Shown: positions 1-64,000 of the stretch, in pieces | Layout of the letters: each line of letters opens with the position of its first letter | Numbering within the stretch: position 1 is the stretch's first letter | Assembly: GCA_964613815.1 (NCBI GenBank) | Contig: CAZTKG010000001.1 | Location: 72,895 to 136,894, forward strand | From: an uncultured Gammaproteobacteria bacterium | Lineage (GTDB): Bacteria > Patescibacteriota > Patescibacteriia > UBA9934 | DNA: 64,000 bases | Reading direction: 5' to 3' | Made by a program: the position numbers and the translations under genes | Notes under the pieces: generated by a model | Told to the model about the DNA's origin: nothing | Seen by the model: the letters and a program-made list of their open reading frames with translations, nothing else | Databases searched by the model: none

Positions 1-539
1 TCGATCGCGATGGCGGTTTTTCCTGTTTGTCGGTCGCCAATGATGAGCTCTCGTTGTCCTCGTCCGATTGGGATGAGGGCGTCGATTGCTTTGATTCCTG
101 TGTGAAGTGGTTCGTCAACTGATTTACGCGCGATAACTCCTGGAGCGATTTTTTCGATTGGTTGGTCTGTGTCGCCTTTGATCTCTCCCTTTCCATCGAT
201 GGCTTTTCCGAGTGGGTCAACAACGCGGCCGATGACGTCGTTGCTTACGGAGAGTGAAAGGATTTTTCCTGTCGATTTTGCGGCTTGTCCTTCTTTGAGG
301 GTATTTGCCTGTCCAAGGACGATGGCTCCAACGGTTTCTTCTTCGATGTTAAGTGCAACGCCAACGACGCCTGATTCAAATTCAATCAGCTCCATGGATT
401 TGACGTCTGCAAGTCCGCTCATGCGAACAACGCCGTCTGTGACGGAGAGGATGGTTCCGACGGATTCGACGCTTGCCTTTGATTGGAAGGCGTCGACTTG
501 TTCGCGGAGTTCTTTGATGATGTCTGCTTTTGTGGTCAT
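1..539 (-). CDS. atpA: F0F1 ATP synthase alpha subunit, N-terminal part (runs off the window edge)
   Basis: Reverse translation from 539 gives [14 protein letters not shown]...[20 protein letters not shown], the alpha-subunit N-terminus with the P-loop GDRQTGKT. It lies directly downstream of atpH in canonical operon order. The + strand ORF 169..546 is its shadow. Confidence 0.85.
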   Translation of the reverse strand, partial: [179 protein letters not shown]

Positions 540-542
540 ACG

Positions 543-923
543 TTAGCTGAGAGCGTGGTGAATTTTTTTGATGGCGCCTTTTGTGGATCCGTCGATGCGC
601 TTGTCGTCAATGCGGAGGATGATGCCTCCGATGAGGTTTTCGTTGACAGCCTCTGTGAAGTCGGCACCGTTTGCGATTGATTTGAGTTTTTCTCGAAGGG
701 ATTCTGGGATTTTATGTGCAGAAATGGCATGAATTACGCTTGCACCGTATTTGCGTTTCCAGGCTTCGTGCAGGGCTGCTTCCAGGTCGCGCCAGCTTGA
801 GAGGACCTGTTCTTTTGCCATGGTTTCTACAACGGCGGCGATGGTCTCTGCGCGATCAGTTGGTGACTGTTTTTCTGTTTTTGTCATGATCCAGTCTGCG
901 AGATTGTTCCAGTTTTGTTTCAT
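543..923 (-). CDS. atpH: F0F1 ATP synthase delta (OSCP) subunit, short 126-aa form
   Basis: C-terminal LIGGIILRIDDKRIDGSTKGAIKKI is typical of the delta subunit. Its position between atpF and atpA supports the call. Confidence 0.75.
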   Translation of the reverse strand: MKQNWNNLADWIMTKTEKQSPTDRAETIAAVVETMAKEQVLSSWRDLEAALHEAWKRKYGASVIHAISAHKIPESLREKLKSIANGADFTEAVNENLIGGIILRIDDKRIDGSTKGAIKKIHHALS

Positions 924-924
924 A

Positions 925-1485
925 CTAGGTCATTTTTCTTACAATTTCCTCCGCAAGGGACTGGGATCGTTTTTCGTCGATGGCATCTTCGGCGATCTTG
1001 GTGACTGCTACTGTGATGATGCCGACGATTTCTTTGCGAACTTCTTTGAGCATTGCTTGGCGCTCTGCGTCGAGTTGCGCTTTCCCTTTTGTAATAACGC
1101 GCTCTACTTCCCTCTTTGCTGCTTCTACCATTTCTTCACGGCGTTTTTCTTGATCGCCGTGTGCTTTTTCGATGATGGTTTGCGCTTCTTTCTTTGCCGT
1201 GGTGATGATCTGATCTTTTTCTGTCTCGATTGCTTTTACGCGTTCTTCTATTGCGTTTGCTTGTTTGACGCTTTCTTCGATTTTCTTTTCACGGTCATCG
1301 AGGGCTTTCATGATGGGTTTGTATGCCCATTTCCAGAGAACGATGAGGACGATGGCGAAGTTGATGAGCTGCGCAATAAAGATGTCGGTTTTGAGACCGA
1401 ATTGTCCTGCGACGGCGCCGATGCCGTCTGCTTCTGCGTGTCCTGTTTCTGAATATGTTTCTTCTTGTTGTGTGTCTTGTGCCAT
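925..1485 (-). CDS. atpF: F0F1 ATP synthase subunit b
   Basis: N-terminal TM helix followed by a long charged coiled-coil (EERVKAIETEKDQIITTAKKEAQ...). Operon position agrees. Confidence 0.85.
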   Translation of the reverse strand: MAQDTQQEETYSETGHAEADGIGAVAGQFGLKTDIFIAQLINFAIVLIVLWKWAYKPIMKALDDREKKIEESVKQANAIEERVKAIETEKDQIITTAKKEAQTIIEKAHGDQEKRREEMVEAAKREVERVITKGKAQLDAERQAMLKEVRKEIVGIITVAVTKIAEDAIDEKRSQSLAEEIVRKMT

Positions 1486-1535
1486 ACCTAATGTAGTCAG
1501 CCCTGAAGATGAGGTTCATCTTCAGAATGAGTGCA

Positions 1536-1763
<228 letters not shown>

Positions 1764-1820
1764 TTAATAAATTAATGGAGTGATCACTGAGATCAATTAG
1801 TTGATTTCAGTGGCACGCCA

Positions 1821-2696
1821 CTAGTGTGCTGGTGCGAGCGTTTTTTGATTTTGATGTGTGTCGCCTTCGTGTTCTTCGTGATCGTCGTGTCCGTGGTCCA
1901 TGGTTGATACGGTTAGGAATGCGAGTGTGAGCATTGCGAATACGGTTGCTTGGATGACGCCGACAAGAAGTTCCATGAAGATGAACGGGATTGGGAGGAA
2001 GTACGAGAAGAGACTCAGCATGACGTGAATGAGGACTTCTCCGGCGAAAATGTTTCCAAAGAGTCGGAGGGATAGTGATAAGGTTTTTGCGAATTCTCCA
2101 ATTAGTTCGATGAGGCCGACAAAGAATTCGATGATGGCGACAACGATATCGATGGGTTTCTTTTTGAAAGACTTGAAGATGCCGCGAATGTTGAAGAATT
2201 TACTGACGTGGTTGATGACGCCGAGTTTCTTCATGCCCACGAAGTGTGTGGTGAGAATGGCGACCGCGGCGATGCCGAGCGTCAGGTTTAGGTCACTTGA
2301 TGCTGGGCGGAGGATCGGGATGAGTTCGAAGTGTCCGTGGAGCCAACCCCAAACGCCGATGGAGCCCGTTCCAGGGATTTGACCTAACCAGTTTGCAAAA
2401 AGAATGAAGAAAAAGATGGTGGCAACAAGGGGAAAAAAGGCTTTTGCGAGCTTTCTGTCGCCCGTGACTTTTTCGATTTCTTTGAGAGCGAATTCAACGA
2501 TTGCTTCAAATACGTTATGAATGCCTTTTGGGACAATGGATTTTCGTCTACTTGCGATGATGGCGATGATGATGAAGAAAATGACGGAAATGTAACTGTT
2601 GAATAGCGCGTTTGTGATGGTGAAATCTCCGATTTGGAAAATTGGCTCTGCGGCGAGCGGGATGGAGGCGAGAAATCGGTGATTTAGTTTATTCAT
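1821..2696 (-). CDS. atpB: F0F1 ATP synthase subunit a (probable true start at the MNKLNHRF Met; the ORF track extends it to 2804)
   Basis: Multi-TM protein with the subunit-a signature LSLSLRLFGNIFAGEVL. It precedes atpE. Confidence 0.85.
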   Translation of the reverse strand: MNKLNHRFLASIPLAAEPIFQIGDFTITNALFNSYISVIFFIIIAIIASRRKSIVPKGIHNVFEAIVEFALKEIEKVTGDRKLAKAFFPLVATIFFFILFANWLGQIPGTGSIGVWGWLHGHFELIPILRPASSDLNLTLGIAAVAILTTHFVGMKKLGVINHVSKFFNIRGIFKSFKKKPIDIVVAIIEFFVGLIELIGEFAKTLSLSLRLFGNIFAGEVLIHVMLSLFSYFLPIPFIFMELLVGVIQATVFAMLTLAFLTVSTMDHGHDDHEEHEGDTHQNQKTLAPAH

Positions 2697-2940
2697 AAAG
2701 TTTCGCGTAGTGTTTTGCCTTTTTGATGATGAATAGTGCCGTGATGGCAAATGTGACGACCAGACAGAAGATGAGGAGTGCTGGCTCTGAGCCGAGCCAT
2801 TCATCGAGTCGTTGTCCGAGGAGTGCGGCGAGAATTGCCGGGATGCCTATTGTGGCCCCGAAATCAACAGCGATTCGGATGGCAAGCCAGTAATAGTAGC
2901 GATCTGATCGAGATTTTTTAGCCTCCTCAGGTTTTGACAT
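2689..2940 (-). CDS. Small membrane protein, AtpZ/AtpI-like, upstream of the ATP synthase operon
   Basis: 83 aa with a basic N-terminus and two TM helices, immediately upstream of atpB on the same strand. Confidence 0.45.
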   Translation of the reverse strand: MSKPEEAKKSRSDRYYYWLAIRIAVDFGATIGIPAILAALLGQRLDEWLGSEPALLIFCLVVTFAITALFIIKKAKHYAKLYE

Positions 2941-3002
2941 ATAACGAGTGAATTGGCGGCCATTATATCCCTGGCGGCTTTAAAAGTCAATAAAATGTTG
3001 GA

Positions 3003-3860
3003 TTAAAACGTTAGTCCAAAGAGATTTTTGGCATTATGCGTGGTTGCTTCTGCGACTTCGTCGATGGTGATGTTTTTGATATCTGCGATTTTTTGGGCGA
3101 TGTGTTTGACGTACTGTGGTTCGTTTCGTTTTCCTCGATGGGGTTCTGGTGTGAGGTAGGGTGCATCGGTCTCGATCATGATTTGTTCGAGTGGGATGTT
3201 TTTGACGACGTTTTGTAGGGATTTGGCAAAAGTGACGATGCCTGTGATGGAAACGAGGACGTTTATTGACCGGTAGCGCTCAGCGTCTTCCTCTGTTCCG
3301 GTGAAGCAGTGGATGACGCCACGTTTTGATAGGCCGCCTGCCTTGATTTCTTCTGACAAGAGTTGGAATTGATCTTCGTGAGCATCTCGGCAGTGAATGA
3401 CGACGGGTTTATTTGTTTTTGAGGCGAATTTGAGTTGTTCCCGAACCGACGCTTCTTGGTCTGACTTGATGGTTTTGATGTCTGATCCCTCTGGGATGCG
3501 GTAATAATCTAGGCCAAATTCTCCTATTGCGACAACTTTGGGGTGATTTACGAGGGTTTCGTAGTAGGCTGGGTCAAACGCTTCTGCCCGTGTTTTGATT
3601 TTGTGAAGATTTTCTTCGGTTGGTTCGAGTTCTTCTTTGTCGAAAAATTCTTGTTTGTGCAGGTGGTTTGGGTGAAGGCCGATGGTTGCCCAGACTCCGT
3701 CGTATTGCTCGGCAAGTTCGATGCCGGTTTTGGATGTGGTGGATTGTGTGCCGACGGTGATCATGCCAACCCCCTCTTCTAAAGAGCGTTTAACGACGTC
3801 GTGGACGTCGTTTTTGTAGGCATTGAAGTGAACGTGGCAGTGTGTGTCGATGAATTTCAT
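3003..3860 (-). CDS. tatD: TatD family metal-dependent hydrolase
   Basis: N-terminal MKFIDTHCHVHF motif and TIM-barrel hydrolase motifs (GLHP, EFGLDYY). Confidence 0.85.
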   Translation of the reverse strand: MKFIDTHCHVHFNAYKNDVHDVVKRSLEEGVGMITVGTQSTTSKTGIELAEQYDGVWATIGLHPNHLHKQEFFDKEELEPTEENLHKIKTRAEAFDPAYYETLVNHPKVVAIGEFGLDYYRIPEGSDIKTIKSDQEASVREQLKFASKTNKPVVIHCRDAHEDQFQLLSEEIKAGGLSKRGVIHCFTGTEEDAERYRSINVLVSITGIVTFAKSLQNVVKNIPLEQIMIETDAPYLTPEPHRGKRNEPQYVKHIAQKIADIKNITIDEVAEATTHNAKNLFGLTF

Positions 3861-3869
3861 AGATTCTTT

Positions 3870-3917
3870 CCCATCTCGACCGCGGTGGAGAGATCTCTCG
3901 ACTACGCTCGAGATGGG
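3870..3917. repeat. Dispersed nested-palindromic repeat, copy 1 (CCCATCTCGAC...GAGAGATCTCTC...TCGAGATGGG)
   Basis: Intergenic between tatD and cvpA. Outer 10-bp inverted repeat CCCATCTCGA/TCGAGATGGG with inner palindrome GAGAGATCTCTC. The same unit recurs at about 17205, 38149, 39748, 49996, 51218 and 57187. Confidence 0.8.
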
Positions 3918-3939
3918 AGTGATAGGAGTTTGATATTTG

Positions 3940-4437
3940 CTAAACGGCTACAGAGATAATGGTTGGAAGTGCCCAGTTGATGATGTCGTTTGCGAAGCCG
4001 ATCCAGCCGAAATATTTTGATGCTTCGATTTCTGTGAGAATGGTGCTTTCTTGGAGGAAGTTATAGGCAAGGTAGCGTGTGATGCCTAGGATGACGATTC
4101 CTTCGACGAATCCTATCGCTCCACCGAAGAGCCTGTTTAGCGAGCCGATGAATGGGAGGAATGAGATGGCTTTCCAAATGCTATGGAGAACATCGACAAG
4201 CCAGCCTGCGAGACGGCTGACGAAGATGGCGATGAAGAGAAAGACGATGATGGCGATGACGGGATCTGTGAGGGCGCCGACGTGTGGTTGGAGATAGTAG
4301 ATGCCGTATCCGCCAGCGACGACACCGAGAATGAGTCCTAGGACGCCTCCGAGGGTTTTGATGAGGCCGTTGTAGAAGCCAAGTGTGATGGTGATGCCTA
4401 GGATGGCGAGGAAGAAAATGTCAGCGAGGTTTTCCAT
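3940..4437 (-). CDS. CvpA family membrane protein
   Basis: 165 aa with 4 predicted TM helices and Gly-rich loops typical of colicin-V-production CvpA-like proteins. Confidence 0.5.
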   Translation of the reverse strand: MENLADIFFLAILGITITLGFYNGLIKTLGGVLGLILGVVAGGYGIYYLQPHVGALTDPVIAIIVFLFIAIFVSRLAGWLVDVLHSIWKAISFLPFIGSLNRLFGGAIGFVEGIVILGITRYLAYNFLQESTILTEIEASKYFGWIGFANDIINWALPTIISVAV

Positions 4438-4440
4438 AGA

Positions 4441-5901
4441 TTAGTCCCGTCTTGGGAAGAGCGGGTCTCCGGTTAAAATCTTTTCTCCATTATACCTTGT
4501 TTGAATTTCTTTTGCTGTTTCGGGGATGATGATTTCAAGAGCGTTTGCCGCCCATCGAATCATGTCGGCTGTTTCTGATAGGGCTTTTTTTGCTGCGGCT
4601 TCGTCGGTTTTGATGAGTTTGAACGGTTGGGTATTCTCGATATGTTCGTTGGCTTTTCGGACGATGTCGAAGACTTGGTCGATGTAGAGCTTGAAGTCGT
4701 AGTTATCCATTGCTTTTTCGATGTCGTCGGTTGATGCTACCCAAGTATCCTTGTCGAGAACGCCGTCGAAGTATTTGTTTGCCATAGTTGCTACGCGGCC
4801 GACGAGGTTGCCAAGTTGGTTAGCGAGTTCGGCGTAGCGTTCTTCCATGCGCGTCTTGGAATAGTCTCCGTCGCCGTGAGATGGGATTTCTCGAAGGAAG
4901 AAGTAGCGGACGGCATCGACGCCGTATTCGTTTACGAGTTCTTTTGGATGGTAGACATTGCCGATGGATTTGGACATTTTCTCCCCTTCTACGGTGATGT
5001 AGCCGTGAATGAAGAGTTCGTGTGGCAATGGCACACCTGCGGATAGGAGCATCGCTGGCCAGTAGACCGCGTGGAAACGAGAGATGCCTTTTCCGATGAC
5101 GTGGATGCGCTTGACGTCGTCTGCGGTCCAGAATGTTTGGTAGAGATCGGCGTCTTCGTGATAATCAAGCGCTGTTATGTAGTTTGAGAGTGCGTCGAAC
5201 CAGACGTACATCACTTGGGACCCATCTCCTGGCACGGGGACGCCCCAGTGTTTTGCGCGTTCTTGGGATCGGGAAATGGAGAAGTCTTCGAGGCCTCCAC
5301 GGATGAAGGAGAGGACTTCGTTCTTTTTTGATTCTGGAATGAGCTTGTAGGTATCGGATGCAATGAGGTCTTCTAACTGTTTTTGATAATTTGAAAGTTT
5401 GAAGAAGTAGTTTTCTTCCTCGATGTTTTCTAGAGGTTTTTTGTGATCTGGGCAGATGCCGTCTGGGCATTCTTTTTCTGTGTAGAAGATTTCGCATCCT
5501 ACGCAGTACATGCCTTTGTAGGTTTTTTTGTAAATGTCTTCTGGTTTGCAGGCGGCCCAGAGTTTTTGTGCGCCTTTGATGTGGCGGTCTTCTCGGGTGC
5601 GGATGAATGCGTTGTAGGACAGGTTGAGGTCCGTTTGAAGGGATTCGAATTCTTTTGCAAGCTTTTCGACAAATGTCGCCGTCTCCTCCCCTGCTGCCTC
5701 TGCGGCACGAACGTTTTTGAGGCTGTTTTCATCGGTTCCTCGGAGGGCAAAAACGTTGTCATCACCGAGTTTTGATCGGTAGTAGCGCGCGAGAGCGTCT
5801 GCTTGGATGAGTTCCATGGCAAAGCCGATGTGCGGTGCGGCGTTGACGTATGGGATAGCGGTGGTGATGATGGCTTTTTTCATATGCATGGATTGTATCA
5901 T
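4441..5901 (-). CDS. metG: Methionine-tRNA ligase
   Basis: Class I aaRS HIGH-type motif (PYVNAAPHIGF) and KMSKS (KMSKSIGNV). The CPDGIC...CVGCE knuckle is typical of MetRS. Confidence 0.9.
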   Translation of the reverse strand: MIQSMHMKKAIITTAIPYVNAAPHIGFAMELIQADALARYYRSKLGDDNVFALRGTDENSLKNVRAAEAAGEETATFVEKLAKEFESLQTDLNLSYNAFIRTREDRHIKGAQKLWAACKPEDIYKKTYKGMYCVGCEIFYTEKECPDGICPDHKKPLENIEEENYFFKLSNYQKQLEDLIASDTYKLIPESKKNEVLSFIRGGLEDFSISRSQERAKHWGVPVPGDGSQVMYVWFDALSNYITALDYHEDADLYQTFWTADDVKRIHVIGKGISRFHAVYWPAMLLSAGVPLPHELFIHGYITVEGEKMSKSIGNVYHPKELVNEYGVDAVRYFFLREIPSHGDGDYSKTRMEERYAELANQLGNLVGRVATMANKYFDGVLDKDTWVASTDDIEKAMDNYDFKLYIDQVFDIVRKANEHIENTQPFKLIKTDEAAAKKALSETADMIRWAANALEIIIPETAKEIQTRYNGEKILTGDPLFPRRD

Positions 5902-6548
5902 TTGGCGTTCATGACGATAGTGAATTCTCCTTTTGTTGAGGAGGATTCTAGAGCTGTGATGATGTCGGCGGCAATTCCTCTGTAGTGTGTTTCGAATTGT
6001 TTTGTGAGTTCCCTTGCGACGAAGAGTTTTCGGTTTTGCGGGAGGGCTTGCAGGGTTTTGATGATGCGGTGTTTTGATTCATACATCACGACGGTGTGAT
6101 TTGTGTTGGTGATGTTTTCGAAGAATTTTGCTCTTCCCTTTTTGTGTGGAGGGAATCCATAGAATGTGGCGGGGATTGGGTTGAAGCCTGAGAGCGAAAG
6201 TGCTGCCACGAGGGCGCTTGGGCCGGGGATGGCTTCGATGTTGATGTCAGACTTGATCGCGGCTTTGACGAGTTCTGTTCCGGGATCGGAAATGCATGGG
6301 GTGCCGGCGTCGGTGATGTAGGCAATGGACTTGCCTGTTTTGATAAGGCCGATGAGTTTATTGATCTTTGACGTGTTCGAATGTTCGTGAAGAGATTCTG
6401 TCTTTGTTGTTATCTCGAGTGATGAAAGAAGTTTTCGGCTCACACGCGTATCTTCACAAGCAATAAGATCCACTTGAGAGAGGATCTTGATTGCTCGGGT
6501 GCTTATGTCTTCGAGATTTCCGATTGGTGTGGCGACGATGTATAGCAT
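5898..6548 (-). CDS. rsmI: 16S rRNA (cytidine1402-2'-O)-methyltransferase RsmI
   Basis: MLYIVATPIGNLEDISTRAIKIL...ACEDTR N-terminus of the tetrapyrrole-methylase-like RsmI family. Confidence 0.85.
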   Translation of the reverse strand: MLYIVATPIGNLEDISTRAIKILSQVDLIACEDTRVSRKLLSSLEITTKTESLHEHSNTSKINKLIGLIKTGKSIAYITDAGTPCISDPGTELVKAAIKSDINIEAIPGPSALVAALSLSGFNPIPATFYGFPPHKKGRAKFFENITNTNHTVVMYESKHRIIKTLQALPQNRKLFVARELTKQFETHYRGIAADIITALESSSTKGEFTIVMNAK

Positions 6549-6552
6549 GAGT

Positions 6553-7656
6553 TTATTCTAGATTTCCTTCGATATCGACTTTCGGCATTTCGATTTCGGG
6601 GATGTGAGTACTTGCACACATCCAGAACATAGATTTTGTTGGGATGAGTTCTAGTTGTGTTCCTGTTTTGTCTCCGGAAATAGCATATCCTTCTGAACTC
6701 CAGACTGAACCAGTTTCGGTGTCTGTGATTTCTTTGGTGTCAAAATTGTATGTAAGGGTGATGCCTGGTGATGCGAATGCGCGTGTGACGTCGGTTGAGT
6801 AGTTGTAGAGTGTGACAAAGTCTCCTGTATCGATTGCGCCGAAGCCCTTGATGATTTCTTGTGGGAAGACGTGTGTGTCATTGACGGTTTCTGCAATCCA
6901 TTTAAATGGCACGCGGTCATCGATTGTTGAAAGTGGGAAGTAAATAGCGTCTGATGTGTCGTATCCTCCGAGTGGGTGCGCAGTATAGTCTCGTTCGAAA
7001 CCTGTCTCTGTTGAAAGTGCCGTGCCGTTTGGGTGGAGTTCGAACCAGGTTGACCACGTCATTCTTGCAGATGGGTATTGTTCCAGTGTTTCACCTAGAC
7101 GGTCACCAGATACGGCGATGCCGAGAATTTGACTCCAAAGCGATTCGGAGTTTTGATCTTTGAGAAGGAAGTTGTTTTGGTAGATTCGGCCATCAACTTC
7201 GAATTGGTCGTTTGTGCTGTTTTGGTAGACGATGCCGGATTGGCAGAGTGGACAGCTTGTTACAAGGAGGTTTCGTCCGTTGAATTCGTCTTGCACGATG
7301 TGATGCCAGTTGAGAATTTGATAGGAGTAGAATCGGTGCTCTCCGTTTACTTCAACGGCGATTCCGGCAACATCGTCTGCAAGAAATGCATCAGCTGCGG
7401 CTGCTGAGACGAATACTGGGTCGGTGATGGTTGGGAGGTCTTCTGCGGTGAGGCCGGAGTCATGGATTTGTTCTGGAGGGATATTGTAGCTCTCCCCTTC
7501 TGATTTTTGGATGTCTGCGCAGAGTCCGGCGGTTGTTTCGCATGAGACGTATCCTGCTTCAATGTTTTCTATGCCGGATGTTCGAATTTTTGAGAATGCA
7601 AAAACGAGGATCGCGATTGCGATAACAGCGATGATCAGTTTGGTGATGTTTGACAT
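6553..7656 (-). CDS. DUF3179-family membrane-anchored protein
   Basis: N-terminal TM anchor and the characteristic LVTSCPLCQSG motif of DUF3179. Confidence 0.55.
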   Translation of the reverse strand: MSNITKLIIAVIAIAILVFAFSKIRTSGIENIEAGYVSCETTAGLCADIQKSEGESYNIPPEQIHDSGLTAEDLPTITDPVFVSAAAADAFLADDVAGIAVEVNGEHRFYSYQILNWHHIVQDEFNGRNLLVTSCPLCQSGIVYQNSTNDQFEVDGRIYQNNFLLKDQNSESLWSQILGIAVSGDRLGETLEQYPSARMTWSTWFELHPNGTALSTETGFERDYTAHPLGGYDTSDAIYFPLSTIDDRVPFKWIAETVNDTHVFPQEIIKGFGAIDTGDFVTLYNYSTDVTRAFASPGITLTYNFDTKEITDTETGSVWSSEGYAISGDKTGTQLELIPTKSMFWMCASTHIPEIEMPKVDIEGNLE

Positions 7657-7688
7657 AACGCCTACAGCATGACCGAGTTTGGGGGTTT

Positions 7689-7717
7689 TTGCAAATTTTC
7701 CTGAGAGAATTTATAGT
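7689..7717 (+). promoter_or_regulatory. Sigma-70-like promoter upstream of the SOD gene
   Basis: TTGCAA, 17-bp spacer, TATAGT, about 25 bp upstream of the SOD start. Confidence 0.5.
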
Positions 7718-7741
7718 TGTATCTTATATTGAACTATTTTT

Positions 7742-8359
7742 ATGCAACAGTACGATCCAAAGCCACTTCCTTATACATTAAGTCTTGAGGGGATTTCCGA
7801 TAAGACGATGGAGATTCATCATGACAAGCTTTATGTTGGATATGTCAAGAAAATGTTAGAGATTGGTGGTGAATTAGCGAAATTCGTCAGCGGTGAGAAA
7901 GAAATTAAGGGGAATCAGACGTATAGCGAGCTTCGCGCGCTTCGTCAGGGGGAGACGTTTGCGAAGAATGGCGTGTATCTCCATGAGTATTACTTTTCTG
8001 TTTTGGGTGGAAATGGTGAGGCTGGTGAGGGGAAGTTGGTATCAGCGATTAATGAGACGTATGGGTCTTTGGATCGTTTCAAGGAATATTTTTCCGCAAG
8101 TGCGATGGCGGCTCGAGGATGGGTTGTGCTCGCCTGGGATGTTCAGCAGAAACGTTTGACGGTTGTTGGGTGTGATGCGCATAACCAAGGGGGTATTTGG
8201 GGATGTTTACCGGTTCTTGTTCTTGATGTTTATGAGCATGCGTATTATCTCGACTATGGCTCTAACCGATCAGCCTATGTCGAAGATTTTTGGAAGAATT
8301 TGGATTGGGCGGCTGCTGAGAAGCATTTTGCGCGATGGACGGGTTCTGACAACAGTTAA
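7742..8359 (+). CDS. Fe/Mn superoxide dismutase
   Basis: LPYTLSLEGISDKTMEIHHDKLYVGYV ... DVYEHAYYLDY are canonical Fe/Mn-SOD motifs. Confidence 0.9.
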   Translation: MQQYDPKPLPYTLSLEGISDKTMEIHHDKLYVGYVKKMLEIGGELAKFVSGEKEIKGNQTYSELRALRQGETFAKNGVYLHEYYFSVLGGNGEAGEGKLVSAINETYGSLDRFKEYFSASAMAARGWVVLAWDVQQKRLTVVGCDAHNQGGIWGCLPVLVLDVYEHAYYLDYGSNRSAYVEDFWKNLDWAAAEKHFARWTGSDNS

Positions 8360-8372
8360 TTTATATTGATTT

Positions 8373-8900
8373 TTGACTATGCTACAGATTGACTCCCCTG
8401 CCCCGGATTTTGATGGGGTGATGACGTATTATCGTGGAGAGTTTACAAAGACAAGTTTGCGAGATTTTAGAGGGCGATGGGTTTGTTTGTTTTTCTATCC
8501 TCGTGACTTTACGTTCGTGTGTCCTACTGAGATGAAGGCGTTTGGGCGTGCGGAGGGAGAGTTTGAGGCGTTAAATTGTGCGGTTGTTGCGTGTTCGACC
8601 GATAGTGAGTGGTCGCATAAGGCTTGGATTGAACGAGATTTGTCAGAGGTTCGGTATCGAGTTCTGGCTGATACAAATCATGCGGTTAGTCGTGATTATC
8701 ATGTGTTGAATGCTGCAGGAGCTAGTGAGCGAGGATTGTTTTTGATTGATCCTGAAGGTGCTCTTCGATATCATCTCGTGTCTGCTGGATCTGTCGGACG
8801 AAGCGTGAAGGAGACGATGCGTGTTTTGAGAGCGATTCAGAGTGGAGAGCTTTGCCCTGTTGAGTGGGAGCATGGTCAGGCGACATTAGGTAGCGCTTAG
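8373..8900 (+). CDS. Peroxiredoxin (AhpC/TSA family)
   Basis: FTFVCPTE peroxidatic Cys motif within a thioredoxin fold. Confidence 0.8.
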   Translation: MTMLQIDSPAPDFDGVMTYYRGEFTKTSLRDFRGRWVCLFFYPRDFTFVCPTEMKAFGRAEGEFEALNCAVVACSTDSEWSHKAWIERDLSEVRYRVLADTNHAVSRDYHVLNAAGASERGLFLIDPEGALRYHLVSAGSVGRSVKETMRVLRAIQSGELCPVEWEHGQATLGSA

Positions 8901-8904
8901 GAGT

Positions 8905-9147
8905 ATGACGTTAGATGATATTGTAGAATACAAACGAGTACTCGCTCTATTGCCGGTTTATGAGAAGAGGCAATATGATGATTTGTTCAAATTTCATCCT
9001 GATGAATTTTTTGCATCTGTGAAGCGGTTCGTTGCGAAGAGGGATGCGCTTCGTGTTGGTGGAGATGTGGCGGATTCGGTTATTCAAGATGAGATGGTTA
9101 TTCAGAAAGACTTTGTTTCCCAGTTAGATTCATTTTCAACGATATGA
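8905..9147 (+). CDS. Hypothetical small protein
   Basis: 80-aa ORF tightly packed between the peroxiredoxin and the next gene. No recognisable motif. Confidence 0.3.
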   Translation: MTLDDIVEYKRVLALLPVYEKRQYDDLFKFHPDEFFASVKRFVAKRDALRVGGDVADSVIQDEMVIQKDFVSQLDSFSTI

Positions 9148-10565
9148 GCAAGTTTGATAGACGTTCCTCCTGGGATGGGCACGAAGTTTTATCTGGTTAT
9201 AAGAAGGTACATGAGGCTGAGCGTTTGATTCGATTGGAGGTCCGTGACTCTTGTCGGCGATTTTTACAGAAGTGTTCAGAGCGAATTCCAGATTTTGTGA
9301 TGAAAATTCTTGTTTTGAGCCAGTTGTTTGGCGCGGAAACGGTAATGGCTGAAACAAGTCTCAAGAGACTTCCGTCTGGTGTTGAAGGGCCAAAGGAGGT
9401 GGCTGAGAGTCAATTTGAGACAGGTGATGTTAATTTGAGTCCGGAAACGCGTAAATTTCTTGATGATTTTTTCAAACAAAATCCTGAGATGCGGGTTGGG
9501 GTTCATTCATATTCAGCAGCGGATGGATCAGTTATTGAAACTAAGTTGGGCCCGAAGGATTTCGTGGATGGGAAGGTTCTTCAAACCGACGGACGAATTT
9601 TCCAGTGGGCGTTTCAGCGGGAGCTCCCCGTTGCGGCATTGGGAGAGTTCCCTCGTGATGAATCTTGGCTTCATTATTCGGATGAGGAAGAGAAAACCGA
9701 AACTTGGGTAGGAGTTTGTATAGATACAGGGTTCTCAGATGTGGATGTTTATCGTCAGCACAAGCGAGGCGAGTCTTTTTTTTCAGAATTTTTGCACGTG
9801 GTTCCAAATCCAGCCGTCTCTGGAGATTCCGTGTCGCACGAAATTGATTTAAGAGGTATTGGCGGGCCTGAACGGTTTTTGCTGTTTGAAGGTGGGGGCT
9901 TGGAAGAGGTTGATGTTAGTGTTGAATTTGATGTCTTCCAGCACGGAATGGATGCTCAGCTGTTTATAGAAGAGAATCCTGTTTTGTTTGATCAAATTGC
10001 GGCTGCGTATACGTCCTCCAAGGCTTTGTATGGAGACCTGCTCCTGTCTTCAAAGTTTATTTTTTCTGGCAATAAATTTGAACTAGCTGGTGCCTCTCGA
10101 GCATCTTTTAGTGCTCCTGACGCTTCAGGGGCTGTTATATTGCATGAGGGTATCTTTTCGGAAGCTAAGAAGCACGGCGATTCGGTTTTTTTGGAGGAGG
10201 TTGTTGAGCATGAGTTGATTCATTTGATTGAGCGCACACATGAGCACGGATTTTTAATGTTTAAGCTTGTGTATTATCGTGCATCTTCAGATGCGGTTGG
10301 TGAGTTCAACGAATCAAATTTTTTTGGATTTGATATGGGTGGTCATGGTGAAGACAATGCAACTGAATTTTTTGCATCTTTTGTTAACAGTTTGGATCAT
10401 GATGATTGGGCTCGTCGTGTTGGAGAGCTTTCGCCTGAAGCTCAACAGCTTGCCGTTGATATGCTTGAAGCTTTAATTGATGATCTTGATGAGATAAAGC
10501 GACAAGGCAAGGATGCTGCAGTTTTACGGTTGTTGTTTGAAAAGAGACTAGCAGAATTAACCTAA
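9144..10565 (+). CDS. Hypothetical protein with an HExxH-like motif (possible zinc-dependent hydrolase)
   Basis: 473 aa. Contains VVEHELIHLIERTHEHG (HExxH followed by EH). No signal peptide. Confidence 0.5.
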   Translation: MSKFDRRSSWDGHEVLSGYKKVHEAERLIRLEVRDSCRRFLQKCSERIPDFVMKILVLSQLFGAETVMAETSLKRLPSGVEGPKEVAESQFETGDVNLSPETRKFLDDFFKQNPEMRVGVHSYSAADGSVIETKLGPKDFVDGKVLQTDGRIFQWAFQRELPVAALGEFPRDESWLHYSDEEEKTETWVGVCIDTGFSDVDVYRQHKRGESFFSEFLHVVPNPAVSGDSVSHEIDLRGIGGPERFLLFEGGGLEEVDVSVEFDVFQHGMDAQLFIEENPVLFDQIAAAYTSSKALYGDLLLSSKFIFSGNKFELAGASRASFSAPDASGAVILHEGIFSEAKKHGDSVFLEEVVEHELIHLIERTHEHGFLMFKLVYYRASSDAVGEFNESNFFGFDMGGHGEDNATEFFASFVNSLDHDDWARRVGELSPEAQQLAVDMLEALIDDLDEIKRQGKDAAVLRLLFEKRLAELT

Positions 10566-10586
10566 AAAGAGCCATATGGCTCTTTT
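10563..10586. terminator. Bidirectional rho-independent terminator between convergent genes
   Basis: AAAAAGAGCC-atat-GGCTCTTTTT, a perfect hairpin flanked by A/T runs. Confidence 0.7.
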
Positions 10587-12037
10587 TAGGTTGTGAGATA
10601 TTCGACGAGTGTTCGTACGCCAAATCCGGTTGCGCCTTTGCCGAGGTAGGACGTGTATCCTCTTCCTGCGAAGGCTGGGCCGGCGATGTCCATGTGGGCC
10701 CATGTTTGGCCTTCTGGAACGAACGCGGAGAGGAATAGGCCTGCTGTGATCGCGCCTCCGTAGCGGACGGTAGCGATGTTGCGGAGGTCAGCTATCTGAG
10801 AGTCGAGGAGTTTCATGTAGTTTTGTTCGAGCGGCATTTCCCAGAGTTTTTCTCCCGCGTCTGCGCCTGCTTTGAGGAGGGCTTGAGCGAAGGTTGGTTC
10901 GTTCGACATGAGGGTCGTGATTTCTTCGCCGAGGCCGACCATGGAAGCGCCTGTGAGGGTGGCGAGGTCGATGATTTCATCGACGTTTTGTTTTGCTGCG
11001 AAGTCGATGGCGTCTGCGAGGGTGAGGCGTCCTTCTGCGTCGGTGTTGAGGATTTCGATGGTTTTGCCGTTTGCTGCGGTCACGATGTCACCAGGACGCG
11101 TCGCTTTTCCGTTTGGCATGTTCTCTGTCGCTGCAATGATGCCATGGACTTCCACTGATGGTTTTAGGCTAGCAAGTGTTGCGAAGGTTCCGATGACGGT
11201 GGCGGCTCCGGCCATGTCGCACTTCATGGTTTCCATGCTGCTTGATGGTTTGAGGGAGAGTCCACCTGAATCGAAGGTGATTCCTTTTCCGACAAGAGCG
11301 ATTTTTTTCTTTGGGTTATCGGTTGGTGTATAAACGAGATGGATGAAGTATGGTGGTTCGTCAGATCCTGCGGCAACGGAGAGATATGAGCCCATCCCCA
11401 TGCGTTCACATTGCGCGCGGTCGTAGATATGAGCGCGAATGAGGCCGTTTGAGCGTGCAGCGATGTCCTGTGCTTCGTCCGCGAGCGTGACTGGTTTTAC
11501 GATGTTTGCTGGCGCGTTAACAAGGTCGCGTGTTTTAGTGATGCCTTCATTAATTTGCTGTGTGGTCGTAATGGTTGATTGTGCGGATTCCTCCTGCGTG
11601 ATGAGGGCGACTTCTTGCAGTTCGAGTGTCTCTTTTGGTTTTTTGAAGGTTGTGTAGTTGTAGTTTGCGAGAAGGAGGCCTTCGGTAAGGGGCTTAATGG
11701 CATGTTCTGTTCGTGGATCTATCGCGATACGTATTGCACCTAGTTTTGCTTGAAGGGCAAGGATTGATCCAGCCAATGATCGGAAATTCTCCGCAGTTCC
11801 TTTCCCTACGCCTGCAATGATGATGTGTTCGTTTGTTTTTGTGCTTGAGAAGATGAGGGTTTTTCCCGCATTGCCTTTGAATTTTGTTGCAGTCATGCGT
11901 TTTTCGAGTGCACCTTGAAGAAGGCTATTTGCTTGTGCAAGCGCCGGGGTTGAAACATCTTCGTCTTTTTTGATTGCAATGACTTTGATGTCGGCTGCAA
12001 TATCGAAGATGGATTGGTTTTTTGCAATGATGTTCAT
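10586..12037 (-). CDS. pepA: Leucyl aminopeptidase (M17)
   Basis: NTDAEGRLTLADAI and VGKGITFDSGG are M17 signatures. Confidence 0.85.
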   Translation of the reverse strand: MNIIAKNQSIFDIAADIKVIAIKKDEDVSTPALAQANSLLQGALEKRMTATKFKGNAGKTLIFSSTKTNEHIIIAGVGKGTAENFRSLAGSILALQAKLGAIRIAIDPRTEHAIKPLTEGLLLANYNYTTFKKPKETLELQEVALITQEESAQSTITTTQQINEGITKTRDLVNAPANIVKPVTLADEAQDIAARSNGLIRAHIYDRAQCERMGMGSYLSVAAGSDEPPYFIHLVYTPTDNPKKKIALVGKGITFDSGGLSLKPSSSMETMKCDMAGAATVIGTFATLASLKPSVEVHGIIAATENMPNGKATRPGDIVTAANGKTIEILNTDAEGRLTLADAIDFAAKQNVDEIIDLATLTGASMVGLGEEITTLMSNEPTFAQALLKAGADAGEKLWEMPLEQNYMKLLDSQIADLRNIATVRYGGAITAGLFLSAFVPEGQTWAHMDIAGPAFAGRGYTSYLGKGATGFGVRTLVEYLTT

Positions 12038-12081
12038 AGGCTTGTTTTGCTATGTTTTACTTTGTTTTTTGTGTTTAGGCA

Positions 12082-12108
12082 AATAAAAAATCACGCAAGT
12101 CTATGATG
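12082..12108 (-). terminator. Rho-independent terminator of the mscS/small-basic-ORF transcript
   Basis: CACGCAAGTC-tatgatg-GACTTGCGTG hairpin followed on the minus strand by a U-run (A-run on the + strand). Confidence 0.6.
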
Positions 12109-12223
12109 GACTTGCGTGACCGGTGGTACGCGCTGCGGTGCGCAGCTGAGCTGAGCTATGCAATGCGTATATAGAATTGACTAAAACTCATGTTTTGTCA
12201 AGGTATAAAAGTAAAAAGCTGCG

Positions 12224-12358
12224 TTATGCAGCTTGTTTTGCTTCGATTTTGGCCATGCGTTTCGCTTTCTTTTTGCGACGAGTTGTTTCTGCGACGATGT
12301 CTTTTTGTCGCTGGATTGCTCGACGTTTTTTTCGTGGCATTTGATGTCGTGTAGGCAT
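12224..12358 (-). CDS. Small highly basic protein (44 aa, Lys/Arg-rich), possibly ribosome-associated
   Basis: MPTRHQMPRKKRRAIQRQKDIVAETTRRKKKAKRMAKIEAKQAA. Below the ORF-track size cut-off, same strand as mscS, stop overlapped by the hairpin AAGCTGCG-ttat-GCAGCTT. Confidence 0.3.
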   Translation of the reverse strand: MPTRHQMPRKKRRAIQRQKDIVAETTRRKKKAKRMAKIEAKQAA

Positions 12359-12402
12359 AGGTTTGCGTTTGAGAGGATGTTACGTTGTTTTTTTGATTTT
12401 GT

Positions 12403-13431
12403 CTAGGCTTTCTGGTGGTAAACGGTTTGTGTTGGGTAGGCAAAGTTTATTTTTTGTTTTTCGAACCATGTCTTCATGTCCATGTTTACTTCGTGTTGGA
12501 TGCGGACGAAGTCCAGATAGTCGTTTGATTCGATGTAATAGACAAGTTCAAATTCTAACGCCGATGAGCCAAATGATTTGAAATGGATGCGGTCAAAACT
12601 TGCGTCTTGTACATTGTCGATGATTTTTTGGAGTGCCTCTGGGAGTTTGTTTAATTTTTTGTTCGAAGTTTCGTATGTAAGTGTGAGGTTGTCTAGTACT
12701 CGGCGACGCTTGAGGGTTCCAAAGTTTTGGATGATTCCGTTTGTGAGTTCGCGGTTGGAGACGATGATTTCTTCTCCTCGGAGCGATCTGATACGTGTGG
12801 TCTTGAGGCCAATTTTTTCGACTTCCCCTTCTTGATCTCCGGTGATGATGTAGTCGCCGACGGCGAATGGTTTATCGAAATAGATGGAGAAGCTGGAGAA
12901 AAGATCAGAAAGAATGTTCTGGAGTGCGAGCGCGATGGCGATTCCTCCAACGCCGAGTCCTGCCACGATGGAGCTGACGTTGTACCCTAGCGTTGCCATG
13001 ATCATGACGCCGCCGCCGAGCCAGAGGATGATTTTGACGATTTTGCGAAGGGTGTGGATAGCGGATGCTCCCTTCTTTCCTCCCTTGATGTTGGAGATGA
13101 TGTGTTCGAATATCACGCGGGAGGCTCTTGTGAGTTGGTGCGTGATGATGAGGATGATGAGGATTTTGATGGCGGCGACACCCTCGAATGTCATGCCTGC
13201 GTAGTGCCAGCCGATCAAGAAGGCGATGGTGAGGGCGAACGCGATGTTGAGGGATTTGATGACGTCAATGATGACATCGTCGAATTTGTTGCGTGTGCGT
13301 TTTGAGAGCACAACAAGCCTTCCAATGACAAATGCGCGTAGGATGTAAAACACAAAAACGGTCGCGGCAAATGCGTAGATACCGTTTTGATATTGTGTAA
13401 TCCAAGATTGGATGTCCTCCATAGTGTTCAC
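12403..13431 (-). CDS. Mechanosensitive ion channel (MscS family)
   Basis: TM helices plus the MscS beta-domain motif KPFAVGDYIITGDQEGEVEKIGLKTTRIRSLRGEEIIVSN. Confidence 0.8.
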   Translation of the reverse strand: MNTMEDIQSWITQYQNGIYAFAATVFVFYILRAFVIGRLVVLSKRTRNKFDDVIIDVIKSLNIAFALTIAFLIGWHYAGMTFEGVAAIKILIILIITHQLTRASRVIFEHIISNIKGGKKGASAIHTLRKIVKIILWLGGGVMIMATLGYNVSSIVAGLGVGGIAIALALQNILSDLFSSFSIYFDKPFAVGDYIITGDQEGEVEKIGLKTTRIRSLRGEEIIVSNRELTNGIIQNFGTLKRRRVLDNLTLTYETSNKKLNKLPEALQKIIDNVQDASFDRIHFKSFGSSALEFELVYYIESNDYLDFVRIQHEVNMDMKTWFEKQKINFAYPTQTVYHQKA

Positions 13432-13908
13432 CTATGACGCCATGAGCTCTTTGAGATCATTCAGAACTTGCTCGGCGTGTTCTGTGGGTTTAACTTTTTT
13501 GTAGATTTTGGCGATGTTTCCTTCTGGGTCGACGAGATATGAGTGGCGCAAGATTCCCATGTATTTGCGTCCGTACATATTTTTTTCTGCCCAAACTCCA
13601 TACAATTGTAACATGTCTTTTGATTCGTCGCTGAGGAGTGAGAATGGGAGGTTTTCTTTTTCGATGAATTTTTGGTGGCGTTCTGGAGAATCGGCACTGA
13701 TACCCCAGACGGTTGCGTTGATTTGTTTGAAGGCGTCGTAATTATCACGAAGTGCGCAGGCTTCTTTGGTGCAGCCCGGGGTCATGTCTTTTGGGTAGAA
13801 GTAGATGAGGACCCAGTTGCCTTTTTGTGAGGATAGTGATTGAGATGCACTGTTTTGATCTGGGAGGGTGAATTCTGGGGCTCTGTCCCCGATTGAAAGG
13901 TTTTGCAT
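13432..13908 (-). CDS. bcp: Thiol peroxidase Bcp (peroxiredoxin)
   Basis: YFYPKDMTPGCTKEACALRD matches the Bcp-type active site. Confidence 0.8.
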   Translation of the reverse strand: MQNLSIGDRAPEFTLPDQNSASQSLSSQKGNWVLIYFYPKDMTPGCTKEACALRDNYDAFKQINATVWGISADSPERHQKFIEKENLPFSLLSDESKDMLQLYGVWAEKNMYGRKYMGILRHSYLVDPEGNIAKIYKKVKPTEHAEQVLNDLKELMAS

Positions 13909-13911
13909 AGA

Positions 13912-15078
13912 TTAATCTCTTGCGCCGAGGGTTACGAATAGGTTGATGGTGTTGCCTTCGCGGTTGATGGTGAACTCGATTTGATCTCCGATAGTGAGAC
14001 GTTCGATGATGCTTGAGAGTGAGTGTCGTGGGCTTAGTTCTTGACTTCCTATGTGTGTAATGACGTCTCCTTCGAGGAGGCCGGCTTCATCTGCTGGTGA
14101 GTTTTCAACAATGCCTGGAGATTCTTCTGACCCGATAATGAGGACGCCGGTGGATACGTTTAGTTCATACTTATTTTCAATGTGTGCATTTACAGGCACG
14201 TACTGAATGCCAATATACGGTCGTGCGACTTTTCCGAATTCGATGATTTGGTCGACGGATGATTGCACGGCATTTGACGGGAGGGAGAATGCAATGTTTT
14301 CTGATCCGTCTGCAACAGCGACGTTTACGCCAATGACTTCTGCTTGCATGTTGAGGAGTGGACCACCAGAGTTTCCAGAGTTGATCGCGGCATCTGTTTG
14401 AAGGACATCTCGGAGTTCTGAGGTGCCTGTTTCGTCTGCGGCGAGGATCGTTCTTGAAAGACCAGAGATAACGCCGGTGGAGACGGTGTTTGAGTAGGCA
14501 CCGAGGGCGTTCCCGATGGCGATGACAGATTCGCCGACTTGGACTTGGTCTGAATTTCCAAATGTGAGGAAGTCTGTGTTTTTGGCATCGATTTTGAGGA
14601 CCGCGGTGTCGATCATTTTATCAAAGCCGATGATTTTTGCTTCGTATGCCTCTCCTGTGTTTAAGATGACGGTGTAGTTTGCGTCGATATCGTTTACGAC
14701 GTGGAGGTTTGTGACGAGGTATCCATCATCGGAAATGAAGAATGCTGATCCGCCGCCGATTTCGACAGTTTCGTATTCTCCGCTTTCACGTACACGCGGT
14801 ATGCGGAATCTGCTGAGTGGGCCGCCTATTTCTTCGAAGTATTGTTCGAGGATTGGAACTTCTTCTGTAATGAGGATAGAGGCGACAGCGGGGTTTGTGT
14901 CGTTGACGATGTCTACAACCGCAGATGGTGATGAATAGGTGTACGTCGTTGATTGGTTTGGCGCAATTAGACGGACATAGCCGATCGTGAGGATGACTCC
15001 TATGATGCCGGTTGCTAGTGCTCCGGTGATGAACGTCATGAGGGACGTTAGGTCTTTTTTGGATGTTTTAGATGTCAT
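13912..15078 (-). CDS. HtrA/DegP-family serine protease with PDZ domain
   Basis: N-terminal TM, catalytic GNSGGPLLN, C-terminal PDZ-like segment. Confidence 0.85.
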   Translation of the reverse strand: MTSKTSKKDLTSLMTFITGALATGIIGVILTIGYVRLIAPNQSTTYTYSSPSAVVDIVNDTNPAVASILITEEVPILEQYFEEIGGPLSRFRIPRVRESGEYETVEIGGGSAFFISDDGYLVTNLHVVNDIDANYTVILNTGEAYEAKIIGFDKMIDTAVLKIDAKNTDFLTFGNSDQVQVGESVIAIGNALGAYSNTVSTGVISGLSRTILAADETGTSELRDVLQTDAAINSGNSGGPLLNMQAEVIGVNVAVADGSENIAFSLPSNAVQSSVDQIIEFGKVARPYIGIQYVPVNAHIENKYELNVSTGVLIIGSEESPGIVENSPADEAGLLEGDVITHIGSQELSPRHSLSSIIERLTIGDQIEFTINREGNTINLFVTLGARD

Positions 15079-15096
15079 ATGCGTATGAAAATAGCA

Positions 15097-15984
15097 TTAA
15101 TCTGTGGATAATTCAATATGACTTTTGGTTGTTGAGATGAGTTTGTCTTTGGTCAGTCTTGCGATCATTTCTTCGATCCATCGCTGGTCTTTTTTGGTGA
15201 ATGTTTTGTCGATTTGTGGGCCGATCGCATTGATCTCGACTCTCCCCTGCTCTTTTGCGAGTGAGAGAATGCGGCCGCGGTAGATTCTGTCGGGGTGTTT
15301 TTTGCCTTTTTGGATGCGTTCTTTTGGTTTTTTTGTCATGCGTTTTGGTGGCTGTACTTGGCCGCTGATGAAGTCGTCTGCTAAAGCGCAATGTTCTCGC
15401 ATGGGGCATTCTTCGCAATCTGGGACTTTTTTGCAGACCATGGTGGCAAGGTCGAAGATTGCTTGAGGGATGTTTTGGAAGTTCGGTGTATGAAAAAGTG
15501 GTTTTGCTGCGGTTTTGATCTCTGCGTCGTTTTTTGGGTCTGGGTAATAGTCGGCGAGGAAGATTCTGCCGATGACGCGTCGGATGTTGGTATCTACTGG
15601 GATGGCTGGTTTGCCGAGGCTGAAGACGGTGAGGGCGGCTGCGGTGTAGTCCCCTACCCCTTTGAGTTTTTTCCAGTTTTCTTCTGATTGCGGGACGCCT
15701 GTTTTGATGATTTCACGGGCAATATCGCGGAGCATCAGTGCGCGTCTGTTGTAGCCAAGGCCGCTCCAGGCTTTGATGACATCGGCGTTTGAGGCTTTTG
15801 ATAGCGATTGCCAGTCTGGGAATTCTTCAAGCCATCTATCAAAAAACACCAGGCCACGGGAGACCTGGGTTTGTTGGAGCATGATTTCGCTGACGAGGAT
15901 TTTGTAGGGATCAGTCGTGCCTCGCCATGGGAGATCTCTGCCGCAATGTTCGTACCATTCAAGGAGAGATTCGGATGGGGTCAT
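15097..15984 (-). CDS. A/G-specific adenine glycosylase-like (MutY/Nth HhH-GPD family, no NUDIX domain)
   Basis: LPWRGTTDPYKILVSEIMLQQTQV helix-hairpin-helix and a 4Fe-4S Cys cluster CKKVPDCEECPMREHC. Confidence 0.75.
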   Translation of the reverse strand: MTPSESLLEWYEHCGRDLPWRGTTDPYKILVSEIMLQQTQVSRGLVFFDRWLEEFPDWQSLSKASNADVIKAWSGLGYNRRALMLRDIAREIIKTGVPQSEENWKKLKGVGDYTAAALTVFSLGKPAIPVDTNIRRVIGRIFLADYYPDPKNDAEIKTAAKPLFHTPNFQNIPQAIFDLATMVCKKVPDCEECPMREHCALADDFISGQVQPPKRMTKKPKERIQKGKKHPDRIYRGRILSLAKEQGRVEINAIGPQIDKTFTKKDQRWIEEMIARLTKDKLISTTKSHIELSTD

Positions 15985-15986
15985 GT

Positions 15987-16925
15987 CTATTGAATCGCGA
16001 ATTGTTTGACGACAGCTGCGTAGGTGTCGTCTTCGAGGATGATGACGGATGGGTCGCAGATGACGCCTTGGAGGGTTTCTTTGATGACGTTTAGGGGTTC
16101 TGATGTGGTGCCGTCGATGCCGATGGTTTGGCGGGTGATGTGGCCGTTACCGCAGCTATAGACGGCGACTTGTGCTGGTTCTACCACAGCGCCGGGGATT
16201 CCTGTGGCGTCGATTGGGGCGCTGCCCACGAAGTTTGTTTCTGAGATTCCTGATGAAAGCGCGATGGATCCTGTGGTGTGGTCAGCGAAGAAAAGGATTG
16301 GGCCTTTGTGGGTGACGACGACGTCTGGGTCAGTGATGGTGTTTTCTGATTCAAAGACGACGCCTTCGTAGGTGAAGTTGATCCCGTCTGATGAGGTCGC
16401 TGAGTGGAATTGGTAGGTCTTGTAATTTGGATTTGCTGGGTTGCGGCCGAAGTCGAAATAATACATGCGGAGCGTGCCATCTTCTGTTTGAACGAGTGAA
16501 GGGTCTACGGCGACGTGGGTGGATGGCATGTCGGTGATTGTTGTTTCGATGCGGTTTGACCAGGTTTGACCTTTGTCTGTGGAGTAGATCAGCCGCGGGG
16601 CTCTGTTGGTGTCGTGGTCTTCGGTGCCGTCGACGAAGTATGTGAGAAGGGTGCCCTCTTCGAAATGTTCGGTTGCTGATGTGAGCTCGATGATGTCTGG
16701 GACAGAGGCTGATTTAGCGATTGGATCGCCGAGGTCGGTCCAGGTGATGCCGTCTGGAGACGTCGAGAAAAACGTTTGATGTCGTGCGAGTTCAAAGGAA
16801 TAGTCTACGTTGATGTCTTCGTAGGCTGTGCCGGAGAGGTCGACTGTCGGTGTTGTGATGTCTGAGGGGCTGCAGCCGAATCCTGTGAGGACGAGTAGGC
16901 CTGCGGCGAGGAGGGCGCGGTACAT
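15987..16925 (-). CDS. BNR/Asp-box repeat lipoprotein (sialidase-like beta-propeller)
   Basis: Lipoprotein-type signal (LVLTGFGCSP). Two Asp-boxes: STSPDGITW and STDKGQTW. Confidence 0.55.
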   Translation of the reverse strand: MYRALLAAGLLVLTGFGCSPSDITTPTVDLSGTAYEDINVDYSFELARHQTFFSTSPDGITWTDLGDPIAKSASVPDIIELTSATEHFEEGTLLTYFVDGTEDHDTNRAPRLIYSTDKGQTWSNRIETTITDMPSTHVAVDPSLVQTEDGTLRMYYFDFGRNPANPNYKTYQFHSATSSDGINFTYEGVVFESENTITDPDVVVTHKGPILFFADHTTGSIALSSGISETNFVGSAPIDATGIPGAVVEPAQVAVYSCGNGHITRQTIGIDGTTSEPLNVIKETLQGVICDPSVIILEDDTYAAVVKQFAIQ

Positions 16926-16926
16926 A

Positions 16927-17127
16927 TTAGTTGAGTGTGAGGTAGCCGATGTAGAGGACGAGGATGAGGTACATGGCGGTCCAGCCTTTTGTGAGCGGGA
17001 AATAACGGGAAAAGGCGCGGAAGTTTTTGATGAACCATTTTTCGCCGCCGAGCCAGGCCATACTGGAGGCGATGAGGCTATCTAAAAGAAGAACGATGAA
17101 GATGATGACTTCGGGGGTGTATTGCAT
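16927..17127 (-). CDS. Small membrane protein
   Basis: 66-aa hydrophobic ORF (MQYTPEVIIFIVLLLDSLIASS...). The ORF-track version carries an N-terminal extension. Confidence 0.3.
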   Translation of the reverse strand: MQYTPEVIIFIVLLLDSLIASSMAWLGGEKWFIKNFRAFSRYFPLTKGWTAMYLILVLYIGYLTLN

Positions 17128-17204
17128 ATGGGGGCATGATACCATGTGGGTATACTCGCATCTGGACTGAAATGGAGAGATTTGATCGAACATTACGTCG
17201 GTAG

Positions 17205-17229
17205 AATCTCTCCACAAGGTCGAGATGGG
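17205..17229. repeat. Dispersed palindromic repeat, half copy 2
   Basis: ATCTCTCCACAAGGTCGAGATGGG. Confidence 0.7.
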
Positions 17230-17344
17230 AAAAACTTAACGTCATTTATTTTATGCGAAGATTTGAGGCCCCGCGACCGCGGGTTGAGACGCCGGAAATG
17301 GGGCGCGAGGAGTTACGACGAAAATGGGCGTTTGAGGGATTGAT

Positions 17345-18095
17345 GAGTTGGTCTTCGAAGTTGTTTGAGGTTTTAAAAAACGTTGATTTGCCCGAAAAGT
17401 TAAAGCCAAGTGCAGCTGTTGTGCCTGCACTTTTTATGAATACGATGATTGGATGTGCTCCAGGGAAAATTGTTGAATGCACTGAGTCTCAAGCGGGACT
17501 CATTCAGGCGTCACGTGATTATTATGTTGATCATACGGATGAGATTCAGGCGGAGTATGCTCAGTTGCAGCCAGGGGTTCGTGTCACTGCGCAAGATATC
17601 TCGGATACATTGTATACGGCAGAGATCCATTGTACGACGGACAGACGGCGTCATGTAGAGGATGGCACGTCCGGTGTTGAGTATCGGAATGAGATTTATG
17701 TGTTTGTTGATGAAGGAGCGTTTAAAGACGCTGTGGAGGCTTATGAGATCGGCGGGTGGACGGCGGAGTATAGCTTGGAAGAGTTAGCTCAAGTCGCCCA
17801 TGTTGATGAGGCTTATGCTAAGTATAAAGATGATTTGATCAAGTATTATGCGGCTTTGTATGAGGGGGTTGGGCTTTTGGGTCATGAGGCTTCGCATTTG
17901 ATTATGGGTTCGCATGATAAGGAGATTGAGAAGGAGTTGGAGGACACAGTGGAGCTTGATAAGGATGCGTTAACGGATTTAGCGAAGAAGGACCCGATGT
18001 ATGCTTGGTCTTTAGCCGGTCGGAATGCGGTGACGGATACGACGACTGAGTCGCTTGATTTGTATCGTGGGTATTATCAACAGCAATCAATATGA
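17345..18095 (+). CDS. Hypothetical protein (track ORF 17253..18095; start probably at the MSWSSKLF Met, downstream of the repeat)
   Basis: Long uninterrupted ORF with protein-like composition. No recognisable motif. Confidence 0.45.
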
Positions 18096-18331
18096 ATGAG
18101 AATAAGAAGGGTTTTTTGGAGATGCTCGCTCGACTTTTGGTCTTTGCACGAGTTGGGAGTTATTTAGTTTTGATTGGGCTTTTGTTGGCCGCGGCGGTGG
18201 TTTATGTGACTGAAGATGGGGGTGTTTTGCAGGTGATTTTGATTGGGGGTTTTGGGGTTTTGTTGTTTGGGGTGATGCGTTTGGGGATTTGGTTTGGGGA
18301 GAAGGAGATATTGAAAGGGATTTCGAAATAA
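18092..18331 (+). CDS. Small two-TM membrane protein
   Basis: 79 aa with two hydrophobic helices, overlapping the upstream stop by 4 nt. Confidence 0.4.
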   Translation: MNENKKGFLEMLARLLVFARVGSYLVLIGLLLAAAVVYVTEDGGVLQVILIGGFGVLLFGVMRLGIWFGEKEILKGISK

Positions 18332-18372
18332 TTCTTTAAATTTCGATTTTTGTCGATTGCGTTTGGTTATTA

Positions 18373-18401
18373 TTGACATTTTCGCTTGTTTTCGCTATAT
18401 T
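18373..18401 (+). promoter_or_regulatory. Sigma-70-like promoter of the DEAD-box helicase gene
   Basis: TTGACA, 17 bp spacer, TATATT. Confidence 0.55.
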
Positions 18402-18410
18402 CTGATTATT

Positions 18411-19682
18411 ATGGCTAGAAAAGAGATGGAAGAAGTTACATTCGACAGCCTGGGGCTTAGCTCCGGGCTTTTAAAGCGGGTTGCTGAACTTGGCTTTAAG
18501 CACCCTACGCCTATTCAGGCGAAGGCTATTCCTGTTGCGAATAAAGGAGAAGACGTTGTTGGGATTGCGCAGACTGGAAGTGGTAAAACGCTAAGTTTTA
18601 GCTTGCCAATGCTTCAGCATGTTTCGAAGACTGGGAAGATTGGGCTTGTGCTCCTCCCTACTCGAGAGCTTGCGGTTCAGGTTCAGGAAACGCTTGAGAA
18701 GGTTGCTGGGTATGCAGGGCTTAAAACAGCGCTTGTTATTGGAGGGGCGAACCCGCGGCCTCAGATTCGTAAGTTGAAGGCTCGTCCGCATATTATTGTT
18801 GCGACTCCTGGGCGGCTTATCGATCATGTTGAGCAGAAGAACGTGAATTTAGGTCATGTTGGTATTTTGGTTTTGGATGAGGCAGATCGGATGCTTGATA
18901 TGGGATTTGCGCCTCAGTTGAAGAAAATTTTGTCATTTATTCCTGACGATCGTCAGACGATGCTTTTTAGTGCGACGATGCCGGATGAGATTGCATCGAT
19001 TGCGCGTAATTACATGAAGGCGCCTGTGCGTATTGAGGTTGCTCGGCCTGGGACAGTTGCGGATAAGATTGATCAGGAGATTATTTTGATCGATCATGGG
19101 GGTAAGATGGATTTACTTGTGAAGATTTTGAAGGAGACTGAGGGGTCTGCGCTTGTGTTTAGTCGAACGAAGCATGGGGCGAAGAAGATTGCGTTTAAGC
19201 TTCGAAAGGCTCGAATTTCTTCCGATGAATTACACTCTAATCGGTCACAGAACCAGCGTCAGAAGGCGTTGAAGGCGTTTGCTTCTCAGAGAGTACGCGT
19301 GCTTGTTGCGACTGATATTGCTGCGCGTGGAATTGATGTGGATCATATTAAGCTTGTGGTGAACTTTGACTTGCCGGATCAGCTTGAGGATTATGTTCAT
19401 CGAATTGGACGAACGGGACGTGCTGGACGGTCTGGAAAGGCAATTAGTTTTGCGTGTCCGGATGAGAAGGGTGATGTGGCGGCGATTCAGAAGCTTATTA
19501 AGAAGACGCTTGCGATCAAATCTCCGTCTGGTGATGAGTTGCCAGAGATTACGAGTAGAGATCATCCTCGACGGAAGAAGAAGCAAGGTGGTGGAGGTCG
19601 AGGCCGCGGCGGACGTGGAGGGTCTCGTGGTGGAGGAGGTGGAGGAATTCGTGGGAAGCGGACGTATCGGCGGCGAAGTTAA
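18411..19682 (+). CDS. DEAD-box ATP-dependent RNA helicase with C-terminal RGG-rich tail
   Basis: Q-motif, GSGKT, DEAD, SAT and HRIGRTGRAG motifs. C-terminal GGGRGRGGRGGSRGGGGGG tail. Confidence 0.9.
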   Translation: MARKEMEEVTFDSLGLSSGLLKRVAELGFKHPTPIQAKAIPVANKGEDVVGIAQTGSGKTLSFSLPMLQHVSKTGKIGLVLLPTRELAVQVQETLEKVAGYAGLKTALVIGGANPRPQIRKLKARPHIIVATPGRLIDHVEQKNVNLGHVGILVLDEADRMLDMGFAPQLKKILSFIPDDRQTMLFSATMPDEIASIARNYMKAPVRIEVARPGTVADKIDQEIILIDHGGKMDLLVKILKETEGSALVFSRTKHGAKKIAFKLRKARISSDELHSNRSQNQRQKALKAFASQRVRVLVATDIAARGIDVDHIKLVVNFDLPDQLEDYVHRIGRTGRAGRSGKAISFACPDEKGDVAAIQKLIKKTLAIKSPSGDELPEITSRDHPRRKKKQGGGGRGRGGRGGSRGGGGGGIRGKRTYRRRS

Positions 19683-19687
19683 AAATA

Positions 19688-19708
19688 GGCTCAATGCCTA
19701 TTTTTTGT
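19688..19708. terminator. Bidirectional terminator between the helicase (+) and HIT (-) genes
   Basis: ATAGGC-tcaat-GCCTAT hairpin flanked by A5 and T6. Confidence 0.6.
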
Positions 19709-20182
19709 TTTATATTTTTTTTTGAACCATTCTCGCAGATCTGTAGCTGGTTGTTTTCTGATTTCTGGATCGGATTTTTGAGCTTTGTCATGTTCGAGGT
19801 TCCATTGGTCTTCGTCGAATCTTGGGATGACGTGCATGTGATAATGGAAGGCGTGCTGGGAGCTTGCAGGTTCGTTGTTTTGCATGATCGTGACGCCGTC
19901 GCAGTTGCGGACTTCTTTGAGGGCGAGCGCGGTCTGCTTGGCGATGTCGAATACGTGATGGCCTAGTTCTTCTGGGAGGTCGTAGATGCATTCGTAGTGT
20001 TTGCGCGGGACGATGAGGGGGTGGTTTTCGTTGCCTTTGATTTTTTTGGAGCTGATGAAGCCGAGGACGAGGTCGTCGGCGTAGAAGAAGTCGTCTTGGA
20101 CGATCCAGGTGTCGTTGTTCTCGATACCTGCGATTGCTGGACAGATTGGGCAGATGTAGCCTTTGGGAGCGATTTGGTTCAT
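19691..20182 (-). CDS. HIT-family (histidine triad) nucleotide hydrolase
   Basis: HYHMHVIPR histidine triad and a CPICPAI zinc knuckle. Confidence 0.85.
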   Translation of the reverse strand: MNQIAPKGYICPICPAIAGIENNDTWIVQDDFFYADDLVLGFISSKKIKGNENHPLIVPRKHYECIYDLPEELGHHVFDIAKQTALALKEVRNCDGVTIMQNNEPASSQHAFHYHMHVIPRFDEDQWNLEHDKAQKSDPEIRKQPATDLREWFKKKYKTKNRH

Positions 20183-20571
20183 ATGCGATGATGGTATCAG
20201 GGTTGATGTTTGCTGTCATTTGTGATAAGTTCGAGGCGTTCTTTGGAGGTTCTTTGCGTCCTGATCGTATTGTTGTGAAATGGATTTCTGATATCCCACG
20301 GGGGAAGACACCGCTTTGTGGAGTGGTGCATGCGGGGCGGAGGGTTGGTCAGACGATCAATTATCGATACATGATCGGTGATGGCATCGCCGCGTTTCGA
20401 GAGGCGTATGATGACTTTGTTACGCATTTGAGGTCGTCGTATCCAAATGTTCGTATCGTAATTAGCGCGTCCATTCGACGTCACATGGAGAGTTTAGAGT
20501 AGCCGCGCAGAATGCGTGGTTTTTTGTCACTTATTTTCGTGTCATGTGGTAGGATTGGAGCAAATATTTCT

Positions 20572-21651
20572 ATGAAAACACAATACGTCATTGCGCTTTT
20601 TTCTACGATTTTGATCATTGTCGCTGGATCGATTATATATTTTGCTTTTTCTGATGAGAATTCTTCATCTGATCCCGATGTTTCATCTGATCCGACTCCT
20701 TCTGAGGTGTTGACTCCTGGGCCTGTGGACGAAGTTCGGTCTGATTGGCCTATTTATCTTACGAGCATGACGCATCTTGAGGGGAACTGGACAGATGCTG
20801 CTGAGAATAAGGATTATTTTGGAATTGTTGCGAGTAATATTCGTGCGCTTCTTGATACGGCTGAGGACTATGGCGCTGTTATGACGATTGAGAGCGAAAC
20901 TCCTTTTGCTATTGGATCTGATCGATTTGGTGATAATGTTTTGAAAGAAGTTGTGAGGCGTGGTCATGGAGTTGGAACGCATTGTGATGTTGCGCCAAGT
21001 GTTGATTTGCCCGACGCTCTTCTTGTGCAAGAGATGCGTGAAAAAAAAGAGGCTGTTGATGCGTTGGTTGGGAGTAGTCACAATTTAGGCTGTTCTGGTG
21101 CTGGGGGTCTTTCTGATTGGTATGCGGGGGCAACTGGTGTAGGATTTCAATATTTGGATGGAATTGTTGGGTTTCATCTACTTGCGCTAGAAATGCGTGA
21201 CCGAACGATGAATTGGACGAATGATGCAATTTTTGGCGGGTTGCTTCATGATGATCCCCTGCCCTTTGCGCAGCGGTACTACCCGTTTTTGATTAGTGAG
21301 CTTGGGTTTGTGGAGGATGCTCGTGGTGATTTGTTGATTTCATCTGGAACGGTTGCGCAGGTTGCGTCGCTTTCTGAGGTTTTGAGCGGTGATAATGATG
21401 TTTGTGAACGAAATTGTTCATTTGATCAAGCAGATACTGATGCTGCTGTTGCATTTGTTCGTGATTTTGCTGCTAAGCATGACGGATTGAGGCCTGCGAA
21501 ATTGGATTTTTACATTCCTCTTTCCACTGATTTGGATGGACTTGAGATATTTTTCGGAGCTTTGGAGGGCTTAGTTGACGAGGGATTAGTGATTTGGGCG
21601 AGTCAGAAAGAGGTTTATGAGGAAGCGGTGGCGTATTATGACAGCTTGTAG
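20572..21651 (+). CDS. Hypothetical secreted/membrane-anchored protein
   Basis: Signal anchor (VIALFSTILIIVAGSIIYFAF), then an acidic Ser/Asp-rich linker and a globular domain. No recognisable motif. Confidence 0.5.
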   Translation: MKTQYVIALFSTILIIVAGSIIYFAFSDENSSSDPDVSSDPTPSEVLTPGPVDEVRSDWPIYLTSMTHLEGNWTDAAENKDYFGIVASNIRALLDTAEDYGAVMTIESETPFAIGSDRFGDNVLKEVVRRGHGVGTHCDVAPSVDLPDALLVQEMREKKEAVDALVGSSHNLGCSGAGGLSDWYAGATGVGFQYLDGIVGFHLLALEMRDRTMNWTNDAIFGGLLHDDPLPFAQRYYPFLISELGFVEDARGDLLISSGTVAQVASLSEVLSGDNDVCERNCSFDQADTDAAVAFVRDFAAKHDGLRPAKLDFYIPLSTDLDGLEIFFGALEGLVDEGLVIWASQKEVYEEAVAYYDSL

Positions 21652-21992
21652 GCTTGATTTGTTGGAAGGTTCATGCTAGCGTTTTGGTGTTCTTTGGAGG
21701 CTTGAATGCCTGACCGTGTAGAAAAAATTGTCATTTATTACGAGGCGCATAGACTTCCGTGGCTTCCCGGCTCTGTTCGCGCGCATCTTCACGTTGGAGC
21801 GAAGGGGCGTTTAGTGGATTCGTCGAGGCGTGCTGATCGTGCGGCAACGTACGTGGACTTTGTCCGCTCTACTGAGACGTACGTCGCTTATTTCAAGAAG
21901 CAGTATCCTGATGCTGTCATCTCTTTTGCGCAGAGTTTTGAGAATCGAAAGGAAGGGCTTCGGAGGAAGGCTCTCGGTGGAGGGCATCGTCG

Positions 21993-23057
21993 CTAGGAAG
22001 CGGCGATTTTTTTGTATGCCTCTCGGAGATCGTTTGCACCCAGTGCTTCTTGGTGCCATGCGTAGGTAAATTCCATGTCATCTTCCCAATATTGAACGAG
22101 TTGTTTGTTTTTTACGGCTTCTCGGAGCTGATTCGTTGGCTGCCAATTGAGATTGAATTCCTCAAAAAATGGTTTGAATTGGTAGCACATTTGAGTCATC
22201 CACATGTGCTTTTGTTTTTCGAAGTTCCAGGATTTGCAGATTTGAAATTCTCTACTTGCAGATTTGAAGATGGTGTCTTTGATTTTGAGAAGCTCTTCGT
22301 CGTTTGATATATGCTTTCCGTCTACTTCGACATTGATGCGAGAGAGTTTTTCTATGAGGTTTTGTTTATAGTCCATGTGGCATCCGATGTAATGTGCATT
22401 AGAATCTAGATCTTTATAGGTCGCGTAGATCTTGATGGATGTGTATGGAAATGCTCTGTTTGGCCAAAGTTCGGTTGGATTTAGATTTTGGTATTCTCTG
22501 ACCCAAAATGTTTCTGATGTATTGATTGGATATGGACCGTATACATCGAAACTGAGGTCTGTTGCGAAATCGTTGTATAGCGCGTGGACGAGCATTCCGC
22601 AGCCGGCGGAGATTTTTGCTGCTGTTTTTGCTGTATCGGTTGTGGCGGGTTGGAGATGCTTGGTGAATTGTTGGGGATTTTGATATTTTTTGATGAGATT
22701 ATCAGCCCACCACGTTTCGTTTACTGCTCTTTGCTTGATAGCTGACACGAAGAAATTTGTGATCTTTACGACAATCTCTGGGTCGGTTTTTGCCTGCGAG
22801 AACATGTAGGCAAGGAGGAATACGTTGAATTTTAATGAGCTGTGGCCTGGGAGGGCGTGGATAATGTCTTGAATTGACTTGCCTGATTTTGTAAATGCGT
22901 CGATTGGCCCCATCAAAAATGAAACCCATTCTGGTACATAGTGTGGCATGAGCATAAAGCCATCAAACGGCAGATGTGTTGATGGGTCATGACTTGCTGA
23001 GAGTTTGTAGACGGCTTTGGCATAGCCGTCGATCCATGGTGGATATGTGGTTGGCAT
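21993..23057 (-). CDS. Hypothetical 354-aa protein, last gene of the phosphohistidine-domain operon
   Basis: Starts 1 nt after the stop of the swivel-domain gene on the same strand. Trp/Tyr-rich. No match to known PEP-binding TIM barrel or ATP-grasp motifs. Confidence 0.5.
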   Translation of the reverse strand: MPTTYPPWIDGYAKAVYKLSASHDPSTHLPFDGFMLMPHYVPEWVSFLMGPIDAFTKSGKSIQDIIHALPGHSSLKFNVFLLAYMFSQAKTDPEIVVKITNFFVSAIKQRAVNETWWADNLIKKYQNPQQFTKHLQPATTDTAKTAAKISAGCGMLVHALYNDFATDLSFDVYGPYPINTSETFWVREYQNLNPTELWPNRAFPYTSIKIYATYKDLDSNAHYIGCHMDYKQNLIEKLSRINVEVDGKHISNDEELLKIKDTIFKSASREFQICKSWNFEKQKHMWMTQMCYQFKPFFEEFNLNWQPTNQLREAVKNKQLVQYWEDDMEFTYAWHQEALGANDLREAYKKIAAS

Positions 23058-23058
23058 A

Positions 23059-23382
23059 TTAGGCGTCGAAGACTTCTCCAGTCGAACCGTTCACGCTGAT
23101 GATTTGATTGTTTCTGAGGGTGGTTGTTCCTGTTTTAGTGGCGACGATGCATGGAAGGCCCATTTCCCTGCTGACGATTGCTGCGTGGCTTGTGAGGCCG
23201 CCTGTGTCGCAGATGATTGCGGCTGCTTTGCCCATGACGACGATCATGGAGGGGTCTGTCATGGTTGTGACAAGGATGTCGCCTTCGTTGAATGTATCTG
23301 CGTTTTGCATGTCGGTGAGAATTTTTACCGGGCCTTTGGCTGTGCCGGCTCCGGCGGGGGTACCCGTTAAAATTGGATTCAT
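23059..23382 (-). CDS. Stand-alone PEP-utilising-enzyme mobile (phosphohistidine swivel) domain protein
   Basis: ILVTTMTDPSMIVVMGKAAAIICDTGGLTSHAAIVSREMGLPCIVATKTG is a near-consensus PEP-utilisers domain with the phospho-accepting His in GGLTSHAAI. Confidence 0.8.
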   Translation of the reverse strand: MNPILTGTPAGAGTAKGPVKILTDMQNADTFNEGDILVTTMTDPSMIVVMGKAAAIICDTGGLTSHAAIVSREMGLPCIVATKTGTTTLRNNQIISVNGSTGEVFDA

Positions 23383-23387
23383 AGTTT

Positions 23388-24242
23388 TCAGCTTGATGTA
23401 AGACGTTGTAACACGTTGTTGTCAATTTGATATGTTTTGTTGCGAAGGGTTACCTCTACGGTAGCGTTTCCTTGGTTGTCTGTGGTCACGCGACTTTCCC
23501 AATTGTCTAGTGTGCCAAGGCTTCCTCCGATTTGTTGGAGGGAGGTGATTGATTCTCCGGTTTCTGCATCAATCAAGACTCCAGATATGAGGAAGGGTTC
23601 GGTGATGGTTTTGTGTGTCGCATGCAAGAGATCGATGTTTGAGTCGGGTTTTAGTTTTTTTGCCATTTTTTCGTGACGCATTTCGAAGATTTGGGCAAAG
23701 TCGCTCGCTGCTTGGGCTGGTGAGTATGCCTTTGCGGTTGATGAGTTTGGATTTTCTAGCCAGTTTGTAATGACGCTTTCTTCTGCTTCTTCCGCGACGG
23801 TTTCTTGTTCATCTGATGAAAGTTGCTCCATGCTTCTGCCTGCTAAGACGTTGTCTCGTGATTCGGCGAAAGCTGCTGCATAGCTTGTGAGAAATTCTTT
23901 TGGAGGATCGCCGATGAGCTCGTATCGCATGCGTTCTGTTCTGATTTTGACCCCAGTATTTTCTTTTTCGTAGCCTTTTACGATGGTTTGGGCGGTTTCG
24001 GATGTTCGTGATGCGGGACTGACATATGTTTTGATGCCATCTGGCGCTGCCTTGATTGATTCACCAAAAGCCTTGGCATCTTTTTCGCCTTTTTTTGAAA
24101 TTGAGGATGTTGACATGCCGGTTCCTTCTTTATTTGCGACTTCCCCGCTCTGTTTTTGTGCGTGACGGATCCAGATGTTTCTGATTGTGACGTTTGTGCC
24201 GTTTTCTTTTTGTTCGATTTCTCTGTTTTTTGGTGTTTCCAT
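23388..24242 (-). CDS. Histidine phosphatase superfamily (PGAM-like) protein
   Basis: IWIRHAQK (RHG-type catalytic His motif) and VSPASRTSETAQ (matches the SPLxRAxQTA motif). Confidence 0.55.
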   Translation of the reverse strand: METPKNREIEQKENGTNVTIRNIWIRHAQKQSGEVANKEGTGMSTSSISKKGEKDAKAFGESIKAAPDGIKTYVSPASRTSETAQTIVKGYEKENTGVKIRTERMRYELIGDPPKEFLTSYAAAFAESRDNVLAGRSMEQLSSDEQETVAEEAEESVITNWLENPNSSTAKAYSPAQAASDFAQIFEMRHEKMAKKLKPDSNIDLLHATHKTITEPFLISGVLIDAETGESITSLQQIGGSLGTLDNWESRVTTDNQGNATVEVTLRNKTYQIDNNVLQRLTSS

Positions 24243-24251
24243 ATGGCAAAA

Positions 24252-24995
24252 CTATAGCATGCGCGCGGTGTTTTCTGCGATCATGTCGCCGACTTGAGTT
24301 CTGTTGAGGTTTAGCAGGAGTGCGCCAAATTTTGATTTATTTCCGAGTGATTCTGCGAGGGCCCTTATGTATGTGCCGGCTGTGACGGTTAGGGTGATGT
24401 TTGCGGTGATGAGTTGTTGTTTTTTGATTGCATTCCAGCTTTTGATGATTTCTGTTTGGCGGAAGTTTCCGTTGACGAGGTCGATGGTATTGATAATGGT
24501 TGGTCTAATTGTGTCGATGTTTACTGTTTTGATGATTGGGGTTGAGGCGGCTAAGACTGTCATTTGTTTGTTTGGGATGGTGATTTCATCGAGGCGGTCT
24601 TGCTGTACCCACCAATGAAGTGGTTTCCCTTTCACTTTGAAGGCTGAGTATGGAGGGAATGGGAGTGTGAAGGTTTTTTTGATTTTTGTTAGTGTTTTTT
24701 TGATGATTTCTGTGTTTGGCGCCCTTCCCTGTTTGATGATACCGAGGGCATCGTACGTATCAGAACTGAGCCCAAAGAGGAATTGAGCTTCGTAGGTTTT
24801 GTCTAGATTTTGATAGGTTTTTTGGCTGTATCGATTTTCTCCTGAGAGGATGATGAGTTGTCCTTCTGCCATGGGGTCTAGGCGGCCGGCGTAGACCATG
24901 GGGACATCGATTAGTGATGGATTGTTTCGTTTTAAGGCTTTGATACAGTCGAGTGGGGTCCAGCCTTTTGGTTTATAGACTTGATGAATTGGCAT
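24252..24995 (-). CDS. truB: tRNA pseudouridine(55) synthase TruB-like
   Basis: KPKGWTPLDCI ... VYAGRLDPMAEGQLII matches the TruB catalytic-Asp motif. Confidence 0.7.
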   Translation of the reverse strand: MPIHQVYKPKGWTPLDCIKALKRNNPSLIDVPMVYAGRLDPMAEGQLIILSGENRYSQKTYQNLDKTYEAQFLFGLSSDTYDALGIIKQGRAPNTEIIKKTLTKIKKTFTLPFPPYSAFKVKGKPLHWWVQQDRLDEITIPNKQMTVLAASTPIIKTVNIDTIRPTIINTIDLVNGNFRQTEIIKSWNAIKKQQLITANITLTVTAGTYIRALAESLGNKSKFGALLLNLNRTQVGDMIAENTARML

Positions 24996-25013
24996 AGTTT
25001 GGCTAGAATCGGC

Positions 25014-25958
25014 TTATATATGCCTAGACTAGCGAATAAATTGTCAAAAGAACAGTGTTTAGCTCTTGTGGAGGCTGAGAATTTTACACGTACGTCGATA
25101 AGTTTTTATCGGTACGTGCGTATTGATGATCCTGAGGCGCTTCGCGATGAGCTTTATCGAGAATGGTCTGAGCTTGGCGTGCTTGGGCGTATTTATGTTG
25201 CTTCTGAGGGGATTAATGCGCAACTGAGTGTGCCTTCGCATCATGTTGATCGGTTTCGTGCCGCGGTTGATGCTCGTGATGAATTCAGTGGCGTGTCGTT
25301 TAAGGTTGGGCTGAGTGAGCGCGGGGTTTCTTTTTGGAAGTTGACGATCAAAGCGCGTGATTACATCTTGGCGGACGGTCTTGATCAGGGTGAGTATGAT
25401 GTGACAAATGTGGGAACGCACTTGTCTGCTCGGGAGTTTAATGAGGCGATTGATGATGGTGCGGTTGTTGTTGATATGCGGAATGCGTATGAAAGTGAGA
25501 TTGGGCATTTTGAGGGGGCGATTTGCCCAGACGTGAAGACGTTTAAAGAAGAGCTGCCTGTTGTGCTTGAGGAGCTTCGTGGGCGTGAGGATGAGAAGGT
25601 GCTTTTGTACTGCACGGGCGGGATTCGTTGTGAGAAGACGAGTGCGTATTTGAAGCATCATGGGTTTCAAGATGTGAATCAGCTCCATGGTGGAATCATT
25701 GATTATAAACATCAGATTGATGCGCAGGGGCTTGAGACGAAATATAAAGGCGTGAATTTTGTGTTTGATGGGCGCGATCCGGAGGTACTTACGGATGATG
25801 TGCTTGGGAAGTGCTATCGATGCAAAAAACCGGCGAATGTGCCGGTTGATTGCGTTAATGTGGTTTGTAGTTTGATGTTTTTACAGTGCGGTGAGTGTGA
25901 AATTGTTTTTCGATCAACGTGTTCGAATGATTGTTCAGATATTATTTTTTCTTTTTAA
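25014..25958 (+). CDS. trhO: Rhodanese-domain tRNA uridine(34) hydroxylase TrhO (UPF0176/YceA family)
   Basis: Rhodanese active-site loop LYCTGGIRCEKTSAYL plus the N-terminal UPF0176 domain. Confidence 0.8.
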   Translation, partial: LYMPRLANKLSKEQCLALVEAENFTRTSISFYRYVRIDDPEALRDELYREWSELGVLGRIYVASEGINAQLSVPSHHVDRFRAAVDARDEFSGVSFKVGLSERGVSFWKLTIKARDYILADGLDQGEYDVTNVGTHLSAREFNEAIDDGAVVVDMRNAYESEIGHFEGAICPDVKTFKEELPVVLEELRGREDEKVLLYCTGGIRCEKTSAYLKHHGFQDVNQLHGGIIDYKHQIDAQGLETKYKGVNFVFDGRDPEVLTDDVLGKCYRCKKPANVPVDCVNVVCSLMFLQCGECEIVFRSTCSNDCSDIIFSF

Positions 25959-26340
25959 GGCTTATGGCAAGAATGTAGTAGAGCGCAAGCGGTGCTCCCC
26001 AATTTGCCCAGCGTTCAACAAAGTCCCAGAATGGGTCTGGGCCGATTGGCCATCTGATGAGTGCGGTGAATAATCCCCAGAGTGCCATCCATAGAAGGAT
26101 CTGCCTGTTTGGTTTGAACAGAATGATGAGTGCGAGTGCGATGTCGAGGATTCCGACGAAAAGCAAAATGGTAATCATGGTTTGCTCATCGGTTATGCCA
26201 AATGGAGTGAAATATTTGAACCACCCCTCCTTACCTTGAAGGGCGAAGACTCCGTGGCCAATGAATTCTCCAGCAACAGCGAGACGTAGGACCCACTCAG
26301 TTTTTTTGAGAGGATTCAATGAAAAAAAGTTTTTCAACAT
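25942..26340 (-). CDS. DoxX-family membrane protein
   Basis: 132 aa with 4 TM helices and a DoxX-like pattern (RLAVAGEFIGHG...). Confidence 0.55.
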   Translation of the reverse strand: MLKNFFSLNPLKKTEWVLRLAVAGEFIGHGVFALQGKEGWFKYFTPFGITDEQTMITILLFVGILDIALALIILFKPNRQILLWMALWGLFTALIRWPIGPDPFWDFVERWANWGAPLALYYILAISLKKKK

Positions 26341-26516
26341 ACAAAAAAGGTTATTTTCGATGGGTTAAGTATAGCAGATTTGTGTTTATGTTTCTGATTT
26401 ATGTTCGTGAGTTTAGTTTTGTGTATTTTTCCACATTATTTTGTTATTTATGTTGTATATTTATCGCTAACTTTAGTTTATTTTTGTAGATTTGTTAATG
26501 TTTTTACGGTAAAGAC

Positions 26517-26545
26517 TTGACAGAATTTGATGTGCGTGGTAGACT
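26517..26545 (+). promoter_or_regulatory. Strong sigma-70-like promoter at the left edge of GC-rich island 1
   Basis: TTGACA, 17-bp spacer, TAGACT, preceded by an AT-rich UP-like tract. It drives a 650-nt GC-rich leader and the DUF1874 gene. Confidence 0.5.
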
Positions 26546-26877
26546 GCTTTCTCGTGATGGGCAAGCGATAACATTCGCGCTCAAAAACGGAGGATTCATT
26601 CTTGAATATTGGCCTCGTAGTGTAGACGAACCCCAGCGTTTGCAGTGCGAGCCGAAATTCGAGAAGGAGGCTTTGCTAAATTCTTGATGGTTCTGCCCGA
26701 CGGGGCTAAACGCGCTAAGATGGATGTTCCCTTGTGCAATTAGGCGTGCAAGGTTGTGTACTGAAGTCGAAGCAGTCTTTATCACCCGCCTCGCTTGGCC
26801 ATATGGGGCCATGTCGACGATTGATCAACGTTATAGATTGTGTGCCGAGCGCTACTCGGATGTCACCTGGGGAAGCT

Positions 26878-27048
26878 ATGGAAAGCTTTGTGACAGAGAG
26901 CTACGGCGAAATTCGCCACGGTCGGGTGTGGTTTACCACGTCCCCTGCCGAGCTCAAACAGCGGCGTAAGCCGTCCACCCCTGCCGGAAAGAAGGTTGTT
27001 GTTACGCGACGCAACGGCCAAGAGATCCGGCGGGTCGTCAGCAGCTAG
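26878..27048 (+). CDS. Possible small ORF (56 aa) inside the GC-rich leader
   Basis: MESFVTESYGEIRHGRVWFTTSPAELKQRRKPSTPAGKKVVVTRRNGQEIRRVVSS. High GC3 like the DUF1874 gene, but the RBS is poor. Could equally be non-coding. Confidence 0.2.
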   Translation: MESFVTESYGEIRHGRVWFTTSPAELKQRRKPSTPAGKKVVVTRRNGQEIRRVVSS

Positions 27049-27205
27049 TCGCGACCTCTGGGCAAAGAGGGGTTCCAACTTACTACTGGGGTACCTCTTC
27101 TAGAGTAGATGATTTTGATCATCAGTTCTAGAAGCTTGATCATGAGAATGGTCGAGTGCATCACCTGGGGCCAGCAAGAGCCCTGTTTTTTTGTTGGAGA
27201 ATGAT

Positions 27206-27547
27206 ATGACTCGTTACTTTGGTTTCGCATTCAGCGCTTCCATGCTTCCCTCTGGCCTCGTCAACCTGCGCAAGCAGGACCTGACGGTCGAGCAGGTTCG
27301 GGAGATGATCCCGTCCTGTGAGATGTGCCTCAACCCGTTCCATCGGGCAACGGTCGACGCGGCTTGTTCGCGGTTCGACCTCCCGATCTCGATTCCTGAT
27401 CGCCCTGCGCGCATCAGCCTCGGCGTCGGCGACAGTGTCGTTGTCATGCAGGTCCGAGGCCTTCCGAGGCTGCAGGACCGCCGTGAGTACACGGACGAGG
27501 AGATCGAGAACGCCAACTTCTCCTTCATGGAGATCACTGTGGTTTAG
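27206..27547 (+). CDS. DUF1874-family protein (AcrIII-1/Crn2 cA4 ring-nuclease-like)
   Basis: 113 aa with RBS GGAGA 5 nt upstream. YFGFAFSASML N-terminus, FHRAT His region, RISLGVGDSVVVMQVRG, EEIENANFSFMEITV C-terminus. These align, from memory, with STIV B116 / SIRV1 gp29. About 58% GC versus 45% for the host. Confidence 0.6.
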   Translation: MTRYFGFAFSASMLPSGLVNLRKQDLTVEQVREMIPSCEMCLNPFHRATVDAACSRFDLPISIPDRPARISLGVGDSVVVMQVRGLPRLQDRREYTDEEIENANFSFMEITVV

Positions 27548-27588
27548 GCCACAAAGGATGTGGGGAGCCTTAGATTCGTCTGGGGACT

Positions 27589-27632
27589 CTTCCAAGGAGT
27601 GTTCTGCATTTCTTGGAAGAGTTTTTTGTTTA
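27589..27632 (+). terminator. Rho-independent terminator of the DUF1874 transcript
   Basis: CTTCCAAG-(14 nt)-CTTGGAAG followed by AGTTTTTTGTTTATTTG. Confidence 0.7.
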
Positions 27633-27736
27633 TTTGATTGATCTGGATAAGATTGCATTGCATAGTGATATACTAGGAATAAATCGAGATGCTGTTCGGT
27701 GCATCATATTTATCATGAGAGTGATGAGATTAACGT

Positions 27737-29047
27737 ATGGATTTAGACATTGAATTAGGGAGGCATGAGCTTAGCGATGAACGTAAAGAGATTTTACAAC
27801 AGGGGGATGAGGCTATTGAGCATGCTAGGGTGCGAGAAGGAGCTATTAGACATCTTAATATCGAACTTGGAGGGTTCAGTTTAACGATGAGTTCCGTCGC
27901 ACGTTATGAGCGTCTTATTGAAAAGCAAGGATACGAGATCGAGCGACTTGAGGCTGAAGACGACGGCTCAAGAGCTCAAGAAATTGCTGATGCGTATATT
28001 GATTATGAAAATTTAGATTCTGCTCTTGAGAAAGCTAGGGCTCGTTTGGAGAGGGTTGCTGTTGAGATTGATCGGCTGCTCGCTATTGAGCAAGCCGAAG
28101 AAGGAAAGGATGAGGAAGCGTTTGCTTCGCTTGAGCGCGCCATGGCAACGACTCGATACATGATTACGCGCGAGGAGACGCGAAATGGGATTATTTTGGA
28201 GCGTATAACGTCTGAATTGACTGAGGCTTCGGGGGAGATTCCGGATTTTTTGTCAGCGTTTAATGAAGCATTTGAGGATTTAAAAAATGCAGATGCGAGC
28301 ATTGAGGCGGATTCGCTTGTTGAATTGGGTGCGACGAGTGTTCATTTAAGGGCCGTTGATTACGATTCTTTTCTCGCAACACACTACGGCGAGCATGATG
28401 TGAGGTCCACGGAAGCTTCCGCCCACCTTGATCGGTTGGTTCATGAGAAGCTTCCACAGTCGATGCGTGATGAGATTGATGATCATATGCAAAAAGCTCT
28501 TCAAAAAGATGAACTTATGATTGATGAGGTGCCGGATGAATTTGAAATTGACATGTCCAACGAAGATGTTTCTGAGGGTGAGCGTGTGAGAAGAAGCGCT
28601 GCTTTGATGAACGGTGCGTCAGCGCGGGTCAGGCAAGCGAAGAAGGATAAGCCGCGGTTTTATGCATCAAAAGAAAAGAAGGCTGCTTGGAAAGAGCGCT
28701 TTGATGAAGCTTGGGAGTTTTATCGAGAGCAGTATACGTATCATTCCTTGGCAAAGATTGAGCGCGCGTATGTGAAGAAGTTGTTTGATGATGCGCGTGA
28801 AGAGGTGCGTGTTTGTGCTGAGATTTCGAAGGCGTCTACAAAGGCTCGGGATCGAATGGCTCCACTGCTTGGTTCGATACGAAGGGCTGATAAACTCACG
28901 GGGAAGATGAATCAATTATCGAATCTGGGTGATTCTGAAAATGTTCGGCATCGTCAGAAGATTCTAGATTCTGTTGGTCGAATGCGTGTTCAGCCGAATA
29001 ATAAACATTTGCAAAGATTTCTGGAGAGGCACAAAGGAAAAAAGTAA
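27737..29047 (+). CDS. Hypothetical acidic coiled-coil protein, paralog A of a tandem pair
   Basis: 436 aa. Acidic helical N-terminal part and a basic C-terminal KPRFYASKEKKAAWKERFDEAWEFYREQ motif shared with 29401..30729. Confidence 0.6.
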   Translation: MDLDIELGRHELSDERKEILQQGDEAIEHARVREGAIRHLNIELGGFSLTMSSVARYERLIEKQGYEIERLEAEDDGSRAQEIADAYIDYENLDSALEKARARLERVAVEIDRLLAIEQAEEGKDEEAFASLERAMATTRYMITREETRNGIILERITSELTEASGEIPDFLSAFNEAFEDLKNADASIEADSLVELGATSVHLRAVDYDSFLATHYGEHDVRSTEASAHLDRLVHEKLPQSMRDEIDDHMQKALQKDELMIDEVPDEFEIDMSNEDVSEGERVRRSAALMNGASARVRQAKKDKPRFYASKEKKAAWKERFDEAWEFYREQYTYHSLAKIERAYVKKLFDDAREEVRVCAEISKASTKARDRMAPLLGSIRRADKLTGKMNQLSNLGDSENVRHRQKILDSVGRMRVQPNNKHLQRFLERHKGKK

Positions 29048-29070
29048 CACGGACTCCCGTGTTACTTTTT
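29038..29070. terminator. Bidirectional terminator
   Basis: AAAAAGTAACACGG-actc-CCGTGTTACTTTTTT, a perfect 10-bp stem flanked by A and T runs. Confidence 0.75.
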
Positions 29071-29289
29071 TCGTGCGGTTTTGTTTGCAATGGCTTTATT
29101 CTTTTTTAGCGCGTCTGTAGATTTCCGCGCGTTGTCTGCGTCGATTTTTTTTCTGAGGTTTGTTACTTTTCTTGCGAGGGCTGCTTTTTGTTTCTTGAAT
29201 AGCTTCAGGTCTTCTAATATTGAGGCGTATTCTTTTTCCAGTGCTCGTTTTTCTTTATTGAGCTGTCCTTTATTTGATGATTTTGGCAT
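29062..29289 (-). CDS. Small Lys-rich coiled-coil protein encoded antisense between the two paralogs
   Basis: 75 aa, MPKSSNKGQLNKEKRALEKEYASILEDLKLFKKQKAALARKV..., ending at the bidirectional terminator. Confidence 0.4.
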   Translation of the reverse strand: MPKSSNKGQLNKEKRALEKEYASILEDLKLFKKQKAALARKVTNLRKKIDADNARKSTDALKKNKAIANKTARKK

Positions 29290-29400
29290 ATAAAATCATT
29301 ATAGCAGGCTTTTGTGATTTCGTTTGATGTGCGATTTCTTTGAAGTGTTATAATGATGTTGTAACAATTGTGCGTGGAGGTCCATGCTGGAAATCGTTTT

Positions 29401-30729
29401 ATGGTCGTAGATATTGAGGTGAAAAACCATGAGCTTAGTTCAGATGAGTTAAAAGATCTGGAAAGAGGGAGTGAGGCGATGGCGATGGCGCAGGCTCGTG
29501 AATTGTTTTTTAAGCGCTTCAACCTGTCTCTTGATTTGTACTCGCGTACATTGAAGGGTGTTCAGGATTTTAGTGAGAGTGTTTTATCAATTGAGCAGGA
29601 TATTGATGCGTTGGTCGAGCAGGATGAAAACGGTGTTCATGCGCAACGGATTGCGGATCTTCGTGATAGGGCTGTCGAGACTGATAAATTTTTAGATGCT
29701 TCGCATGAACGTTTGGCTGCATTGGCTGTGAGGATTGATGCGTACATTGCTGTGATGCAGGATATTGAGGGTAGTTCTAGCGATGCGCTTTTGTCGCTTG
29801 ATCGAGCACGCGCGACTGCTGTTGCGGTGCGTGAGGATCAGGAGTTACGAAGGGCTCGGTATTTACAGCGGCTTAGCAGAGAGATTGATCCGATGCAGAA
29901 AGAGCTGCAGGAAGATTTGCGTGTCATTGAAGTTGCATTTGAGGACATCGTCACGTATGACGATGAAGTGTCGGAAGATGATTTTGCGGAGATGGATGGA
30001 TACAACCCTGCTGATGGTCTGGATACTTGTGAGTCTTTTTTGGCAGATCGTCTAGACGTTCTCAATCCACGATTAGATGAGGCTAGTGAAGCGGTTGAGC
30101 TTTTAGAGACAAGGGATCTGGATTTGGCTGAGGCGGGTGAGCTACGTGCGCTGATGGATGAAGTTATGCGTAAAGATGTGTATGCGGTAGACGATGTTCC
30201 GCGAGAGTTTAGTGTCCGAATGTCGTTTCCGGATATTGTGGAAGATAGGCGCTTGCAGCGGGCAAAGGCTGGTAGCGTAGGGGCGGGCCGTGCATTTAGA
30301 CAGGAGAAAAAAAGGAAGCCGCGGTTTTATGAATCAAAAGAAAAAAAAGCTGCTTGGAAGAAGCGGGTTGATGCCGCATATAATTTTTTCCGAGAACAGC
30401 GTACTTATCAGCTTTTGGCAGCTGTAGAGCAGGATTTTGTGAAACGGATTGTTAAAAAAACGGAAGGGGTTCGTGCTGAGTTGCGTGTGTGTGTTGAATC
30501 TACTGAATTAGCATTAAATAAAGTTCGTCGTTTGCAGGACAGGGCTTATGTGTTGAAAGAAAAGTTGGTAGAATTCGGAGAGATTGAGGATATTGCAACA
30601 GATCATGATGACTATGTTGGCGATACTATGGAAGCAATTACGCGCCTGCATGTCGACGTTGATTCTGATTTGTTGGAGCGTTTCTTGGAGCATGTTAAGC
30701 AAGAAAAAAAGGACGTTCGTAGCCCTTGA
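29401..30729 (+). CDS. Hypothetical acidic coiled-coil protein, paralog B
   Basis: N-terminus MVVDIEVKNHELSSDELKDL parallels MDLDIELGRHELSDERKEIL of paralog A. Shares the KPRFYESKEKKAAWKKRVDAAYNFFREQ block. Confidence 0.6.
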   Translation: MVVDIEVKNHELSSDELKDLERGSEAMAMAQARELFFKRFNLSLDLYSRTLKGVQDFSESVLSIEQDIDALVEQDENGVHAQRIADLRDRAVETDKFLDASHERLAALAVRIDAYIAVMQDIEGSSSDALLSLDRARATAVAVREDQELRRARYLQRLSREIDPMQKELQEDLRVIEVAFEDIVTYDDEVSEDDFAEMDGYNPADGLDTCESFLADRLDVLNPRLDEASEAVELLETRDLDLAEAGELRALMDEVMRKDVYAVDDVPREFSVRMSFPDIVEDRRLQRAKAGSVGAGRAFRQEKKRKPRFYESKEKKAAWKKRVDAAYNFFREQRTYQLLAAVEQDFVKRIVKKTEGVRAELRVCVESTELALNKVRRLQDRAYVLKEKLVEFGEIEDIATDHDDYVGDTMEAITRLHVDVDSDLLERFLEHVKQEKKDVRSP

Positions 30730-30735
30730 AATTTT

Positions 30736-31908
30736 CTAGTGAATCGTTCGTTTTTTTGTGATGAGGAATGCGAAAATCCCTGAGAGCGCAGAGGCGGCGA
30801 GGATAAAGATCATTGGAAGAACTATTGATGATGTTTTTTCTACGGCTTCGTTTTGCTCTTGAAGATTGTATTTTGCTGCTTTGAAGATGTCGACTCTTCC
30901 GTTGCTCCCGCTATAGACATATTCCCAAGCAATTTCTTTGCTTTCAGTGACTTCAACGAGGCGCCCCTCTGTTCCTTCCGTGATGAGCGTGTTTCCGTTT
31001 GGAAGTCTTTGCGCTCCACTGATTCTGTCCGCTGCGAGGTCGCTCGCACGGTATTCCCAGACGATCTGGTTTGTGTTTGGATCTACCTCGACGGCGCGTG
31101 ACCATCCCCTACTCTCTCCATTATCGAATATAAGGACGTTCCCGTTGTCGAGGAGTGATGGGTCGTGAGGGCCGTCCAGCTCGCCAGATCCCCATTGCCA
31201 ATCAATTTCGTTTGTTTCTAGGTTTAAGATGAAGATGTCGCTTAGCGTGCGGCTACTGAAGATAGCTGAGGCCGCGCCGTTGAAGGAGTTTGATGCTGGG
31301 ATGTATTCGAGTGAGTTGACATGTGAGAGTTCTTTTTGACCTCTTGTGACGTTTACTTTTTGAAGGTTTAGGTGGTCTTGCAGGCTCCACTGCCAGATGA
31401 TGTTTTGTGTGTCATAGTCGATTTCGACAATTTTGTCTGACCAGAATTCTTGTGAGATGCCGAGTGTTGATTTGTTAGTTTCGGACACGGGTTCCCAAAG
31501 AATGGCGAGGACGTTGCCCTCAGGTGTCATGTCAAAATCGTGGTGAAAGAATTTGTTTTTGTATTCCCAAAGTGTCTCCCCTTCCCAGTTTAGATGCATG
31601 ATTGATGCAGGTATGTCATCGAATAGATCCACTGGTTGTGCTTTTGCATTTAGACGGTAAAGAATGGTTTTGTCGGGTTGGAGTTCGGCGAATTGGCCGC
31701 CTGCTAGATCCAGTGTCCATGTATTGATCGGGGCTCCGCTGTTATCGATGAGGTAGAACTCGTTTGTACCTTCCGGGCTATTTGAGCCTGACTGAGGCGT
31801 GATGAGTGCCGCGCCTTCAAAGGCGTTGGAGGTGTTTATGGCTACACTCGCGATCGCGGTGGTTGGGATTAACAGAAGTATTGCGATCATTATTGAATAT
31901 TTTTGCAT
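30736..31908 (-). CDS. Secreted beta-propeller protein, arylsulfotransferase (ASST)-like, with C-terminal TM anchor
   Basis: Signal peptide. Repeated LxNGNxL / WxW blades (LDNGNVLIFDNG, LPNGNTLITEG, IIWQWSLQDH). C-terminal hydrophobic helix. Confidence 0.45.
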   Translation of the reverse strand: MQKYSIMIAILLLIPTTAIASVAINTSNAFEGAALITPQSGSNSPEGTNEFYLIDNSGAPINTWTLDLAGGQFAELQPDKTILYRLNAKAQPVDLFDDIPASIMHLNWEGETLWEYKNKFFHHDFDMTPEGNVLAILWEPVSETNKSTLGISQEFWSDKIVEIDYDTQNIIWQWSLQDHLNLQKVNVTRGQKELSHVNSLEYIPASNSFNGAASAIFSSRTLSDIFILNLETNEIDWQWGSGELDGPHDPSLLDNGNVLIFDNGESRGWSRAVEVDPNTNQIVWEYRASDLAADRISGAQRLPNGNTLITEGTEGRLVEVTESKEIAWEYVYSGSNGRVDIFKAAKYNLQEQNEAVEKTSSIVLPMIFILAASALSGIFAFLITKKRTIH

Positions 31909-31911
31909 AGA

Positions 31912-32619
31912 CTATTCTGCAACGTCTGCCGCTGCCTTGTTTACAAGTACGGTTTGAATCGCTTCACGTAAAGCGTCCTGCATAGTTTGTTGATCAAATC
32001 CGTCGAAGCCGACTTGATTTAGAGCGACATAAGATTTATCTGGGGTATCGCATGTGATTTTTGCTTTTTCTCCCCATGAGGCACCGTCATCTGTTGGCAT
32101 GTTCAAGGTGAGGGTGATGTCGCTTTCTTCGTCTCCATCGATGTAGGCGTGGATGAAATTGTCTTCGGTTTCGATGACGAGGTCGGCTAGGAGTTCTTGA
32201 TATCTGTCTGCGAAGTCTTTGTCGGCCTTCATTCGGTCGGAGACGACTTCATCAAAAAATGCGGTGTGCCCTTCCCCGTCTTTGTAGGGAAAGCTGTTCA
32301 GAAGGTCGGTCGTGATGCCTGCATTTCGTAGGTCATATGTGGTCGTTGGTGTATTTTCGTCATCCTCTTCGTTTTCTGTCCATGTACGTTCTGATTCATC
32401 AAGTGCATGAATAGCTTTTTGTAGTGCTTTTTTTGCTGTTTTGATTTCTTTTTTGTTTGGTTTTCTGGCTTCTTGAGTGCTTGTTTGCTGGTCTAAGCAT
32501 CCGAGTTCGTGCGCTGCACTAATTGCGAGACTTCCTGCGAGCGCGATGTAAAGCAAGGGTGATTTTTCTTTGACTTCTTTTTGTTCTTGCGGTCGAGGTT
32601 TGCGTTCGTGTTTTTTCAT
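31912..32619 (-). CDS. Hypothetical secreted or lipoprotein, acidic
   Basis: N-terminal hydrophobic segment with Cys (LAISAAHELGC). No recognisable domain. Confidence 0.45.
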   Translation of the reverse strand: MKKHERKPRPQEQKEVKEKSPLLYIALAGSLAISAAHELGCLDQQTSTQEARKPNKKEIKTAKKALQKAIHALDESERTWTENEEDDENTPTTTYDLRNAGITTDLLNSFPYKDGEGHTAFFDEVVSDRMKADKDFADRYQELLADLVIETEDNFIHAYIDGDEESDITLTLNMPTDDGASWGEKAKITCDTPDKSYVALNQVGFDGFDQQTMQDALREAIQTVLVNKAAADVAE

Positions 32620-32719
32620 ATTGTTTTGTTTGAGTTGTTACACAGAATAGCATTCGGTGATGGTTGTGGCTATCGTTGCGTTCATTTGATTGATGATTTA
32701 TGGTTGACCGGGAGGCGAT

Positions 32720-32911
32720 ATGTCCGTTCATTCGTTTTGTGCTCATGTGCTGCTCATGGTTTGCGGTGTTGTCGGCATGTGTCATTGGATGCTGCCGAAT
32801 CAATTGATGTTTGTGGTTAGTGGTGGCTGCTGTTGTAACCCCGTTTGTCCTTACGTGATCTCCGGGATCGCGTTTTTTGTTTTTTTATTTGTGAAATGTT
32901 TCGGTTTTTGA
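32720..32911 (+). CDS. Small Cys-rich hydrophobic peptide (63 aa, 9 Cys)
   Basis: Strong RBS (GGGAGG, 5 nt from the ATG). MSVHSFCAHVLLMVCGVVGMCHWMLPNQLMFVVSGGCCCNPVCPYV... A terminator hairpin with T-run follows immediately (32857..32895). Confidence 0.4.
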   Translation: MSVHSFCAHVLLMVCGVVGMCHWMLPNQLMFVVSGGCCCNPVCPYVISGIAFFVFLFVKCFGF

Positions 32912-32925
32912 GAACATATGATTAT

Positions 32926-33753
32926 ATGAGTAATTCATTTGAAAGCCTTCCGTCGGTCGAAGTTGAGAAGAGATCTAATGTTGTGTTTGATTCGATGGAA
33001 AAACGAGAGAGGATTGTGGCGAGATCTCTTGAGATTGTTGATGATATAGCTGCTCGTAATTCAAAAATTATCGTTTTTCCAGATCGATCTGCAAGACCTA
33101 TTTCTTGGATGATTCGTGAAGCTTGGAAGGCTCGTTTTCCAGACGAAGCCGCGCCAAAGATGTTGTTTGTGAATATTGGGCGAGAAAAGGTTGCTTGGGC
33201 TGATGGGTATCTTCCAGGTATGAGCGGACACAAACTTTGGTCTTCTGATGAGGAGTTTTTTGAAGATTTTGACGATGAGTTCAACGTTGGTCCGTATTTG
33301 AAGGCTATTCAGGGTAGTATTGATGCACTCGATGAGGAAGCTGAGAATATGGAGGCTCGAGCAGAATTGACGGATGAGAATGAGCCTCACTTGCTTGTAC
33401 TTGATGATTTTGCGAATACAAATCTCAGTGTAGGTTTGACCATGGCGTTTTTTCGACATCATTTTCCCAATATTGAGGTTAAACACGACATCTTTTTTGA
33501 AAACGTCGACGATCGTATATTTGCGAAGAAGGGTTGGGACGGCGCTTTTATGCCTTGGTATGAGGACAAGTCTTACACGCTTTTGTCTGAAGAAGATGGG
33601 GAGTTTATTGCTGAGGACACGACGGTTCCTTCTGGTACGACGACGGCTATTACAGCTGAGGTTGAGCGTGATGTTGAGAGACGGAAGAAGGGGTTAGATT
33701 TGAAGCGAGAAATTCGTGAATTGTTTGCGGGTGTTCACGTTTCGTCAATTTAG
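32926..33753 (+). CDS. Hypothetical protein
   Basis: Track ORF 32845..33753. The MSNSFESL start is more plausible. No motif recognised. Confidence 0.45.
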   Translation: MSNSFESLPSVEVEKRSNVVFDSMEKRERIVARSLEIVDDIAARNSKIIVFPDRSARPISWMIREAWKARFPDEAAPKMLFVNIGREKVAWADGYLPGMSGHKLWSSDEEFFEDFDDEFNVGPYLKAIQGSIDALDEEAENMEARAELTDENEPHLLVLDDFANTNLSVGLTMAFFRHHFPNIEVKHDIFFENVDDRIFAKKGWDGAFMPWYEDKSYTLLSEEDGEFIAEDTTVPSGTTTAITAEVERDVERRKKGLDLKREIRELFAGVHVSSI

Positions 33754-33829
33754 TTGAAATCAAAAGCCCCCACAGCGGGGTGAGGACTTAGAAAGTAGTC
33801 TCCATGAGTTTCATGGGGCCTCCTTGAGG

Positions 33830-34236
33830 TTAGCGCCAGTCGTTGCGATGGCGAGTTTTGGAACGGGTGGCCTTCTTGCCTCTTCTGGAGGCGCGGAAGG
33901 TGTTTTTGATCATGCTGTCCGTGACGGAATCGGGGTTGTCCCGGAGGGCGTTGCGGAGCTGGAGGATCCTCGGGATGAGGGTCCGTTCGTTGTAGCCGTG
34001 CGCGAGGGTGACGATCTCGCGGATGTCCGACGTGTCTCGGAGCAGGAGCTCCTTGGCGAGATGCCGGAAGTTGCGGACGTTCTTGGCTGCGCGCACGTCC
34101 TCGATGGTGACGATGTCGTGCTTTTTGCGGTTGCGTTTGGCCTCGGCCTCTGCGTTGAGTTGATCGAGTGCGTCTGACTCTGCAGCCTGACGATCATCGA
34201 GGATTCCGCTTTCGCGGAGTAGTCTTGCGAATGACA
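33830..34236 (-). CDS. Hypothetical protein encoded in GC-rich islet 2 (about 58% GC)
   Basis: MSFARLLRESGILDDRQAAESDALDQLNAEAEAKRNRKK... basic C-terminus. Base composition departs from flanking DNA. Confidence 0.45.
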
Positions 34237-34324
34237 TTGCTTTCACCTCCTTGATTGGAAAGCTGGCTAATAATAGCACAAAAATATCGTTTTGTCAATA
34301 GGGCTATCGCATTGAATGTATCAA

Positions 34325-34345
34325 AAAATCAGCCATAAGCTGATT
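34325..34345. terminator. Bidirectional terminator
   Basis: AAAAAATCAGC-cataa-GCTGATTTTTCTTTT. Confidence 0.6.
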
Positions 34346-34351
34346 TTTCTT

Positions 34352-34702
34352 TTAAAAACTAAGTCCATCTTTTTCTAGGAGTTTCAGAATGCGATCAAGT
34401 TTCTTGTTTATGCTTTTGATCTCTTCTTTGAGCGTTGGACCGATTGCTTGTTTTGGTTTAAACGCCTTCTTTTCATGATGCTTTCGTGGTCCTCGTGGCC
34501 CCGCGTCTCCCCCATCAAAACAGTCACGGCAAAGAACTGGCTTGCTGCCATTTGGTTTGAACGGAACGGTACAACTTTTTCTGCACTGGCTGCACGTTGT
34601 TTTGAAGTTGATTTTTTCTTGGCTGAATTTCTGTCCTCCACCTTTTTTTGCGTACTTCCCTGGCCCTCGTTTTCCAGTGCCTGATTTCTTAAAATATGCC
34701 AT
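34352..34702 (-). CDS. Small zinc-ribbon protein (CxxC...CxxC) with Gly/Lys-rich N-terminus
   Basis: CSQCRKSC ... CRDCFDGG, a four-Cys zinc ribbon. Confidence 0.5.
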   Translation of the reverse strand: MAYFKKSGTGKRGPGKYAKKGGGQKFSQEKINFKTTCSQCRKSCTVPFKPNGSKPVLCRDCFDGGDAGPRGPRKHHEKKAFKPKQAIGPTLKEEIKSINKKLDRILKLLEKDGLSF

Positions 34703-34789
34703 GTTGTGTTTTGATTTGCTAAGTTGGAAGACTACATGGAATATGGGGGTGTGTCAAGTGTTTTGGTAGATAAAATGTGCATCATGAGT

Positions 34790-35575
34790 TTAGAGTAAGA
34801 TTACTATGATGCTGATGATGGCTATGATAAGGATCACGAGCGGGCCCGTGTGTTTGTTTTTTGTTTTTGTCTGAATGGGTTGGTTGATCTTTGGTTTTTG
34901 GGCGTCTCGCTTTGATTCCGCTGCCATGACTCGGTGGTCCATGTTTGGGAATTGCAGTTTTGCGTTGATGATGTCCCCTGTTTTCCCGTTAAAATATGTT
35001 TGATTGAGTTTATCGAGCCGTTCTTGGTGTGCCTCGATGGATTCGTATGAGGTGAAATAGAAGTCATGATAATCGCACATGACGAATTTTGCTTGAGGAT
35101 GCTTTATTAAGCACTCAGCTACTTTTCTCGCTGTTTGCAAAAAAGATTCGGTCTGTATTTCTGCATTTTTTCTGTCTCTGAAGTCTGGTGTCGTTAGGTG
35201 TTGGATGAGTTGTTCTTTTGTTGGCTCATCTAAATTTGCAATTTCAATGATTGACTCTCTTGTTGTGCACGTGGTTCTTGGAAGGAGAAATTTATTATCA
35301 TTTAATTCGTCGAATTTCTCGTTTATCCTGCCTGCTGAGCTTGGGTACTCGCATGGGGTCATTTTTACGGTGCCGTAAACCACGTCGGCATGCCGTAGAT
35401 GATTTGCTCTTTCTTCCCCCTCGCTTTTTTGTGTGTAGTAAATCCAAAGAAGCTCATCAGGTAGGTCGCCGTCGTTTTGGCGAGTTTTTATGGCCGCCAT
35501 TTCGGACGCGAGTTCTTGCCATTTTTGATCGGCTTGTTTTTCGTCGTAGACGATGTAGTGCATGTCTGATCCCAT
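34790..35575 (-). CDS. Hypothetical protein with C-terminal TM anchor
   Basis: 261 aa ending in LVILIIAIISIIVILL. No motif recognised. Confidence 0.5.
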   Translation of the reverse strand: MGSDMHYIVYDEKQADQKWQELASEMAAIKTRQNDGDLPDELLWIYYTQKSEGEERANHLRHADVVYGTVKMTPCEYPSSAGRINEKFDELNDNKFLLPRTTCTTRESIIEIANLDEPTKEQLIQHLTTPDFRDRKNAEIQTESFLQTARKVAECLIKHPQAKFVMCDYHDFYFTSYESIEAHQERLDKLNQTYFNGKTGDIINAKLQFPNMDHRVMAAESKRDAQKPKINQPIQTKTKNKHTGPLVILIIAIISIIVILL

Positions 35576-35616
35576 ATCAGGTGTTGTTGTGACCTTTATG
35601 TGTTTTCGCCAATGTT

Positions 35617-36004
35617 TTAACGATGGGGATTGAGGACAGTTTCATAACCAATGATCTCTGTTAGTTTTGAAATGAGTTGGTGCTCATTTGCGTATTCGTG
35701 AATTTGTTTTGTTATTGTTGCGATGGATGATGATACGGTCCTATCGGTTTTATGAATTGCAATGATTGGAAGATTTATTGAGTTTGCCCAGCCGAGTTCA
35801 ATACCTAGGCCTGTTGAGGGATGTGAAACCTCTGCGATGAATAGGTTCATTGTTTTCAGTTTTTCTTGCGTATTCGTTGGTGCGATCGAATGTTCGTGCG
35901 GGAGGATGATTTCGTGTTTGGTATTTAGTTCTGAGTTTTTGATTGGCTGGTAGAGATCTTTTTTGTAATCAAAGCTTGATGAATGGCCGACGTATATTTT
36001 CATG
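35617..36004 (-). CDS. Nucleoside 2-deoxyribosyltransferase-like protein
   Basis: MKIYVGHSS...NLFIAEVSHPSTGLGIELGWANSINLPIIAI fits the NDT-family Rossmann pattern. The track ORF start (36156) spuriously extends into the tRNA exon. Confidence 0.4.
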
Positions 36005-36075
36005 ATTCTAGTGTATAAGAAAACCCGCTTTGAGGTCGAGCGATATGTTATTGGTTTTGCGAGATTTTTATCAGC

Positions 36076-36101
36076 AATGAAAAACACCACCGCGAACGGT
36101 G
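36076..36101 (-). terminator. Rho-independent terminator immediately after the tRNA-Asn 3' end
   Basis: On the minus strand: CACCG-TTCG-CGGTG followed by GUGUUUUUC. Confidence 0.65.
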
Positions 36102-36151
36102 ATGTTTTCTTGGCTCCGGGGGTGGGATTCGAACCCACGACCAATTGGTTA

Positions 36152-36675
36152 CACATTATCCTGATGTTTCCATCGGGGGTGGACTATATCATCATCCCTT
36201 TGGGATGCGAGGCGCTTCGAACTGATTTTTCAGCCCTACTCCTTGCGGATAGTCTCTGAACCTTCCCTTTCGGGCTTGGCTGCTGATTGCCCTGTCTTTC
36301 GATTTAGGTTTCCAGCAATTCACCTCGTTTTCACTCCAACGTTGCCGATGGAGGCTGCGTGATGCCAGCATGAATTTCTCTATGGCAGTTTGCACAAATT
36401 AGAACACATTTGTCGAGCTCTTTTTTCACCCTTTCCCGCGATCGAGTCAGTCCATCTTGAGATATTCCAAACTCTTTTTTTGATGGGTCAAGATGATGAA
36501 AGTCGAGTGCACTCCCGCATTTTTTATAGCTGCAGATCGTGCACTGGCGCCGAGATATTCGACAGCCATTTGTCTGACTTTTTTGCGCCTTTTTGAAACT
36601 GCTTTTTTGAGATACTCAGCTCTGTCGGCGTATTTTCTCTTGTCTGGCATGGTTTTCGTATACCTGACGTGTTTC
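36152..36675 (-). mobile_element. Group I intron (about 524 nt) carrying an HNH homing-endonuclease pseudogene
   Basis: Lies between the tRNA exons. Contains the P7-like GUUCAGAGACUA element near the 3' end, a 5' splice site after U and a 3' splice site after G, and an internal HNH ORF. Confidence 0.7.
36331..36650 (-). pseudogene. HNH homing endonuclease, frameshifted (1-nt deletion near 36547-36550)
   Basis: Frame A reads MPDKRKYADRAEYLKKAVSKRRKKVRQMAVEYLG. The +1 frame then reads QCTICSYKKCGSALDFHHLDPSKKEF...DKCVLICANCHREIHAGI, a complete HNH motif set. A single G deletion in ...CTCGGCG(G)CCAG... explains the break. Confidence 0.75.
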
Positions 36676-36748
36676 ACAGCCAACTGCTCTGCCACTGAGC
36701 TACCCCGGATTACTTACGTCTTGCGACGGAAATAAGATATCATGATGA

Positions 36749-37192
36749 ATGAAACTTATCAATAGTATGAGCAATGAACAGCCTGGCTTTGTCTTCAACA
36801 CAAACAAGTCGCCTGCCCTTGCATGGGCTCGGCTTGATCTTGTGATTGTTGATCGTGGGTCGAAATATAGTGTTACTGCTGGGCGGGTTGGGTCTGATGA
36901 AGACATACGCGCTTTTATGAAGTGCGTATATCAGGATCGTGATTATCAACAAGCGACGCATAACAGCTATGCGGCTCGGTTTCGTGATCGTGGGATGGTT
37001 ATTGATCGAAAGGCGGACGATGGCGAAGATGGAGCTGGGATGGTGATTTTGCGAGAGTTGCGACGGGTGGAGATGGTGGACGTAATTTGTGTGGTGACGC
37101 GGTGGTTTGGGGGGACGATGTTGTATGCGGATCGGTTTAAGCATTTGCGAGATGGGGCGCGGATGGGGATTGAGGCTTGTTTGAAGGTATGA
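36749..37192 (+). CDS. IMPACT/YigZ-family (UPF0029) protein
   Basis: IVDRGSKYSV...HNSYAARF...DDGEDGAGMVIL...VICVVTRWFGGTMLYADRF matches the YigZ N-domain pattern. Confidence 0.7.
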   Translation: MKLINSMSNEQPGFVFNTNKSPALAWARLDLVIVDRGSKYSVTAGRVGSDEDIRAFMKCVYQDRDYQQATHNSYAARFRDRGMVIDRKADDGEDGAGMVILRELRRVEMVDVICVVTRWFGGTMLYADRFKHLRDGARMGIEACLKV

Positions 37193-37446
37193 AGAAATGG
37201 AGTGTTTATATGTTAAGATGCGGTGATGGGAGTTTGTATACCGGGATAGCCATCGATGTTGAAAAGAGACTTAATGCTCACCGGTCAGGAAAAGGTGCGA
37301 AGTATACGCGTGGTCGATTGCCGCTTGAGGTTGTTTGGCGCGAAAACGATTTGTATGAGGGTGAAGCGAAGAGGCGTGAGATTGAGGTTAAGAAAATGTC
37401 GAGGCGCGATAAAGAGTTGCTAATAAAAAATGCCCTATTGGGCTAG
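37189..37446 (+). CDS. GIY-YIG nuclease-domain protein (YhbQ/UPF0213-like)
   Basis: VYMLRCGDGSLYTGIAIDVEKRLNAHRSGKGAKYTRGRLPLEVVW is the GIY-YIG core. Confidence 0.75.
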   Translation: MKKWSVYMLRCGDGSLYTGIAIDVEKRLNAHRSGKGAKYTRGRLPLEVVWRENDLYEGEAKRREIEVKKMSRRDKELLIKNALLG

Positions 37447-37793
37447 TTTTTCTTCTTTCGTTTTTTCTTCTTTCCGAATTCACTCAGCGGTGGACGAATG
37501 GTGCCGTGGATGATGTCTCCCTCGGTCACATTGAGGTTGATGCCTTCGATGCGACCGACGAGTCCGATGAGAAGGTCGGTGGCAAGAAGGACTTCGCCTC
37601 CCTTGAAGAGCGTGAATTTGAGAAATCTACCGGTGAGATTCGGTCGGTTCAGTTTGCGTGCGCCGCTTTCGGAAAGCTGGCCCTCGCTCGGTTTGCCTTT
37701 TATGATGTTCAGCTTGGTCTTGGGTTTTGGCTTTGGGTTCTCCCGACCTGTGAGTTCTGGAAAGCCGATGTCGTAGAGTTGTCCGATGCTCAC
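37443..37793 (-). CDS. Hypothetical protein (GTG start with GGAGG RBS; the track ORF to 38174 is an artefactual extension)
   Basis: MSIGQLYDIGFPELTGRENPKPKPKTK...KGGEVLLATDLLIGLVGRIEGINLNVTEGDIIHG, an OB/PRC-barrel-like C-terminal half with a KKKKRKKKN tail. Confidence 0.4.
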   Translation of the reverse strand: MSIGQLYDIGFPELTGRENPKPKPKTKLNIIKGKPSEGQLSESGARKLNRPNLTGRFLKFTLFKGGEVLLATDLLIGLVGRIEGINLNVTEGDIIHGTIRPPLSEFGKKKKRKKKN

Positions 37794-37833
37794 GAAACCT
37801 CCGAATAAAAGGGTCCCGCGGTGTTTCAGCGGG

Positions 37834-38085
37834 CTAGAATGGAAGACCGACAGAAATGGTCTGTGGGTCGATTCCGTCAGCGCTGATTGGCAGTTCTGAG
37901 GCGATGATTTGGCCTCGAGAACGAACCGCTCGGGCTGATGGGGTGCGGCATGGTGCCGCTGAGAGGGTGAAGCCGACCGGGGCATGTGCCATGCCGGGTT
38001 CATCCATTGCGACTGCGGCAGCTTCGGTGAGGAAGCCGGTGCAGCGTGTTCCACGGAGCTTGAATGCTTCTTGGTTTGAGAGCAT
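37834..38085 (-). CDS. Possible small protein within GC-rich islet 3
   Basis: 83-aa ORF with GGAGG RBS at 8-nt spacing. Immediately upstream is a perfect 10-bp inverted repeat CTCCGCGACA-(11 nt)-TGTCGCGGAG. Coding status uncertain. Confidence 0.3.
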   Translation of the reverse strand: MLSNQEAFKLRGTRCTGFLTEAAAVAMDEPGMAHAPVGFTLSAAPCRTPSARAVRSRGQIIASELPISADGIDPQTISVGLPF

Positions 38086-38148
38086 GTATAGACCTCCGCG
38101 ACAAAGTATATCATGTCGCGGAGTTGTGCTTGGGGATAGATCATGCCG

Positions 38149-38216
38149 CCATCTCGAGCGAAGACATCTCCCATCTCGAGCGAAGTCGAGAGATCTCTCC
38201 GCTCCGGTCGAGATGG
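38149..38216. repeat. Dispersed palindromic repeat, copy 3 (1.5 tandem units)
   Basis: CCATCTCGAGCGAAGACATCT + CCCATCTCGAGCGAAGTCGAGAGATCTCTCCGCTCCGGTCGAGATGG. Confidence 0.8.
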
Positions 38217-38232
38217 CTGCGATTTTGATGAT

Positions 38233-39696
38233 CTATTTATTGGCTAGTCGACCAAGATCTAGCTCTAGGTTGAAATCAATTTGGCTCACGAAGTGCTCGT
38301 CGTGACTGACCATGATGATGGCGCCTTCGAATTTTGAGAGCGCTTCTGCAATCACAGGTAGGTGACGGAAGTTCACGTGGTTTGTTGGCTCGTCCAAGAT
38401 AAGCATGTTTGGTTTTTGGAGAACGAAGCGCGCAAAGGACAAGAGGGCTTTCTGTCCTTCGCTGAGGGCTCCGACGGGGTTTTGAAGGACGGCGCCGCGG
38501 AGGAGGAATCTTGCCGCTGTCGAGAAGATGGTTTCTGGGTCGTCGACCTCGGTGATTTCTTTGAGGGAGTCGTAGGCGGATTGGGAGAAATCAAGACCAG
38601 AGAAGTCTTGTCGGTAGTAGCCGATCGTGAGGTCTTCTGGGATTTCGGCCCCCTGCTCTGTCCGTTTTGCGAGACGTTCGAGGAGGGTTGTTTTTCCAAT
38701 GCCGTTTGGCCCTTTTACGATGAGGCGGTCGCCTTTGCGCATTTCGATTTCGACGGGTTTTTGTACGCACTCGTTGTTTTGCCAGATTCCTGCTGATGAG
38801 AGGATGAGGTGTTTTTTCGTGTAGTTTCCTGCCTCGATGGTGAATGGCGAGATGGTTTTGTCGTCTTCCTTGACTCTGACCATGCCGGATTCTGCCGAGT
38901 CGATCTCATCCTTCAGCTTTGAGGCGAGTTTTCGCATCTTTCCCCCTTTGTGCGCAAAGAAGTTGACCTTGTCTTTTTTGTCTTGAATTTCTTTTCGGAG
39001 TTGAGCGTTTTTGCGTTGCTCGGCTTCGATTCGGGCTTTGATTTTTTCGACAACGTCGTAGTAGTCGCCGACGTATTGGTCGACTTCTCTTGTCATGATG
39101 TCGAGGTAGATGACGCCGTCGGTGAAGGTGCTGAGAAAGTCGGCATCGTGAGAAATGACAACGACCGTCTTTGGATACATCATCAAAAAGGTCATGAGAT
39201 GACCGATACCTTCTGCATCGAGGTTGTTTGTTGGCTCGTCGAGGAGGAGGATGTCTGGTTCTTGAATGAGGGCGTATGCGAGAAGAAGTCGTGCCTGTTG
39301 ACCTCCTGAGAGGTTACTGATTGGCGCCTGGTGGTCGATTTGGAAATTTACGGCGTCTAGGGCCTTGCTGATGAGTGCGGGGATGTTGCGCGGGATCTCG
39401 TCGAAGGCTGTTTCAAAATACTCGCGGACGGTCTTTTCTTGGTTCTCTCGGCTCATGACTTGCCTTGCGATGCCGATGGTAGCGCCGTTTTTGATGTGGA
39501 TCGTGCCTTTTTTCGGCTGGAGTTCGCCTGTGATGAGCTTGAAAATGGTGGACTTCCCTGCCCCGTTTTGGCCCATGAGGGTGATCTTGGTATTTTCACG
39601 TATAGAAAAATTTGCGTCTTTGAGAAGCGGTTTCTTTTCTACGAATTCAAATGTGACGTCGTCAAAACGGACGATGACTTCTTTTTTGTCGCTCAT
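38233..39696 (-). CDS. ABC-F family ATPase (two ABC domains, no TM domain)
   Basis: Two Walker A / LSGGQ (LSGGQQARLLLAYAL, LSEGQKALLSFARF) / Walker B sets with an inter-domain linker. Confidence 0.9.
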   Translation of the reverse strand: MSDKKEVIVRFDDVTFEFVEKKPLLKDANFSIRENTKITLMGQNGAGKSTIFKLITGELQPKKGTIHIKNGATIGIARQVMSRENQEKTVREYFETAFDEIPRNIPALISKALDAVNFQIDHQAPISNLSGGQQARLLLAYALIQEPDILLLDEPTNNLDAEGIGHLMTFLMMYPKTVVVISHDADFLSTFTDGVIYLDIMTREVDQYVGDYYDVVEKIKARIEAEQRKNAQLRKEIQDKKDKVNFFAHKGGKMRKLASKLKDEIDSAESGMVRVKEDDKTISPFTIEAGNYTKKHLILSSAGIWQNNECVQKPVEIEMRKGDRLIVKGPNGIGKTTLLERLAKRTEQGAEIPEDLTIGYYRQDFSGLDFSQSAYDSLKEITEVDDPETIFSTAARFLLRGAVLQNPVGALSEGQKALLSFARFVLQKPNMLILDEPTNHVNFRHLPVIAEALSKFEGAIIMVSHDEHFVSQIDFNLELDLGRLANK

Positions 39697-39747
39697 AATG
39701 ACGCGATAGTAGCCTAATTATTGATTATTGTCCATCCTCTTTTCCTT

Positions 39748-39818
39748 CCCATCTTGAGCGAAGTCGAGAGATCTGATCACGGCAGGGCTGCGAGATCTCT
39801 CCACAAGGTCGAGATGGG
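39748..39818. repeat. Dispersed palindromic repeat, copy 4 (with 25-bp internal insertion)
   Basis: CCCATCTTGAGCGAAGTCGAGAGATCT-gatcacggcagggctgcgagatctc-TCCACAAGGTCGAGATGGG. Confidence 0.8.
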
Positions 39819-39825
39819 ACTGGAA

Positions 39826-40596
39826 TTAGTGTCCGTGACCTACTGATGCGGTAACTGCCATGATAGCGATTCCGATAACGAAGGCGATGAAGTGGATGAT
39901 GGCTTTCTTTCTGCTTTCTTCGTGTTTGAGTTCTGGAAGTAGGTCAGCTGCGGCGATGTAGATAAAGCTTCCTGCAGCGAATGGGAGGAGCATAGAGACA
40001 GCGCCTTCGACTTGGTTTGCGAGGTAGAATCCCGCGACACCACCGGCAAAGACGGTCATGGCGACGAGATAGTTGACGAGAAGGGCCTTTTTGCGATCCC
40101 AACCGCCGTGGACGAGGACGGCGTAGTCGCCGAGTTCTTGCGGGACTTCGTGGAGAGCGATCGCGAGCGCTGTGCTGATTCCGAGGGCTGGGTTGGCGAT
40201 GAAGGCGCCGGCGATAATGAGACCGTCGATGAAATTATGGACGGCATCTGTGTAGAGGACGAGATGGGAGTAGGATTTGTGCTGGTGTTTTTCTGAGTGT
40301 TCGTTGCTGTGGCAGTGGTGCCAGTTGAAAAATTGTTCGAATAGGAAGGAAATGACGAATCCTCCTGCAAAAATCATGAGCATGTGCATGATGTCTCCTC
40401 CGTGTTCTTCTGCGTGTTCGAAGGATTCTGGGAGGAGATGGAAGATGCTATTTCCGAGCATCGCTCCTGCGGAGAGAGCGACGAGGGAGAGCATGAGTTT
40501 GTTTGTGGTTTTTTCTGCCTTGTAGAAGATCGCGATGCCGATGAGGGAGAGGGTCGCAATGGCGATGGTGGCGATGGAAATGTAGAGAAGGGTCAT
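39826..40596 (-). CDS. ZIP-family divalent metal transporter (ZupT-like)
   Basis: HEVPQELGDYAVL signature with multiple TM helices and a His-rich loop. Confidence 0.85.
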   Translation of the reverse strand: MTLLYISIATIAIATLSLIGIAIFYKAEKTTNKLMLSLVALSAGAMLGNSIFHLLPESFEHAEEHGGDIMHMLMIFAGGFVISFLFEQFFNWHHCHSNEHSEKHQHKSYSHLVLYTDAVHNFIDGLIIAGAFIANPALGISTALAIALHEVPQELGDYAVLVHGGWDRKKALLVNYLVAMTVFAGGVAGFYLANQVEGAVSMLLPFAAGSFIYIAAADLLPELKHEESRKKAIIHFIAFVIGIAIMAVTASVGHGH

Positions 40597-40913
40597 ACGA
40601 CGCAGTTAAAACAGAGTTTTATGAGTTCTAAGTTGTGGATTGGGAGATGTTTTGCGGGACACGGGATGCATTTGATGATTTCGCATTTTTTACAGATGCT
40701 GTGGTCATGGTGCTTTTTTGATGCGAGTTCGTAGTGAGTCTTGCCGTCGTGGACGTGGGCTTGTTTGATGATGTCGGCTTTGGTGAGTTTGGTGAGATTG
40801 CGGTAGATGGTGCTGAGGTCTCCCCCAAGCTCGGCGTGAAGCTGGGCCGCCGTCCATGTGCGGCTTGATTGGAATTGATCGATGATACGCTTTCGATCTT
40901 TGGTCATTCGCAT
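40593..40913 (-). CDS. Fur-family metalloregulator (likely Zur, given ZIP co-transcription)
   Basis: Winged-helix N-domain, then HHDHSICKKCEII...CPC metal-binding motifs. Overlaps the ZIP transporter start by 4 nt. Confidence 0.7.
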   Translation of the reverse strand: MRMTKDRKRIIDQFQSSRTWTAAQLHAELGGDLSTIYRNLTKLTKADIIKQAHVHDGKTHYELASKKHHDHSICKKCEIIKCIPCPAKHLPIHNLELIKLCFNCVV

Positions 40914-40926
40914 ATGACACTATTAT

Positions 40927-40942
40927 TGCAAATGCATTTGCA
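40927..40942. promoter_or_regulatory. Perfect 16-bp palindrome TGCAAATGCATTTGCA upstream of the zur-zip operon, candidate Fur/Zur box
   Basis: Located 14 bp upstream of the regulator start codon. Perfect dyad symmetry. Confidence 0.5.
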
Positions 40943-41067
40943 TTTGGCAAATCCTGTTCTCTCTCCTCCCCTGTTTTTATTGATTCAATTTCCTCCTTGA
41001 TACAAATGTGCTCCGTACGGACCATTTTTGTATCAAGGAGATGTTCGATGTTTTATGGCAAAAAAAT

Positions 41068-41092
41068 AGTCCTCCCGTTTTTGCGGGAGGGA
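41068..41092 (-). terminator. Rho-independent terminator of P1
   Basis: CCTCCCG-caaaaa-CGGGAGG followed on the minus strand by ACTATTTTTTTG. Confidence 0.6.
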
Positions 41093-41099
41093 GTGTTTT

Positions 41100-42428
41100 C
41101 TAGTGACCTCCTTGCCTAGAGCGTCTTGCGCGATCTCTGGAGATTAGGGGCTTGACGTAGTTCCAGTTGATTTCTGTCTGTTCTTCAATGAGTGTTGAGA
41201 GTTCTTCGAAGAGGTCGACGGGTAGTCTTTGGATGTGCGTTAGCGTTGCTCGCTCCTTGATGGAGCGTGCAAGCACGTTGCCAATTGTGACGCCCTTGGC
41301 GCGCGCTGCTTGCGCGGCGCGTAAAACGGCATTCAAGTCCATGCCGTTCAGAAATGGACTGAATTGCACGTGGGTGAAGAGTATTTGCGCGGATGCAATG
41401 AGTGCCTCGCGGCGGTCGCTGATGTGCAGTCGTTCAGAGATTTGGGTGAAAAAGACCATTCTCGCACTGACAGCGATTAGTCCTTCGAAGATTTCGGCTG
41501 CTCGATCGCGGATGTCTGGAGCAGCTAGATAAGCGCGGCTCATAAGCTCTTCATTTCGCGTCTGCCGCGCAATGTCGATTGCCTCCTGCCAGGCTTCGAG
41601 GGCAATGAGGCGATTGATGAGTTCAATCGCGAATGAAGAGGAGAGGTCACTCTGCATTGGTTCGACGAGAAGACCTGCATCATTGCAGACTCTTGTGACC
41701 ATGGAAAACAGTGATCGATTTCGACTGAGTGCTTCACGTGGGGTGACTTGATGATCGGGGTCTAGTCTTGTGAGCATTCCAGGTATATCTGATTTGTAGT
41801 GGTCGCATAGGCGGCTGACGATGCGATCGTTGAGGAGTGCTTCTCGGATGGTGGCCGGGTCTTGCAGCAGAATGCAGATACCTGCGGAGGCCATGCTTGC
41901 CTTTGCAAATGTCATCAGCTGAGCATCATCACCGATAAATTCTTGCACTGCCGGCTGATTTGGTCCAAGTATGATTTCATCGGTTTCGACCAGTCGGAGA
42001 ATCAGCTCGGCCTTGCTGCCGATGTGTGGGTCTTGTTCAATGGATTGGACGTTGGTTGGGATGCTTGCAATTCCCCACCTTCCCCCGCGAAGTACTCTGA
42101 CGCGAGCTTTGCTTGGAGTTTGCGAGATGAGGAGACCGATGCGTTCGTAGTTTGTGCCATAGCGAACGCCTGCACCGATGGGGATTGCCTCATCCTCTGC
42201 CACGCCGAGGCGCTGGAGGCCGGCGAGATACATTGCCTGAAGTTCGGCTTCGGCGTGTTCGCGTTGCTTGGGTGTGATGTCGTGCGTCTTGACGTCGATC
42301 CGGAGGTGGATGCTGACGTCACCGGGCCTTGCTGGGTCCTTCTTGTGCGGGACGCGGTCGGTGATGTGGCCGCTCGGGTGGACGATGGACCAGCGGATGA
42401 GAGAGGTGTCGGTGTCTTGCGAGTACAT
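41100..42428 (-). CDS. Hypothetical 442-aa protein P1 of GC-rich island 4
   Basis: About 58% GC, Ala/Arg/Leu-rich, predicted all-helical. No recognisable motif. Preceded 120 bp upstream by direct-repeat copy 1. Confidence 0.5.
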   Translation of the reverse strand: MYSQDTDTSLIRWSIVHPSGHITDRVPHKKDPARPGDVSIHLRIDVKTHDITPKQREHAEAELQAMYLAGLQRLGVAEDEAIPIGAGVRYGTNYERIGLLISQTPSKARVRVLRGGRWGIASIPTNVQSIEQDPHIGSKAELILRLVETDEIILGPNQPAVQEFIGDDAQLMTFAKASMASAGICILLQDPATIREALLNDRIVSRLCDHYKSDIPGMLTRLDPDHQVTPREALSRNRSLFSMVTRVCNDAGLLVEPMQSDLSSSFAIELINRLIALEAWQEAIDIARQTRNEELMSRAYLAAPDIRDRAAEIFEGLIAVSARMVFFTQISERLHISDRREALIASAQILFTHVQFSPFLNGMDLNAVLRAAQAARAKGVTIGNVLARSIKERATLTHIQRLPVDLFEELSTLIEEQTEINWNYVKPLISRDRARRSRQGGH

Positions 42429-42550
42429 GAGGGCTCCATCTCGCCTCGGCGAGATTTGGAAGGTACAAGGACGTCTCCAGGTTCCTGGCTGATGAATTCA
42501 GACAGGCAGACGGGTTTTAGCCCGTTTTTCAATCCTTTCGGAACGATTGA

Positions 42551-42613
42551 CCTTGCGGTCCAGCTTCTTCTGACGTCTCAGGGAGAAGAGGTTGAGGGTA
42601 GCAGTGATGGTGA
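42551..42613. repeat. 63-bp exact direct repeat, copy 1
   Basis: CCTTGCGGTCCAGCTTCTTCTGACGTCTCAGGGAGAAGAGGTTGAGGGTAGCAGTGATGGTGA. Identical at 47375..47437. Confidence 0.85.
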
Positions 42614-42647
42614 GGGGCGTCAATTAAAAAACCACGGAGAATGAGGT

Positions 42648-43778
42648 CTACGTGGGTTCGGGATCGGCCGTTTTGGTTCGGGTGGCGATCTCGTCGCGGA
42701 TTTGTTGAAGTGTGATGCGCGAGCCTGGGAGACAGACTCGGTCTGGGTCTGGATGTCTTTGCGTGTAGACAAGGATCGACTCGACTGCCGTTAGGCCGTC
42801 GAGGGCGGCATCTTTGAGGGGTACGATGTCCTGCTCCCAATATGTCATCGCATCGCTGAGATGCTTTGAAGCGTGTGGGAGTCTCTGGGACGCGGCGAGA
42901 CGAGTCCAGGCTTGAACCTGTTCAGCAAAGTCTAGCATCGCTACGACTTTGTACAATGAGGATGGGCTCGTGTCGCGCGCTTCGAGCGTAGTCGCTAGTA
43001 CGCGAATGGCGGCCTTGCTCAGTTGCGGGATACGAGGATGCGGGCTTGTTCCGTCAATGTCGCGCAACGCAATCCAGATTCCGAGACGGTCTTTCTGCTT
43101 GCTTTTGGGAAGGTGATGGTAGATAGACGTCTGACAATTGCCGTCGCTTTTGTTGATCAAAAAGTCAACAAGACGCTCGACGAGATCGAGCTCAATGAGT
43201 CTTTTGACGGTGTCGGAGAAGAGTTCGATGTACGTTGTATCGGTGAGGATTTCGAACATCTCTTCTGCTTGGTCGGCGCCCCATAGCGCAATTTGCGCTC
43301 CATAGATCGACTTCGGAAGCCTCAACACCAGCTTCGGGCTCAGGCCTTGTCCGATTTCGAGGAGGTTGAATAGGTTTGCGAGTTTAGATCTCACCGCGGA
43401 AAGTCTAGCGCTCCCTGCTTCATTCAGAAAGCGGTGGATAGCTCCTGGGCTGACAAGAAGTTCAATGCCATGAACTGCGCAGTCCGATGAGAGGAGCATG
43501 CAGTTTGCGAGTGTGCCTTGAGCGACGTATTGCAGCGCGTTGATTGCGGTCGGGCAGCCTGATGTTGCGAGAAGTTCGGTGAGGGCGTCGTATGATCCGT
43601 TTGGCTTGATTGGTCGAATGACGACGCGGTCCTTGGGTACTGAGCCGACTCCGAGCTTGCCGGTTCCGTCCATCATGTCGACTCGGACGGTCGTTGCGAG
43701 CTCTTCGACGACGATGCCGAAGGTGCCATCAAAAGCGATGATCGAGCCGCGGGGGAAAAGATAGCAAGGGGTATTCAT
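42648..43778 (-). CDS. Hypothetical 376-aa protein P2 of island 4
   Basis: GC-rich. N-terminal MNTPCYLFPRGSIIAFDGTFGIVVEELATTVRV... No motif recognised. Confidence 0.5.
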   Translation of the reverse strand: MNTPCYLFPRGSIIAFDGTFGIVVEELATTVRVDMMDGTGKLGVGSVPKDRVVIRPIKPNGSYDALTELLATSGCPTAINALQYVAQGTLANCMLLSSDCAVHGIELLVSPGAIHRFLNEAGSARLSAVRSKLANLFNLLEIGQGLSPKLVLRLPKSIYGAQIALWGADQAEEMFEILTDTTYIELFSDTVKRLIELDLVERLVDFLINKSDGNCQTSIYHHLPKSKQKDRLGIWIALRDIDGTSPHPRIPQLSKAAIRVLATTLEARDTSPSSLYKVVAMLDFAEQVQAWTRLAASQRLPHASKHLSDAMTYWEQDIVPLKDAALDGLTAVESILVYTQRHPDPDRVCLPGSRITLQQIRDEIATRTKTADPEPT

Positions 43779-43861
43779 GAGATCTCCATGGTTGGAAGGT
43801 GCGGCATGAGCTTACGGTTGATTTTGTTGATTGTCAATAAAAAGCCCTCACTTTCGTGAGG

Positions 43862-44794
43862 TTATCGAGGCCGACTCATCTGCGTGACGTGGTGCTGGAG
43901 CCAAGTCGTTTTTGATCCGTCTAATTCTTTTGCGAGCGCAGAGAGAATCGGCAGGATCTGTGCGGCGATATCTGTATGCAGCGTGAAGCACGCGATGCGA
44001 GCGAGGTTGAGGTAGAAGTCGCGAGCCTGATCTTTTCTGTAGAACGGGCTTCGGATTTGGTGCGCGGTGAGGTCGAGGAGTTGCTGGAGATCGTCGGCGC
44101 GGCGAAAGGCTCTTGCGATGGATGGATCTTGCTCGATGTAGGCGATGGCTTTTCTGGGTCGGAGTGCTGCTTTGCCGATTTTTTCGTTGTCTCGATCCTG
44201 GTGATCGATGAGCGATGTGAACGCGAGCGCACGTGCTTCGAGGGCGATGACGGCGAGTTGCGGCACGGTGCCGATGAGCATGCGGTAAGCGTAGCCGTCT
44301 GCGCGTCTTAAGGACTGTACGATCTCGAGTCCTGCGCGTGTTGCGAGTTTGCTTGCGCGTTCGAATTCCTCTTCCAACGCCGGTTCACTGTTGATGCAGA
44401 AGGCGTCGTTCAGGCGTTTATCTCGTTGATCACGCGCTTCTCGTGGCATCTTGCTGATGCTGTAGCGAGCCATCTTTGCGCCGTGAAGGAGGATGCGTGC
44501 ATGAAGATGCGTCGTTGGGCAGGCGTTCGTGCCACGTCTGACGAGACGGTTTGAGCCTTGGACGAGTCGATGCCAAAGTTCGCTGTTTCGAGCGATTTGA
44601 CTGGCCATGGTTCGGATTCCGCCCTGCTCGATACTCTCGAAGAGGGCGAGGAGCTGGGCGAAGGTCGATGTCTCTGGTCCGAGAATGCGTGGAAGATGCG
44701 CGCTTGTCCATGCCGCTTTTTCCGCGGCAGCTCGGAGAGCTTCTTCGCGGTTCATGTAGATGGGTCGATAAACCGTGGGGAACGAGAGGGGCAT
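43862..44794 (-). CDS. Hypothetical 310-aa protein P3 of island 4 (paralog of P5, distantly of P4)
   Basis: C-terminus ...DFYLNLARIACFTLHTD...TWLQHHV parallels P5 ...RFLYSIATLACFTRYDD...AWLTAHA. N-terminal LGPETSTFAQLL...IRTMASQIARNSEL parallels P5 LGADAVAYRNLR...IRAMSRNTGLIAAEI. Confidence 0.5.
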   Translation of the reverse strand: MPLSFPTVYRPIYMNREEALRAAAEKAAWTSAHLPRILGPETSTFAQLLALFESIEQGGIRTMASQIARNSELWHRLVQGSNRLVRRGTNACPTTHLHARILLHGAKMARYSISKMPREARDQRDKRLNDAFCINSEPALEEEFERASKLATRAGLEIVQSLRRADGYAYRMLIGTVPQLAVIALEARALAFTSLIDHQDRDNEKIGKAALRPRKAIAYIEQDPSIARAFRRADDLQQLLDLTAHQIRSPFYRKDQARDFYLNLARIACFTLHTDIAAQILPILSALAKELDGSKTTWLQHHVTQMSRPR

Positions 44795-44854
44795 TGGCTC
44801 TCCTGTGATGAAAGAACGGCCTGAGATTAGCTTGTTTTTTTGATTTTGTAAAGA

Positions 44855-46054
44855 TTACGGCATTTGAGCCCAATCCATCTCTTGCCTTTCGACTGCCCCG
44901 CCGTAGTTCCAGTAGCGTTCGTAGGCTAGGTCTGGGGTACCCGCTGCTTTTTTGATTCTTCCTTCTCTTGTTGCTGTCTTGATGTATTTTCTGAGTTCGT
45001 CTGCAGTACCAATGAAGCCTGGGTGACTTACGTCTTCATGGCCTCTAAAGTCGAACTGTTCGTCCTCAATGAACTGCATAATTGTTGGGTCCCAGAATAT
45101 ATCTTGACCGTCCTTTGTTTGGAGTCTTAGAAATCTATGCTCCAGAGATCCTTCTTGGAAGATATGGACGATTCCGAGCTTTTCGAGTTCATCTGATAAT
45201 TTTTCGGTTTCTTGCACGATGTCGTGTTGATGCTGAGCTTCACGAATTTTTCTTCCCTGTTCAATTCTCGTTTGAATGTTTGCCGCGTAGGTGATACAGA
45301 GTCCGTGCCTGTAATTGGTATTGAAACTTCGTTCTCGAGCCAGCTCACTCATAAAAAATAGGAGTTTTTTGCTCATTTTTTCCACGATTGTTTTGTCGAA
45401 TTGTTCAGCTTCATGTTCTGCGTAGACCTCTCGTTCCATTCCGATGAGTAGCGGCGCCATGATGTTGAGAAATGCTAACGGGTTTGAGTCAACCAGGAGC
45501 ATACCTCCAAATTCTTTTTGCAGTGCCTCATCCCCTTCTTGAAAAAGTTTGAGGTATTTTTCAAATGTTGCCATGTCGTCCGAAATGTCTACTTCACGTT
45601 CGTCTGCTGCGGCTTTTAGCTCGTCTAACCTTTTGTTTATTTTTTCCGGATGCATCATGTCAGCAAATCTTTCTATTGCCTCTGTTTGATATTGATAGTA
45701 GTTGATTGGATTTTCCACCTTCCTATCCATTCTTGTTCGTGTCCCGCGGATGTCTATGACGTTATCTTCTTGCAATCTTTTCGGAATGTATTCCAATCCC
45801 CTAATGAACCGGTCGGAATAGTTTCCATCCTCTGCAAGCGTGATTGTTCTACTTGTTAGTTTTCCGATTTCTTTATCTCTTAAGCGAATGATTGATTGCG
45901 CAATCCCTTCTGTGACATCCGGTGCTTGGTTTGGGTACTTTTTTTCTTGTTTTGCGCGAAATTTTTCTTGTGTTTTGTATTTGTCCTCTAGCCTGTCCGG
46001 AGCTTTGTTAAATCCCCATTTCTTCATGTAATTCATATGCAGATATAATAACAC
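44855..46054 (-). CDS. Hypothetical 399-aa protein P4 of island 4 (lower GC; shares the YxxxLC/AIxYAAxI block with P3 and P5)
   Basis: NYRHGLCITYAANIQTRIEQG aligns with the P3/P5 C-terminal block. Composition is closer to the host genome. Confidence 0.5.
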   Translation of the reverse strand: MLLYLHMNYMKKWGFNKAPDRLEDKYKTQEKFRAKQEKKYPNQAPDVTEGIAQSIIRLRDKEIGKLTSRTITLAEDGNYSDRFIRGLEYIPKRLQEDNVIDIRGTRTRMDRKVENPINYYQYQTEAIERFADMMHPEKINKRLDELKAAADEREVDISDDMATFEKYLKLFQEGDEALQKEFGGMLLVDSNPLAFLNIMAPLLIGMEREVYAEHEAEQFDKTIVEKMSKKLLFFMSELARERSFNTNYRHGLCITYAANIQTRIEQGRKIREAQHQHDIVQETEKLSDELEKLGIVHIFQEGSLEHRFLRLQTKDGQDIFWDPTIMQFIEDEQFDFRGHEDVSHPGFIGTADELRKYIKTATREGRIKKAAGTPDLAYERYWNYGGAVERQEMDWAQMP

Positions 46055-46076
46055 CCTTCCGAAGAAGGGTTGAGGA

Positions 46077-47018
46077 TCACGCGGCGGAGAGGTAGGCGGC
46101 GTGTGCGGTCAGCCAAGCTGGGCGTGGGACGCCGAGAGAGGCTGCCATTGCATCGATGCGTGGGCTCAAACGGACGACTTCATCGTCGTAGCGTGTGAAG
46201 CACGCGAGCGTGGCGATGCTGTAGAGGAAGCGATACTGCGTATGCGAGTTGTTGAACGGCGTGTGCGCCATGAAGTGCGCGAGGGTGAAGGCGCTGATGA
46301 GTCCGTCGTACTTCATGAGCTCGACGTACGCTTCTGGATGGCTCTTTAGCCAATGCAGTGCCTGCATGGGCGTGATGGGTGCCTGGGGGGTGTTGCCGGC
46401 CGTGCGCCAGAGGTCGTCGGTTCGGCAGGTGTAGGCCATGTTGATTGCACTCAGGGCGCGGCAGACCATGCCGTCGAGGCGTGGGGCGTGGGGTGGACGT
46501 GCGCGTTCGTGGGCGGCTCGCATGGCGTTGATGAGCTTGTGCGCAGCGGCGCACATGATTCTGAGGCTCAGGTCGAATTGGTCGCCGATGATGCTCTCTG
46601 ATGCGATGCCGAAGCTGCGTTTGGCGCGACGATCGCGCTTGAGACGCTTGCGGCGCTCGATGCGACCGATAGCGTTCTGGCACAGCAGCGCGTTGACGCG
46701 GATGGCGTCGGCCTTGAGCTCGAGGACGATAGCGCTGTCGGGCTGTCTGTCGGCGAGTCGCAGAACGAGGTTCATCGTTCTTCTCCATCCCTCCGGGGAT
46801 TTGATGATCTCCGCAGCGATGAGGCCGGTGTTGCGCGACATGGCTCGAATGATGCCATCGACAGCCCCGCGAAGGTTGCGGTAGGCGACGGCGTCGGCTC
46901 CGAGATCTTCGTGGAGCCTGGTCGCGTTGTAGAAGTTCATGTCCCGCTCGAGCGCGGCAGCGAATGCGGGGTTGAGTACTTGCAGGTCTGTGGGTGGGAA
47001 AGGACGTGGGTCCGTCAT
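46077..47018 (-). CDS. Hypothetical protein P5 of island 4 (start at MTDPRPF with GGAGAAAT RBS; the track ORF to 47327 is an N-terminal over-extension)
   Basis: Paralog of P3. About 60% GC. Many antisense shadow ORFs. Confidence 0.5.
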   Translation of the reverse strand: MTDPRPFPPTDLQVLNPAFAAALERDMNFYNATRLHEDLGADAVAYRNLRGAVDGIIRAMSRNTGLIAAEIIKSPEGWRRTMNLVLRLADRQPDSAIVLELKADAIRVNALLCQNAIGRIERRKRLKRDRRAKRSFGIASESIIGDQFDLSLRIMCAAAHKLINAMRAAHERARPPHAPRLDGMVCRALSAINMAYTCRTDDLWRTAGNTPQAPITPMQALHWLKSHPEAYVELMKYDGLISAFTLAHFMAHTPFNNSHTQYRFLYSIATLACFTRYDDEVVRLSPRIDAMAASLGVPRPAWLTAHAAYLSAA

Positions 47019-47374
47019 GGATTTCTCCGGGTTTTTGCCGGTTGGATCGTAGCTTTTTTTCGAAGATTGGTCAATAAAAAACCCGAGAGGTCCCTGTTGC
47101 GTTATGGCTGACGCGATTGGACTGCTCGGATGATATCGAGGTACTGCTCTAGTGATTCCACGAAGGTTCGGTTGTGACGTCCGAGGGTTGCGGCGATCTG
47201 GAGAGCGCTGAATGCTGCCTGCATGTCGCCGCAGACCATGGCGATGAGTGTGATATGGAGATATGCCCCTGCGAGGTCTGCGATGGATGTTTTTTCGGAC
47301 TCGATGACTGGTTCGCGTTCTTCTCACCCTTGCAGCGCCAGGCGCGCTCGATGGCCTCCTCGAGGAGGTCCGTT

Positions 47375-47437
47375 GCCTTGCGGTCCAGCTTCTTCTGACG
47401 TCTCAGGGAGAAGAGGTTGAGGGTAGCAGTGATGGTG
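47375..47437. repeat. 63-bp exact direct repeat, copy 2
   Basis: Identical to 42551..42613. Lies 357 bp upstream of the P5 start. Embedded in an open minus-strand frame reading ...KDIANIALVVILTPIVTITATLNLFSLRRQKKLDRKATDLLEEAIERAWR. Confidence 0.85.
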
Positions 47438-47847
47438 ACGATCGGGGTGAGGATCACGACGAGCGCGATGTTTGCGATGTCTTTGTGCGCAAGGCCGAGT
47501 TCTGGGTGCGCAAGGATGCGGTGCAGGAATCGACGGAGCTGCGCGGGACGCCGCGATGGCGGGGGGCCGAATACAGGGTGATCGTCGTCGGCTTTGCGGG
47601 CGAAGGGGTTGGGAGGTCGCCGAAGCGACTTGAACAGGTTGGAAAGGTTGAGGTTCGTGGTCAGGTCTCCCTACGGATAAGAAACGTAATCCTTGAGTGC
47701 GGGCTGCATAGCCCTTCGAATCGTCTGCAAAAGCGCACCACGATTCTACCAACTCGATTGGTTTCAATGACCTTTTTCAGCACCGAAATGATGCGGAAAA
47801 AGCTTATTGAAACAGGAGTTAATATAGCATGTTTTTGGCATTTTGTC

Positions 47848-47875
47848 AACCCTGCCGTATGGTTGCGGCAGGGTT
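47848..47875. terminator. Stem-loop overlapping the greA stop, likely terminator
   Basis: AACCCTGCCG-tatggtt-GCGGCAGGGTT with a T-rich tract on the + side. Marks the right border of island 4. Confidence 0.5.
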
Positions 47876-48360
47876 TACTTGATTTTGTTTATTTTGAGCT
47901 CTTTTTCGCCTATTTTTACCATATCCCCTGCCCTTTTTCCCATGAGTACCGAGCCAAGTGGAGATTTATGCGATATTTTCCCGTTTTTTGGATCTGCTTC
48001 TGCTTGGCCGAGAATTTGGTAGGTGAAGTCGGTTGAGAGTGTGACCATTGACCCAAGCTGAATCGTGTCTGACTTCCCTGTTTTGATGGGGATGGCGTTT
48101 TTGATGCGTTCTTCGAGCGAGAGGATTCTGCTGTTTGTGCGGCGAAGATGGCGCTTGGCGGCTTGGTATCCAGCGTTTTCTGAGAGGTCGCCCATTTCTT
48201 GGGTGTGTTGGAGCTCTTTGATGGCGCGAGGTTTTTCCGTTGTTTTGAGCCAGTCTAGGGTTTGTTTCATTTTGTCGATCTTGGCTTGCGTGAGGTGGTT
48301 GTCACGGACTGATTTGAGCTGCCGCGCCTCCTCTTCTTTTTTTCTTCTCGGAACTCGCAT
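47875..48360 (-). CDS. greA: Transcription elongation factor GreA
   Basis: N-terminal coiled-coil and a C-terminal FKBP-like domain. DLSENAGYQAAK matches the GreA family. Confidence 0.85.
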   Translation of the reverse strand: MRVPRRKKEEEARQLKSVRDNHLTQAKIDKMKQTLDWLKTTEKPRAIKELQHTQEMGDLSENAGYQAAKRHLRRTNSRILSLEERIKNAIPIKTGKSDTIQLGSMVTLSTDFTYQILGQAEADPKNGKISHKSPLGSVLMGKRAGDMVKIGEKELKINKIK

Positions 48361-48368
48361 AGGTAAAT

Positions 48369-49160
48369 TTAGGCCGCGTGTTGCCTTGATGATTGAGAAG
48401 CGTCGAATAAATCCACTGTTTCCTGCATTTCTTTGACTTGGTTCTCAAGATCTTCTACCGATTTCAATGCGTTTAGATACTCGGTCAACATTAATATAAC
48501 TGCTTGAGCCTGTTTGTCGGTAAGCGCTGTTCCGGCCATGCGCCTTTCCAGCTGTTTCTGTAGATCTAGCTGTTCTTTCTCGGATCTTCCCCTCAGTAGT
48601 TCAAATGGGGGTAGTAGTTCTGGATTACTTGCGTTTGTTAAGCTTCTGAGGTCGTTATATTCTGAGATGATTTTTGTTTCGCGTTCTTGCCAGTCTTTTT
48701 GAAAGTCTTCGTATTCTACGAGTAAGAACATCTTAAACTGCCTTACTGTGCGCTCGTCTGCAGAAGACAGATTCCTCTCAAGCGTGTATGGCGCTGCGTT
48801 TTTTTCTTGCATGGTTACCTGTTTCAGTCTTTCGGGGTCAACATCAGCGCCATGTCGCATTCTTGCCATCAGTGTAGAGGCTTTTATTGCAGCCTTTTGA
48901 AAATATGGCCCTTTGTCCATAACGGCCTTGTTTCCAATTTTTAGGTTCAGGTCTAGTTCCGGATTTGATGCTCCTTTGTACATGCGAGCCGTGCGTTCCA
49001 GGGCCTCTGTGCTTTCTGCAACGGTTCCATCATCTTGTTTTGGTTGATCTTCAGGTTCTGCAAAATTAAACATGGTTTCATCAGATTCTACGTCAATCAT
49101 ATGTGATGGCTGCTCTCCTAATGTCTTTGGTTTAGAAAATGTCGTTTCGTCTTTTTTCAT
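48369..49160 (-). CDS. Hypothetical protein
   Basis: 263-aa charged helical protein. No motif recognised. Confidence 0.5.
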   Translation of the reverse strand: MKKDETTFSKPKTLGEQPSHMIDVESDETMFNFAEPEDQPKQDDGTVAESTEALERTARMYKGASNPELDLNLKIGNKAVMDKGPYFQKAAIKASTLMARMRHGADVDPERLKQVTMQEKNAAPYTLERNLSSADERTVRQFKMFLLVEYEDFQKDWQERETKIISEYNDLRSLTNASNPELLPPFELLRGRSEKEQLDLQKQLERRMAGTALTDKQAQAVILMLTEYLNALKSVEDLENQVKEMQETVDLFDASQSSRQHAA

Positions 49161-49202
49161 ATACGATGATTATATCAGATGTTTTGCATAGGAAAAAATT
49201 GC

Positions 49203-49922
49203 CTAGTGGCAATTTTTTACATATCGATCAAAGAATCCTTTTAGAATTGCGTGTGCATGAGGTGTTGGCTGCATTGCCTCTGTTTTCTGCTTAATGATTT
49301 CCGGAGTTAGAGAATATTCTGTTGCGTAGTAGTTGAATCGATCGATCATCGCCTGTTGGTCAAGTTCTGGATGGAATGTGAAGGCGTATGTTGGCTCGCC
49401 TGGAAAGCGCCATGCTTGGACGTCTGAAAGGTCTGACGAGGCGAGGTGTGTTGCGGATGGTGGTTTGATGATGTGGTCTTTGTGACCGAGGGTAGCTTGG
49501 AAGGTTTCTGGGTAGTCCTTGAGAAGTTCATCTTCGCGGGCTTCGGGAGTTGTTTTGATTTCGTAAGTGCCGTTTTCTTTTTTGTCTTCGTCGAGGTAGA
49601 CATCTCCCCCGTACAGCTTGGACATGATTTGCGCGCCGAAGCAGATGCCGAGGGTTGGCTTGCCTTGTTCTCGCGCGGTGTCGAGAACTGGTTTGAGATT
49701 TTGGATGTTTTTTGTGAGGTCACCGGCTGAAACCAAGAATGATCCTGAGCCTCCGAGGAGAACGGCGTCGTAGTTTTTGATGTCTGACGGGTCTGGGGCG
49801 CGTTCGATGAAATTCCATCGATGCATTGATTGTTCTGGGATGCCGGTGAAACGGACGAAATGTTCAAATTCGTGGTCGCTGACGTCTTGCCGTTTTCTTG
49901 TTTGAAGGAGGAGTACTTTCAT
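49203..49922 (-). CDS. Class I glutamine amidotransferase-like protein
   Basis: LLGGSGS...GKPTLGICFGAQIM nucleophile-elbow Cys motif. Confidence 0.7.
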   Translation of the reverse strand: MKVLLLQTRKRQDVSDHEFEHFVRFTGIPEQSMHRWNFIERAPDPSDIKNYDAVLLGGSGSFLVSAGDLTKNIQNLKPVLDTAREQGKPTLGICFGAQIMSKLYGGDVYLDEDKKENGTYEIKTTPEAREDELLKDYPETFQATLGHKDHIIKPPSATHLASSDLSDVQAWRFPGEPTYAFTFHPELDQQAMIDRFNYYATEYSLTPEIIKQKTEAMQPTPHAHAILKGFFDRYVKNCH

Positions 49923-49995
49923 AGGTTGATGTAGACGTTTACGTTATCAATTCGCTGAGAGGTTCGTCAACTTTGCGTTGACGGTTTGTTGACTG

Positions 49996-50066
49996 GATCT
50001 CTCCACAAGGTCGAGATGGGGCGCATGGTGGTAGATTTGTTCCCATCTCGACCTTGTGGAGAGATC
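49996..50066. repeat. Dispersed palindromic repeat, copy 5 (two inverted half-units around a 21-bp spacer)
   Basis: GATCTCTCCACAAGGTCGAGATGGGG ... CCCATCTCGACCTTGTGGAGAGATC, 25-bp perfect inverted arms. Confidence 0.85.
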
Positions 50067-50093
50067 TTCCCTTCCCTGTTATGATTTCCTTGT

Positions 50094-50705
50094 ATGGATG
50101 ACATCAAATCACTGGCCCAATTTGTCCTTCGCCTTGGGGATGCGAAACGTTTGGAACGGTTTCGTGGTATGCATTATTACAGCATGTATGAGAAGGAGCC
50201 GGATCGGTATGATTCGGTTGCGGATCATTCATGGCGACTTGCGTGTTTGAGTATGTTGATGGCGCCGAAATTGAGTCAGCGTGTCGACATGATGAAGATG
50301 ATTCAGATTGCGCTCATGCATGATGTGCCAGAGATCATCTGTGGGGATTCTTCGCCTTTTGATGAGGATGGCGGGCTTCAGAGTTCTGATAATCGTCTTG
50401 CGAAAGCTGAGATGGAGCGGAGAGCGGCCGAGGAAGTGTTTGAGGGGCGTGGTGATCTTTTTGATCTTTGGGAGGAGTATGAAGCGCGTGAGAGTTTTGA
50501 ATCACGTGTGGTGGCGGCGCTTGATAAGATTGAGGCGAGTATGGAAGTGGTGTGGATTCGTGACGGGAAGATGTTTGTGAAGCACTTTGATTTTTGCAAG
50601 GCGTATATGCGGAAATATGCGAGTGTTGACCCGGCGGTGGAGGTGCTTGCGGAGGAGGTGATTTTGATTATTCAATCTAAATTTGAGGCTTATGGAGAGT
50701 CTTGA
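50094..50705 (+). CDS. HD-domain phosphohydrolase (YfbR-like 5'-deoxynucleotidase family)
   Basis: HSWRLACLSMLMA ... ALMHDVPEIICGD metal-binding H...HD...D motifs. Confidence 0.7.
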   Translation: MDDIKSLAQFVLRLGDAKRLERFRGMHYYSMYEKEPDRYDSVADHSWRLACLSMLMAPKLSQRVDMMKMIQIALMHDVPEIICGDSSPFDEDGGLQSSDNRLAKAEMERRAAEEVFEGRGDLFDLWEEYEARESFESRVVAALDKIEASMEVVWIRDGKMFVKHFDFCKAYMRKYASVDPAVEVLAEEVILIIQSKFEAYGES

Positions 50706-51126
50706 TCGGATGCAGTTGGTGCGAGATTTTTTGGCTCGCGAGTCGCTTTGTGTGATCTCGACGGTCTCCCCGTTTAAGAAGCCTCAGTCGGCGCTTGTAG
50801 CGTTTTCTGAAAACCAGGATCTGAGTCTGAATATTGGGACGTACAAGACCGCACGGAAGCACCGTAATCTTCAAGTCTTCCCTTCTGTGAGCGTGGTTGT
50901 TGGTGGGTTTGGTGAGCTCAAGATTACGGTGCAGTATGAGGGCGAGGCTCGGGAGGTCCTGCTTGAAGAGCGGGATGCGGCTATTGGTGTTCATGCTGCT
51001 AAGAATCCTGGGTCCTTGACGTATGCCTCGCATCCTGACCAGACCTATTATAGAATAGAGCCTACATGGATTCGGTATTCGGATTTTTCTGGAGATCGAG
51101 AGAATATTTTTGAGATTAAATTTTAA
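50683..51126 (+). CDS. Pyridoxamine-5'-phosphate-oxidase-like (FMN-binding split-barrel) protein
   Basis: Pattern of alternating beta-strands (LCVISTVSP...ALVAFSEN...) is consistent with the PNPOx fold. Weak. Confidence 0.35.
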   Translation: MRLMESLDRMQLVRDFLARESLCVISTVSPFKKPQSALVAFSENQDLSLNIGTYKTARKHRNLQVFPSVSVVVGGFGELKITVQYEGEAREVLLEERDAAIGVHAAKNPGSLTYASHPDQTYYRIEPTWIRYSDFSGDRENIFEIKF

Positions 51127-52345
51127 TCGCTACTTCACTGTGAAGAAGACAGGTTTGCTCGTTTTGATTTGCGCACTTGGTCTGGGTGGTTTTTTTCTTT
51201 TTCGTGGGGGCGGGGAGGATCTCTCCACTGAGGTCGAGATGGGAGAGGGGGATGATGCAGGCGATCAGGAGATCATTAGAGGGCCGGTTGAGCAGATTGA
51301 GACTTACATCATTCAAGATGGTGATGTGTTTACGTCTGTTTGTGATGAGCTTGGGATTGGTTATGGGGATGCGCTTGTGATTGTGGAGAATGCAGAGGAG
51401 ATTTTTGATTTTACGAATGTGCGGGTGGGGAAAGAGATTCGGCTTGTGAGTTTAGCTGGGGAGAAGTTACGGCTTGAGTATGAGCCGAATAAGGAGGATG
51501 TGGTCGTGGTTGATCTGGCGGATTTGGAGTTTCCGACGCGGATGGAGAAGATTGCATATGACATTACGATTGAGACGGCGGCGGTGACGATTGAAGAAAG
51601 TTTGTACGCGTCGGCGCTTGCGGCGGGGATTGAGGAGACGCTTGTTTTGGATTTTGCGGAGGTGTTTGCTTGGGAGATTGACTTTGCGACGCAGGTGCAG
51701 AAAGGCGATGCGTTTTATGCGGTGTATGAGAAGCGATGGCGAGATGGTGAGGCTGCGGGGACTGGGGACGTATTGAAGGGATCGTTTACGAACATGGGGC
51801 ATACGGATTATGCGTATCGGTATGTTGATCCGGATGGGTTTGAAAGTTATTACGACGAGGATGGGAATTCGATGATTCGTCAGTTTTTGAAGGCGCCGCT
51901 TAGTTATTCGCGGATTACAAGTGGATTTACGTATGCGCGTTATCATCCTGTTTTGAACACGACGACGCCGCATCGTGCCATTGATTATGCGGCGCCGACT
52001 GGGACGCCGATTATGGCGGTGGCTGACGGGACAGTGACGCGAGCGAGTTGGAATGGGGGGTATGGGAATCATATTTCTGTGCGTCACAATGGGATGTATG
52101 ACACGACGTATTCGCATTTGAGTCGGTATGCGGTTGGGGCTGGGCAGCATGTGAGTCAAGGAGAGATCATCGGGTACGTGGGAAGTACGGGGTATTCGAC
52201 AGGGCCGCATTTGCATTATGAGGTTTTGGTGTACGGCGAGAAAGTGAATCCGCTTGAGGTGGACTTTCCTGAGGGAGATCCGATTCCGGAGGAGGAGATG
52301 GCGTTGTTTTATGCGCAGAAGGCGGATATTGATGCGTTGGATTGA
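51110..52345 (+). CDS. M23-family (LytM) peptidase
   Basis: HRAIDYAAPTGTPIMAVADGTV ... GNHISVRH ... STGYSTGPHLHYEV M23 active-site motifs. N-terminal TM. The linker contains an in-frame copy of the dispersed repeat (51218..51243, encoding GGGEDLSTEVEMGEG). Confidence 0.8.
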   Translation: MRLNFNRYFTVKKTGLLVLICALGLGGFFLFRGGGEDLSTEVEMGEGDDAGDQEIIRGPVEQIETYIIQDGDVFTSVCDELGIGYGDALVIVENAEEIFDFTNVRVGKEIRLVSLAGEKLRLEYEPNKEDVVVVDLADLEFPTRMEKIAYDITIETAAVTIEESLYASALAAGIEETLVLDFAEVFAWEIDFATQVQKGDAFYAVYEKRWRDGEAAGTGDVLKGSFTNMGHTDYAYRYVDPDGFESYYDEDGNSMIRQFLKAPLSYSRITSGFTYARYHPVLNTTTPHRAIDYAAPTGTPIMAVADGTVTRASWNGGYGNHISVRHNGMYDTTYSHLSRYAVGAGQHVSQGEIIGYVGSTGYSTGPHLHYEVLVYGEKVNPLEVDFPEGDPIPEEEMALFYAQKADIDALD

Positions 52346-52360
52346 CGTTTTGCTGTTTTT

Positions 52361-53053
52361 TTGATATGTTTTTTTGCTATGAATACATCGTTGAGCAAGG
52401 CTCAGGAGAAGTTGATCAAGTCACTTCATACAAAAAAAGGCCGTGCAAAAAATGGTCTTTGTTTGGTTGAGGGAACAAAGTTTGTTGAGGCGGCCTTGGA
52501 TTTTGTTCAGTTTCGTTTTACGCGTGATGATTCTGAACGGTTTGATGTACTGGTTACGACTGATACCCCTCAGGACGTTGCCGCTGTTTGTCGTGTACCG
52601 GAGTGGTCTGTTGCTGACGTGCTAAATCGTGATGTGGTCGTTGTCCTTGATCGCGTTCAAGATCCTGGCAATGTTGGAACGATTCTGCGACTCTGTGCAG
52701 CTTTTGATGCGAGCTTGGTACTTGTTGAGAGTGCTGATGTTTCAAGTCCAAAGGTCATTCGTTCCAGTGCTGGGCAGATGTTTGAGGTGCCGTTTTTGAA
52801 AATTCGCCGTTCTGACTTTGCCGCTTTTCGGCAAGACGCTGATCGTCATGTGTATCGACTTGAGAGGTCTGAAGGTGGTCGCAATGTTTCAACTATGCAA
52901 ACGCCTTGTTTGCTCCTTGCTGGCTCTGAGGGGTGTGGGATCTTGCTTGATGTTGAAGGGGTTTCGATTTCTCTCGTACACTCCCCTTCTGTTGAGTCAC
53001 TGAATGTTGGGAGCGCTATTGCAATCGTGCTCCAACATGTTTTCAACTCGTGA
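52361..53053 (+). CDS. TrmH/SpoU-family RNA 2'-O-methyltransferase
   Basis: VLDRVQDPGNVGTILRLCAAFDA ... IRSSAGQMFEVPF SPOUT motifs. Confidence 0.8.
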   Translation: MICFFAMNTSLSKAQEKLIKSLHTKKGRAKNGLCLVEGTKFVEAALDFVQFRFTRDDSERFDVLVTTDTPQDVAAVCRVPEWSVADVLNRDVVVVLDRVQDPGNVGTILRLCAAFDASLVLVESADVSSPKVIRSSAGQMFEVPFLKIRRSDFAAFRQDADRHVYRLERSEGGRNVSTMQTPCLLLAGSEGCGILLDVEGVSISLVHSPSVESLNVGSAIAIVLQHVFNS

Positions 53054-53160
53054 TGCTGAACCTCCATTGGCGCCCAGGGTGGCTGATCACACCACCTAGA
53101 GCAGCAAAGGAGGTTCAGTCAAAAAAACTCCTCCACGAGGGAGGAGGAAGTGAGAAACAA

Positions 53161-53211
53161 GGAAAATCCCATACGTCGTCCACGTTTGTGGACGGCCGAT
53201 GGGATTTTGAT
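53161..53211. terminator. Long bidirectional terminator hairpin between convergent genes
   Basis: AAAATCCCAT-ACGTCGTCCAC-gttt-GTGGACGGCCG-ATGGGATTTT (nested stems). Confidence 0.6.
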
Positions 53212-53317
53212 GTGACCTACCTCCTGGTGCATAACCAATTTTTCGAAATTGAGTATACCAGACTCACAAATTGGATTGTGGATAACGGAAATATAAGTCC
53301 CGCCGTTTGCAGGCGGG

Positions 53318-53700
53318 TTAGGATGCTCTTCGAGCATGAGTGGTCTCCAGTTCTTTGAGAAGTCGATCCACGACATCGTTGGGTTGGACGCCCTCACATC
53401 CCTCTGCCCTCAGTTCGAGGTCGGTGAAGGAAGATGCGGCGAAGATCGGGCCCGTGAAGCCAAGTCCGCGCCAGGCTTGAACAGCTTTGACGCATCGAGC
53501 GATCGGGCGTTCAGGGCATTCAAACGCGGCGTCGATGACGATCGCGAAAATGTTGCCCATCTTTTCGTCGAAGTGTCTACGTGCGGCAGCGAACGTTGTA
53601 ATAATTACAACTTCGATGCCTCTGGTTTGAGAATGGAGACCGGCTTGTATTCTGCGTGAATATTCGCCGTCCTCCATGAGCATCAAGACGTACATGATTG
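53318..53700 (-). CDS. Divergent receiver (REC)-like single-domain protein
   Basis: MYVLMLMEDGEYSRRIQ ... IFAIVIDAAFECPER alpha/beta pattern with a conserved Asp. The track ORF is N-terminally extended to 53884. Confidence 0.4.
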
Positions 53701-53813
53701 CCTCCTGATGCCGCGAGTATATATTGCCGATGTTTGCTGTCAATGTGTTTAATCTTGGCAAACAAAAAACCGCGGCCGAAGCTGCGATTTTTTGCGTTTT
53801 TTGTCGTAGCGTG

Positions 53814-54068
53814 TTAGTCGCGTGGGCGAGCAACAGAGACGTTGATTGTTCGTCCTTCGACTTCAGACTGGTCAAGTGCCTCAATGGCAGCCTGAGCTGA
53901 AGCTTCGTCAGCGAACTCGACGAATCCGAATCCTCGGCTTCGTCCTGTGTCTCGTTCGGTTACTACTCGAGCTGATACGATTTCACCGTATGCTTCGAAT
54001 AGACCTTGAAGTGCTGGGTCATCAACTGACCATGGCAGACTTCCGACAAATAGCTTGTTGTTCATAAT
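53814..54068 (-). CDS. RRM-type RNA-binding protein
   Basis: RNP2 KLFVGSL and RNP1 RGFGFVEF. Confidence 0.8.
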   Translation of the reverse strand: MMNNKLFVGSLPWSVDDPALQGLFEAYGEIVSARVVTERDTGRSRGFGFVEFADEASAQAAIEALDQSEVEGRTINVSVARPRD

Positions 54069-54590
54069 GATGAGCAAACAAATGTATTAGAGCTGCTCTT
54101 ATATGAATAACAAGAGAGCTCGCGCATAATAGCATATTTTGGCCGTTTTGTCAAACGTTTTATGGATTTGGTTGACTTTTTGTTGATTTTTTGGTTGATT
54201 TATGCACTGGAGTTACGATGATCTTTTTTGACAGCATCTCGTTTGGGTTACATGCGATCACTCGGTTGGTCGGTGAGGCTTGGTTGACGCACGTCCGCGG
54301 ACCTGGTCCTCGGTATGTTCGATCTGAAACCGCTTGGTACCGCGTTCTCTCGTCAACGCTCATCGATACCTCGACATGGGAGCTGTTGATTGCGCCGATT
54401 GATGATTTGTCGGATGCGCGAGAGCTCAATCAGTATTTGCCTCGGTACACCATGCAAGTTGGCACGCGAATTTTGGATTGTTTTTCGCTTTTGAGCGGAT
54501 GCGTCGCCGGTCTTATGGCTTCTCTCCTGCTCTTCTGAGCAGATGTTTTGGTTCATGATATACTGTCGATCACTAACCACAACTACACGT

Positions 54591-54941
54591 ATGCCCAAAC
54601 TTGAGGAAGTTTACAATCGCCTGCAGGTGAATAAGAAAAAGCGTTCCGAGATTGCAAAGATGTTAAAAGATGAACTTGCACATAACGCTCGATATAAAGA
54701 GATCGGCGAGGAGATGCTTGTTCTGAGGGAGGAGAAGAAATCTATTGAGATGGAGATTCGATCCCAGAGTGCGGATTTTGAAGACTTGGACGATTTGAAG
54801 ATTGACATTGCGACGGATCAAGAGCTGTTGGCAGATATTGCGCTTAATATGTATGCGAATAATGAGGAGGTGGAGATTATCGATGAATGGGACAATAAGT
54901 ACTATCCGCAGTTTAAAGTGAATTTTAAGAAGAGCAACTAG
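54591..54941 (+). CDS. Hypothetical charged coiled-coil protein
   Basis: MPKLEEVYNRLQVNKKKRSEIAKMLKDE... The track ORF starts at 54543. Confidence 0.35.
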   Translation: MPKLEEVYNRLQVNKKKRSEIAKMLKDELAHNARYKEIGEEMLVLREEKKSIEMEIRSQSADFEDLDDLKIDIATDQELLADIALNMYANNEEVEIIDEWDNKYYPQFKVNFKKSN

Positions 54942-55024
54942 CTCTATACACTGAACCCCCGCCTTCCAGATGGATGGCGGGGGTTTTGAAGATGTCGAGG
55001 TCAGTGATGACTACTTCGATAGCA

Positions 55025-55053
55025 TTGACATCATTTGATTTTCTCTGTACATT
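55025..55053 (+). promoter_or_regulatory. Sigma-70-like promoter of the ExbB/ExbD-like operon
   Basis: TTGACA, 17 bp spacer, TACATT. Preceded by the upstream gene's terminator CCCCCGCC...GGCGGGGGTTTT (54956..54988). Confidence 0.5.
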
Positions 55054-55083
55054 CAGTCCTCGTTCTTTGCACTGGAGAAGATC

Positions 55084-55527
55084 ATGAATGAAGCGAAAAT
55101 GTTTGGAAGGTTGTGCGGTCTTCTTATCATCGGCTATCTTGTGAGCAGCATGCTGATTCCTGTTGTGTTCCCGGAGATTCGTGAGTATGGAAAGCAGGGC
55201 TGGGTGGTGAATGCACAAGGCGCAGTTTTTGGCGTCGGCGCGTACTCGTGGTACATGCGGTATCACGCGATGTTTGGGCAATATGCAAGGCTGCATCGAA
55301 AGCGGTTTGAGATGGCGGTGTCGATCATTCCGCTGCTCGGCTTTTATGGCACGGTCGTTGGGATGATTGCGTTTTTGCCCACTTGGGGCCGTGGTCAGCC
55401 TGATATCGATCAGCTTGGATATGCGTTTTTGACGACGGCCGGCGGACTTATTCTGACGAGTGTTTTGATGCTTGCTGACGGCTTGAGTCATGACGACTCT
55501 GCCATGCAAGACTGGCGGACTCAATGA
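55084..55527 (+). CDS. MotA/TolQ/ExbB-family proton-channel-like protein, minimal (147 aa, 3 TM)
   Basis: C-terminal GFYGTVVGMIAFL ... LGYAFLTTAGGLILTSVLML resembles the conserved last two helices of ExbB/TolQ/MotA. Confidence 0.5.
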   Translation: MNEAKMFGRLCGLLIIGYLVSSMLIPVVFPEIREYGKQGWVVNAQGAVFGVGAYSWYMRYHAMFGQYARLHRKRFEMAVSIIPLLGFYGTVVGMIAFLPTWGRGQPDIDQLGYAFLTTAGGLILTSVLMLADGLSHDDSAMQDWRTQ

Positions 55528-56018
55528 GAAACCTGTTCTACATTACGATGGCGGATCTGATGACCGGCTTTGCGTGCGTCATCCTCTTGATCGCGAGCCC
55601 GAAGTCGTCAGTTCATGAGCGCCCTCGGCCTCAACAATGGAATATTCATCCGGAAAGCAAGGCTGCCGGTGAGCCGATGGCCGTATACAGCGTTGAGGAA
55701 GATGTGTGGACGGTTCGCGTCTACGAATACCTGGGCAATTTTGATGCGGAGCTGTACTGCCTCGATGATCGCATTGCTATTTGGAAGGATCATGAGTGGC
55801 ATGTTGGTCAGATTGAAGATCCTTGGACGCAGATGTTGCTGCCTGATGATCTCGTGGGCGCCTTTCGGCTTGATCATGATGCGTGCAAGAGCCATGTTGT
55901 GGACGTGATTTATCGTCGTCATGTACAGGCACGCGTGTCCTGGATGAGGCCTCCGCCTGATCGGTTCATTATGACTGTCCCGCGTGAGTTGTTTGGAGTC
56001 GATGATGCGTCCGAATGA
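55524..56018 (+). CDS. ExbD/TolR/MotB-like partner (N-terminal TM with conserved Asp, no OmpA domain)
   Basis: ITMADLMTGFACVILLI matches the xxD(L/V)M(T/L)xxLLI(F) channel-plug helix. Start overlaps the upstream stop (ATGA). Confidence 0.45.
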   Translation: MRNLFYITMADLMTGFACVILLIASPKSSVHERPRPQQWNIHPESKAAGEPMAVYSVEEDVWTVRVYEYLGNFDAELYCLDDRIAIWKDHEWHVGQIEDPWTQMLLPDDLVGAFRLDHDACKSHVVDVIYRRHVQARVSWMRPPPDRFIMTVPRELFGVDDASE

Positions 56019-56229
56019 GATCGTGACCGTTATCGTTCTGCTTTCTGTGATCAGATTTGCCACGAACAGGCCTGATTTAGTCCTGGTCTCCATTGGATTC
56101 CTTGCCGTCATTTGGCTCGTCAGTTTTTTGATCAGGCGGTTTAACGTCGTTGGCTACACCATGTTGGCGTCAATTGTTACTGGATGCGTGATTGGTTACC
56201 TAGGGCTCACTGCTGGTTGCTGGTCATGA
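55984..56229 (+). CDS. Small membrane protein (2-3 TM), third gene of the operon
   Basis: MMRPNEIVTVIVLLSVIRFATNRPDLVLVSIGFLAVIWLVSFLI... Confidence 0.3.
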   Translation: MSCLESMMRPNEIVTVIVLLSVIRFATNRPDLVLVSIGFLAVIWLVSFLIRRFNVVGYTMLASIVTGCVIGYLGLTAGCWS

Positions 56230-56459
56230 GTTCGCATCATATTCTTGTTCTGTTTGGTGCATTGATTGCATTGAAGACAGGTCTCTTCAATGCGGCTGCG
56301 GGCGCTACGTTGATGTTTGCGCTCTGCTGGGCGATTGCCGTGTATCGTTTGTCACAATTCCTCGTTGACGATAGGCTCCATTCGATTTGCCTCGCGATTG
56401 TGTCTGCTTACCCGATTTGCCTCATTGTTATTATTGCAAGGCTCTACCCCACTCCCTGA
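56184..56459 (+). CDS. Small membrane protein (3 TM), fourth gene of the operon, followed by a terminator (56447..56477)
   Basis: MSSHHILVLFGALIALKTGLFNAAAGATLMFALCWAIAVY... then CCCCACTCCCTGAAGTAGGGGGTTTTTTT. Confidence 0.3.
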   Translation: MRDWLPRAHCWLLVMSSHHILVLFGALIALKTGLFNAAAGATLMFALCWAIAVYRLSQFLVDDRLHSICLAIVSAYPICLIVIIARLYPTP

Positions 56460-57221
56460 AGTAGGGGGTTTTTTTCTTGCTAGGATAATTCGTTCGTCGT
56501 TTTCCGGTTCCATGTCGTCATTCCGTTCGAAATTCCATAAACCAATCCAAGGAGTCTGCTTGCTCAGTTTGATGTCGAATTTATCTTTAAGGAGATTGTT
56601 TAGCTGGCTTTCATCCAAGCAATGTGGGTGGGCGAGGTCTCGTTTTTGTTGTTCTGAAAAAACTTCTACGGTGAGAAGGAAGTGGCCTCCTGGTTTGAGT
56701 ACACGGTGGATTTCGTTGATGGTTTTTTCCGGGTTTTCGACGTGGTCGAGAACGTTTGAGTTGATGACCATATCAAAGTGCTCAGATTCGAATGGAATTC
56801 CCTCCCCTGTTCCGGTGATGATATTTATACCTGCTGGATAGCTGTAGAGCTTCTTGTACTGCTCTGCGAGCGGGTCTAGGCCGTATTGTTGGCTTCCGAT
56901 GAAGTGGAGGGCCGTGGAGATGCCGCAGCCGACATCAAGGACTCGACCTGTGGTGATGTCGATGTGTTGTTTGATGTCGTTTAAGAATCGATGCTGGTTC
57001 CAAAAGCGCTCGACGATTGCTGGATCTTGCGAAAAGCGTTTTGCCCAGCGTTCTTGATATGCGAGTTCGAAATCGTCTTTTTTGAACCATTTGTGAAGGA
57101 TCTCTTCTGGGAGAGCTTTTTTGATTGATTCTCGGATAGGCTTTGGGAGTCGTTGACCTAGTTTGATGATCATATGTTTATCCCCTCCCATCTCGAGCGA
57201 AGTCGAGAGATCTCTCCACAA
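56352..57221 (-). CDS. Class I SAM-dependent methyltransferase
   Basis: VLDVGCGISTALHF motif I and LKPGGHFLLT post-II. The true start is probably the MIIKLGQ Met (about 57173). Confidence 0.75.
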   Translation of the reverse strand: MWRDLSTSLEMGGDKHMIIKLGQRLPKPIRESIKKALPEEILHKWFKKDDFELAYQERWAKRFSQDPAIVERFWNQHRFLNDIKQHIDITTGRVLDVGCGISTALHFIGSQQYGLDPLAEQYKKLYSYPAGINIITGTGEGIPFESEHFDMVINSNVLDHVENPEKTINEIHRVLKPGGHFLLTVEVFSEQQKRDLAHPHCLDESQLNNLLKDKFDIKLSKQTPWIGLWNFERNDDMEPENDERIILARKKPPTSGSGVEPCNNNNEANRVSRHNREANRMEPIVNEEL

Positions 57222-57233
57222 GGTCGAGATGGG
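57187..57233. repeat. Dispersed palindromic repeat, copy 7 (most complete unit)
   Basis: CCCATCTCGAGCGAAGTCGAGAGATCTCTCCACAAGGTCGAGATGGG. Confidence 0.85.
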
Positions 57234-57243
57234 AATGAGGTGA

Positions 57244-58140
57244 TTAGGATTTCCATGTTGAAAGATCTTTTTGCAAAATTACTTCAACGTAGTTGATGTC
57301 TTCCGCGAACTCTTTTATGAGTTCTTGGCGTGTTTTTGGCTTCATCTTCGGGTATTCTGCATTTGATGTGAGCGGGAGGGCTTGCTTGAGTTTTCTGAGC
57401 CTCGTTTGAATTCTAAGTGGGCCGTCTGGGATTTTGTGACCAATGTTTGCAAGTGCGCGTTGCAGTGCTGGAAATTTTGGTTTGGCGAATTTGTTTATTT
57501 CTGTTTGGGTTTGGAATGTGAAGCTGGAGTCAACGTTTAGAAATTCGCATGCGGTCTTCATGAGTGCGGCTGGGCTTGACCTTAGGTCTTCAGCGGTCAT
57601 GATGAGGATTTGAGTGTCTGGGAAGTATTGTTTGTACCGTTTGATGTGACCCTTGTAATGACTGACTTCTTTGTAGAGCTGCAGCCTCGGGTGATCGTCC
57701 TCAATCATTTTATCAAACGTCGGGAAGTCGTCGTTCTTAAATCCAAATCTTGATTCTTGCCAGTATTGTGAATATAGACGCTTGACCGGGTCTCTTAGCA
57801 TGAAGATAATTTTTGCGTCTGGGACGTGGGTTTTGATGAGCTCTGGCGTGTCCTCTGTGTGGATATAGAAGGTCGTGGCTTCACCGATCGCTGATGCGGC
57901 GCCAGCGGTATTGAAAAGCGGAAGGTACCAACTTAGTCCCCTATCATAATATCCTTGGTAGAGCGGCGCTGAGGAGGTTTTGATGGATTGCTTTGACCCC
58001 AGCACGCCCTCTGTTCGCGAGAAGAAGCCTGGTTCTTTTGGGTCAGAGAGAAAAATGTCCGAATGTTGGTTGAGAAAATCCCAGAGTGCAGTGGTTCCGC
58101 ACTTTGGTCCGCCGACGATGATGAAGTTTGGGAGTGGCAT
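57244..58140 (-). CDS. Sulfotransferase-family protein
   Basis: IIVGGPKCGTTAL 5'-PSB loop and RDP 3'-PB motif (FMLRDPVKRLYSQY). Confidence 0.75.
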   Translation of the reverse strand: MPLPNFIIVGGPKCGTTALWDFLNQHSDIFLSDPKEPGFFSRTEGVLGSKQSIKTSSAPLYQGYYDRGLSWYLPLFNTAGAASAIGEATTFYIHTEDTPELIKTHVPDAKIIFMLRDPVKRLYSQYWQESRFGFKNDDFPTFDKMIEDDHPRLQLYKEVSHYKGHIKRYKQYFPDTQILIMTAEDLRSSPAALMKTACEFLNVDSSFTFQTQTEINKFAKPKFPALQRALANIGHKIPDGPLRIQTRLRKLKQALPLTSNAEYPKMKPKTRQELIKEFAEDINYVEVILQKDLSTWKS

Positions 58141-58181
58141 AAGGACTGGCGCGATTTCTGATAATTTCGTAGGATTATACT

Positions 58182-59057
58182 ATGCATGACTCGCCGTCAA
58201 CATACAATGTGCCGTCCACATTGCCTGCTATTAGTGTTGTGATCCCCTGTTTTAATCATGGGCAGTATGTTGAGGAGGCGATCGATTCGGTGTTGGCGAG
58301 TGATTTTCAGGATTTTGAGATTATCGTTATTAACGATGGGTCTACGGACGCGTTTACGAATAGTTTGCTGAAGCGATTGAAGAAGCCTCGTACGCGAGTG
58401 ATTCATCAGGAGAATCAGGGGCTGGCGCAGACGCGGAATAATGGGATTGCGGTGAGTAAGGGGAAGTATTTTTTGCCGCTTGATGCGGATGATAAGATTC
58501 ATAAGACGTATTTGCGGAAGGCGTATGAGATTTTGGAGGCGGATCATGGGCTGGGGTTTGTGTTTAGTGATTATGCGAACTTTGGAATGCATGACACTGT
58601 TTGGCGACAGCCTGAGTATAGTTTCTATCGAACATTGTGGGAGAATCAAGTGACCGGTTGCGCATTGACTCGTAAAGCTGCTTGGCATGAAGTGCACGGA
58701 TATAATCCGAACATGATTTATGGTTATGAGGATTGGGATTTTTGGGTGAACTTGGGAAAGCATGGATGGCATGGAAGGAGAATTTCTGATGTTTTATTTT
58801 ACTATCGACGAGCAGATGAGAGCATGGTTTCCAGGGCGCGTTTGCACCGGAAATGGCTTGTGAAGCGTCTTCGTGAAAATCATTTGGATATTTACTCTGA
58901 TCTTTTTCGTATTCGATCCATCCGTCGTGAATGGGGGGCTAAATTGGTTGTCACTCGCGGTTTGATCGCGCTCAAAAACATTGCTCGCTCTGCAGTATTT
59001 CCTCCTTCAGCGCGCATGTACCTAAGGAAGACCTGGTCGGGTAAGCAAATGAGATAG
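58182..59057 (+). CDS. Family 2 glycosyltransferase
   Basis: ISVVIPCFNHGQYVEEAIDSV...EIIVINDGSTD...LPLDADD (DxD) GT-A signature. Confidence 0.8.
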   Translation: MHDSPSTYNVPSTLPAISVVIPCFNHGQYVEEAIDSVLASDFQDFEIIVINDGSTDAFTNSLLKRLKKPRTRVIHQENQGLAQTRNNGIAVSKGKYFLPLDADDKIHKTYLRKAYEILEADHGLGFVFSDYANFGMHDTVWRQPEYSFYRTLWENQVTGCALTRKAAWHEVHGYNPNMIYGYEDWDFWVNLGKHGWHGRRISDVLFYYRRADESMVSRARLHRKWLVKRLRENHLDIYSDLFRIRSIRREWGAKLVVTRGLIALKNIARSAVFPPSARMYLRKTWSGKQMR

Positions 59058-59059
59058 TT

Positions 59060-60373
59060 ATGAATGAAGGATCGCGAAGCTGGAGGCTCGTTGCAGCAGA
59101 CGTTGTTCTGTTGTATACGTCTTTAGCCATAGCGCTCTTCCTACGTGGGGGGAAAGATTTTTTTTGGGACGAGTGGCCACAGCACTTTGTGCCGTTTTCC
59201 ATTTTGATCGGGATTTGGATTATTGTTTTTTTCATTTTAGATTTGTATTCCCTTTACCGCTGGCGTTCGCGAACTGAGCTGGTTTACCGTCTATGCACCG
59301 CCGTTCTTATTAACATCGCTTTCACGATTGCATTTTTTTACGTTGTTGGCAGTTTTGATATTTCCCCTAAAACAAATCTTGCTCTTTTTGCAGGATGTTT
59401 TCTGGTCCTCGGTCTTTGTTGGCGAATCTTAGAGCAACGTCATGTACGCGATTCTATGCGACAACATGTTGCCTTTTTTGCGCTTGGAGAAAATGAATCA
59501 AGTCTTTTTCATGACTTTTGTTCAAGAAATTCCGAAATTTATACGCTTTCTGGGCGTGTCGCGGACGACCGCGCTCAACTGGATTCGCTTCTGAGCAGTC
59601 AACATGTCGATCTTATTGTTACTGGTGACCGCGCCTTCCATGCACATGTAGACTACTGGTATAAGCTTGCGCTCGCAGGGTACACAGTATTAGATTCTCC
59701 TCATTTTTGGGAGCGCATTCACAGGCGAGTCCCACTTTCAGCTCATTCTATTTCCCACACACTTCATACCATTCAGACTGTTGATAAACGTGAGTTTGAC
59801 CGGGTCAAGCGAATTGTCGACCTGGCGCTCTGCCTCCTTGTGTTTTTGCTGATTTGGTGGTTGATCTTAATCATCCCTGTCGCTATTGCCCTCTCAAGTC
59901 GTGGTCCAATTTTTTACAGGCAAATTCGGGTCGGACTGAACGGTAAGCGATTCTCCTTGATTAAATTTAGAACCATGATCCCCGAAGCTGAAGTAGACGG
60001 GCCGCGCTGGTCAACGCTTAATGACACTCGGGTGACATCTGTTGGAGCAATCTTGAGACATATGCATTTAGATGAGCTTCCACAGCTGTGGAATATTTTC
60101 CGCGGAGACATGTCGTTTGTTGGTCCTAGACCTGAGCGTCCGGTTTTTGTCCATCAACTCACGCGTAGTGTTCCTTTTTATCAAGCGAGGCATTTTGCAA
60201 GGCCCGGCATCACTGGTTGGGCGCAAATTAATTATCCGTACGGTGCTAGCGTAGAAGATGCTTCAATGAAACATATGTACGATCTGTACTACCTATCTCA
60301 TCGCTCCGCTTTTCTTGATCTTAAGATCTTACTTAAAACTATTACCATGTTTGTTCGTGGAGAAGGTCGATAG
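59060..60373 (+). CDS. Polyprenyl-phosphate sugar-phosphotransferase (bacterial sugar transferase, WbaP/PglC-like)
   Basis: KRIVDLALCLLVFLLIWWLILII...GPIFYRQIRVGLNGKRFSLIKFRTM...DELPQLWNIFRGDMSFVGPRPE, the canonical PGT C-terminal domain. Confidence 0.85.
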   Translation: MNEGSRSWRLVAADVVLLYTSLAIALFLRGGKDFFWDEWPQHFVPFSILIGIWIIVFFILDLYSLYRWRSRTELVYRLCTAVLINIAFTIAFFYVVGSFDISPKTNLALFAGCFLVLGLCWRILEQRHVRDSMRQHVAFFALGENESSLFHDFCSRNSEIYTLSGRVADDRAQLDSLLSSQHVDLIVTGDRAFHAHVDYWYKLALAGYTVLDSPHFWERIHRRVPLSAHSISHTLHTIQTVDKREFDRVKRIVDLALCLLVFLLIWWLILIIPVAIALSSRGPIFYRQIRVGLNGKRFSLIKFRTMIPEAEVDGPRWSTLNDTRVTSVGAILRHMHLDELPQLWNIFRGDMSFVGPRPERPVFVHQLTRSVPFYQARHFARPGITGWAQINYPYGASVEDASMKHMYDLYYLSHRSAFLDLKILLKTITMFVRGEGR

Positions 60374-60519
60374 CTCATGTTTTTGCACGGTAACTATCTG
60401 GAGAAGCCATCATTGTTTGTGCAGTTCTTTTACCGTTTTACCATTTGCATTTTTTGAGTTTGTTCTCCCCTTTTTGACTGAGCTCCGAGATTTCTTAATC
60501 ATTTTTCGATAAAAGTTCA

Positions 60520-62760
60520 TTGTCTATGCCTAAGCAAATACGATCACGTCATATTATCTCAGCGATACAGGTTGCCGCCATTTTTCTCACTGCAACGCCG
60601 CTTTTCTCATTTCATTTGACGTATTTTACTCATTCAATGCCAAAGGCGATCTGGTTTTTTTTCTTCATCGAAATCATGACATTTCTCTGGGTACCGCTTG
60701 CTATTCAGTATCCTCAATTCCGGCCAAAGTTTCGTTCTCCACTTTTTTTTGTCGTTTCAGCATTCACTGTACTACTTTCTATTTCTACGATTTTTAGTCT
60801 GGATCCGATTCGCTCCTTTTGGTCCGTTTCCGGCCGTATGAGTGGCCTGTTTTTTTACCTCCACCTTTGGGCACTGTTCACCGTGCTCTCATCGCTACGG
60901 TTAAAATGGCAGCAGTGGCAAACTATTTTTTACTCAAGCGTCGTCTTTAGCACGATCGTTTGCAGTATCGGTGTCTTTTTTGAGCTTTTTACCTATATCG
61001 ACAATGAAAAGCTGCGACTTTTGTCGACCACGGGCAACCCATTGCTCCTCGCATCTCTTTGTACATTTCATCTTTTTGTCATTTTGCTTTTACTGCTACG
61101 TGAGCGTAGCTTTCGACTCCGTGTCGCGCTCGTTTTCTCGTTGTTGCTGCATGGAATTACGCTGATATTAACGGGAAGTCGTTCCACGATTTTAGCTATT
61201 TCCATTAGTTTTTTTGTGGTCGCTATATGCCTCGTGTACACAAAATCAAGATCTCACCGAATGAAAAAGCGTCTCATGTTACTCCTTGTTTCGCTTGTGC
61301 TACTTGCCTGCTCTTTCCTTTTCTTTGTTCGAGCTTCGCCTGGTGCGCAATGGGCAGAAAATCACCTTCCTTTTTCTGTTCATCGAATCCTGACTGAAGA
61401 TTTTGGTGCTGATAGAATCGAATTGTGGTCTATTGCCTTCTCTGGCTTTATGCAACGACCCTTGCTCGGCTGGGGGCTTGATGGCTTCGTCGTTGTCTTT
61501 GACAGTCTATTTTCTCCATCAGAATACCCATCTTTAGTGGGCGGAGTTTGGTTCAGCCGCGCGCATAGTCAGCCTTTTGATATTCTTGTTGCTGGTGGGG
61601 TTTTTGTTTTCTTTGCATATCTTTCGATTTGGGTTACGGCAATGTATCTCGCCTCAAAGCGTTTTATTTCTTTAAAAGATTTGGAATCCCTTATTTTGCT
61701 CGGCGCCCTGATTGCGATGTTTACATATAGCCTCTTCATGTTTGATCATTCTGGATTTGCGTTGTCGACTTTCATGCTGCTTGCGTTTGTTTCTCGCCCA
61801 GAAACCAAGGAAGATTTACATGACCTCGTTGTTACGCCATCTTTTACGTACGCGGCTTCAATAGGCGTTGCTGTTTGTATTTTTCTGACCTGTCTTTTGC
61901 CTCCTGTTCGCAATTCGATTATCCATAAACAGGCTATGACCTCGCTTGAATCTGGAAATTTTGAGGAAACTGAAAAGTTATTTATGCAGCTCTTTCAAGA
62001 GGAGCACGTTTACTCGGATGACCACATAAGACACACGTTTCAAACTTTTTTTGACTGGCACGTCCTGCAGGAGCACCGGTCAACTGCCATGCATGAATCC
62101 TTGATGCGCTTATCAACTGCGGCCGAGGCAGCAGTTTCCCGTCGTCCGTTTGATTATCAGATGCGATACATAGCTGCATACCTTCAGCTTTTTCTTGTAG
62201 ATTACGGGGACTTGTCACGCATGCTCGTGGCGGAAAATCACGTCTTAAAGCTAGATGAACTTGGTCCTCGCCGCTCAGAGCGACTTGAGATAGCAGCAAT
62301 GATTGCCGTGCGACGAGGGAATCCGGCTCAAGCTGTTCTCCTCTATGATGAAGCTCTTCTGATCGCTCAAAGTCGTTCCCATTCACTTGGATTCCTGCTA
62401 CTTAATAAGTCGGTTATTCTCTTGCGGCAAGGAGCCTACGTTGAAGCCTTTGGCCTTTTTGGCGAAATGAACGACTATAATTACCCCTATGAGTTCGATG
62501 TCCGTATAGCTACCGCAATATCTGAATCCATGCTTTCTCGTGGTGCTCCAGAAGACCCCTCAGTTCGATCGTTTATAATCAACCATTTTGATTTGATTGG
62601 CAGCAAGTGGCCGTCGAATCCATCGTTTTTAAAAGCCCGCGTCATCGTCGATTATTTTCTAGAAGATTATTCCGCTATGGCTGCACACTATGATATGCTC
62701 CTCGTTGCTGATTCGGCGGCTGCCGATGGGGTATCCTGGGTTTTTGATGCGCTTAATTGA
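60520..62760 (+). CDS. O-antigen ligase/polymerase-like (Wzy_C) polytopic membrane protein with C-terminal soluble TPR-like domain
   Basis: About 12 TM helices including LTGSRSTILAISISFF (Wzy_C-like loop region), then a 300-aa helical repeat domain. Confidence 0.5.
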   Translation: MSMPKQIRSRHIISAIQVAAIFLTATPLFSFHLTYFTHSMPKAIWFFFFIEIMTFLWVPLAIQYPQFRPKFRSPLFFVVSAFTVLLSISTIFSLDPIRSFWSVSGRMSGLFFYLHLWALFTVLSSLRLKWQQWQTIFYSSVVFSTIVCSIGVFFELFTYIDNEKLRLLSTTGNPLLLASLCTFHLFVILLLLLRERSFRLRVALVFSLLLHGITLILTGSRSTILAISISFFVVAICLVYTKSRSHRMKKRLMLLLVSLVLLACSFLFFVRASPGAQWAENHLPFSVHRILTEDFGADRIELWSIAFSGFMQRPLLGWGLDGFVVVFDSLFSPSEYPSLVGGVWFSRAHSQPFDILVAGGVFVFFAYLSIWVTAMYLASKRFISLKDLESLILLGALIAMFTYSLFMFDHSGFALSTFMLLAFVSRPETKEDLHDLVVTPSFTYAASIGVAVCIFLTCLLPPVRNSIIHKQAMTSLESGNFEETEKLFMQLFQEEHVYSDDHIRHTFQTFFDWHVLQEHRSTAMHESLMRLSTAAEAAVSRRPFDYQMRYIAAYLQLFLVDYGDLSRMLVAENHVLKLDELGPRRSERLEIAAMIAVRRGNPAQAVLLYDEALLIAQSRSHSLGFLLLNKSVILLRQGAYVEAFGLFGEMNDYNYPYEFDVRIATAISESMLSRGAPEDPSVRSFIINHFDLIGSKWPSNPSFLKARVIVDYFLEDYSAMAAHYDMLLVADSAAADGVSWVFDALN

Positions 62761-63116
62761 TTTGTCACCATTCTCACTACATCAGAAATATCAACTTGCG
62801 TTTTTACGAGATACATAGACACTCCAAGCTGCTTACAGGTTTCGCGGTCCTTCTCCTGACCAAGATTTGACAGCACGACGGTTGGTACCTTTTTTGTGTT
62901 TAATGCTTGCAGCTCTCTAAGGAAGTCAAAGCCATTCATTTGTGGCATTATGAGATCTGTCATCACGAGACTGAAGATGTTGTCCTTGAATTCCTTCAGT
63001 CCCTCCTTTCCATTTTTTGCTACCTTTACTTGAATTCCCTTCTCTTCCAGGAGGTGTGAATAAATGTCGGAAAGGAAATGGTCGTCCTCCACGATTAATA
63101 CGTTTTGCTTTGCCAT
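62688..63116 (-). CDS. Single-domain response regulator (CheY-like receiver)
   Basis: VLIVEDD...VMTDLIMPQMNGFDFLREL...VVLSNLG...YLVKT REC motifs. 3' end overlaps the convergent ligase gene by about 70 nt. Confidence 0.8.
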   Translation of the reverse strand: MAKQNVLIVEDDHFLSDIYSHLLEEKGIQVKVAKNGKEGLKEFKDNIFSLVMTDLIMPQMNGFDFLRELQALNTKKVPTVVLSNLGQEKDRETCKQLGVSMYLVKTQVDISDVVRMVTNQLSASKTQDTPSAAAESATRSIS

Positions 63117-63134
63117 AGTGCGAGTCTGCTTGAA

Positions 63135-64000
63135 TTAGATTTTTGGTTTTTTTGGAATACTCACCCAAAATGTCGATCCGTCGTTTATTTTTGATGAAAA
63201 TCCAATTTCTCCTCCCATTTCTTTTGTGAGCATCTTTGCGGTATATAGCCCCAGGCCGGTCCCATCAAGTCCTTTTTCTATTATCTTGTCGCCACGAAAG
63301 AATTTTGAAAATATTTTTTCTTTGTCCTTTTCATCGATGCCTATTCCACTGTCTTTTACGCGTAATGTAAAATTAGTACTGTTGTCTTCGCATATAATAT
63401 TCACCTCGCCTTTTTCGGGCGTGTATTTAACGGCATTTGTTACAAGATTCATGTAGACTTCGCGAAGCATGTCTGTGTCCACCTCTATCGATGCAAATGA
63501 CTTATCTGTATTGTTTTGTATTGTAATTTTCAATTTCTTTTCTTGTATTTCACGTTCTAAAACTCCGAGAATGTTTTTTAGTAGCTTTACGGGGCGCGTT
63601 GGCCTTGGATCATTTTTTACTTTTCCAGATTCAATACGTGAAACGTTCAAGAATCCATCAACCAGGTAATTTAATTGCTTGGCAGATATATTCATTCGCT
63701 TAATGAACTCGGTTTGTTTTTTGTTTAGATCACCTAATTCTCCTTTTTCCATGAGTTGGCCATACCAGAGTAAAGACGCGAGAGGGCCTCGCAGTTGATG
63801 GGAAGCAATTGAGATGAATTCCGTCTTCATTTTATCCATCTGCTGTTCTTTTGTGATATCTCTGAAGGTCACGACTGCCCCGATCATTGCTTGATCTAGG
63901 AGAATGGGGGAAACACTCACGAGTACCGGGTAGTATTCTCCCGCCCTATCTTGCAACGTGTATTTTGCCGGCAACAGAGGAGCCTTTGTGCGTAATGTTA
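63135..64000 (-). CDS. Sensor histidine kinase (HisKA + HATPase_c), N-terminus beyond the window
   Basis: H-box FISIASHQLRGPL. N/G1/G2 boxes (NLVTNAVKYT, DSGIGI, GTGLGL). An upstream PAS-like segment continues past 64000. Confidence 0.8.
   Translation of the reverse strand, partial: TLRTKAPLLPAKYTLQDRAGEYYPVLVSVSPILLDQAMIGAVVTFRDITKEQQMDKMKTEFISIASHQLRGPLASLLWYGQLMEKGELGDLNKKQTEFIKRMNISAKQLNYLVDGFLNVSRIESGKVKNDPRPTRPVKLLKNILGVLEREIQEKKLKITIQNNTDKSFASIEVDTDMLREVYMNLVTNAVKYTPEKGEVNIICEDNSTNFTLRVKDSGIGIDEKDKEKIFSKFFRGDKIIEKGLDGTGLGLYTAKMLTKEMGGEIGFSSKINDGSTFWVSIPKKPKI

Follow-up and report, generated by a model that had tools for sequence, protein, structure and literature searches.

The REP/BIME sequences of Enterobacteria and the REPINs of Pseudomonas are described as imperfect palindromes of 20–40 nt that are mobilised by a RAYT Y1 transposase. 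In the same accounts they are numerous and mostly extragenic, lie near gene ends (often between genes of the same direction, occasionally within a gene), and form inverted doublets, joined by short linkers that vary, which can fold as one long hairpin (PMC3733652, PMC3337134, PMC2817692). The REPs of the first account also carry a conserved unpaired GTAG or CGTC tag at one end (PMC3733652). The repeats reported here lie in a 64-kb window (the whole stretch of DNA that was analysed) from a Patescibacteria (CPR) bacterium related to Uhrbacteria. Like REP, BIME and REPIN sequences they are short imperfect palindromes, form inverted doublets, and are numerous, mostly extragenic and close to gene ends. 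Unlike those families they have no GTAG or CGTC tag, a conserved GA/GA internal loop and a bulged T mark their hairpin, no RAYT was found in the window, 16 kb of flanking DNA or the related loci (CPR RAYT-like genes are paired with another class of palindrome), and their module is common to several phyla rather than lineage-specific. We hold with moderate confidence that this is a non-autonomous hairpin repeat family of the REP/BIME/REPIN kind. The kind is already known, and the conservation across phyla is the unexpected part.

A sequence-only reading of this DNA had described the element as an outer 10-bp inverted repeat around an inner palindrome. The outer inverted repeat is present, at 10–11 bp within whole arms of 25 nt, but the repeating unit is a 25–26 nt half-unit, CCCATCTCGA-N7/8-GAGAGATC, not the 47-nt palindrome, and this half-unit is itself a structured hairpin, a feature absent from that description. 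It is an imperfect palindrome with 7 base pairs, flanked by CC(C) on the 5′ side and CTC on the 3′ side, and its G/A-rich strand reads 5′-CC(C)-ATCTC-GA-[S C NNN G T S′]-GA-GAGAT-CTC. The predicted fold has a 5-bp stem, the conserved GA/GA internal loop, a closing S–S′ pair, a C–G pair, the bulged T and a loop of 2–4 nt that is often GNA. The fillers belong to a few recurrent types and are not diverse spacers.

The stem occurs as ATCTC, ATTTC, ACCTC, ACTTC, ATGTC, ATCCC or ATTCC, each paired with the matching 3′ arm. Because the stems covary in this way, comparison of the sequences indicates that intrastrand pairing of the half-unit is under selection. The closing pair, which none of the searches constrained, is G–C in 28, C–G in 20 and A–T in 5 of 56 distinct fillers. 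Alignment A3 has 97% of its cells paired, a value reached in 0/500 shuffles, with slid controls at 23–62%, and in 82–87 of 95 units the better fold is that of the G/A-rich strand, not of its complement. One unit in L131 has different stems in its two arms, so the constraint acts on each half-unit, as it does on the REPs within a REPIN.

The motif is present at all seven loci first listed for the window (Table 1), and these contain 12 clear half-units, one degenerate arm and one truncated arm. The pattern search that had been proposed, with the 25-mer and ≤3 mismatches, was run on the window and gave 5 matches versus 0 in 100 shuffles, and a structure-aware regular expression gave 12 half-units versus 0–1 in 10 shuffles. 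A covariance model, searched against the window with filters off, recovered 12 half-units at E ≤ 7e-4, with the degenerate arm of copy 2 at E = 0.25. The model missed a further copy considered possible at 42431–42456, which we discard as a simple 8-bp palindrome without GA modules. The repeats are as dense and as predominantly intergenic as was first thought, with 12 half-units per 64 kb; 11 of the 12 half-units and 6 of the 7 loci are extragenic, these loci lying 7–27 nt from the end of the adjoining gene. The copies are dispersed, 1.2–21 kb apart. One further family member lies 7 kb left of the window (L169, 17670–17786), whereas the 8.8 kb on its right contained none.

Table 1. The seven repeat loci of the window. 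Half-units are given with the strand that is G/A-rich; bits are covariance model scores and kcal/mol values are predicted RNA folds.
Copy	Position	Strand	Architecture	Half-units	Gene context	Scores
1	3870–3917	none	full unit, 48 nt, no centre	3870–3897 (+), filler CCGCGGTG; 3890–3917 (−), filler GCGTAGTC	22 nt past CvpA stop, 9 nt ahead of TatD start; both genes − strand	42.5 and 48 bits; −33 kcal/mol, z about −6
2	17155–17229	none	decayed full unit, 22-nt centre	left arm 17157–17184, GCATCTGGAC..GGAGAGATT; right arm 17204–17229, intact, filler CCTTGTG	between divergent genes, 23 nt upstream of ATG at 17253	13.9 bits (E 0.25) and 23.8 bits; −38.5 kcal/mol, z −7.1
3	38148–38217	none	truncated extra arm (38148–38170), then full unit	38170–38197 (+), filler GCGAAGTC; 38190–38217 (−), filler CCGGAGCG, outer end ..GGC	begins 15 nt past stop of ABC-F gene (− strand)	48.7 and 42.2 bits
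4	39748–39818	none	full unit, 71 nt, 20-nt centre TGATCACGGCAGGGCTGCGA	39748–39775 (+), one C-to-T change giving a T.G pair; 39792–39818 (−), filler CCTTGTG	7 nt past ZIP stop, 51 nt ahead of ABC-F start (− strand)	40.9 and 36.6 bits; −42 kcal/mol
5	49996–50066	none	head-to-head pair	49996–50020 and 50042–50066, identical, CCTTGTG type	between divergent GATase and HD genes, 27 nt upstream of HD ATG	−54 kcal/mol, z −9.2
6	51218–51243	−	solo half-unit	G/A-rich on −, filler CCTCAGTG	in frame in M23 peptidase gene	38.2 bits
7	57187–57233	none	canonical full unit, 47 nt, no centre	57187–57214 (+), filler GCGAAGTC; 57207–57233 (−), filler CCTTGTG	10 nt past sulfotransferase stop, 13 nt ahead of methyltransferase ATG (− strand)	48.7 and 36.6 bits; −27 and −31 kcal/mol

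Half-units occur solo, as inverted pairs with a centre of 0–22 nt, or head-to-head; five pairs are tail-to-tail, with centres of 0, 20 or 22 nt, and one is head-to-head. Modular variants also include an arm that is truncated and an arm with 33 nt inserted. An inverted pair is predicted to be able to fold as one long hairpin, and RNA structure prediction, another of the checks suggested at the outset, gave hairpins of −27 to −54 kcal/mol (z about −6 to −9.2 where given). Several loci need redescription. Copy 2 had been recorded as 17205–17229; the motif is there, but as part of a full though decayed unit with a 22-nt centre, in which a compensatory GATT/AATC change preserves the inner stem pairing. 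Copy 3, read as 1.5 tandem units, is a full unit preceded by a truncated extra arm. Copy 4 does contain extra sequence, but this is a centre of 20 nt and not an insertion of 25 (the unit is 71 nt versus 47 nt), and the same module recurs, inverted, in the L169 copy outside the window. Inverted-repeat comparison confirmed that copy 5 is a perfect pair of 25-nt arms, 100% complementary, around a 21-nt spacer; its orientation is the reverse of that of the other pairs.

Anaerococcus (Firmicutes) has multiple copies of the half-unit module, among them identical 25- and 26-mers, and full units are also found in Uhrbacteria, Doudnabacteria, Bacteroidota and one Pseudomonadota MAG. At least four phyla carry the module of about 26 nt, which is identical down to the loop in the CPR host and Anaerococcus, and about 20 positions are conserved across phyla. 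Its distribution is patchy, with no unit in 21 kb of a related Uhrbacteria genome. The units of the Pseudomonadota MAG, two Bacteroidota genomes and an unclassified bacterium start with TGTCAT(T/C)TCGA and end with TCGAGATGGCA or TCGAAATGACA, and in L023 the two arms of each unit carry the same stem variant. The Anaerococcus clusters are mosaics in which modules are combined in variable numbers. Full units there lie between A and T runs just past stop codons, and the unit is followed by 5 or more consecutive T on one strand in 27/81 cases versus 5/81 on the other. A search for insertion polymorphism among relatives, also proposed earlier, gave a mixed outcome. Units have been gained or lost at one orthologous Anaerococcus spacer, where four species differ in unit number and one has about 85 nt inserted into the loop of a half-unit, but no empty site was found for the host copies, the closest available relative being only 59% identical in the M23 peptidase.

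A partner enzyme of the RAYT or IS200/IS605 type, as the sequence-only reading envisaged, was looked for and did not appear. No transposase of any kind was found among the approximately 60 ORFs of the window; neither the window nor 16 kb of flanking DNA nor the surroundings of related copies yielded a RAYT or other transposase, and no Y1 transposase or tnpA was found in the window, the 16-kb extensions or about 70 Anaerococcus-like loci. Among the 120 best-listed relatives of a CPR Y1 transposase, none is on a contig as long as the 579-kb host scaffold. No protein family recurs beside the units (122 flanking ORFs, 142 families matched, all ordinary). The RAYT-like genes inspected in CPR relatives have a palindrome of another class at their flanks, NNGCT(T/A)AGCNN, which is absent from the window. 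No target-site duplication was seen, since no direct repeat flanks any of 8 units (the window loci and L169). The earlier suggestion of a REP/MITE-like mobile motif is borne out by the anatomy (short imperfect palindromes, inverted doublets, variable centres, extragenic position and density) but not by a transposase or target-site duplications in the host.

The family could alternatively be a MITE that arose by internal deletion of a DDE-type insertion sequence, with 10–25 bp terminal inverted repeats that are the transposase binding sites, and that moves by cut-and-paste as double-stranded DNA. The repeats share with bacterial MITEs (Correia/NEMIS, ERIC, RUP) their short, non-coding, dispersed and intergenic nature and arms that are terminal inverted repeats; the matched stem variants of L023 agree with such an origin, as do the TG...CA termini, typical of DDE transposons, in the Pseudomonadota MAG, the two Bacteroidota genomes and the unclassified bacterium. 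However, the window copies end in CCC...GGG, none shows a target-site duplication, the units are much shorter than MITEs (47–75 nt in the window; 25 nt when solo) and solo half-units are common. No parent insertion sequence with the same ends occurs in about 170 loci, nor does a long copy with its own ORF between the ends; the sole 2.6-kb inverted pair (L129) has two ordinary ORFs, convergent with each other, between its arms. The structural constraint also lies inside each arm, with covariation there and arms of one unit that can differ, which is unexpected for plain transposase-binding repeats, and we regard a MITE as quite improbable. A somewhat better case, though still an unlikely one, can be made for a conserved functional site that is not mobile and whose copies are kept by selection at each locus, either as a hairpin (RNA or DNA) bound by a widely conserved host protein or as an operon-internal signal for RNA processing, stability or termination. 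Such a site would account for the covarying structure, the positions conserved across phyla, the tight placement relative to gene ends, and the strand-biased T runs and post-stop position in Anaerococcus, but not for copies that are decayed, truncated or nested, for the one in a coding region, or for the variable unit number at the orthologous Anaerococcus locus. The window loci fit it poorly, with unrelated housekeeping genes as neighbours and paired units of mixed polarity relative to the adjoining genes (copy 1 co-oriented; copies 3, 4 and 7 opposed). An intrinsic terminator is a G+C-rich hairpin directly followed by a T tract; the window units have no such tract and none was called as a terminator, with one marginal partial match at 38205–38219.

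A chance pattern, or an assembly or chimera artefact, is for practical purposes already refuted. Many single matches in the 596-Gb genome scan are chance, and its 17-base pattern is loose (by our own arithmetic a few hundred chance matches are expected), but shuffles of the window yield just 0–1 matches, the region is 100% identical in an independent assembly, the units are embedded among intact CPR genes of a 579-kb scaffold, and cultured Anaerococcus isolates have many copies.

Under the REP/BIME/REPIN-type interpretation that we prefer, copies would multiply via a single-stranded intermediate, with an enzyme acting in trans that recognises the folded half-unit; this might be an HUH-type single-strand transposase, or hairpin-driven template switching could take the place of a transposase. 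Copies would persist only where they do little harm, which in this compact genome may mean intergenic spacers of 60–130 nt and one disordered protein linker. Once inserted, the hairpins would be transcribed within operons and probably form RNA structures between cistrons that affect stability, processing or pausing, and in the AT-rich Anaerococcus the units flanked by A and T runs look as if they have been co-opted as terminators. REP families are usually lineage-specific, so a cross-phylum module counts against this interpretation and could instead point to a conserved function. It is possible, and we suggest it tentatively, that the half-unit represents a cross-phylum superfamily of single-strand hairpin repeats, not described before, that lies outside the GTAG/CGTC REP super-families, is not tied to RAYTs, and is propagated or read by one factor common to Patescibacteria, Peptoniphilaceae, Bacteroidota and Proteobacteria. 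Such a factor might be a mobilising enzyme of a new type, specific for hairpins, or else a conserved host protein exploited by the elements.

Other systems resemble the family in part. The subterminal hairpins of IS200/IS605 elements are small and imperfect, have an extrahelical base and are recognised single-stranded, and the half-unit is like them in the first three respects; we use them only as a model of recognition. IS200/IS605 ends occur once per element, next to tnpA, whereas no tnpA was found with the window family and no cleavage tetranucleotide is defined. BOX elements of Streptococcus pneumoniae are likewise modular, with different modules in variable numbers, and we know of no enzyme that mobilises them; the Anaerococcus mosaics recall this build, but BOX modules are longer and unrelated in sequence. 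Integron attC sites have R″/R′ boxes (RYYYAAC...GTTRRRY) and separate cassettes in a single orientation; attC was rejected, as the window copies have no AAC/GTT boxes and mixed orientations. Rfam gave no match at or near the gathering threshold on the window units or the Anaerococcus loci. TIGR-type arrays are regularly spaced tandem repeats beside an associated protein gene (PMC12045711), and a CRISPR or TIGR-type array was rejected on the dispersal of the copies and their recurrent filler types.

CPR/Patescibacteria genomes are small and tightly packed, and here the repeats fill most of several intergenic spacers; we found no report of dispersed palindromic repeats in such genomes in the searchable literature. 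Lying 9–27 nt from start codons and in one coding region, the repeats are likely to affect operon expression and genome rearrangement, and they will disturb metagenome assembly and gene calling. A module of about 26 nt shared across phyla does not behave as classical REP families do, and if one recognition factor explains its conservation, it would offer a new handle on how REP-like elements spread without a dedicated transposase.

Rickettsia palindromic elements (RPE) are palindromic repeats that can sit in frame in genes and add a peptide segment. Copy 6 is like them in lying in frame in the M23 peptidase gene, as was originally reported, where it encodes DLSTEVEMG in a hypervariable acidic linker after the membrane anchor. 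Most homologs have a linker shorter by about 6 residues, so that insertion of copy 6 is plausible but not proven. Unlike RPE, only 1 of the 7 window loci is intragenic and the units are far shorter, and the likeness drawn here is one of description. At copy 7, the terminal GGG merges into the GGGAGGGG stretch just upstream of the methyltransferase ATG.

The repeat family proposed from the sequence alone is present at all seven of the loci listed for it (table below), and its 25-mer, searched with up to 3 mismatches, gave 5 matches in the window and 0 in 100 shuffles. The outer 10-mer with at most 1 mismatch matched 18 times, compared with 6.2 ± 2.5 in shuffles, and a regular expression for the folded half-unit matched 12 times, with 0–1 matches in ten shuffles. 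A covariance model trained on 44 distinct half-units and used without filters likewise gave 12 matches at E ≤ 7e-4; beyond these and one decayed arm, it found nothing above noise in the whole window. It missed the suggested "possible" further copy, which we reject as a family member. The units match no Rfam family at gathering and E-value thresholds, a literature search with the repeat sequence string returned only primers, and nothing relevant was found in the literature on CPR or Anaerococcus repeats.

Coordinates of repeat copies and other features (L-numbers are sequence loci from other genomes or metagenomes; L169 reaches past the window's left side)
Feature	Sequence	Position	Description
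Copy 1	window	3870-3917	tail-to-tail pair, no centre
Copy 2	window	17155-17229	tail-to-tail pair, 20-22 nt centre
Decayed arm	window	17157-17184	covariance-model E = 0.25
Copy 3	window	38148-38217	tail-to-tail pair, no centre; additional truncated arm
Copy 4	window	39748-39818	tail-to-tail pair, 20-22 nt centre
Copy 5	window	49996-50066	head-to-head pair
Copy 6	window	51218-51243	solo half-unit
Copy 7	window	57187-57233	tail-to-tail pair, no centre
Rejected candidate	window	42431-42456
Copy just beyond window	L169	17670-17786	33-nt insertion in one arm
Full units, Uhrbacteria	L058
Full units, Doudnabacteria	L082, L097, L098, L108
Full units, other Patescibacteria MAG	L052
Full units, unclassified bacterium	L032
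Full units, two Bacteroidota genomes	L070, L094		including isolate Pontibacter amylolyticus
Two units, Pseudomonadota MAG	L023		flanking lspA
Second Anaerococcus element	L035	1046-1170; 558-680
Second Anaerococcus element	L004	within 4200-5300
RAYT-like Y1 genes, Uhrbacteria	L011; L120; L124	3660-4620; 2800-3900; 2800-3700	205-231 aa
Half-unit-like copies, Luteimonas MAG	L087	3579-3611; 4631-4663	direct, 1052 bp apart
Split tRNA gene	window	36100-36711, - strand	5' half starts at 36709
Intron_gpI (Rfam)	window	36160-36425	95 bits
ORF between tRNA halves	window	36447-36695	82 aa
Direct duplicate, exact	window	42551-42613; 47376-47438	63 nt, 4.8 kb apart
Palindrome, perfect	window	10559-10592	17+17 nt, AACCTAAAAAGAGCCAT/ATGGCTCTTTTTAGGTT
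Palindrome	window	40993-41040	24+24 nt, 88% complementarity

The sequence-only reading took a 47-nt palindrome as the repeating unit; we replace it with a 25–26 nt half-unit, which on its G/A-rich strand reads CC(C)-ATCTC-GA-filler-GA-GAGAT-CTC, the filler being the variable bases between the two GA dinucleotides. The filler CCTTGTG occurs in 5 copies in the window, and the other recurrent types are GCGAAGTC and GCGTAGTC, together with CCGCGGTG, CCTCAGTG and CCGGAGCG. Most pairs are asymmetric: one arm has a filler of the G..C type, the other one of the C..G type. In the suggested structure prediction, folding energies of whole units lie between −27 and −54 kcal/mol and their z-scores between −2.3 and −9.2. 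The spacer between the arms (the centre) is a separate module, since that of copy 4 recurs in opposite orientation in the copy just beyond the window.

The half-unit is a hairpin under selection. In the window and related loci its 5′ stem arm occurs as ATCTC, ATTTC, ACCTC, ACTTC, ATGTC, ATCCC or ATTCC, and the 3′ arm is always complementary. An unconstrained tabulation showed that the recurrent alternative dinucleotide pairs are all complementary (TT/AA 22, CC/GG 7, CT/AG 3, TG/CA 2); non-complementary combinations were singletons (a few occurred twice), nearly all with fillers unlike those of the family. The first and last filler bases, which were left free in every search, form a pair in 54 of the 56 different fillers (G-C 28, C-G 20, A-T 5, G·T 1). 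In the half-unit alignment, 97.1% of cells are paired, a value reached by 0 of 500 shuffles and compared with 23–62% in slid controls, and pair 11–18 is GC in 24 rows, CG in 16 and AU in 4; the stem columns of this alignment were pre-filtered for pairing, and only the closing pair and the unconstrained tabulation are unbiased. The two arms of one unit in L131 carry different stems (ATCTC and ATTCC), and so the pairing constraint works on each arm separately. The GA...GA dinucleotides do not vary among the aligned rows, partly by construction because GA was fixed in the pattern that collected them; we read them as a putative tandem G·A internal loop. C-GNA-G loops are frequent among the half-units, and both motifs are ones that stabilise single-stranded hairpins. 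The oligonucleotide d(CCCATCTCGAGCGAAGTCGAGAGATC) is predicted to fold with a GA/GA internal loop, a bulged T and a GNA loop. Of 95 units, 82 fold better on the G/A-rich strand than on the complementary one when RNA parameters are used, and 87 when DNA parameters are used.

Mapping against gene ends upheld the largely intergenic placement, with four units between co-directional − strand genes, two between divergent genes and one intragenic. The four occupy short spacers, starting 7–22 nt past the stop codon and ending 9–51 nt before the next start codon (about 27 nt for copy 3, from an assumed start), and the two between divergent genes precede a start codon by 23 and 27 nt. Copy 6 is, as described earlier, in frame in the M23 peptidase, within an acidic hypervariable linker; in the M23 alignment this highly variable linker exceeds that of most homologs by ~6 residues, which is suggestive, short of proof, of an insertion. 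No terminator was called at the window units, which are without a T tract.

Outside the window a genome collection was scanned with GATCTCTC-N6-9-TCGAGATGG, a permissive pattern for which many single matches are due to chance. Among the matches listed, the half-unit is multi-copy in at least 10 Anaerococcus/Peptoniphilaceae genomes, with copies identical to GATCTCTCCACAAGGTCGAGATGGG and GATCTCTCGACTACGCTCGAGATGGG. Full two-arm units of the same architecture, whose centre is either plain or a hairpin, are present in several other bacteria (table); that a structured module of 26 nt is conserved across phyla is something a specialist would not expect. A 21-kb portion of a related Uhrbacteria genome has no copy. 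A strict half-unit pattern matched 39 metagenome stretches, 38 of which have 24–35% G+C and by composition appear Anaerococcus-like. Carriage by phages or plasmids was rejected, with two stray matches in viral contigs and none in the plasmid and phage collections.

Downstream of a small conserved gene carrying a CPHC motif lies a spacer that is orthologous in four Anaerococcus species; its first unit is kept in all four and later modules vary in number. One species has an ~85-nt insertion exactly within a half-unit loop where another has an intact 27-nt half-unit, and similar loop insertions recur in L035. A second, palindromic element of ~85–100 nt (CTAAAACC...GTTTTAG...) lies exactly within half-unit loops, and the loop appears to be its target. 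In these AT-rich genomes, the unit is followed by a run of at least 5 T in 27 of 81 cases for one strand and 5 of 81 for the other, which fits secondary use as terminators.

The suggested transposase near the copies was not found: no transposase domain occurs in ~60 window ORFs, and E. coli RayT and a home-made HMM for Y1 (IS200-type) transposases detected no Y1 gene in the window, its extensions or the Anaerococcus-like loci. No recurrent protein family lies beside the units. Of the 120 best relatives listed for a CPR Y1 transposase, none comes from a contig of 579,396 bp, the length of the scaffold that carries an identical M23 peptidase (see below). Among all collected ORFs, Y1 genes were located solely in L011, L040, L087 and L120–L128, and a link to REP-associated transposases (RAYTs) found no support, as the Y1 flanks inspected (L011, L087, L120, L124, L126 and L128) all bear other palindromes. 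Those in Uhrbacteria (L011, L120, L124) are NNGCT(T/A)AGCNN, such as CAGCTAAGCTG and CGGAGCTTAGCTCCG; they form a second class of REP-like palindromes in CPR, absent from the window, and the RAYT-like Y1 family that accompanies them occurs widely among Patescibacteria and Omnitrophota. The Y1/RAYT gene of the Luteimonas MAG is flanked by classical GTAG REPs. This gene and REP cluster lie 2 kb from two half-unit-like copies (complementary strand TG(T/C)CATCTCGACCGCAGGGAGAGATC), with a GGGAGAC(G/C)TCCCGGG hairpin ahead of each; the second copy is just upstream of an ORF that is probably the single T2SSE match among the flanking ORFs. The M23 peptidase of the closest relative is 59% identical; on its contig (that of P0003, JGI 3300072015), a gene for a 280-aa Y1_Tnp protein, 6 kb from the M23 gene, and one for a resolvase lie 5–7 kb upstream of the M23 gene.

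Of the original "REP/MITE-like" label the first half is favored, as anatomy and distribution fit REP/BIME/REPIN elements. RAYT-driven REPs, however, are defined by a GTAG/CGTC tag and a cognate RAYT, and the window family lacks the tag and has no cognate RAYT among the loci searched. The MITE half has less support: MITEs duplicate their target site and have a parent insertion sequence, whereas no duplication is visible at the units and no parent was found in the loci searched. A DDE-derived MITE seems quite improbable. No autonomous copy, with two ends 0.6–4 kb apart enclosing a transposase, was found in the loci examined.

That the units are instead a conserved functional site we consider rather unlikely; the polarity of asymmetric pairs relative to flanking genes is not constant (copies 1, 3, 4 and 7). 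TIGR-Tas stem-loop arrays were rejected because the units are dispersed, a Tas gene is absent and the fillers are not diverse. On balance we favor a hairpin repeat that is non-autonomous; no factor that would mobilise or recognise it was found among the genes searched.

The window is chromosomal, with genes for MetRS, TatD, CvpA, ATP synthase subunit a, SOD, peroxiredoxins, GreA, TruB and a DEAD-box helicase, and many ORFs without a Pfam match. An independent 7.2-kb Logan assembly is 100% identical to it, repeats included. An enzyme identical to its M23 peptidase is encoded on a 579,396-bp ENA scaffold (SUTE22-1_SAMN10231923_METAG-scaffold_2, assembly ERZ23498905), and the next-best homologs reach 53–62% identity; those with a name come from Candidatus Uhrbacteria, Peregrinibacteria, Magasanikbacteria and "Patescibacteria group", which makes the host an uncultured member of the CPR. 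In the first 60 kb the + strand has a GC skew of +0.08 to +0.34 and a negative AT skew, a very strong skew that holds whatever the gene strand; past ~60 kb GC skew is slightly negative. The 63-nt duplicate copies lie within or beside two hypothetical − strand genes. Two other strong palindromes are unrelated to the family, the perfect one lying between convergent genes. Finally, a tRNA gene missed by ARAGORN on the window is interrupted by a group I intron. Its 5′ half is TCCGGGGTAGCTCAGTGGCAGAGCAGTTGGCTGTGAA, with anticodon loop CTGTGAA and anticodon GUG, which is probably that of a His tRNA, and its 3′ half has the T arm GTGGGTTCGAATCCCAC and ...CCGGAGCCA; the ~510 nt between the halves also contain a small ORF.

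What the first reader, a model, noticed from the sequence alone, without database searches (positions are those of the whole stretch)
21993..24242. Operon of a histidine phosphatase, a stand-alone PEP-utilising phosphohistidine swivel domain and an unknown 354-aa protein
The 107-aa product of 23059-23382 is a near-consensus PEP-utilisers mobile domain (GGLTSHAAIVSRE). Normally this domain is embedded between a nucleotide-binding domain and a substrate-binding barrel in PEP synthase, PPDK, PTS enzyme I or rifampin phosphotransferase. Here it is a free-standing gene. It is preceded 6 nt upstream by a PGAM-like histidine phosphatase (RHAQK, VSPASRTSETAQ) and followed with a 1-nt gap by a 354-aa W/Y-rich protein with no recognisable fold. 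No ATP-grasp or PPDK_N kinase domain is nearby. The arrangement suggests a split phosphotransfer relay (a His~P carrier with an unknown acceptor enzyme and a dedicated phosphatase) of unknown substrate.
Basis: partly seen in the sequence, partly recalled or inferred. Interest (0 to 1): 0.6.

Follow-up and report, generated by a model that had tools for sequence, protein, structure and literature searches.

The report
Split His-swivel phosphotransfer cassette, new partner
Three tightly packed genes encode a free-standing phosphate-carrying "swivel" domain, a confidently folded 354-residue protein of a previously undescribed family that replaces the pyruvate-binding barrel of PEP synthase in fused relatives, and a histidine phosphatase; together they look like a disassembled dikinase-type phosphotransfer enzyme with an unknown substrate, recurring in ultra-small bacteria and archaea.

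Summary
Three co-directional minus-strand genes, separated by 5-nt and 1-nt gaps, encode a histidine-phosphatase-superfamily protein (284 aa), a complete stand-alone PF00391 swivel domain (107 aa, catalytic His66) and a 354-aa protein with no Pfam, NCBIfam or PDB match.

The 354-aa protein belongs to a real family: 325 representative clusters and an AlphaFold model with pLDDT 96.9. Foldseek finds no match in PDB, and the model is neither a TIM barrel nor an ATP-grasp.

In all 15 independent loci examined, a free-standing swivel gene lies directly next to the 354-family gene. At least 14 cluster representatives fuse swivel to the 354 domain. One protein is PPDK_N–swivel–354, which is PEP synthase with its C-terminal barrel replaced. 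Another is 354–PPDK_N. In five loci a PPDK_N ATP-grasp gene follows directly.

The same phosphatase family accompanies five cassettes and two other swivel/ATP-grasp clusters.

I read this as a split dikinase-type system with a new acceptor domain. Its ATP-grasp partner is absent from this 64-kb window and is presumably encoded elsewhere. The substrate and the phosphatase's target remain unknown.

Verdict: a new variant of a known kind, and moderately to highly interesting.

The parts
23388..24242 (-). 284-aa histidine-phosphatase-superfamily protein (HP) with a large helical cap (about residues 115-196) and an extra C-terminal beta-meander (247-273). The catalytic set R26-H27, R79, E154 and H210 is invariant in the family.
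   Evidence: PF00300, E 1.8e-7. The 15-sequence alignment shows R26, H27, R79, E154 and H210 invariant. AF2 model pLDDT 88. Foldseek against PDB gives 182 hits at E<=1e-3, all histidine phosphatases of both branches.
24162..24167 (-). Codons for R26-H27 of the HP protein (the RH of the RHAQK motif; H27 is the predicted phospho-accepting nucleophile).
   Evidence: Read directly from the sequence. Invariant in alignment A5.
23059..23382 (-). 107-aa free-standing PEP-utilisers mobile (swivel) domain, proposed to be the phosphohistidine carrier.
   Evidence: PF00391 1-72/72, E 2.2e-26. The closest curated model is PEP synthase NF005057 positions 357-462, E 1.1e-34. 73 relatives at E<=1e-10, mostly stand-alone proteins of about 100-115 aa.
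23185..23187 (-). Codon of His66 in GGLTSH, the predicted phosphoryl-carrying histidine. Thr64 sits at the position of the regulatory Thr of PpsA/PPDK.
   Evidence: Sequence. The motif matches T/SxxGGxxxH / GGxT(S/C)HAA described for swivel domains in PMC12167813.
21993..23057 (-). 354-aa protein of an undescribed family, proposed to be the second (acceptor) active-site module that the swivel docks onto.
   Evidence: 325 representative clusters at E<=1e-3. AF2 pLDDT 96.9 and pTM 0.93. No Foldseek hit in PDB or BFVD. No Pfam hit to the 354 domain in any of the 99 members; one member's hit is to a fused swivel domain. No PDB profile hit. Fusions exist with swivel and with PPDK_N.
22530..22580 (-). 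The most conserved motif of the 354 family, L-Y-N-D-x-x-T-D-x5-Y-G-P-Y (residues 160-176). D163, G174 and Y176 are at least 91% conserved across 99 sequences; this is a candidate metal/phosphate site.
   Evidence: Column statistics on A2. Other conserved polar positions are R/K76, D114, E/D171, Y214, H227, D/N246, E280, K283, K/R295 and K318.
24252..24995 (-). truB-like pseudouridine synthase gene, co-directional and 9 nt upstream. It is probably in the same transcription unit in this genome but is not part of the cassette in relatives.
   Evidence: PF01509, E 5e-17. Not found next to the cassette in the other loci.

Best explanation
The three genes are a disassembled dikinase-type (PEP synthase / PPDK / rifampin-phosphotransferase-like) phosphotransfer system.

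The 107-aa protein is a diffusible swivel domain that carries a phosphoryl group on His66. The 354-aa protein is a new-fold module that takes the place of the PEP/pyruvate TIM barrel. It binds a still unknown acceptor and catalyses transfer between swivel-His~P and that acceptor.

The swivel is loaded by a PPDK_N ATP-grasp protein (ATP to AMP, with the beta-phosphate going to His). In relatives that protein is fused or is the next gene. Here it must act in trans from outside the window.

The 284-aa protein is an active histidine phosphatase. It hydrolyses either the phosphorylated product or the His~P carrier, giving the cassette a kinase/phosphatase pair.

Shown: domain identities, conserved adjacency, natural fusions, intact catalytic residues, and the fold novelty of the 354-aa module at Foldseek/PDB level. 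Inferred: the direction of transfer, ATP as the donor in this genome, the phosphatase's target, and the nature of the acceptor.
For: (1) The swivel domain is complete, carries the GGLTSH motif and is closest to PpsA.

(2) In 15 of 15 independent loci a stand-alone swivel gene abuts the 354-family gene. Three of three sampled close homologues of the window's swivel have a 354-family neighbour.

(3) Rosetta-stone fusions. At least 14 representative clusters are swivel-354 fusions in the same order as the genes here. P0208 is PPDK_N(47-286) + swivel(319-389) + 354-like(427-740); it aligns to PpsA model positions 94-479 and then switches to the 354 domain. P0144 is 354-like + PPDK_N.

(4) A PPDK_N gene directly follows the pair in L004, L011, L018, L021 and L022.

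(5) In a tree of 354 domains, cassettes with and without an adjacent PPDK_N or HP are intermixed, and the window's clade includes L018, which has PPDK_N adjacent. This argues for one function with partner genes that move around.

(6) The HP family keeps R-H...R...E...H invariant and has the histidine-phosphatase fold. It lies next to swivel genes in window, L006, L008, L011, L012, L014 and L016.

(7) Multi-component dikinases with a trans ATP-grasp are experimentally established: HpeHI, CreHI and PpsAB (PMC12167813).
Confidence: 0.55

Rival explanations
1. This is a non-orthologous PEP synthase / PPDK of lower glycolysis. On this reading the 354-aa module is a new pyruvate/PEP-binding domain, so the cassette (with a trans ATP-grasp) interconverts pyruvate and PEP, and the HP protein is a divergent phosphoglycerate-mutase-like enzyme of the same pathway.
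For: The swivel, and the PPDK_N of relatives, score best against PEP synthase models (NF005057: E 1e-34 for the window swivel; E 5e-131 for P0208). The best structural and sequence neighbour of HP is a PGAM-annotated protein, 3r7a. TrmB-family sugar regulators lie divergently upstream in six loci. A phosphoglucose isomerase abuts the cassette in L021.
Against: There is no similarity of any kind to PEP-utilizers_C. HP reaches no curated NCBIfam cut-off; its best hit is PspA at 20 bits against 350. The family has only 325 clusters at 50% identity, which is too sparse for a central-metabolism enzyme of CPR/DPANN. Several genomes carry two to four paralogous swivel-354 pairs (L008, L012), which is unusual for a single glycolytic step.
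Confidence: 0.15
2. This is an ATP-independent relay in which the histidine phosphatase is the loader. HP takes a phosphoryl group from a phosphomonoester onto H27 and passes it His-to-His to the swivel, which delivers it to the substrate of the 354 protein (or the reverse). HP would then substitute for the ATP-grasp in cassettes that lack one.
For: Among cassettes with enough flank, HP-only (window, L006, L008, L012) and PPDK_N-only (L004, L018, L021, L022) arrangements are about equally common, and only L011 has both. Histidine-phosphatase-superfamily enzymes work through a phospho-His intermediate (established knowledge). HP occupies the first position of the operon, where PPDK_N sits in the fused P0208.
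Against: The sample is small. L011 and L016 carry both HP and PPDK_N. HP has a large helical cap like small-molecule acid phosphatases. No HP-swivel or HP-354 fusion was seen. Cassettes without either partner exist (L009, L010). The 354-domain tree does not separate HP-type from PPDK_N-type cassettes.
Confidence: 0.12
3. This is a glycan (glycogen/alpha-glucan) dikinase plus glucan phosphatase pair, analogous to plant GWD/PWD with SEX4/LSF2. The aromatic-rich 354 module would bind a polysaccharide, and HP would remove the phosphate.
For: The cassette pairs a kinase with a phosphatase. Conserved aromatics (Y161, Y176, W198, Y214, Y292, W305) could stack on sugars. TrmB sugar regulators are adjacent in six loci. 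Starch synthase and GH57 genes lie 3-6 kb from the cassette in L021.
Against: The glycogen genes are nearby in only one locus. No carbohydrate-binding module or fold match was found. The aromatic content is only 8.5% W+Y. This is analogy from memory and was not tested.
Confidence: 0.08
4. The genes are non-functional debris: a decayed pps gene whose swivel fragment survives as an ORF, with unrelated neighbours.
For: There is no ATP-grasp and no barrel domain in the window.
Against: The swivel model match is complete. Start and stop codons are intact and the spacing is tight. Stand-alone swivel proteins form a large conserved family. The same three genes recur at 30-55% identity. Catalytic residues are invariant.
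Confidence: 0.02

Closest known systems
PEP synthase (PpsA, pyruvate, water dikinase) and PPDK
   Same: The swivel domain is closest to PpsA. The fused relative P0208 aligns to PpsA model positions 94-479, covering ATP-grasp plus swivel. The His-swivel shuttling logic between two active sites is the same.
   Different: The C-terminal PEP/pyruvate TIM barrel (PF02896) is absent and is replaced by an unrelated 354-aa fold. The domains are separate polypeptides. The gene order swivel-354-PPDK_N is permuted relative to PpsA. The substrate is unknown.
Two-component small-molecule dikinases HpeHI, CreHI and phenylphosphate synthase PpsAB (PMC12167813)
   Same: They are dikinases split into separately encoded components, with a stand-alone ATP-grasp (HpeI) that loads a swivel His in trans. 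A downstream phosphatase step exists in the Hpe pathway.
   Different: In those enzymes the swivel stays fused to an RPH-type substrate-binding domain (HpeH). Here the swivel is free and the acceptor module is unrelated to RPH-type domains (no Foldseek hit; hhalign searches match only a fused swivel). These systems occur in CPR/DPANN-like genomes, not in aromatic-degrading bacteria.
Rifampin phosphotransferase (RPH) family (PMC4844700)
   Same: Three-module ATP-grasp / substrate-binding / swivel design. RPH-like PPDK_N...swivel proteins lie next to the cassette in L004 and L011.
   Different: The window has no RIF-binding-type domain and no ATP-grasp. The NCBIfam RPH model reaches only 77 bits against a cut-off of 999, and on the swivel alone.
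PTS enzyme I to HPr phosphorelay
   Same: The concept of a small diffusible His~P carrier protein serving separate enzymes. The EI swivel domain is homologous (TIGR01417, E 1.5e-10).
   Different: In the PTS the swivel is part of EI and the diffusible carrier is HPr, a different fold. No PEP-binding domain, HPr or EII is present here.
SixA / PGAM5-type phosphohistidine phosphatases (histidine phosphatase superfamily; from my own knowledge)
   Same: Same superfamily and the same RH...R...H catalytic set. The genetic pairing with a His~P carrier suggests a comparable resetting role.
   Different: SixA is about 160 aa with no cap. This protein is 284 aa with a four-helix cap and an extra beta-meander. 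The SixA model TIGR00249 scores 14.4 bits against a cut-off of 74.5. Activity on His~P is untested.

Membership tests
PEP-utilising enzyme mobile (swivel) domain, PF00391 | Full-length match to the domain model above the gathering score | tested here: met
   91.7 bits against a cut-off of 23.1; model positions 1-72 of 72.
PEP-utilising enzyme mobile (swivel) domain, PF00391 | Catalytic His in the G-G-x-T-x-H-A-A loop | tested here: met
   GGLTSH66AAIVSRE. The motif is as described in PMC12167813.
PEP-utilising enzyme mobile (swivel) domain, PF00391 | Phosphorylation of the His and shuttling between two active sites | not testable with these tools
   Requires biochemistry.
PEP synthase / PPDK | N-terminal PPDK_N ATP-grasp domain (PF01326) | tested here: not met
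   Absent from the three proteins and from the whole window. Present in relatives as a fused or adjacent gene.
PEP synthase / PPDK | C-terminal PEP/pyruvate-binding TIM barrel (PF02896) | tested here: not met
   No Pfam hit. The model is helical bundle + antiparallel sheet + helices. No Foldseek match to any PpsA/PPDK/EI chain.
PEP synthase / PPDK | Whole-protein score above the NCBIfam cut-off | tested here: not met
   Swivel alone: 119.6 bits against 598 (NF005057).
RPH / HpeHI-type small-molecule dikinases | Swivel fused to an RPH-type substrate-binding domain | tested here: not met
   The swivel is free-standing. The 354 family shows no hhalign similarity to RPH-like middle domains and no Foldseek hit to RPH structures.
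RPH / HpeHI-type small-molecule dikinases | Separate or fused ATP-grasp that loads the swivel | tested here: inconclusive
   Not in this window. Adjacent in 5 of about 12 related cassettes with enough flank. The rest of the genome could not be searched.
Histidine phosphatase superfamily (branch 1, PF00300) | RHG-type motif with the nucleophilic His, a second Arg and a second His | tested here: met
   R26-H27, R79 and H210 (plus E154) are invariant in 15 sequences. PF00300 scores 31.5 bits against a cut-off of 21.7.
Histidine phosphatase superfamily (branch 1, PF00300) | Alpha/beta core fold of the superfamily | tested here: met
   AF2 pLDDT 88. 182 PDB matches at E<=1e-3, all PGAM-like or histidine acid phosphatases.
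SixA-type phosphohistidine phosphatase | Match to TIGR00249 above cut-off; compact core of about 160 aa without a cap | tested here: not met
   14.4 bits against 74.5. The protein is 284 aa with a helical cap at residues 115-196.
SixA-type phosphohistidine phosphatase | Hydrolysis of protein His~P | not testable with these tools
   Requires an assay with phosphorylated swivel protein.
Cofactor-dependent phosphoglycerate mutase | Score above the curated family cut-off | tested here: not met
   No dPGM model is listed. The best NCBIfam hit is PspA at 20 bits against 350.
Known anti-phage defence systems (PADLOC) | Any component matching a PADLOC model | tested here: not met
   0 hits for all three proteins.

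The most novel reading that the evidence does not exclude
The 354-aa family is a new catalytic fold that defines a new class of His~P-dependent phosphotransferases in CPR bacteria and DPANN-like archaea. The free-standing swivel would act as an HPr-like diffusible phosphocarrier linking one ATP-grasp 'hub' to several acceptor enzymes; clusters such as L011, L016 and L022 carry up to five swivel modules with one PPDK_N. The capped histidine phosphatase would be its dedicated phosphohistidine phosphatase. Together this would be a PTS-like phosphorelay network built from dikinase parts.
Probability: 0.2. Interest if true: 0.8.

Novelty: new variant of a known kind. Interest (0 to 1): 0.62.

Why it matters
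Swivel-domain dikinases (PpsA, PPDK, GWD, RPH, HpeHI) are a small set of enzymes, and in each the phosphohistidine domain is tethered to at least one catalytic partner.

Here the carrier is a separate 107-aa protein. Its conserved partner is a confidently folded domain with no match in Pfam or PDB. In fused relatives that domain sits exactly where the pyruvate-binding barrel sits in PEP synthase.

This gives a testable handle on an unannotated protein family: 325 sequence clusters, apparently concentrated in CPR/DPANN genomes whose metabolism is poorly understood. It also gives a natural system for asking how a swivel domain recognises its docking sites when it is not tethered.

Identifying the acceptor could reveal a new phosphorylated metabolite or an alternative route in the reduced central metabolism of ultra-small cells.

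Tried and rejected
(1) Word-indexed homologue search of the 354-aa protein found only 3 proteins. The exhaustive HMMER search was needed to reveal the family.

With 6 sequences it returned 2 genome loci and 7 metagenome loci.

(4) A search for PPDK_N in the window gave only chance hits in a response regulator and a histidine kinase.

(5) I tested whether the N-terminal about 320-aa 'domain X', fused to swivel-354 in P0155/P0160 and to 354 in P0112/P0125/P0150, is HP or PPDK_N. It is neither. It has no PDB hit, no relation to the 354 family, and is absent from the window and from the loci fetched by then (L001-L013).

(6) I tested whether the variable 217-270-aa proteins that occupy the HP position in L008, L009, L018, L021 and L022 belong to the HP family. 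This is not supported (hhalign E 0.27-0.54; BLAST and HP-profile search for all five, including L009 and L018). There is only a weak His_Phos_1 hit for the L008 protein (E 0.012) and a weak C-terminal match for L016_327 (E 0.005).

(7) The hhalign 'hits' of the 354 alignment to RPH-like proteins are an artefact of one member that carries a fused swivel.

(8) The defence-system reading was rejected (PADLOC).

(9) Literature searches for stand-alone swivel proteins or this cassette found nothing specific.

(10) An attempt to splice out the group I intron and recover a tRNA with ARAGORN failed.
Full report
**Observation**

The minus strand carries three tightly packed ORFs:
- 24242..23388, 284 aa
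- 23382..23059, 107 aa
- 23057..21993, 354 aa

The gaps between them are 5 nt and 1 nt. A truB-like gene ends 9 nt upstream.

Pfam gives a complete PF00391 match for the 107-aa protein (positions 1-72/72, E 2.2e-26). It gives an N-terminal PF00300 match for the 284-aa protein (E 1.8e-7). It gives nothing for the 354-aa protein. NCBIfam places the swivel closest to PEP synthase (NF005057 positions 357-462, E 1.1e-34) and finds nothing for the 354-aa protein. The catalytic loop is GGLTSH66AAIVSRE.

No PPDK_N/ATP-grasp is detectable in the 64-kb window. The weak tblastn hits near 63 kb are a response regulator and a histidine kinase. The window matches marine metagenome contigs of up to 579 kb. 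The closest relatives of its three proteins come from Patescibacteria (CPR) and archaeal contigs, so a CPR-like host is likely. That host assignment is an inference.

**The 354-aa protein**

A word-indexed search found only two relatives. An exhaustive profile search of 1.84 billion representatives found 325 clusters at E<=1e-3 and 80 at E<=1e-30, typically 345-365 aa long.

With a 99-sequence alignment, AlphaFold2 gives a very confident model (pLDDT 96.9, pTM 0.93). It has an N-terminal helical bundle (residues 8-161), a central antiparallel sheet (170-250) and C-terminal helices. This topology is neither a (beta/alpha)8 barrel nor an ATP-grasp.

Conserved positions are D163, G174, Y176, Y214, W305, P307 and P30, each in at least 91% of sequences. 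Also conserved are R/K76, D114, E/D171, H227, D/N246, E280, K283, K/R295 and K318. This acid/base/aromatic set is compatible with a metal-dependent phosphotransfer site. That reading is an inference.

**Link between swivel and 354**

Gene neighbourhoods were collected from 15 independent loci: window, L003, L004, L006, L008, L009, L010, L011, L012 and L018-L023. In every one, a free-standing swivel gene of about 105-120 aa directly abuts the 354-family gene.

Stand-alone swivel proteins form a sizeable family of their own: 73 clusters at E<=1e-10, most of them 100-115 aa.

Natural fusions confirm a functional link:

| Architecture | Examples |
|---|---|
| swivel + 354-like, same order as the genes here | at least 14 representative clusters |
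| 354-like + swivel | P0182 |
| tandem 354-354 | P0080, P0081 |
| PPDK_N(47-286) + swivel(319-389) + 354-like(427-740) | P0208 |
| 354-like + PPDK_N | P0144 |

P0208 aligns contiguously to PEP synthase model positions 94-479 and then continues into the 354 domain where PpsA has its PEP-binding barrel.

A PPDK_N gene directly follows the pair in L004, L011, L018, L021 and L022. So the system is a dikinase taken apart into up to three genes (swivel, 354, ATP-grasp), and the 354 module is the second, non-nucleotide active-site domain.

**The phosphatase**

The 284-aa protein belongs to a small family of about 300-aa proteins in which R26, H27, R79, E154 and H210 are invariant. Its model (pLDDT 88) has the histidine-phosphatase core plus a four-helix cap (residues 115-196) and an extra C-terminal beta-meander. 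Foldseek returns 182 PDB matches at E<=1e-3, all PGAM-like enzymes or histidine acid phosphatases. It reaches no curated NCBIfam cut-off: SixA scores 14.4 against 74.5 and PspA 20 against 350.

The family lies directly before swivel-354 in window, L006, L011 and L012, and at the end of the L008 cluster. It also lies inside two other swivel/ATP-grasp clusters that lack a 354 gene (L014, L016). In L013 and L015 it stands alone.

HP therefore travels with different acceptor modules but always with swivel genes, which points toward an action on the carrier. Its large cap resembles small-molecule phosphatases, which points toward the product. I cannot decide between the two.

**Where does the phosphate come from in this genome?**

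A neighbour-joining tree of 354 domains intermixes cassettes that have an adjacent PPDK_N, an adjacent HP, both, or neither. The window's clade includes L018, which has PPDK_N adjacent. This argues for one conserved function with partner genes that relocate, and hence for a trans-acting ATP-grasp here. Trans-acting ATP-grasp components are established for the two-component dikinases HpeHI, CreHI and PpsAB (PMC12167813).

The alternative is that HP loads the swivel from a phosphomonoester. It is suggested by the roughly complementary distribution of HP-only and PPDK_N-only cassettes. It is weakened by L011 and L016, which have both.

**Context clues to the substrate**

These are weak.
- A TrmB-family sugar regulator is divergently transcribed upstream of the cassette in six loci: L008, L009, L012, L014, L018 and L021.
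- L021 has phosphoglucose isomerase next to the cassette, and starch synthase and GH57 genes 3-6 kb away.
- L018 has two EEP-family phosphatases right after PPDK_N.
- L010 and L014 have xylose-isomerase-like barrels nearby.

These clues hint at sugar or sugar-phosphate chemistry and at a recurrent kinase/phosphatase theme. They do not identify the acceptor.

**Comparison with known systems**

The mechanism class (His-swivel dikinase) is known. The following are not described in the literature I could search:
- a swivel domain that is free of both partners
- an acceptor module of an undescribed family
- the recurrent histidine-phosphatase companion

The cassette fails the membership tests for PpsA/PPDK (no ATP-grasp, no barrel), for RPH/HpeH (no RPH-type domain), for the PTS, and for PADLOC defence systems.

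**Verdict**

I classify this as a new variant of a known kind. My confidence is about 0.55 that it is a split dikinase-type system with a trans ATP-grasp, a new acceptor domain and an accessory phosphatase. Interest is 0.62.

Noticed in passing
window 36160-36425 (-), flank 36122-36139 (-): A complete group I intron (RF00028, 95 bits, E 3e-23) is followed by a short tRNA/tmRNA-like 3' end (local tmRNA match to model positions 346-363, E 2e-4). ARAGORN finds no tRNA or tmRNA in the window, and a naive exon join gave no tRNA. The gene hosting the intron is unidentified.
   Followed up: partly
window 1-64000: There is a very strong strand asymmetry irrespective of gene orientation. GC skew is +0.08 to +0.34 and AT skew -0.07 to -0.33 on the + strand up to about 60 kb. 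GC skew then flips to about -0.05 at 60-64 kb. This looks like replication-related skew, with a possible origin or terminus near 60 kb.
   Followed up: no
L011 10167-16900 (Candidatus Moraniibacteriota CP064975.1): Directly after the HP-swivel-354 trio lies a 1573-codon open frame: PPDK_N + about 360 aa + swivel + about 420 aa + swivel. An overlapping frame follows with two more swivel domains. The gene caller had called only a 578-aa piece. This is a giant multi-swivel dikinase-like protein.
   Followed up: partly
L008 3761-4492, L009 7825-8571, L012 3748-4584, L014 1310-2044, L018 7985-8821, L021 7798-8535: A TrmB-family (sugar-specific) transcriptional regulator is divergently transcribed immediately upstream of the cassette in six independent loci. 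The window has none; truB sits there instead.
   Followed up: partly
proteins P0155, P0160 (residues 1-330); P0112, P0125, P0150 (residues 1-330): Another undescribed domain of about 320 aa ('X') is fused N-terminally to swivel + 354-like, or directly to 354-like. It has no Pfam, PDB, HP or PPDK_N similarity and is absent from the window and from the loci fetched by then (L001-L013).
   Followed up: partly
L008 4796-5449, L009 8848-9549, L018 8848-9570, L021 8818-9531, L022 4125-4937: Variable proteins of 217-270 aa and unknown family flank the cassette: between TrmB and the swivel (where HP sits in the window) in L008, L009, L018 and L021, and directly after PPDK_N in L022. Some show RH(G)...SH-like motifs, and the L008 protein has a weak His_Phos_1 hit (E 0.012). 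Membership of the HP family is not supported.
   Followed up: partly
L016 200-7120 and L022 91-8160: These are clusters in which a single stand-alone PPDK_N gene is accompanied by several different [about 250-370-aa domain + swivel] proteins and an HP or HP-like gene. This suggests one ATP-grasp serving several acceptor modules.
   Followed up: partly
L003 1724-2509: In the closest cassette with DNA available, the gene overlapping the 3' end of the 354 homologue encodes a partial protein with APH/MtnK-like kinase motifs (…WGDPVYRNIF…DFDH…). It has no Pfam hit at E<=1e-3.
   Followed up: no
window 27737-29047 (+) and 29368-30729 (+): Two neighbouring acidic proteins (436 aa and 453 aa) with no recorded Pfam hit on the matching contigs look paralogous. 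They share a C-terminal motif, K(K/D)(R/K)KPRFY(A/E)SKEKKAAWK…F(Y/F)REQ(Y/R)TY.
   Followed up: no

Follow-up and report, generated by a model that had tools for sequence, protein, structure and literature searches.

DUF1874 enzymes have been described as anti-CRISPRs of viruses and, in rare cases, as the CRISPR-associated Crn2. The viral AcrIII-1 group is represented by SIRV1 gp29 (6SCF/2X4I), STIV B116 and AFV3-109, and the roles of SIRV1 gp29 residues, including the catalytic H47 and the loop residue R85, are given in the text of bioRxiv 10.1101/778746. Crn2 proteins, such as Marinitoga Csx1-Crn2 (8Y7F/8Y7G), share the fold, are cellular rather than viral in location, and are defined by their link to type III CRISPR; YddF of the Bacillus subtilis element ICEBs1 is a DUF1874 protein with proven cleavage of cyclic tetra-adenylate (cA4) that travels as stand-alone cargo on moving DNA with no CRISPR adjacent. 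Also associated with DUF1874 is a candidate structured RNA or ssDNA, the 'DUF1874 motif' of Weinberg et al. (2017, PMC5737381), described in the section devoted to it as a multistem structure with a conserved internal loop that lies in 5' UTRs, alternates with reading frames in the order RNA-ORF-RNA-ORF and is linked to DUF1874 genes.

The locus analyzed here occupies positions 26517-27632 of a 64,000-nucleotide stretch of bacterial DNA (the window). We favor, with moderate confidence, the reading that this block is a horizontally acquired two-gene mini-array in which a divergent DUF1874 member, an AcrIII-1-like enzyme, is carried together with structured RNA elements (Table 1).

Table 1. Features of the block, by position in the window.
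Feature	Position	Strand	Details
Candidate sigma70-like promoter, TTGACA-17-TAGACT, TG-extended	26517..26545	+	consensus scan, 10/12 matches
Leader hairpin, 77 nt, imperfect, ~31 bp	26594..26670	+	apical loop AACCCCAG at 26629-26636
Small basic protein gene, 56 aa	26878..27048	+	62 aa by the gene-caller start, 26860
Junction element: CUGGGGUAC, then a hairpin (27097-27134) holding GATGATTTTGATCATC	27086..27134	+	
Second small hairpin, CUUGAUCAU-GAGA-AUGGUCGAG, dependent on G.U pairs	27135..27156	+	
Weak hairpin and T-run just 5' of the RBS	27166..27192	+	terminator-like scan match, 6 pairs
113-aa DUF1874-fold protein gene	27206..27547	+	RBS GGAG at 27195-27198
Terminal junction element, predicted intrinsic terminator: CUGGGGAC, 20-21-bp hairpin (27582-27626), T-run	27580..27632	+	

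Judged from its sequence, the block looks like a self-contained transcription unit. The near-consensus promoter proposed in a first-pass annotation is present, is the best sigma70-like match within 25800-28200, and sits where host intergenic DNA of 25% GC meets the insert. The 113-aa gene with its upstream GGAG, the hairpin and T-run ahead of that site (27166-27185 in the terminator scan) and the strong terminator are likewise where that annotation had placed them, the terminal hairpin having a folding energy of -26.8 kcal/mol and z=-5.9. The most significant structure of the block, the leader hairpin (z=-7.3), was missing from the annotation.

A family profile, hhalign, and an AlphaFold model searched with Foldseek agree in assigning the 113-aa protein to the DUF1874/AcrIII-1 fold, as originally proposed. 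The lone sequence gives only a sub-threshold match to PF08960 (E=0.059, profile positions 18-100 of 101), its 13.9 bits falling under the gathering cut-off of 26, and 16 of its 24 metagenomic homologues (55-71% identity) give comparable matches at E<0.1, the best at E=1.9e-4. The profile of the 24-member family matches AFV3-109 (2j6b, E=0.0027) and SIRV1 ORF114 (2x4i, E=0.08), and hhalign against SIRV1 gp29 returns a probability of 84.7% with E=6.7e-6. The AlphaFold2 model (pLDDT 90.6) retrieves DUF1874 structures for all of its top 16 Foldseek matches in the PDB (2x4i, 6scf, 2j85, 2j6b and 8y7f/g; TM 0.65-0.73, E down to 2.7e-6), the first match outside DUF1874 having an E-value of 1.6; for AcrIII-1 the TM is ~0.7 and the Foldseek probability 1.0. 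The protein is also similar in length to AcrIII-1, and differs from it in being only 16-21% identical.

H46 is invariant (24/24) and is aligned with H47 of SIRV1 gp29 by both HMMER and hhalign, and T49, Q82, R88 and S10, equivalent to T50, Q81, R85 and S11 of SIRV1 gp29, are all invariant or nearly so. Other cA4-contacting residues are changed in the family (N8 to F7, S49 to A48 and N13 to S12), a two-residue insertion (GLP) precedes the lid Arg, and the R66 equivalent is ambiguous, P67 being aligned and R69 lying close by. The first-pass annotation had asked for a conserved His and Glu; the His is there, and in place of the Glu the family has an Asp (D91), the Glu in question being E88 of SIRV1 gp29, which we take to matter. 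The text of bioRxiv 10.1101/778746 names H47, R85 and other residues and, in the portion describing them, not E88. On the combined evidence of profiles and a predicted structure, we regard the 113-aa protein as a divergent member of the DUF1874 (AcrIII-1/Crn2) fold, and one that may well cleave cA4.

The genomic setting is not that of either described group. The flanks of the block encode TruB, a UPF0176 rhodanese, a DoxX-like protein, acidic paralogues without known function and an arylsulfotransferase, and are housekeeping in character; no phage genes were found near the block, and a DNA search of the block against a phage collection gave no match. There is no CRISPR-like array in the window, no Cas10, Csm, Cmr or CARF protein in its 56 ORFs among the best 25 of 67 PADLOC families matched, and screening of 65 family loci found no CRISPR array within ~8 kb of the gene; no CARF effector or other cOA system is evident in the window or in those loci. 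A single array call, in locus L055, was rejected as a low-complexity direct repeat. Since no CRISPR, CARF or phage genes were found nearby, the earlier suggestions of a host-recruited Crn2 and of a prophage or defense-island remnant are unsupported: Crn2 is defined by a type III CRISPR link that was found neither in the window nor in the 65 family loci screened, and the window copy, unlike AcrIII-1, lies outside a virus or recognizable mobile element. YddF, too, is stand-alone cargo without an adjacent CRISPR locus, but the present block has no ICE or conjugation genes, its carrier being a two-ORF cassette with structured junction elements. Family members are located mostly in Patescibacteria/CPR chromosomes next to a TrmB-type regulator, which is a conserved neighbor in 29 of 62 family loci, together with housekeeping genes; phage-like carriers are locus L006 and seven IMG/VR contigs.

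This setting raises the question of whether the protein keeps the DUF1874 fold without being a cA4 ring nuclease, acting instead on another nucleic-acid substrate linked to Ro60 and TrmB, which could be RNA ends or a different cyclic nucleotide, or binding a host protein. The missing CRISPR/CARF context, the TrmB-like and housekeeping neighbors, the Ro60 genes upstream in four loci (see below) and the altered cA4 contacts are all compatible with such a role, and there is a precedent in SIRV2 gp37: this protein lacks Acr activity during native infection and acts as an inhibitor of a lysine methyltransferase (bioRxiv 10.1101/2023.01.10.523387). Against it, the general-acid His, the cA4-locking loop Arg and the T, Q and S contacts are invariant or nearly so across the family, an argument that catalysis on a similar ligand has been kept, and the phage-borne members are as expected for an anti-signaling enzyme. 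We consider a role other than cA4 cleavage a real possibility, if somewhat unlikely, and continue to prefer an AcrIII-1-like enzyme.

Upstream of the 113-aa gene, the first-pass annotation described a single non-coding leader of 650 nt with no convincing ORF. The 56-aa ORF within it, which that annotation had named as the best candidate, appears from its conservation to be a real gene: a phmmer search of 1.84 billion representative proteins recovered nine small homologues (51-73 aa, E 8e-8 to 6.5e-4) that share the motif SYGxIRRGRxWFTTSP...VVIRRR, with G, W, TTSP and L invariant in their alignment (A3). This WFTTSP family surfaced by exhaustive phmmer and not by word-indexed search, where the ORF in its 104-aa extended form matched only itself; Pfam, PHROG and NCBIfam have no match for the protein. 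Further homologues are encoded in the array of locus L066 (8841-9014, E=2.7e-12) and in that of L090; a 62-aa ORF in L008, considered as another, belongs to a different family and was rejected. The palindromes that had suggested a structured leader are all present (GGCGAAATTCGCC at 26905, GTGGTTTACCAC at 26928, GTCGCGAC at 27048 and GATGATTTTGATCATC at 27108), as is the direct repeat CCCCTGCCG (26942 and 26978), and the small gene's coding sequence contains two of the palindromes as well as the repeat. The impression of density is overstated, perfect small hairpins being only mildly enriched (10 observed, a count attained by 12 of 300 shuffles, which give 4.3 +/- 2.5).

In place of one leader, the region holds this conserved gene and several discrete conserved RNA elements. 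The leader hairpin folds at -37.1 kcal/mol with z=-7.34 (0/200 shuffles), whereas its antisense has z=-0.22. Between the two genes, region 27082-27162 has z=-2.7 in the sense and -1.3 in the antisense orientation, and the small G.U-dependent hairpin that follows the junction element reaches about -7.4 kcal/mol in the sense orientation versus -0.4 in antisense. The junction element recurs as the terminator (27580-27626). Of the window's 15 plus-strand CTGGGG sites, four lie inside 714 nt, the third CUGGGG opening the weak hairpin ahead of the RBS, and TCACCTGGGG occurs twice (26863 and 27161). The earlier picture, in which a prophage or defense-island remnant carries a lone gene behind 650 nt of regulatory leader or ncRNA, attenuator included, can appeal to the promoter-like site 660 nt upstream, to the fold of 26552-26877 (z=-2.0, sense strand only) and to the hairpin and T-run ahead of the RBS. 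A conserved protein-coding gene nonetheless lies inside the supposed leader, an Infernal/Rfam check of that leader matched no family, the DNA of 26552-26877 was found conserved nowhere else except for the hairpin, and no phage or defense genes flank the block. We therefore hold that picture to be very improbable. Rfam 15 returned no family for any of the elements, whether in the region (E<=1), in the window at gathering thresholds, in 14 related loci, or in small E-value scans of L004, L066 7080-7720 and L066 1780-1990; apart from a group I intron elsewhere in the window and tRNAs in L016 and L042, these scans produced only noise.

The origin of the two-gene arrangement becomes clearer from six related loci, in which the leader hairpin, the junction elements and both genes recur within arrays whose small genes all lie on one strand; upstream of the array is a TrmB-type regulator, and often a Ro60 gene as well. 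These loci are mostly unlabeled metagenome contigs, one being labeled Uhrbacteria (CPR) and two Gammaproteobacteria MAGs. Ro60 genes (TROVE/vWA_Ro60) lie between the leader hairpin and the array in L004, L010 and L066; in L008, the sequence of which is too short to reveal any hairpin, Ro60 immediately precedes the array. One homologous leader hairpin is present on the plus strand in each of L004, L007, L010, L066 and L090 (6/314 CCCCAG sites), and a search of 866 kb with a model of it (R2) recovered only those six copies, the window included. Its aligned columns are paired in 70.6% of cells, a level reached by 2 of 500 shuffles (62.8% for the shuffles overall); column-wise covariation is only moderate, and the helix register varies between loci.

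The stem interiors of the junction elements differ between loci, with pairing kept. Copies of CUGGGGUAC plus a hairpin lie between ORFs in L004, L007, L008, L066 and L090, and the 9-mer CUGGGGUAC followed by a hairpin with the 5' arm (C)UCUUYC is found at L007 5911, L066 9064 and L090 5223; the 5' arm of the window's terminal element, UCUUCCAAGGAG, resembles the L066 9064 copy (UCUUCCUGAGAG). L007 also has a hairpin at the position matching window 27135-27156. A larger form of the element (class A) is supported by covariation, with 93% of cells paired versus 80% in shuffles (0/500) and 9 of 14 pairs changing on both sides, and a model (R1) finds 15 copies, all on the plus strand and in consecutive intergenic regions. 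R1 finds no match in the window, which has only the simpler CUGGGGUAC-plus-hairpin copies at 27086 and 27580. Since all five component types recur jointly in the related arrays, we read the window copy as a fragment of this array system that has moved into an unrelated marine bacterium of 47% GC.

The recurring elements probably correspond to the published 'DUF1874 motif', the description of which, the sole basis of comparison, agrees with the class-A elements of the related loci; the window has only a reduced form, CUGGGGUAC and one hairpin, and the leader hairpin does not figure in the DUF1874-motif section of PMC5737381. That section of Weinberg et al. (2017) also put forward an integron-like gene-cassette hypothesis, under which the junction elements, and possibly the leader hairpin, would be DNA recombination sites and the block two captured cassettes with attC-like hairpins. 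Much in the arrays is reminiscent of integrons, which likewise carry short promoterless ORFs between imperfect hairpins, with cassettes gained, lost and shuffled in order. In the related arrays the elements occupy consecutive intergenic regions, each just upstream of a short ORF without a Pfam family; what separates L066 from the collinear L008 is a 775-nt insertion holding two ORFs, with elements on either side; the small ORF precedes the DUF1874-type gene in the window but follows it in L066; and the block has apparently crossed into a host without TrmB-array context, most family carriers being CPR. Several observations nevertheless disagree with recombination sites. No integrase or other recombinase stood out in the gene calls and Pfam matches for the window neighborhood and the array loci inspected, and Weinberg et al. 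report none either in their treatment of the motif (PMC5737381). The block is flanked by no direct repeats, terminal repeats or target-site duplication other than AT-rich low-complexity matches, and the R''/R' consensus boxes (RYYYAAC/GTTRRRY) were not seen in the stems by eye. Lastly, G.U pairs make up 23 of the 212 predicted, and folding is much stronger in the sense than in the antisense orientation, a pattern more in keeping with an RNA of coding orientation than with single-stranded DNA. We accordingly think recombination sites of an integron-like system unlikely, and treat the elements as probable RNAs.

As to what such RNAs might do, the proximity of Ro60 to the arrays and the long imperfect stem of the leader hairpin recall Ro60-Y RNA modules. 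No Ro60 domain is present in the window (Pfam overview) and there is no tRNA-like module. The identification of the hairpin as a Y RNA is not supported: neither the window hairpin nor that of L066 has an Rfam Y RNA match. A different clue is the apical loop, (G/A)(U/A)ACCCCAG(CG), whose bases could pair with those of the CUGGGGUAC junction motif. This complementarity is strong in L066 only (9-11 nt, 0/300 shuffles); L090 has one 9-nt site, with a 7-mer match count that is not significant (30/300 shuffles), and in the window, L007, L004 and L010 it spans 7 nt, none of these being individually significant. It could be, as a speculation to which we give a low probability, that the block in the window is a captured minimal copy, complete in itself, of a cassette-array system not described so far and seen in CPR-type array loci, consisting of a leader hairpin RNA, junctions that separate cassettes, RNA-guided processing, regulation or mobilization through loop-junction pairing, and the DUF1874 and WFTTSP proteins as cargo. 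If so, that an unrelated host has the hairpin and the junctions along with two cassettes would be evidence that the unit moves whole.

How foreign the block is depends on the measure. The abrupt 58% GC block of the first-pass annotation measures 53.9%, with 50.5% in 26552-26850 and 60% reached only by the two ORFs, and is unexceptional by itself, since other 500-nt blocks of the window are richer (e.g. 46501-47000, 62.6%). The claim of a compositional anomaly stands on other grounds: GC3 is 0.70 in the 56-aa gene and 0.78 in the 113-aa gene versus 0.41-0.52 in neighboring genes, and GC skew falls from ~0.3-0.45 to ~0 at the block, making both better signals of foreignness than GC. High GC3 is also a trait of the DUF1874-type gene family itself (61/63 loci), and composition is thus weaker proof of recent transfer than it appears. 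An assembly artifact is ruled out by identical block junctions on 17 contigs that are 99.9-100% identical and come from several samples and several assemblers. The flanking rhodanese has relatives in metagenomes, at no more than 69% identity, but these share no synteny that would reveal an empty site, and for this reason the limits of the insert are set by composition and by the leader hairpin being present.

The predicted sigma70-like promoter would drive one transcript of the block, carrying in order the 77-nt leader hairpin, the 56-aa WFTTSP protein, the CUGGGGUAC-plus-hairpin junction, the 113-aa DUF1874-fold protein and the second junction, which may also serve as intrinsic terminator. 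The 113-aa protein would most likely be a dimeric, metal-independent phosphodiesterase of the AcrIII-1 type, with His46 as the general acid that cuts cA4, or a closely related cyclic or 2'-OH-bearing oligonucleotide, to leave 2',3'-cyclic phosphate ends. We infer a biological role in the damping of cA4 signaling, whether for the benefit of the host or of a mobile element.

The block draws attention to a large, sequence-divergent DUF1874 clade that has been overlooked by Pfam, is mainly found in CPR/Patescibacteria chromosomes beside TrmB, and has no CRISPR in evidence, which raises the question of which cyclic-oligoadenylate signal or other substrate is handled there. A small gene family, that of the 56-aa protein, is rescued for annotation, and the 'leader' that contained it is not a riboswitch-like element. 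For the arrays with the 'DUF1874 motif' (Weinberg et al., 2017), so far unexplained, there is now an anatomy, comprising a leader hairpin, the CUGGGGUAC junction and cassette-wise variation, and the two-cassette copy in an unrelated marine bacterium offers a natural experiment for deciding between the RNA and DNA hypotheses.

On sequence-profile and modelled-structure evidence, the 113-aa protein belongs to the DUF1874 fold family and keeps its catalytic histidine, in agreement with the first-pass annotation. Scored alone against PF08960 it reaches 13.9 bits (E=0.059) against a cut-off of 26 bits, with an alignment over nearly the whole profile, and 16 of its 24 metagenomic relatives (55-71% identity) likewise give sub-threshold matches; a PHROGs search returned a single match, phrog_5063, of function unknown (E=0.007), and an NCBIfam search none. 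The fold is settled by the profile of the relatives, which finds AFV3-109 (E=0.0027) and SIRV1 ORF114 (E=0.08) in the PDB, by hhalign to SIRV1 gp29 (probability 84.7%, E=6.7e-6), and by a confident AlphaFold model (pLDDT 90.6) for which the best 16 Foldseek matches in the PDB are all DUF1874 proteins at TM ~0.7 (SIRV1 gp29, apo and with cA4, STIV B116, AFV3-109 and Csx1-Crn2), the first other match having E=1.6. The family is thus a divergent clade missed by the Pfam threshold. H46 is invariant and aligned to the general-acid H47 of SIRV1 gp29, as had been predicted, and T49, Q82, R88 and S10 align with T50, Q81, R85 and S11, which Athukoralage et al. (bioRxiv 10.1101/778746) give among the cA4 contacts; at the positions of S49, N8 and N13 the protein has Ala, Phe and Ser instead. 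By analogy with AcrIII-1, the protein is most likely a His-dependent cyclic-oligoadenylate phosphodiesterase.

The block containing this gene is found with identical junctions on 17 contigs from several samples and assemblers, and is therefore not an assembly artefact. The promoter-like site, pre-gene hairpin, ORF and terminator hairpin of the first-pass annotation are all present (see table), as are its four palindromes and the CCCCTGCCG repeat. The GC content of ~58% claimed for it was overstated: the block is 53.9% GC, with 50.5% in the first 300 nt and 60% reached only in the two ORFs, and other parts of the window are richer. Better signals of foreignness are GC3, which is 0.70 in one ORF and 0.78 in the other vs 0.41-0.52 in neighbouring genes, and the strong GC skew of the window, which collapses locally at the block. 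The DUF1874-like gene exceeds the flanking long ORFs in GC3 at 61 of 63 loci (medians 0.71 vs 0.49) in hosts of 32% to 62% GC, so high GC is a trait of the family rather than a peculiarity of the window, and could reflect either selection on the mRNA or a GC-rich source pool from which the gene is often transferred. The excess of small perfect hairpins is no more than mild (10 vs 4.3 +/- 2.5 in shuffles). We note that + strand skew is strongly positive (0.1-0.45) across 59 kb of the window and then switches sign at about 59.5 kb, at the maximum of the cumulative skew; a replication terminus/origin-type switch or a rearrangement boundary could account for it.

Features of the block and of its surroundings, in window coordinates
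Feature	Position	Strand	Details
Promoter-like sequence	26517-26545		TTGACA-17-TAGACT
Leader hairpin	26594-26670	+	77 nt; -37.1 kcal/mol
Stretch with the tiny ORF	26645-26743	+	ORF of 18-32 aa
Perfect AAGGAGG	26663-26669	+	
56-aa ORF	26878-27048		
Junction element	27086-27134		CUGGGGUAC motif, then hairpin
Hairpin and T-run before gene	27166-27185		
113-aa ORF	27206-27547		GGAG upstream
Further junction copy	27580-27632		CUGGGGAC, hairpin, added T-run
Long terminator hairpin	27582-27626		
Acidic protein, 436 aa	27737-29047	+	
Acidic protein, 453 aa	29368-30729	+	
ORF adjoining intron	35617-36156	-	N-terminus LVVGSNPTPGA
Group I intron RF00028	36160-36425	-	full-length; 95 bits, E=3e-23
Region of skew sign change	59000-64000		

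The 650-nt leader, described earlier as lacking a convincing ORF, breaks into discrete parts, and the 56-aa ORF within it, which had been named but passed over, is a genuine gene. Nine homologues of 51-73 aa (E 8e-8 to 6.5e-4) came from an exhaustive phmmer search against 1.84 billion representatives, all with an invariant G...WFTTSP..L core and a basic tail, VVIRRR; among other loci with relatives of the DUF1874 gene or its arrays, L066 has one homologue, ~700 nt away from a DUF1874 remnant, and another lies in L090, within a small-gene array downstream of IleRS-TrmB. The direct repeat and two of the palindromes simply encode conserved residues of this ORF. A perfect AAGGAGG, half embedded in the leader hairpin at its 3' base, precedes a tiny ORF with a long ATG spacing (16 nt); this may represent a leader peptide or be fortuitous.

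That leader hairpin is the strongest structure of the region and had escaped notice (z -7.3 sense vs -0.2 antisense). Six of the 314 CCCCAG sites in the 983 kb examined occupy the apical-loop position of a ~30-bp hairpin; the six leader hairpins lie on the gene strand, one per array-type locus (the window, L004, L007, L010, L066 and L090), and outside the window have TrmB on one side and Ro60 or the array on the other. Covariation by column is moderate because helix lengths vary by locus, and a covariance model from the six gave no further matches in 866 kb. In many Saccharibacteria loci (e.g. L012, L014, L015, L023, L026) an (A)GAAAGGAG Shine-Dalgarno has directly 5' of it a short hairpin rich in GC, in the same position as the window hairpin preceding the 113-aa gene; further upstream there is often a near-consensus TTGACA...TATAAT promoter.

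The 9-mer of the junction element recurs, with one or more hairpins after it, between ORFs in L004, L007, L008, L066 and L090; the hairpin arms keep a (C)UCUUYC...GRAAG base and the interiors differ yet stay paired. The strong terminator of the first-pass annotation does have its hairpin and T-run, and is also a copy of this element. Four of the 15 + strand CTGGGG sites of the window fall within 714 nt of the block, against an expectation of ~0.12 if the remaining 11, elsewhere in the window, set the density. A larger two-helix element (CCUCAAYURAG, a hairpin, then CUUUGAGAGG) is found at the junctions of L004, L008, L010, L066 and L090, and its covariation is clear, with 93% of cells paired vs 80% in shuffles (0/500) and both sides changed in 9 of 14 pairs; its model, R1, detects 15 copies, all + strand and in consecutive intergenic regions, and none in the window or the Saccharibacteria loci. 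An Rfam 15 search of the array elements found nothing. Compared by description only, the two-helix element fits the "DUF1874 motif" of Weinberg et al. 2017 (PMC5737381), for which those authors raised an attC-like role.

Arrays vary cassette by cassette, since L008 and L066 are collinear except for 775 extra nt in L066, holding two ORFs bracketed by elements, and gene order differs between the window and L066. Such variation is what keeps alive the reading of junction elements as attC-like recombination sites; against it, no recombinase was seen in the loci inspected, 23 of 212 predicted pairs are G.U, and sense folds are consistently stabler than antisense (-20.0 vs -10.6, -22.7 vs -10.5 and -37.1 vs -15.2 kcal/mol), the pairs and folds favouring RNA in coding orientation. 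We therefore place RNA-level roles (e.g. as signals for processing, stability or termination) ahead of attC-like recombination. The loop of the leader hairpin is reverse-complementary to the junction motif, matching 9-11 nt at three junctions in L066 (reached by 0/300 shuffled loops), 9 nt at one site in L090 (7-mer count not significant, 30/300 shuffles), and 7 nt in the window, L007, L004 and L010, which alone is not significant. This complementarity is suggestive, but a single DNA motif employed in either orientation would explain it equally well.

Scanning a single genome for each species yielded 58 family loci, most of them in Patescibacteria/CPR (Saccharibacteria, Parcubacteria groups, Uhrbacteria and others), with a few MAGs labelled Gammaproteobacteria, Bryobacterales, Melainabacteria or Methylococcaceae. 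By neighbour-ORF clustering the only widely conserved partner is a TrmB-type wHTH regulator of ~260 aa (29 of 62 loci), often directly adjacent to the DUF1874-like gene and often divergent, within 150-350 nt, which suggests a regulatory or functional pairing, absent from the window. The remaining neighbours have housekeeping functions (IleRS, RNase Y, ClpP, DnaK), and a Ro60 (TROVE/vWA) gene lies upstream in four loci. Just downstream of Ro60, L008 2076-2446 and L066 7331-7700 share an apparently non-coding region of ~370 nt at 80% identity, conserved as much as Ro60, which could be a Y-RNA-like partner; it has no Rfam match and no tRNA-like module.

Relatives occur on a 99-kb phage-like contig and seven IMG/VR viral contigs; for the window copy the proposed prophage remnant is unsupported, the 56 ORFs of the window being ordinary chromosomal genes. 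Nor can the name Crn2 be retained, as CRISPR association defines it: no CRISPR array lies in the window or within ~8 kb of the gene in any locus screened, and a PADLOC scan of the 56 ORFs has no type III or CARF family among the 25 families listed. No source of cA4 is visible among these ORFs and families, or as CRISPR arrays within ~8 kb of family loci. Directly downstream of the cassette are two paralogous acidic proteins with common blocks (e.g. KPRFYxSKEKKAAWKxR...FxREQxTY) and no Pfam family; a basic ORF of 75 aa, on the opposite strand, lies between them. Farther along, the ORF adjoining a group I intron begins with the usual translation of a tRNA T-arm, so the intron probably interrupts a tRNA gene; ARAGORN called no tRNA there.

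A mini-array acquired by horizontal transfer is the best reading of the block: a promoter and leader hairpin would precede, in order, the small WFTTSP gene, one junction element, the gene for the DUF1874-fold protein and a last junction element that would serve as terminator. The TrmB, Ro60 and CPR context of the 113-aa family is unlike that of any characterised DUF1874 member, and the family represents known enzymes in a divergent form, in a genetic context that is poorly understood and partly published.
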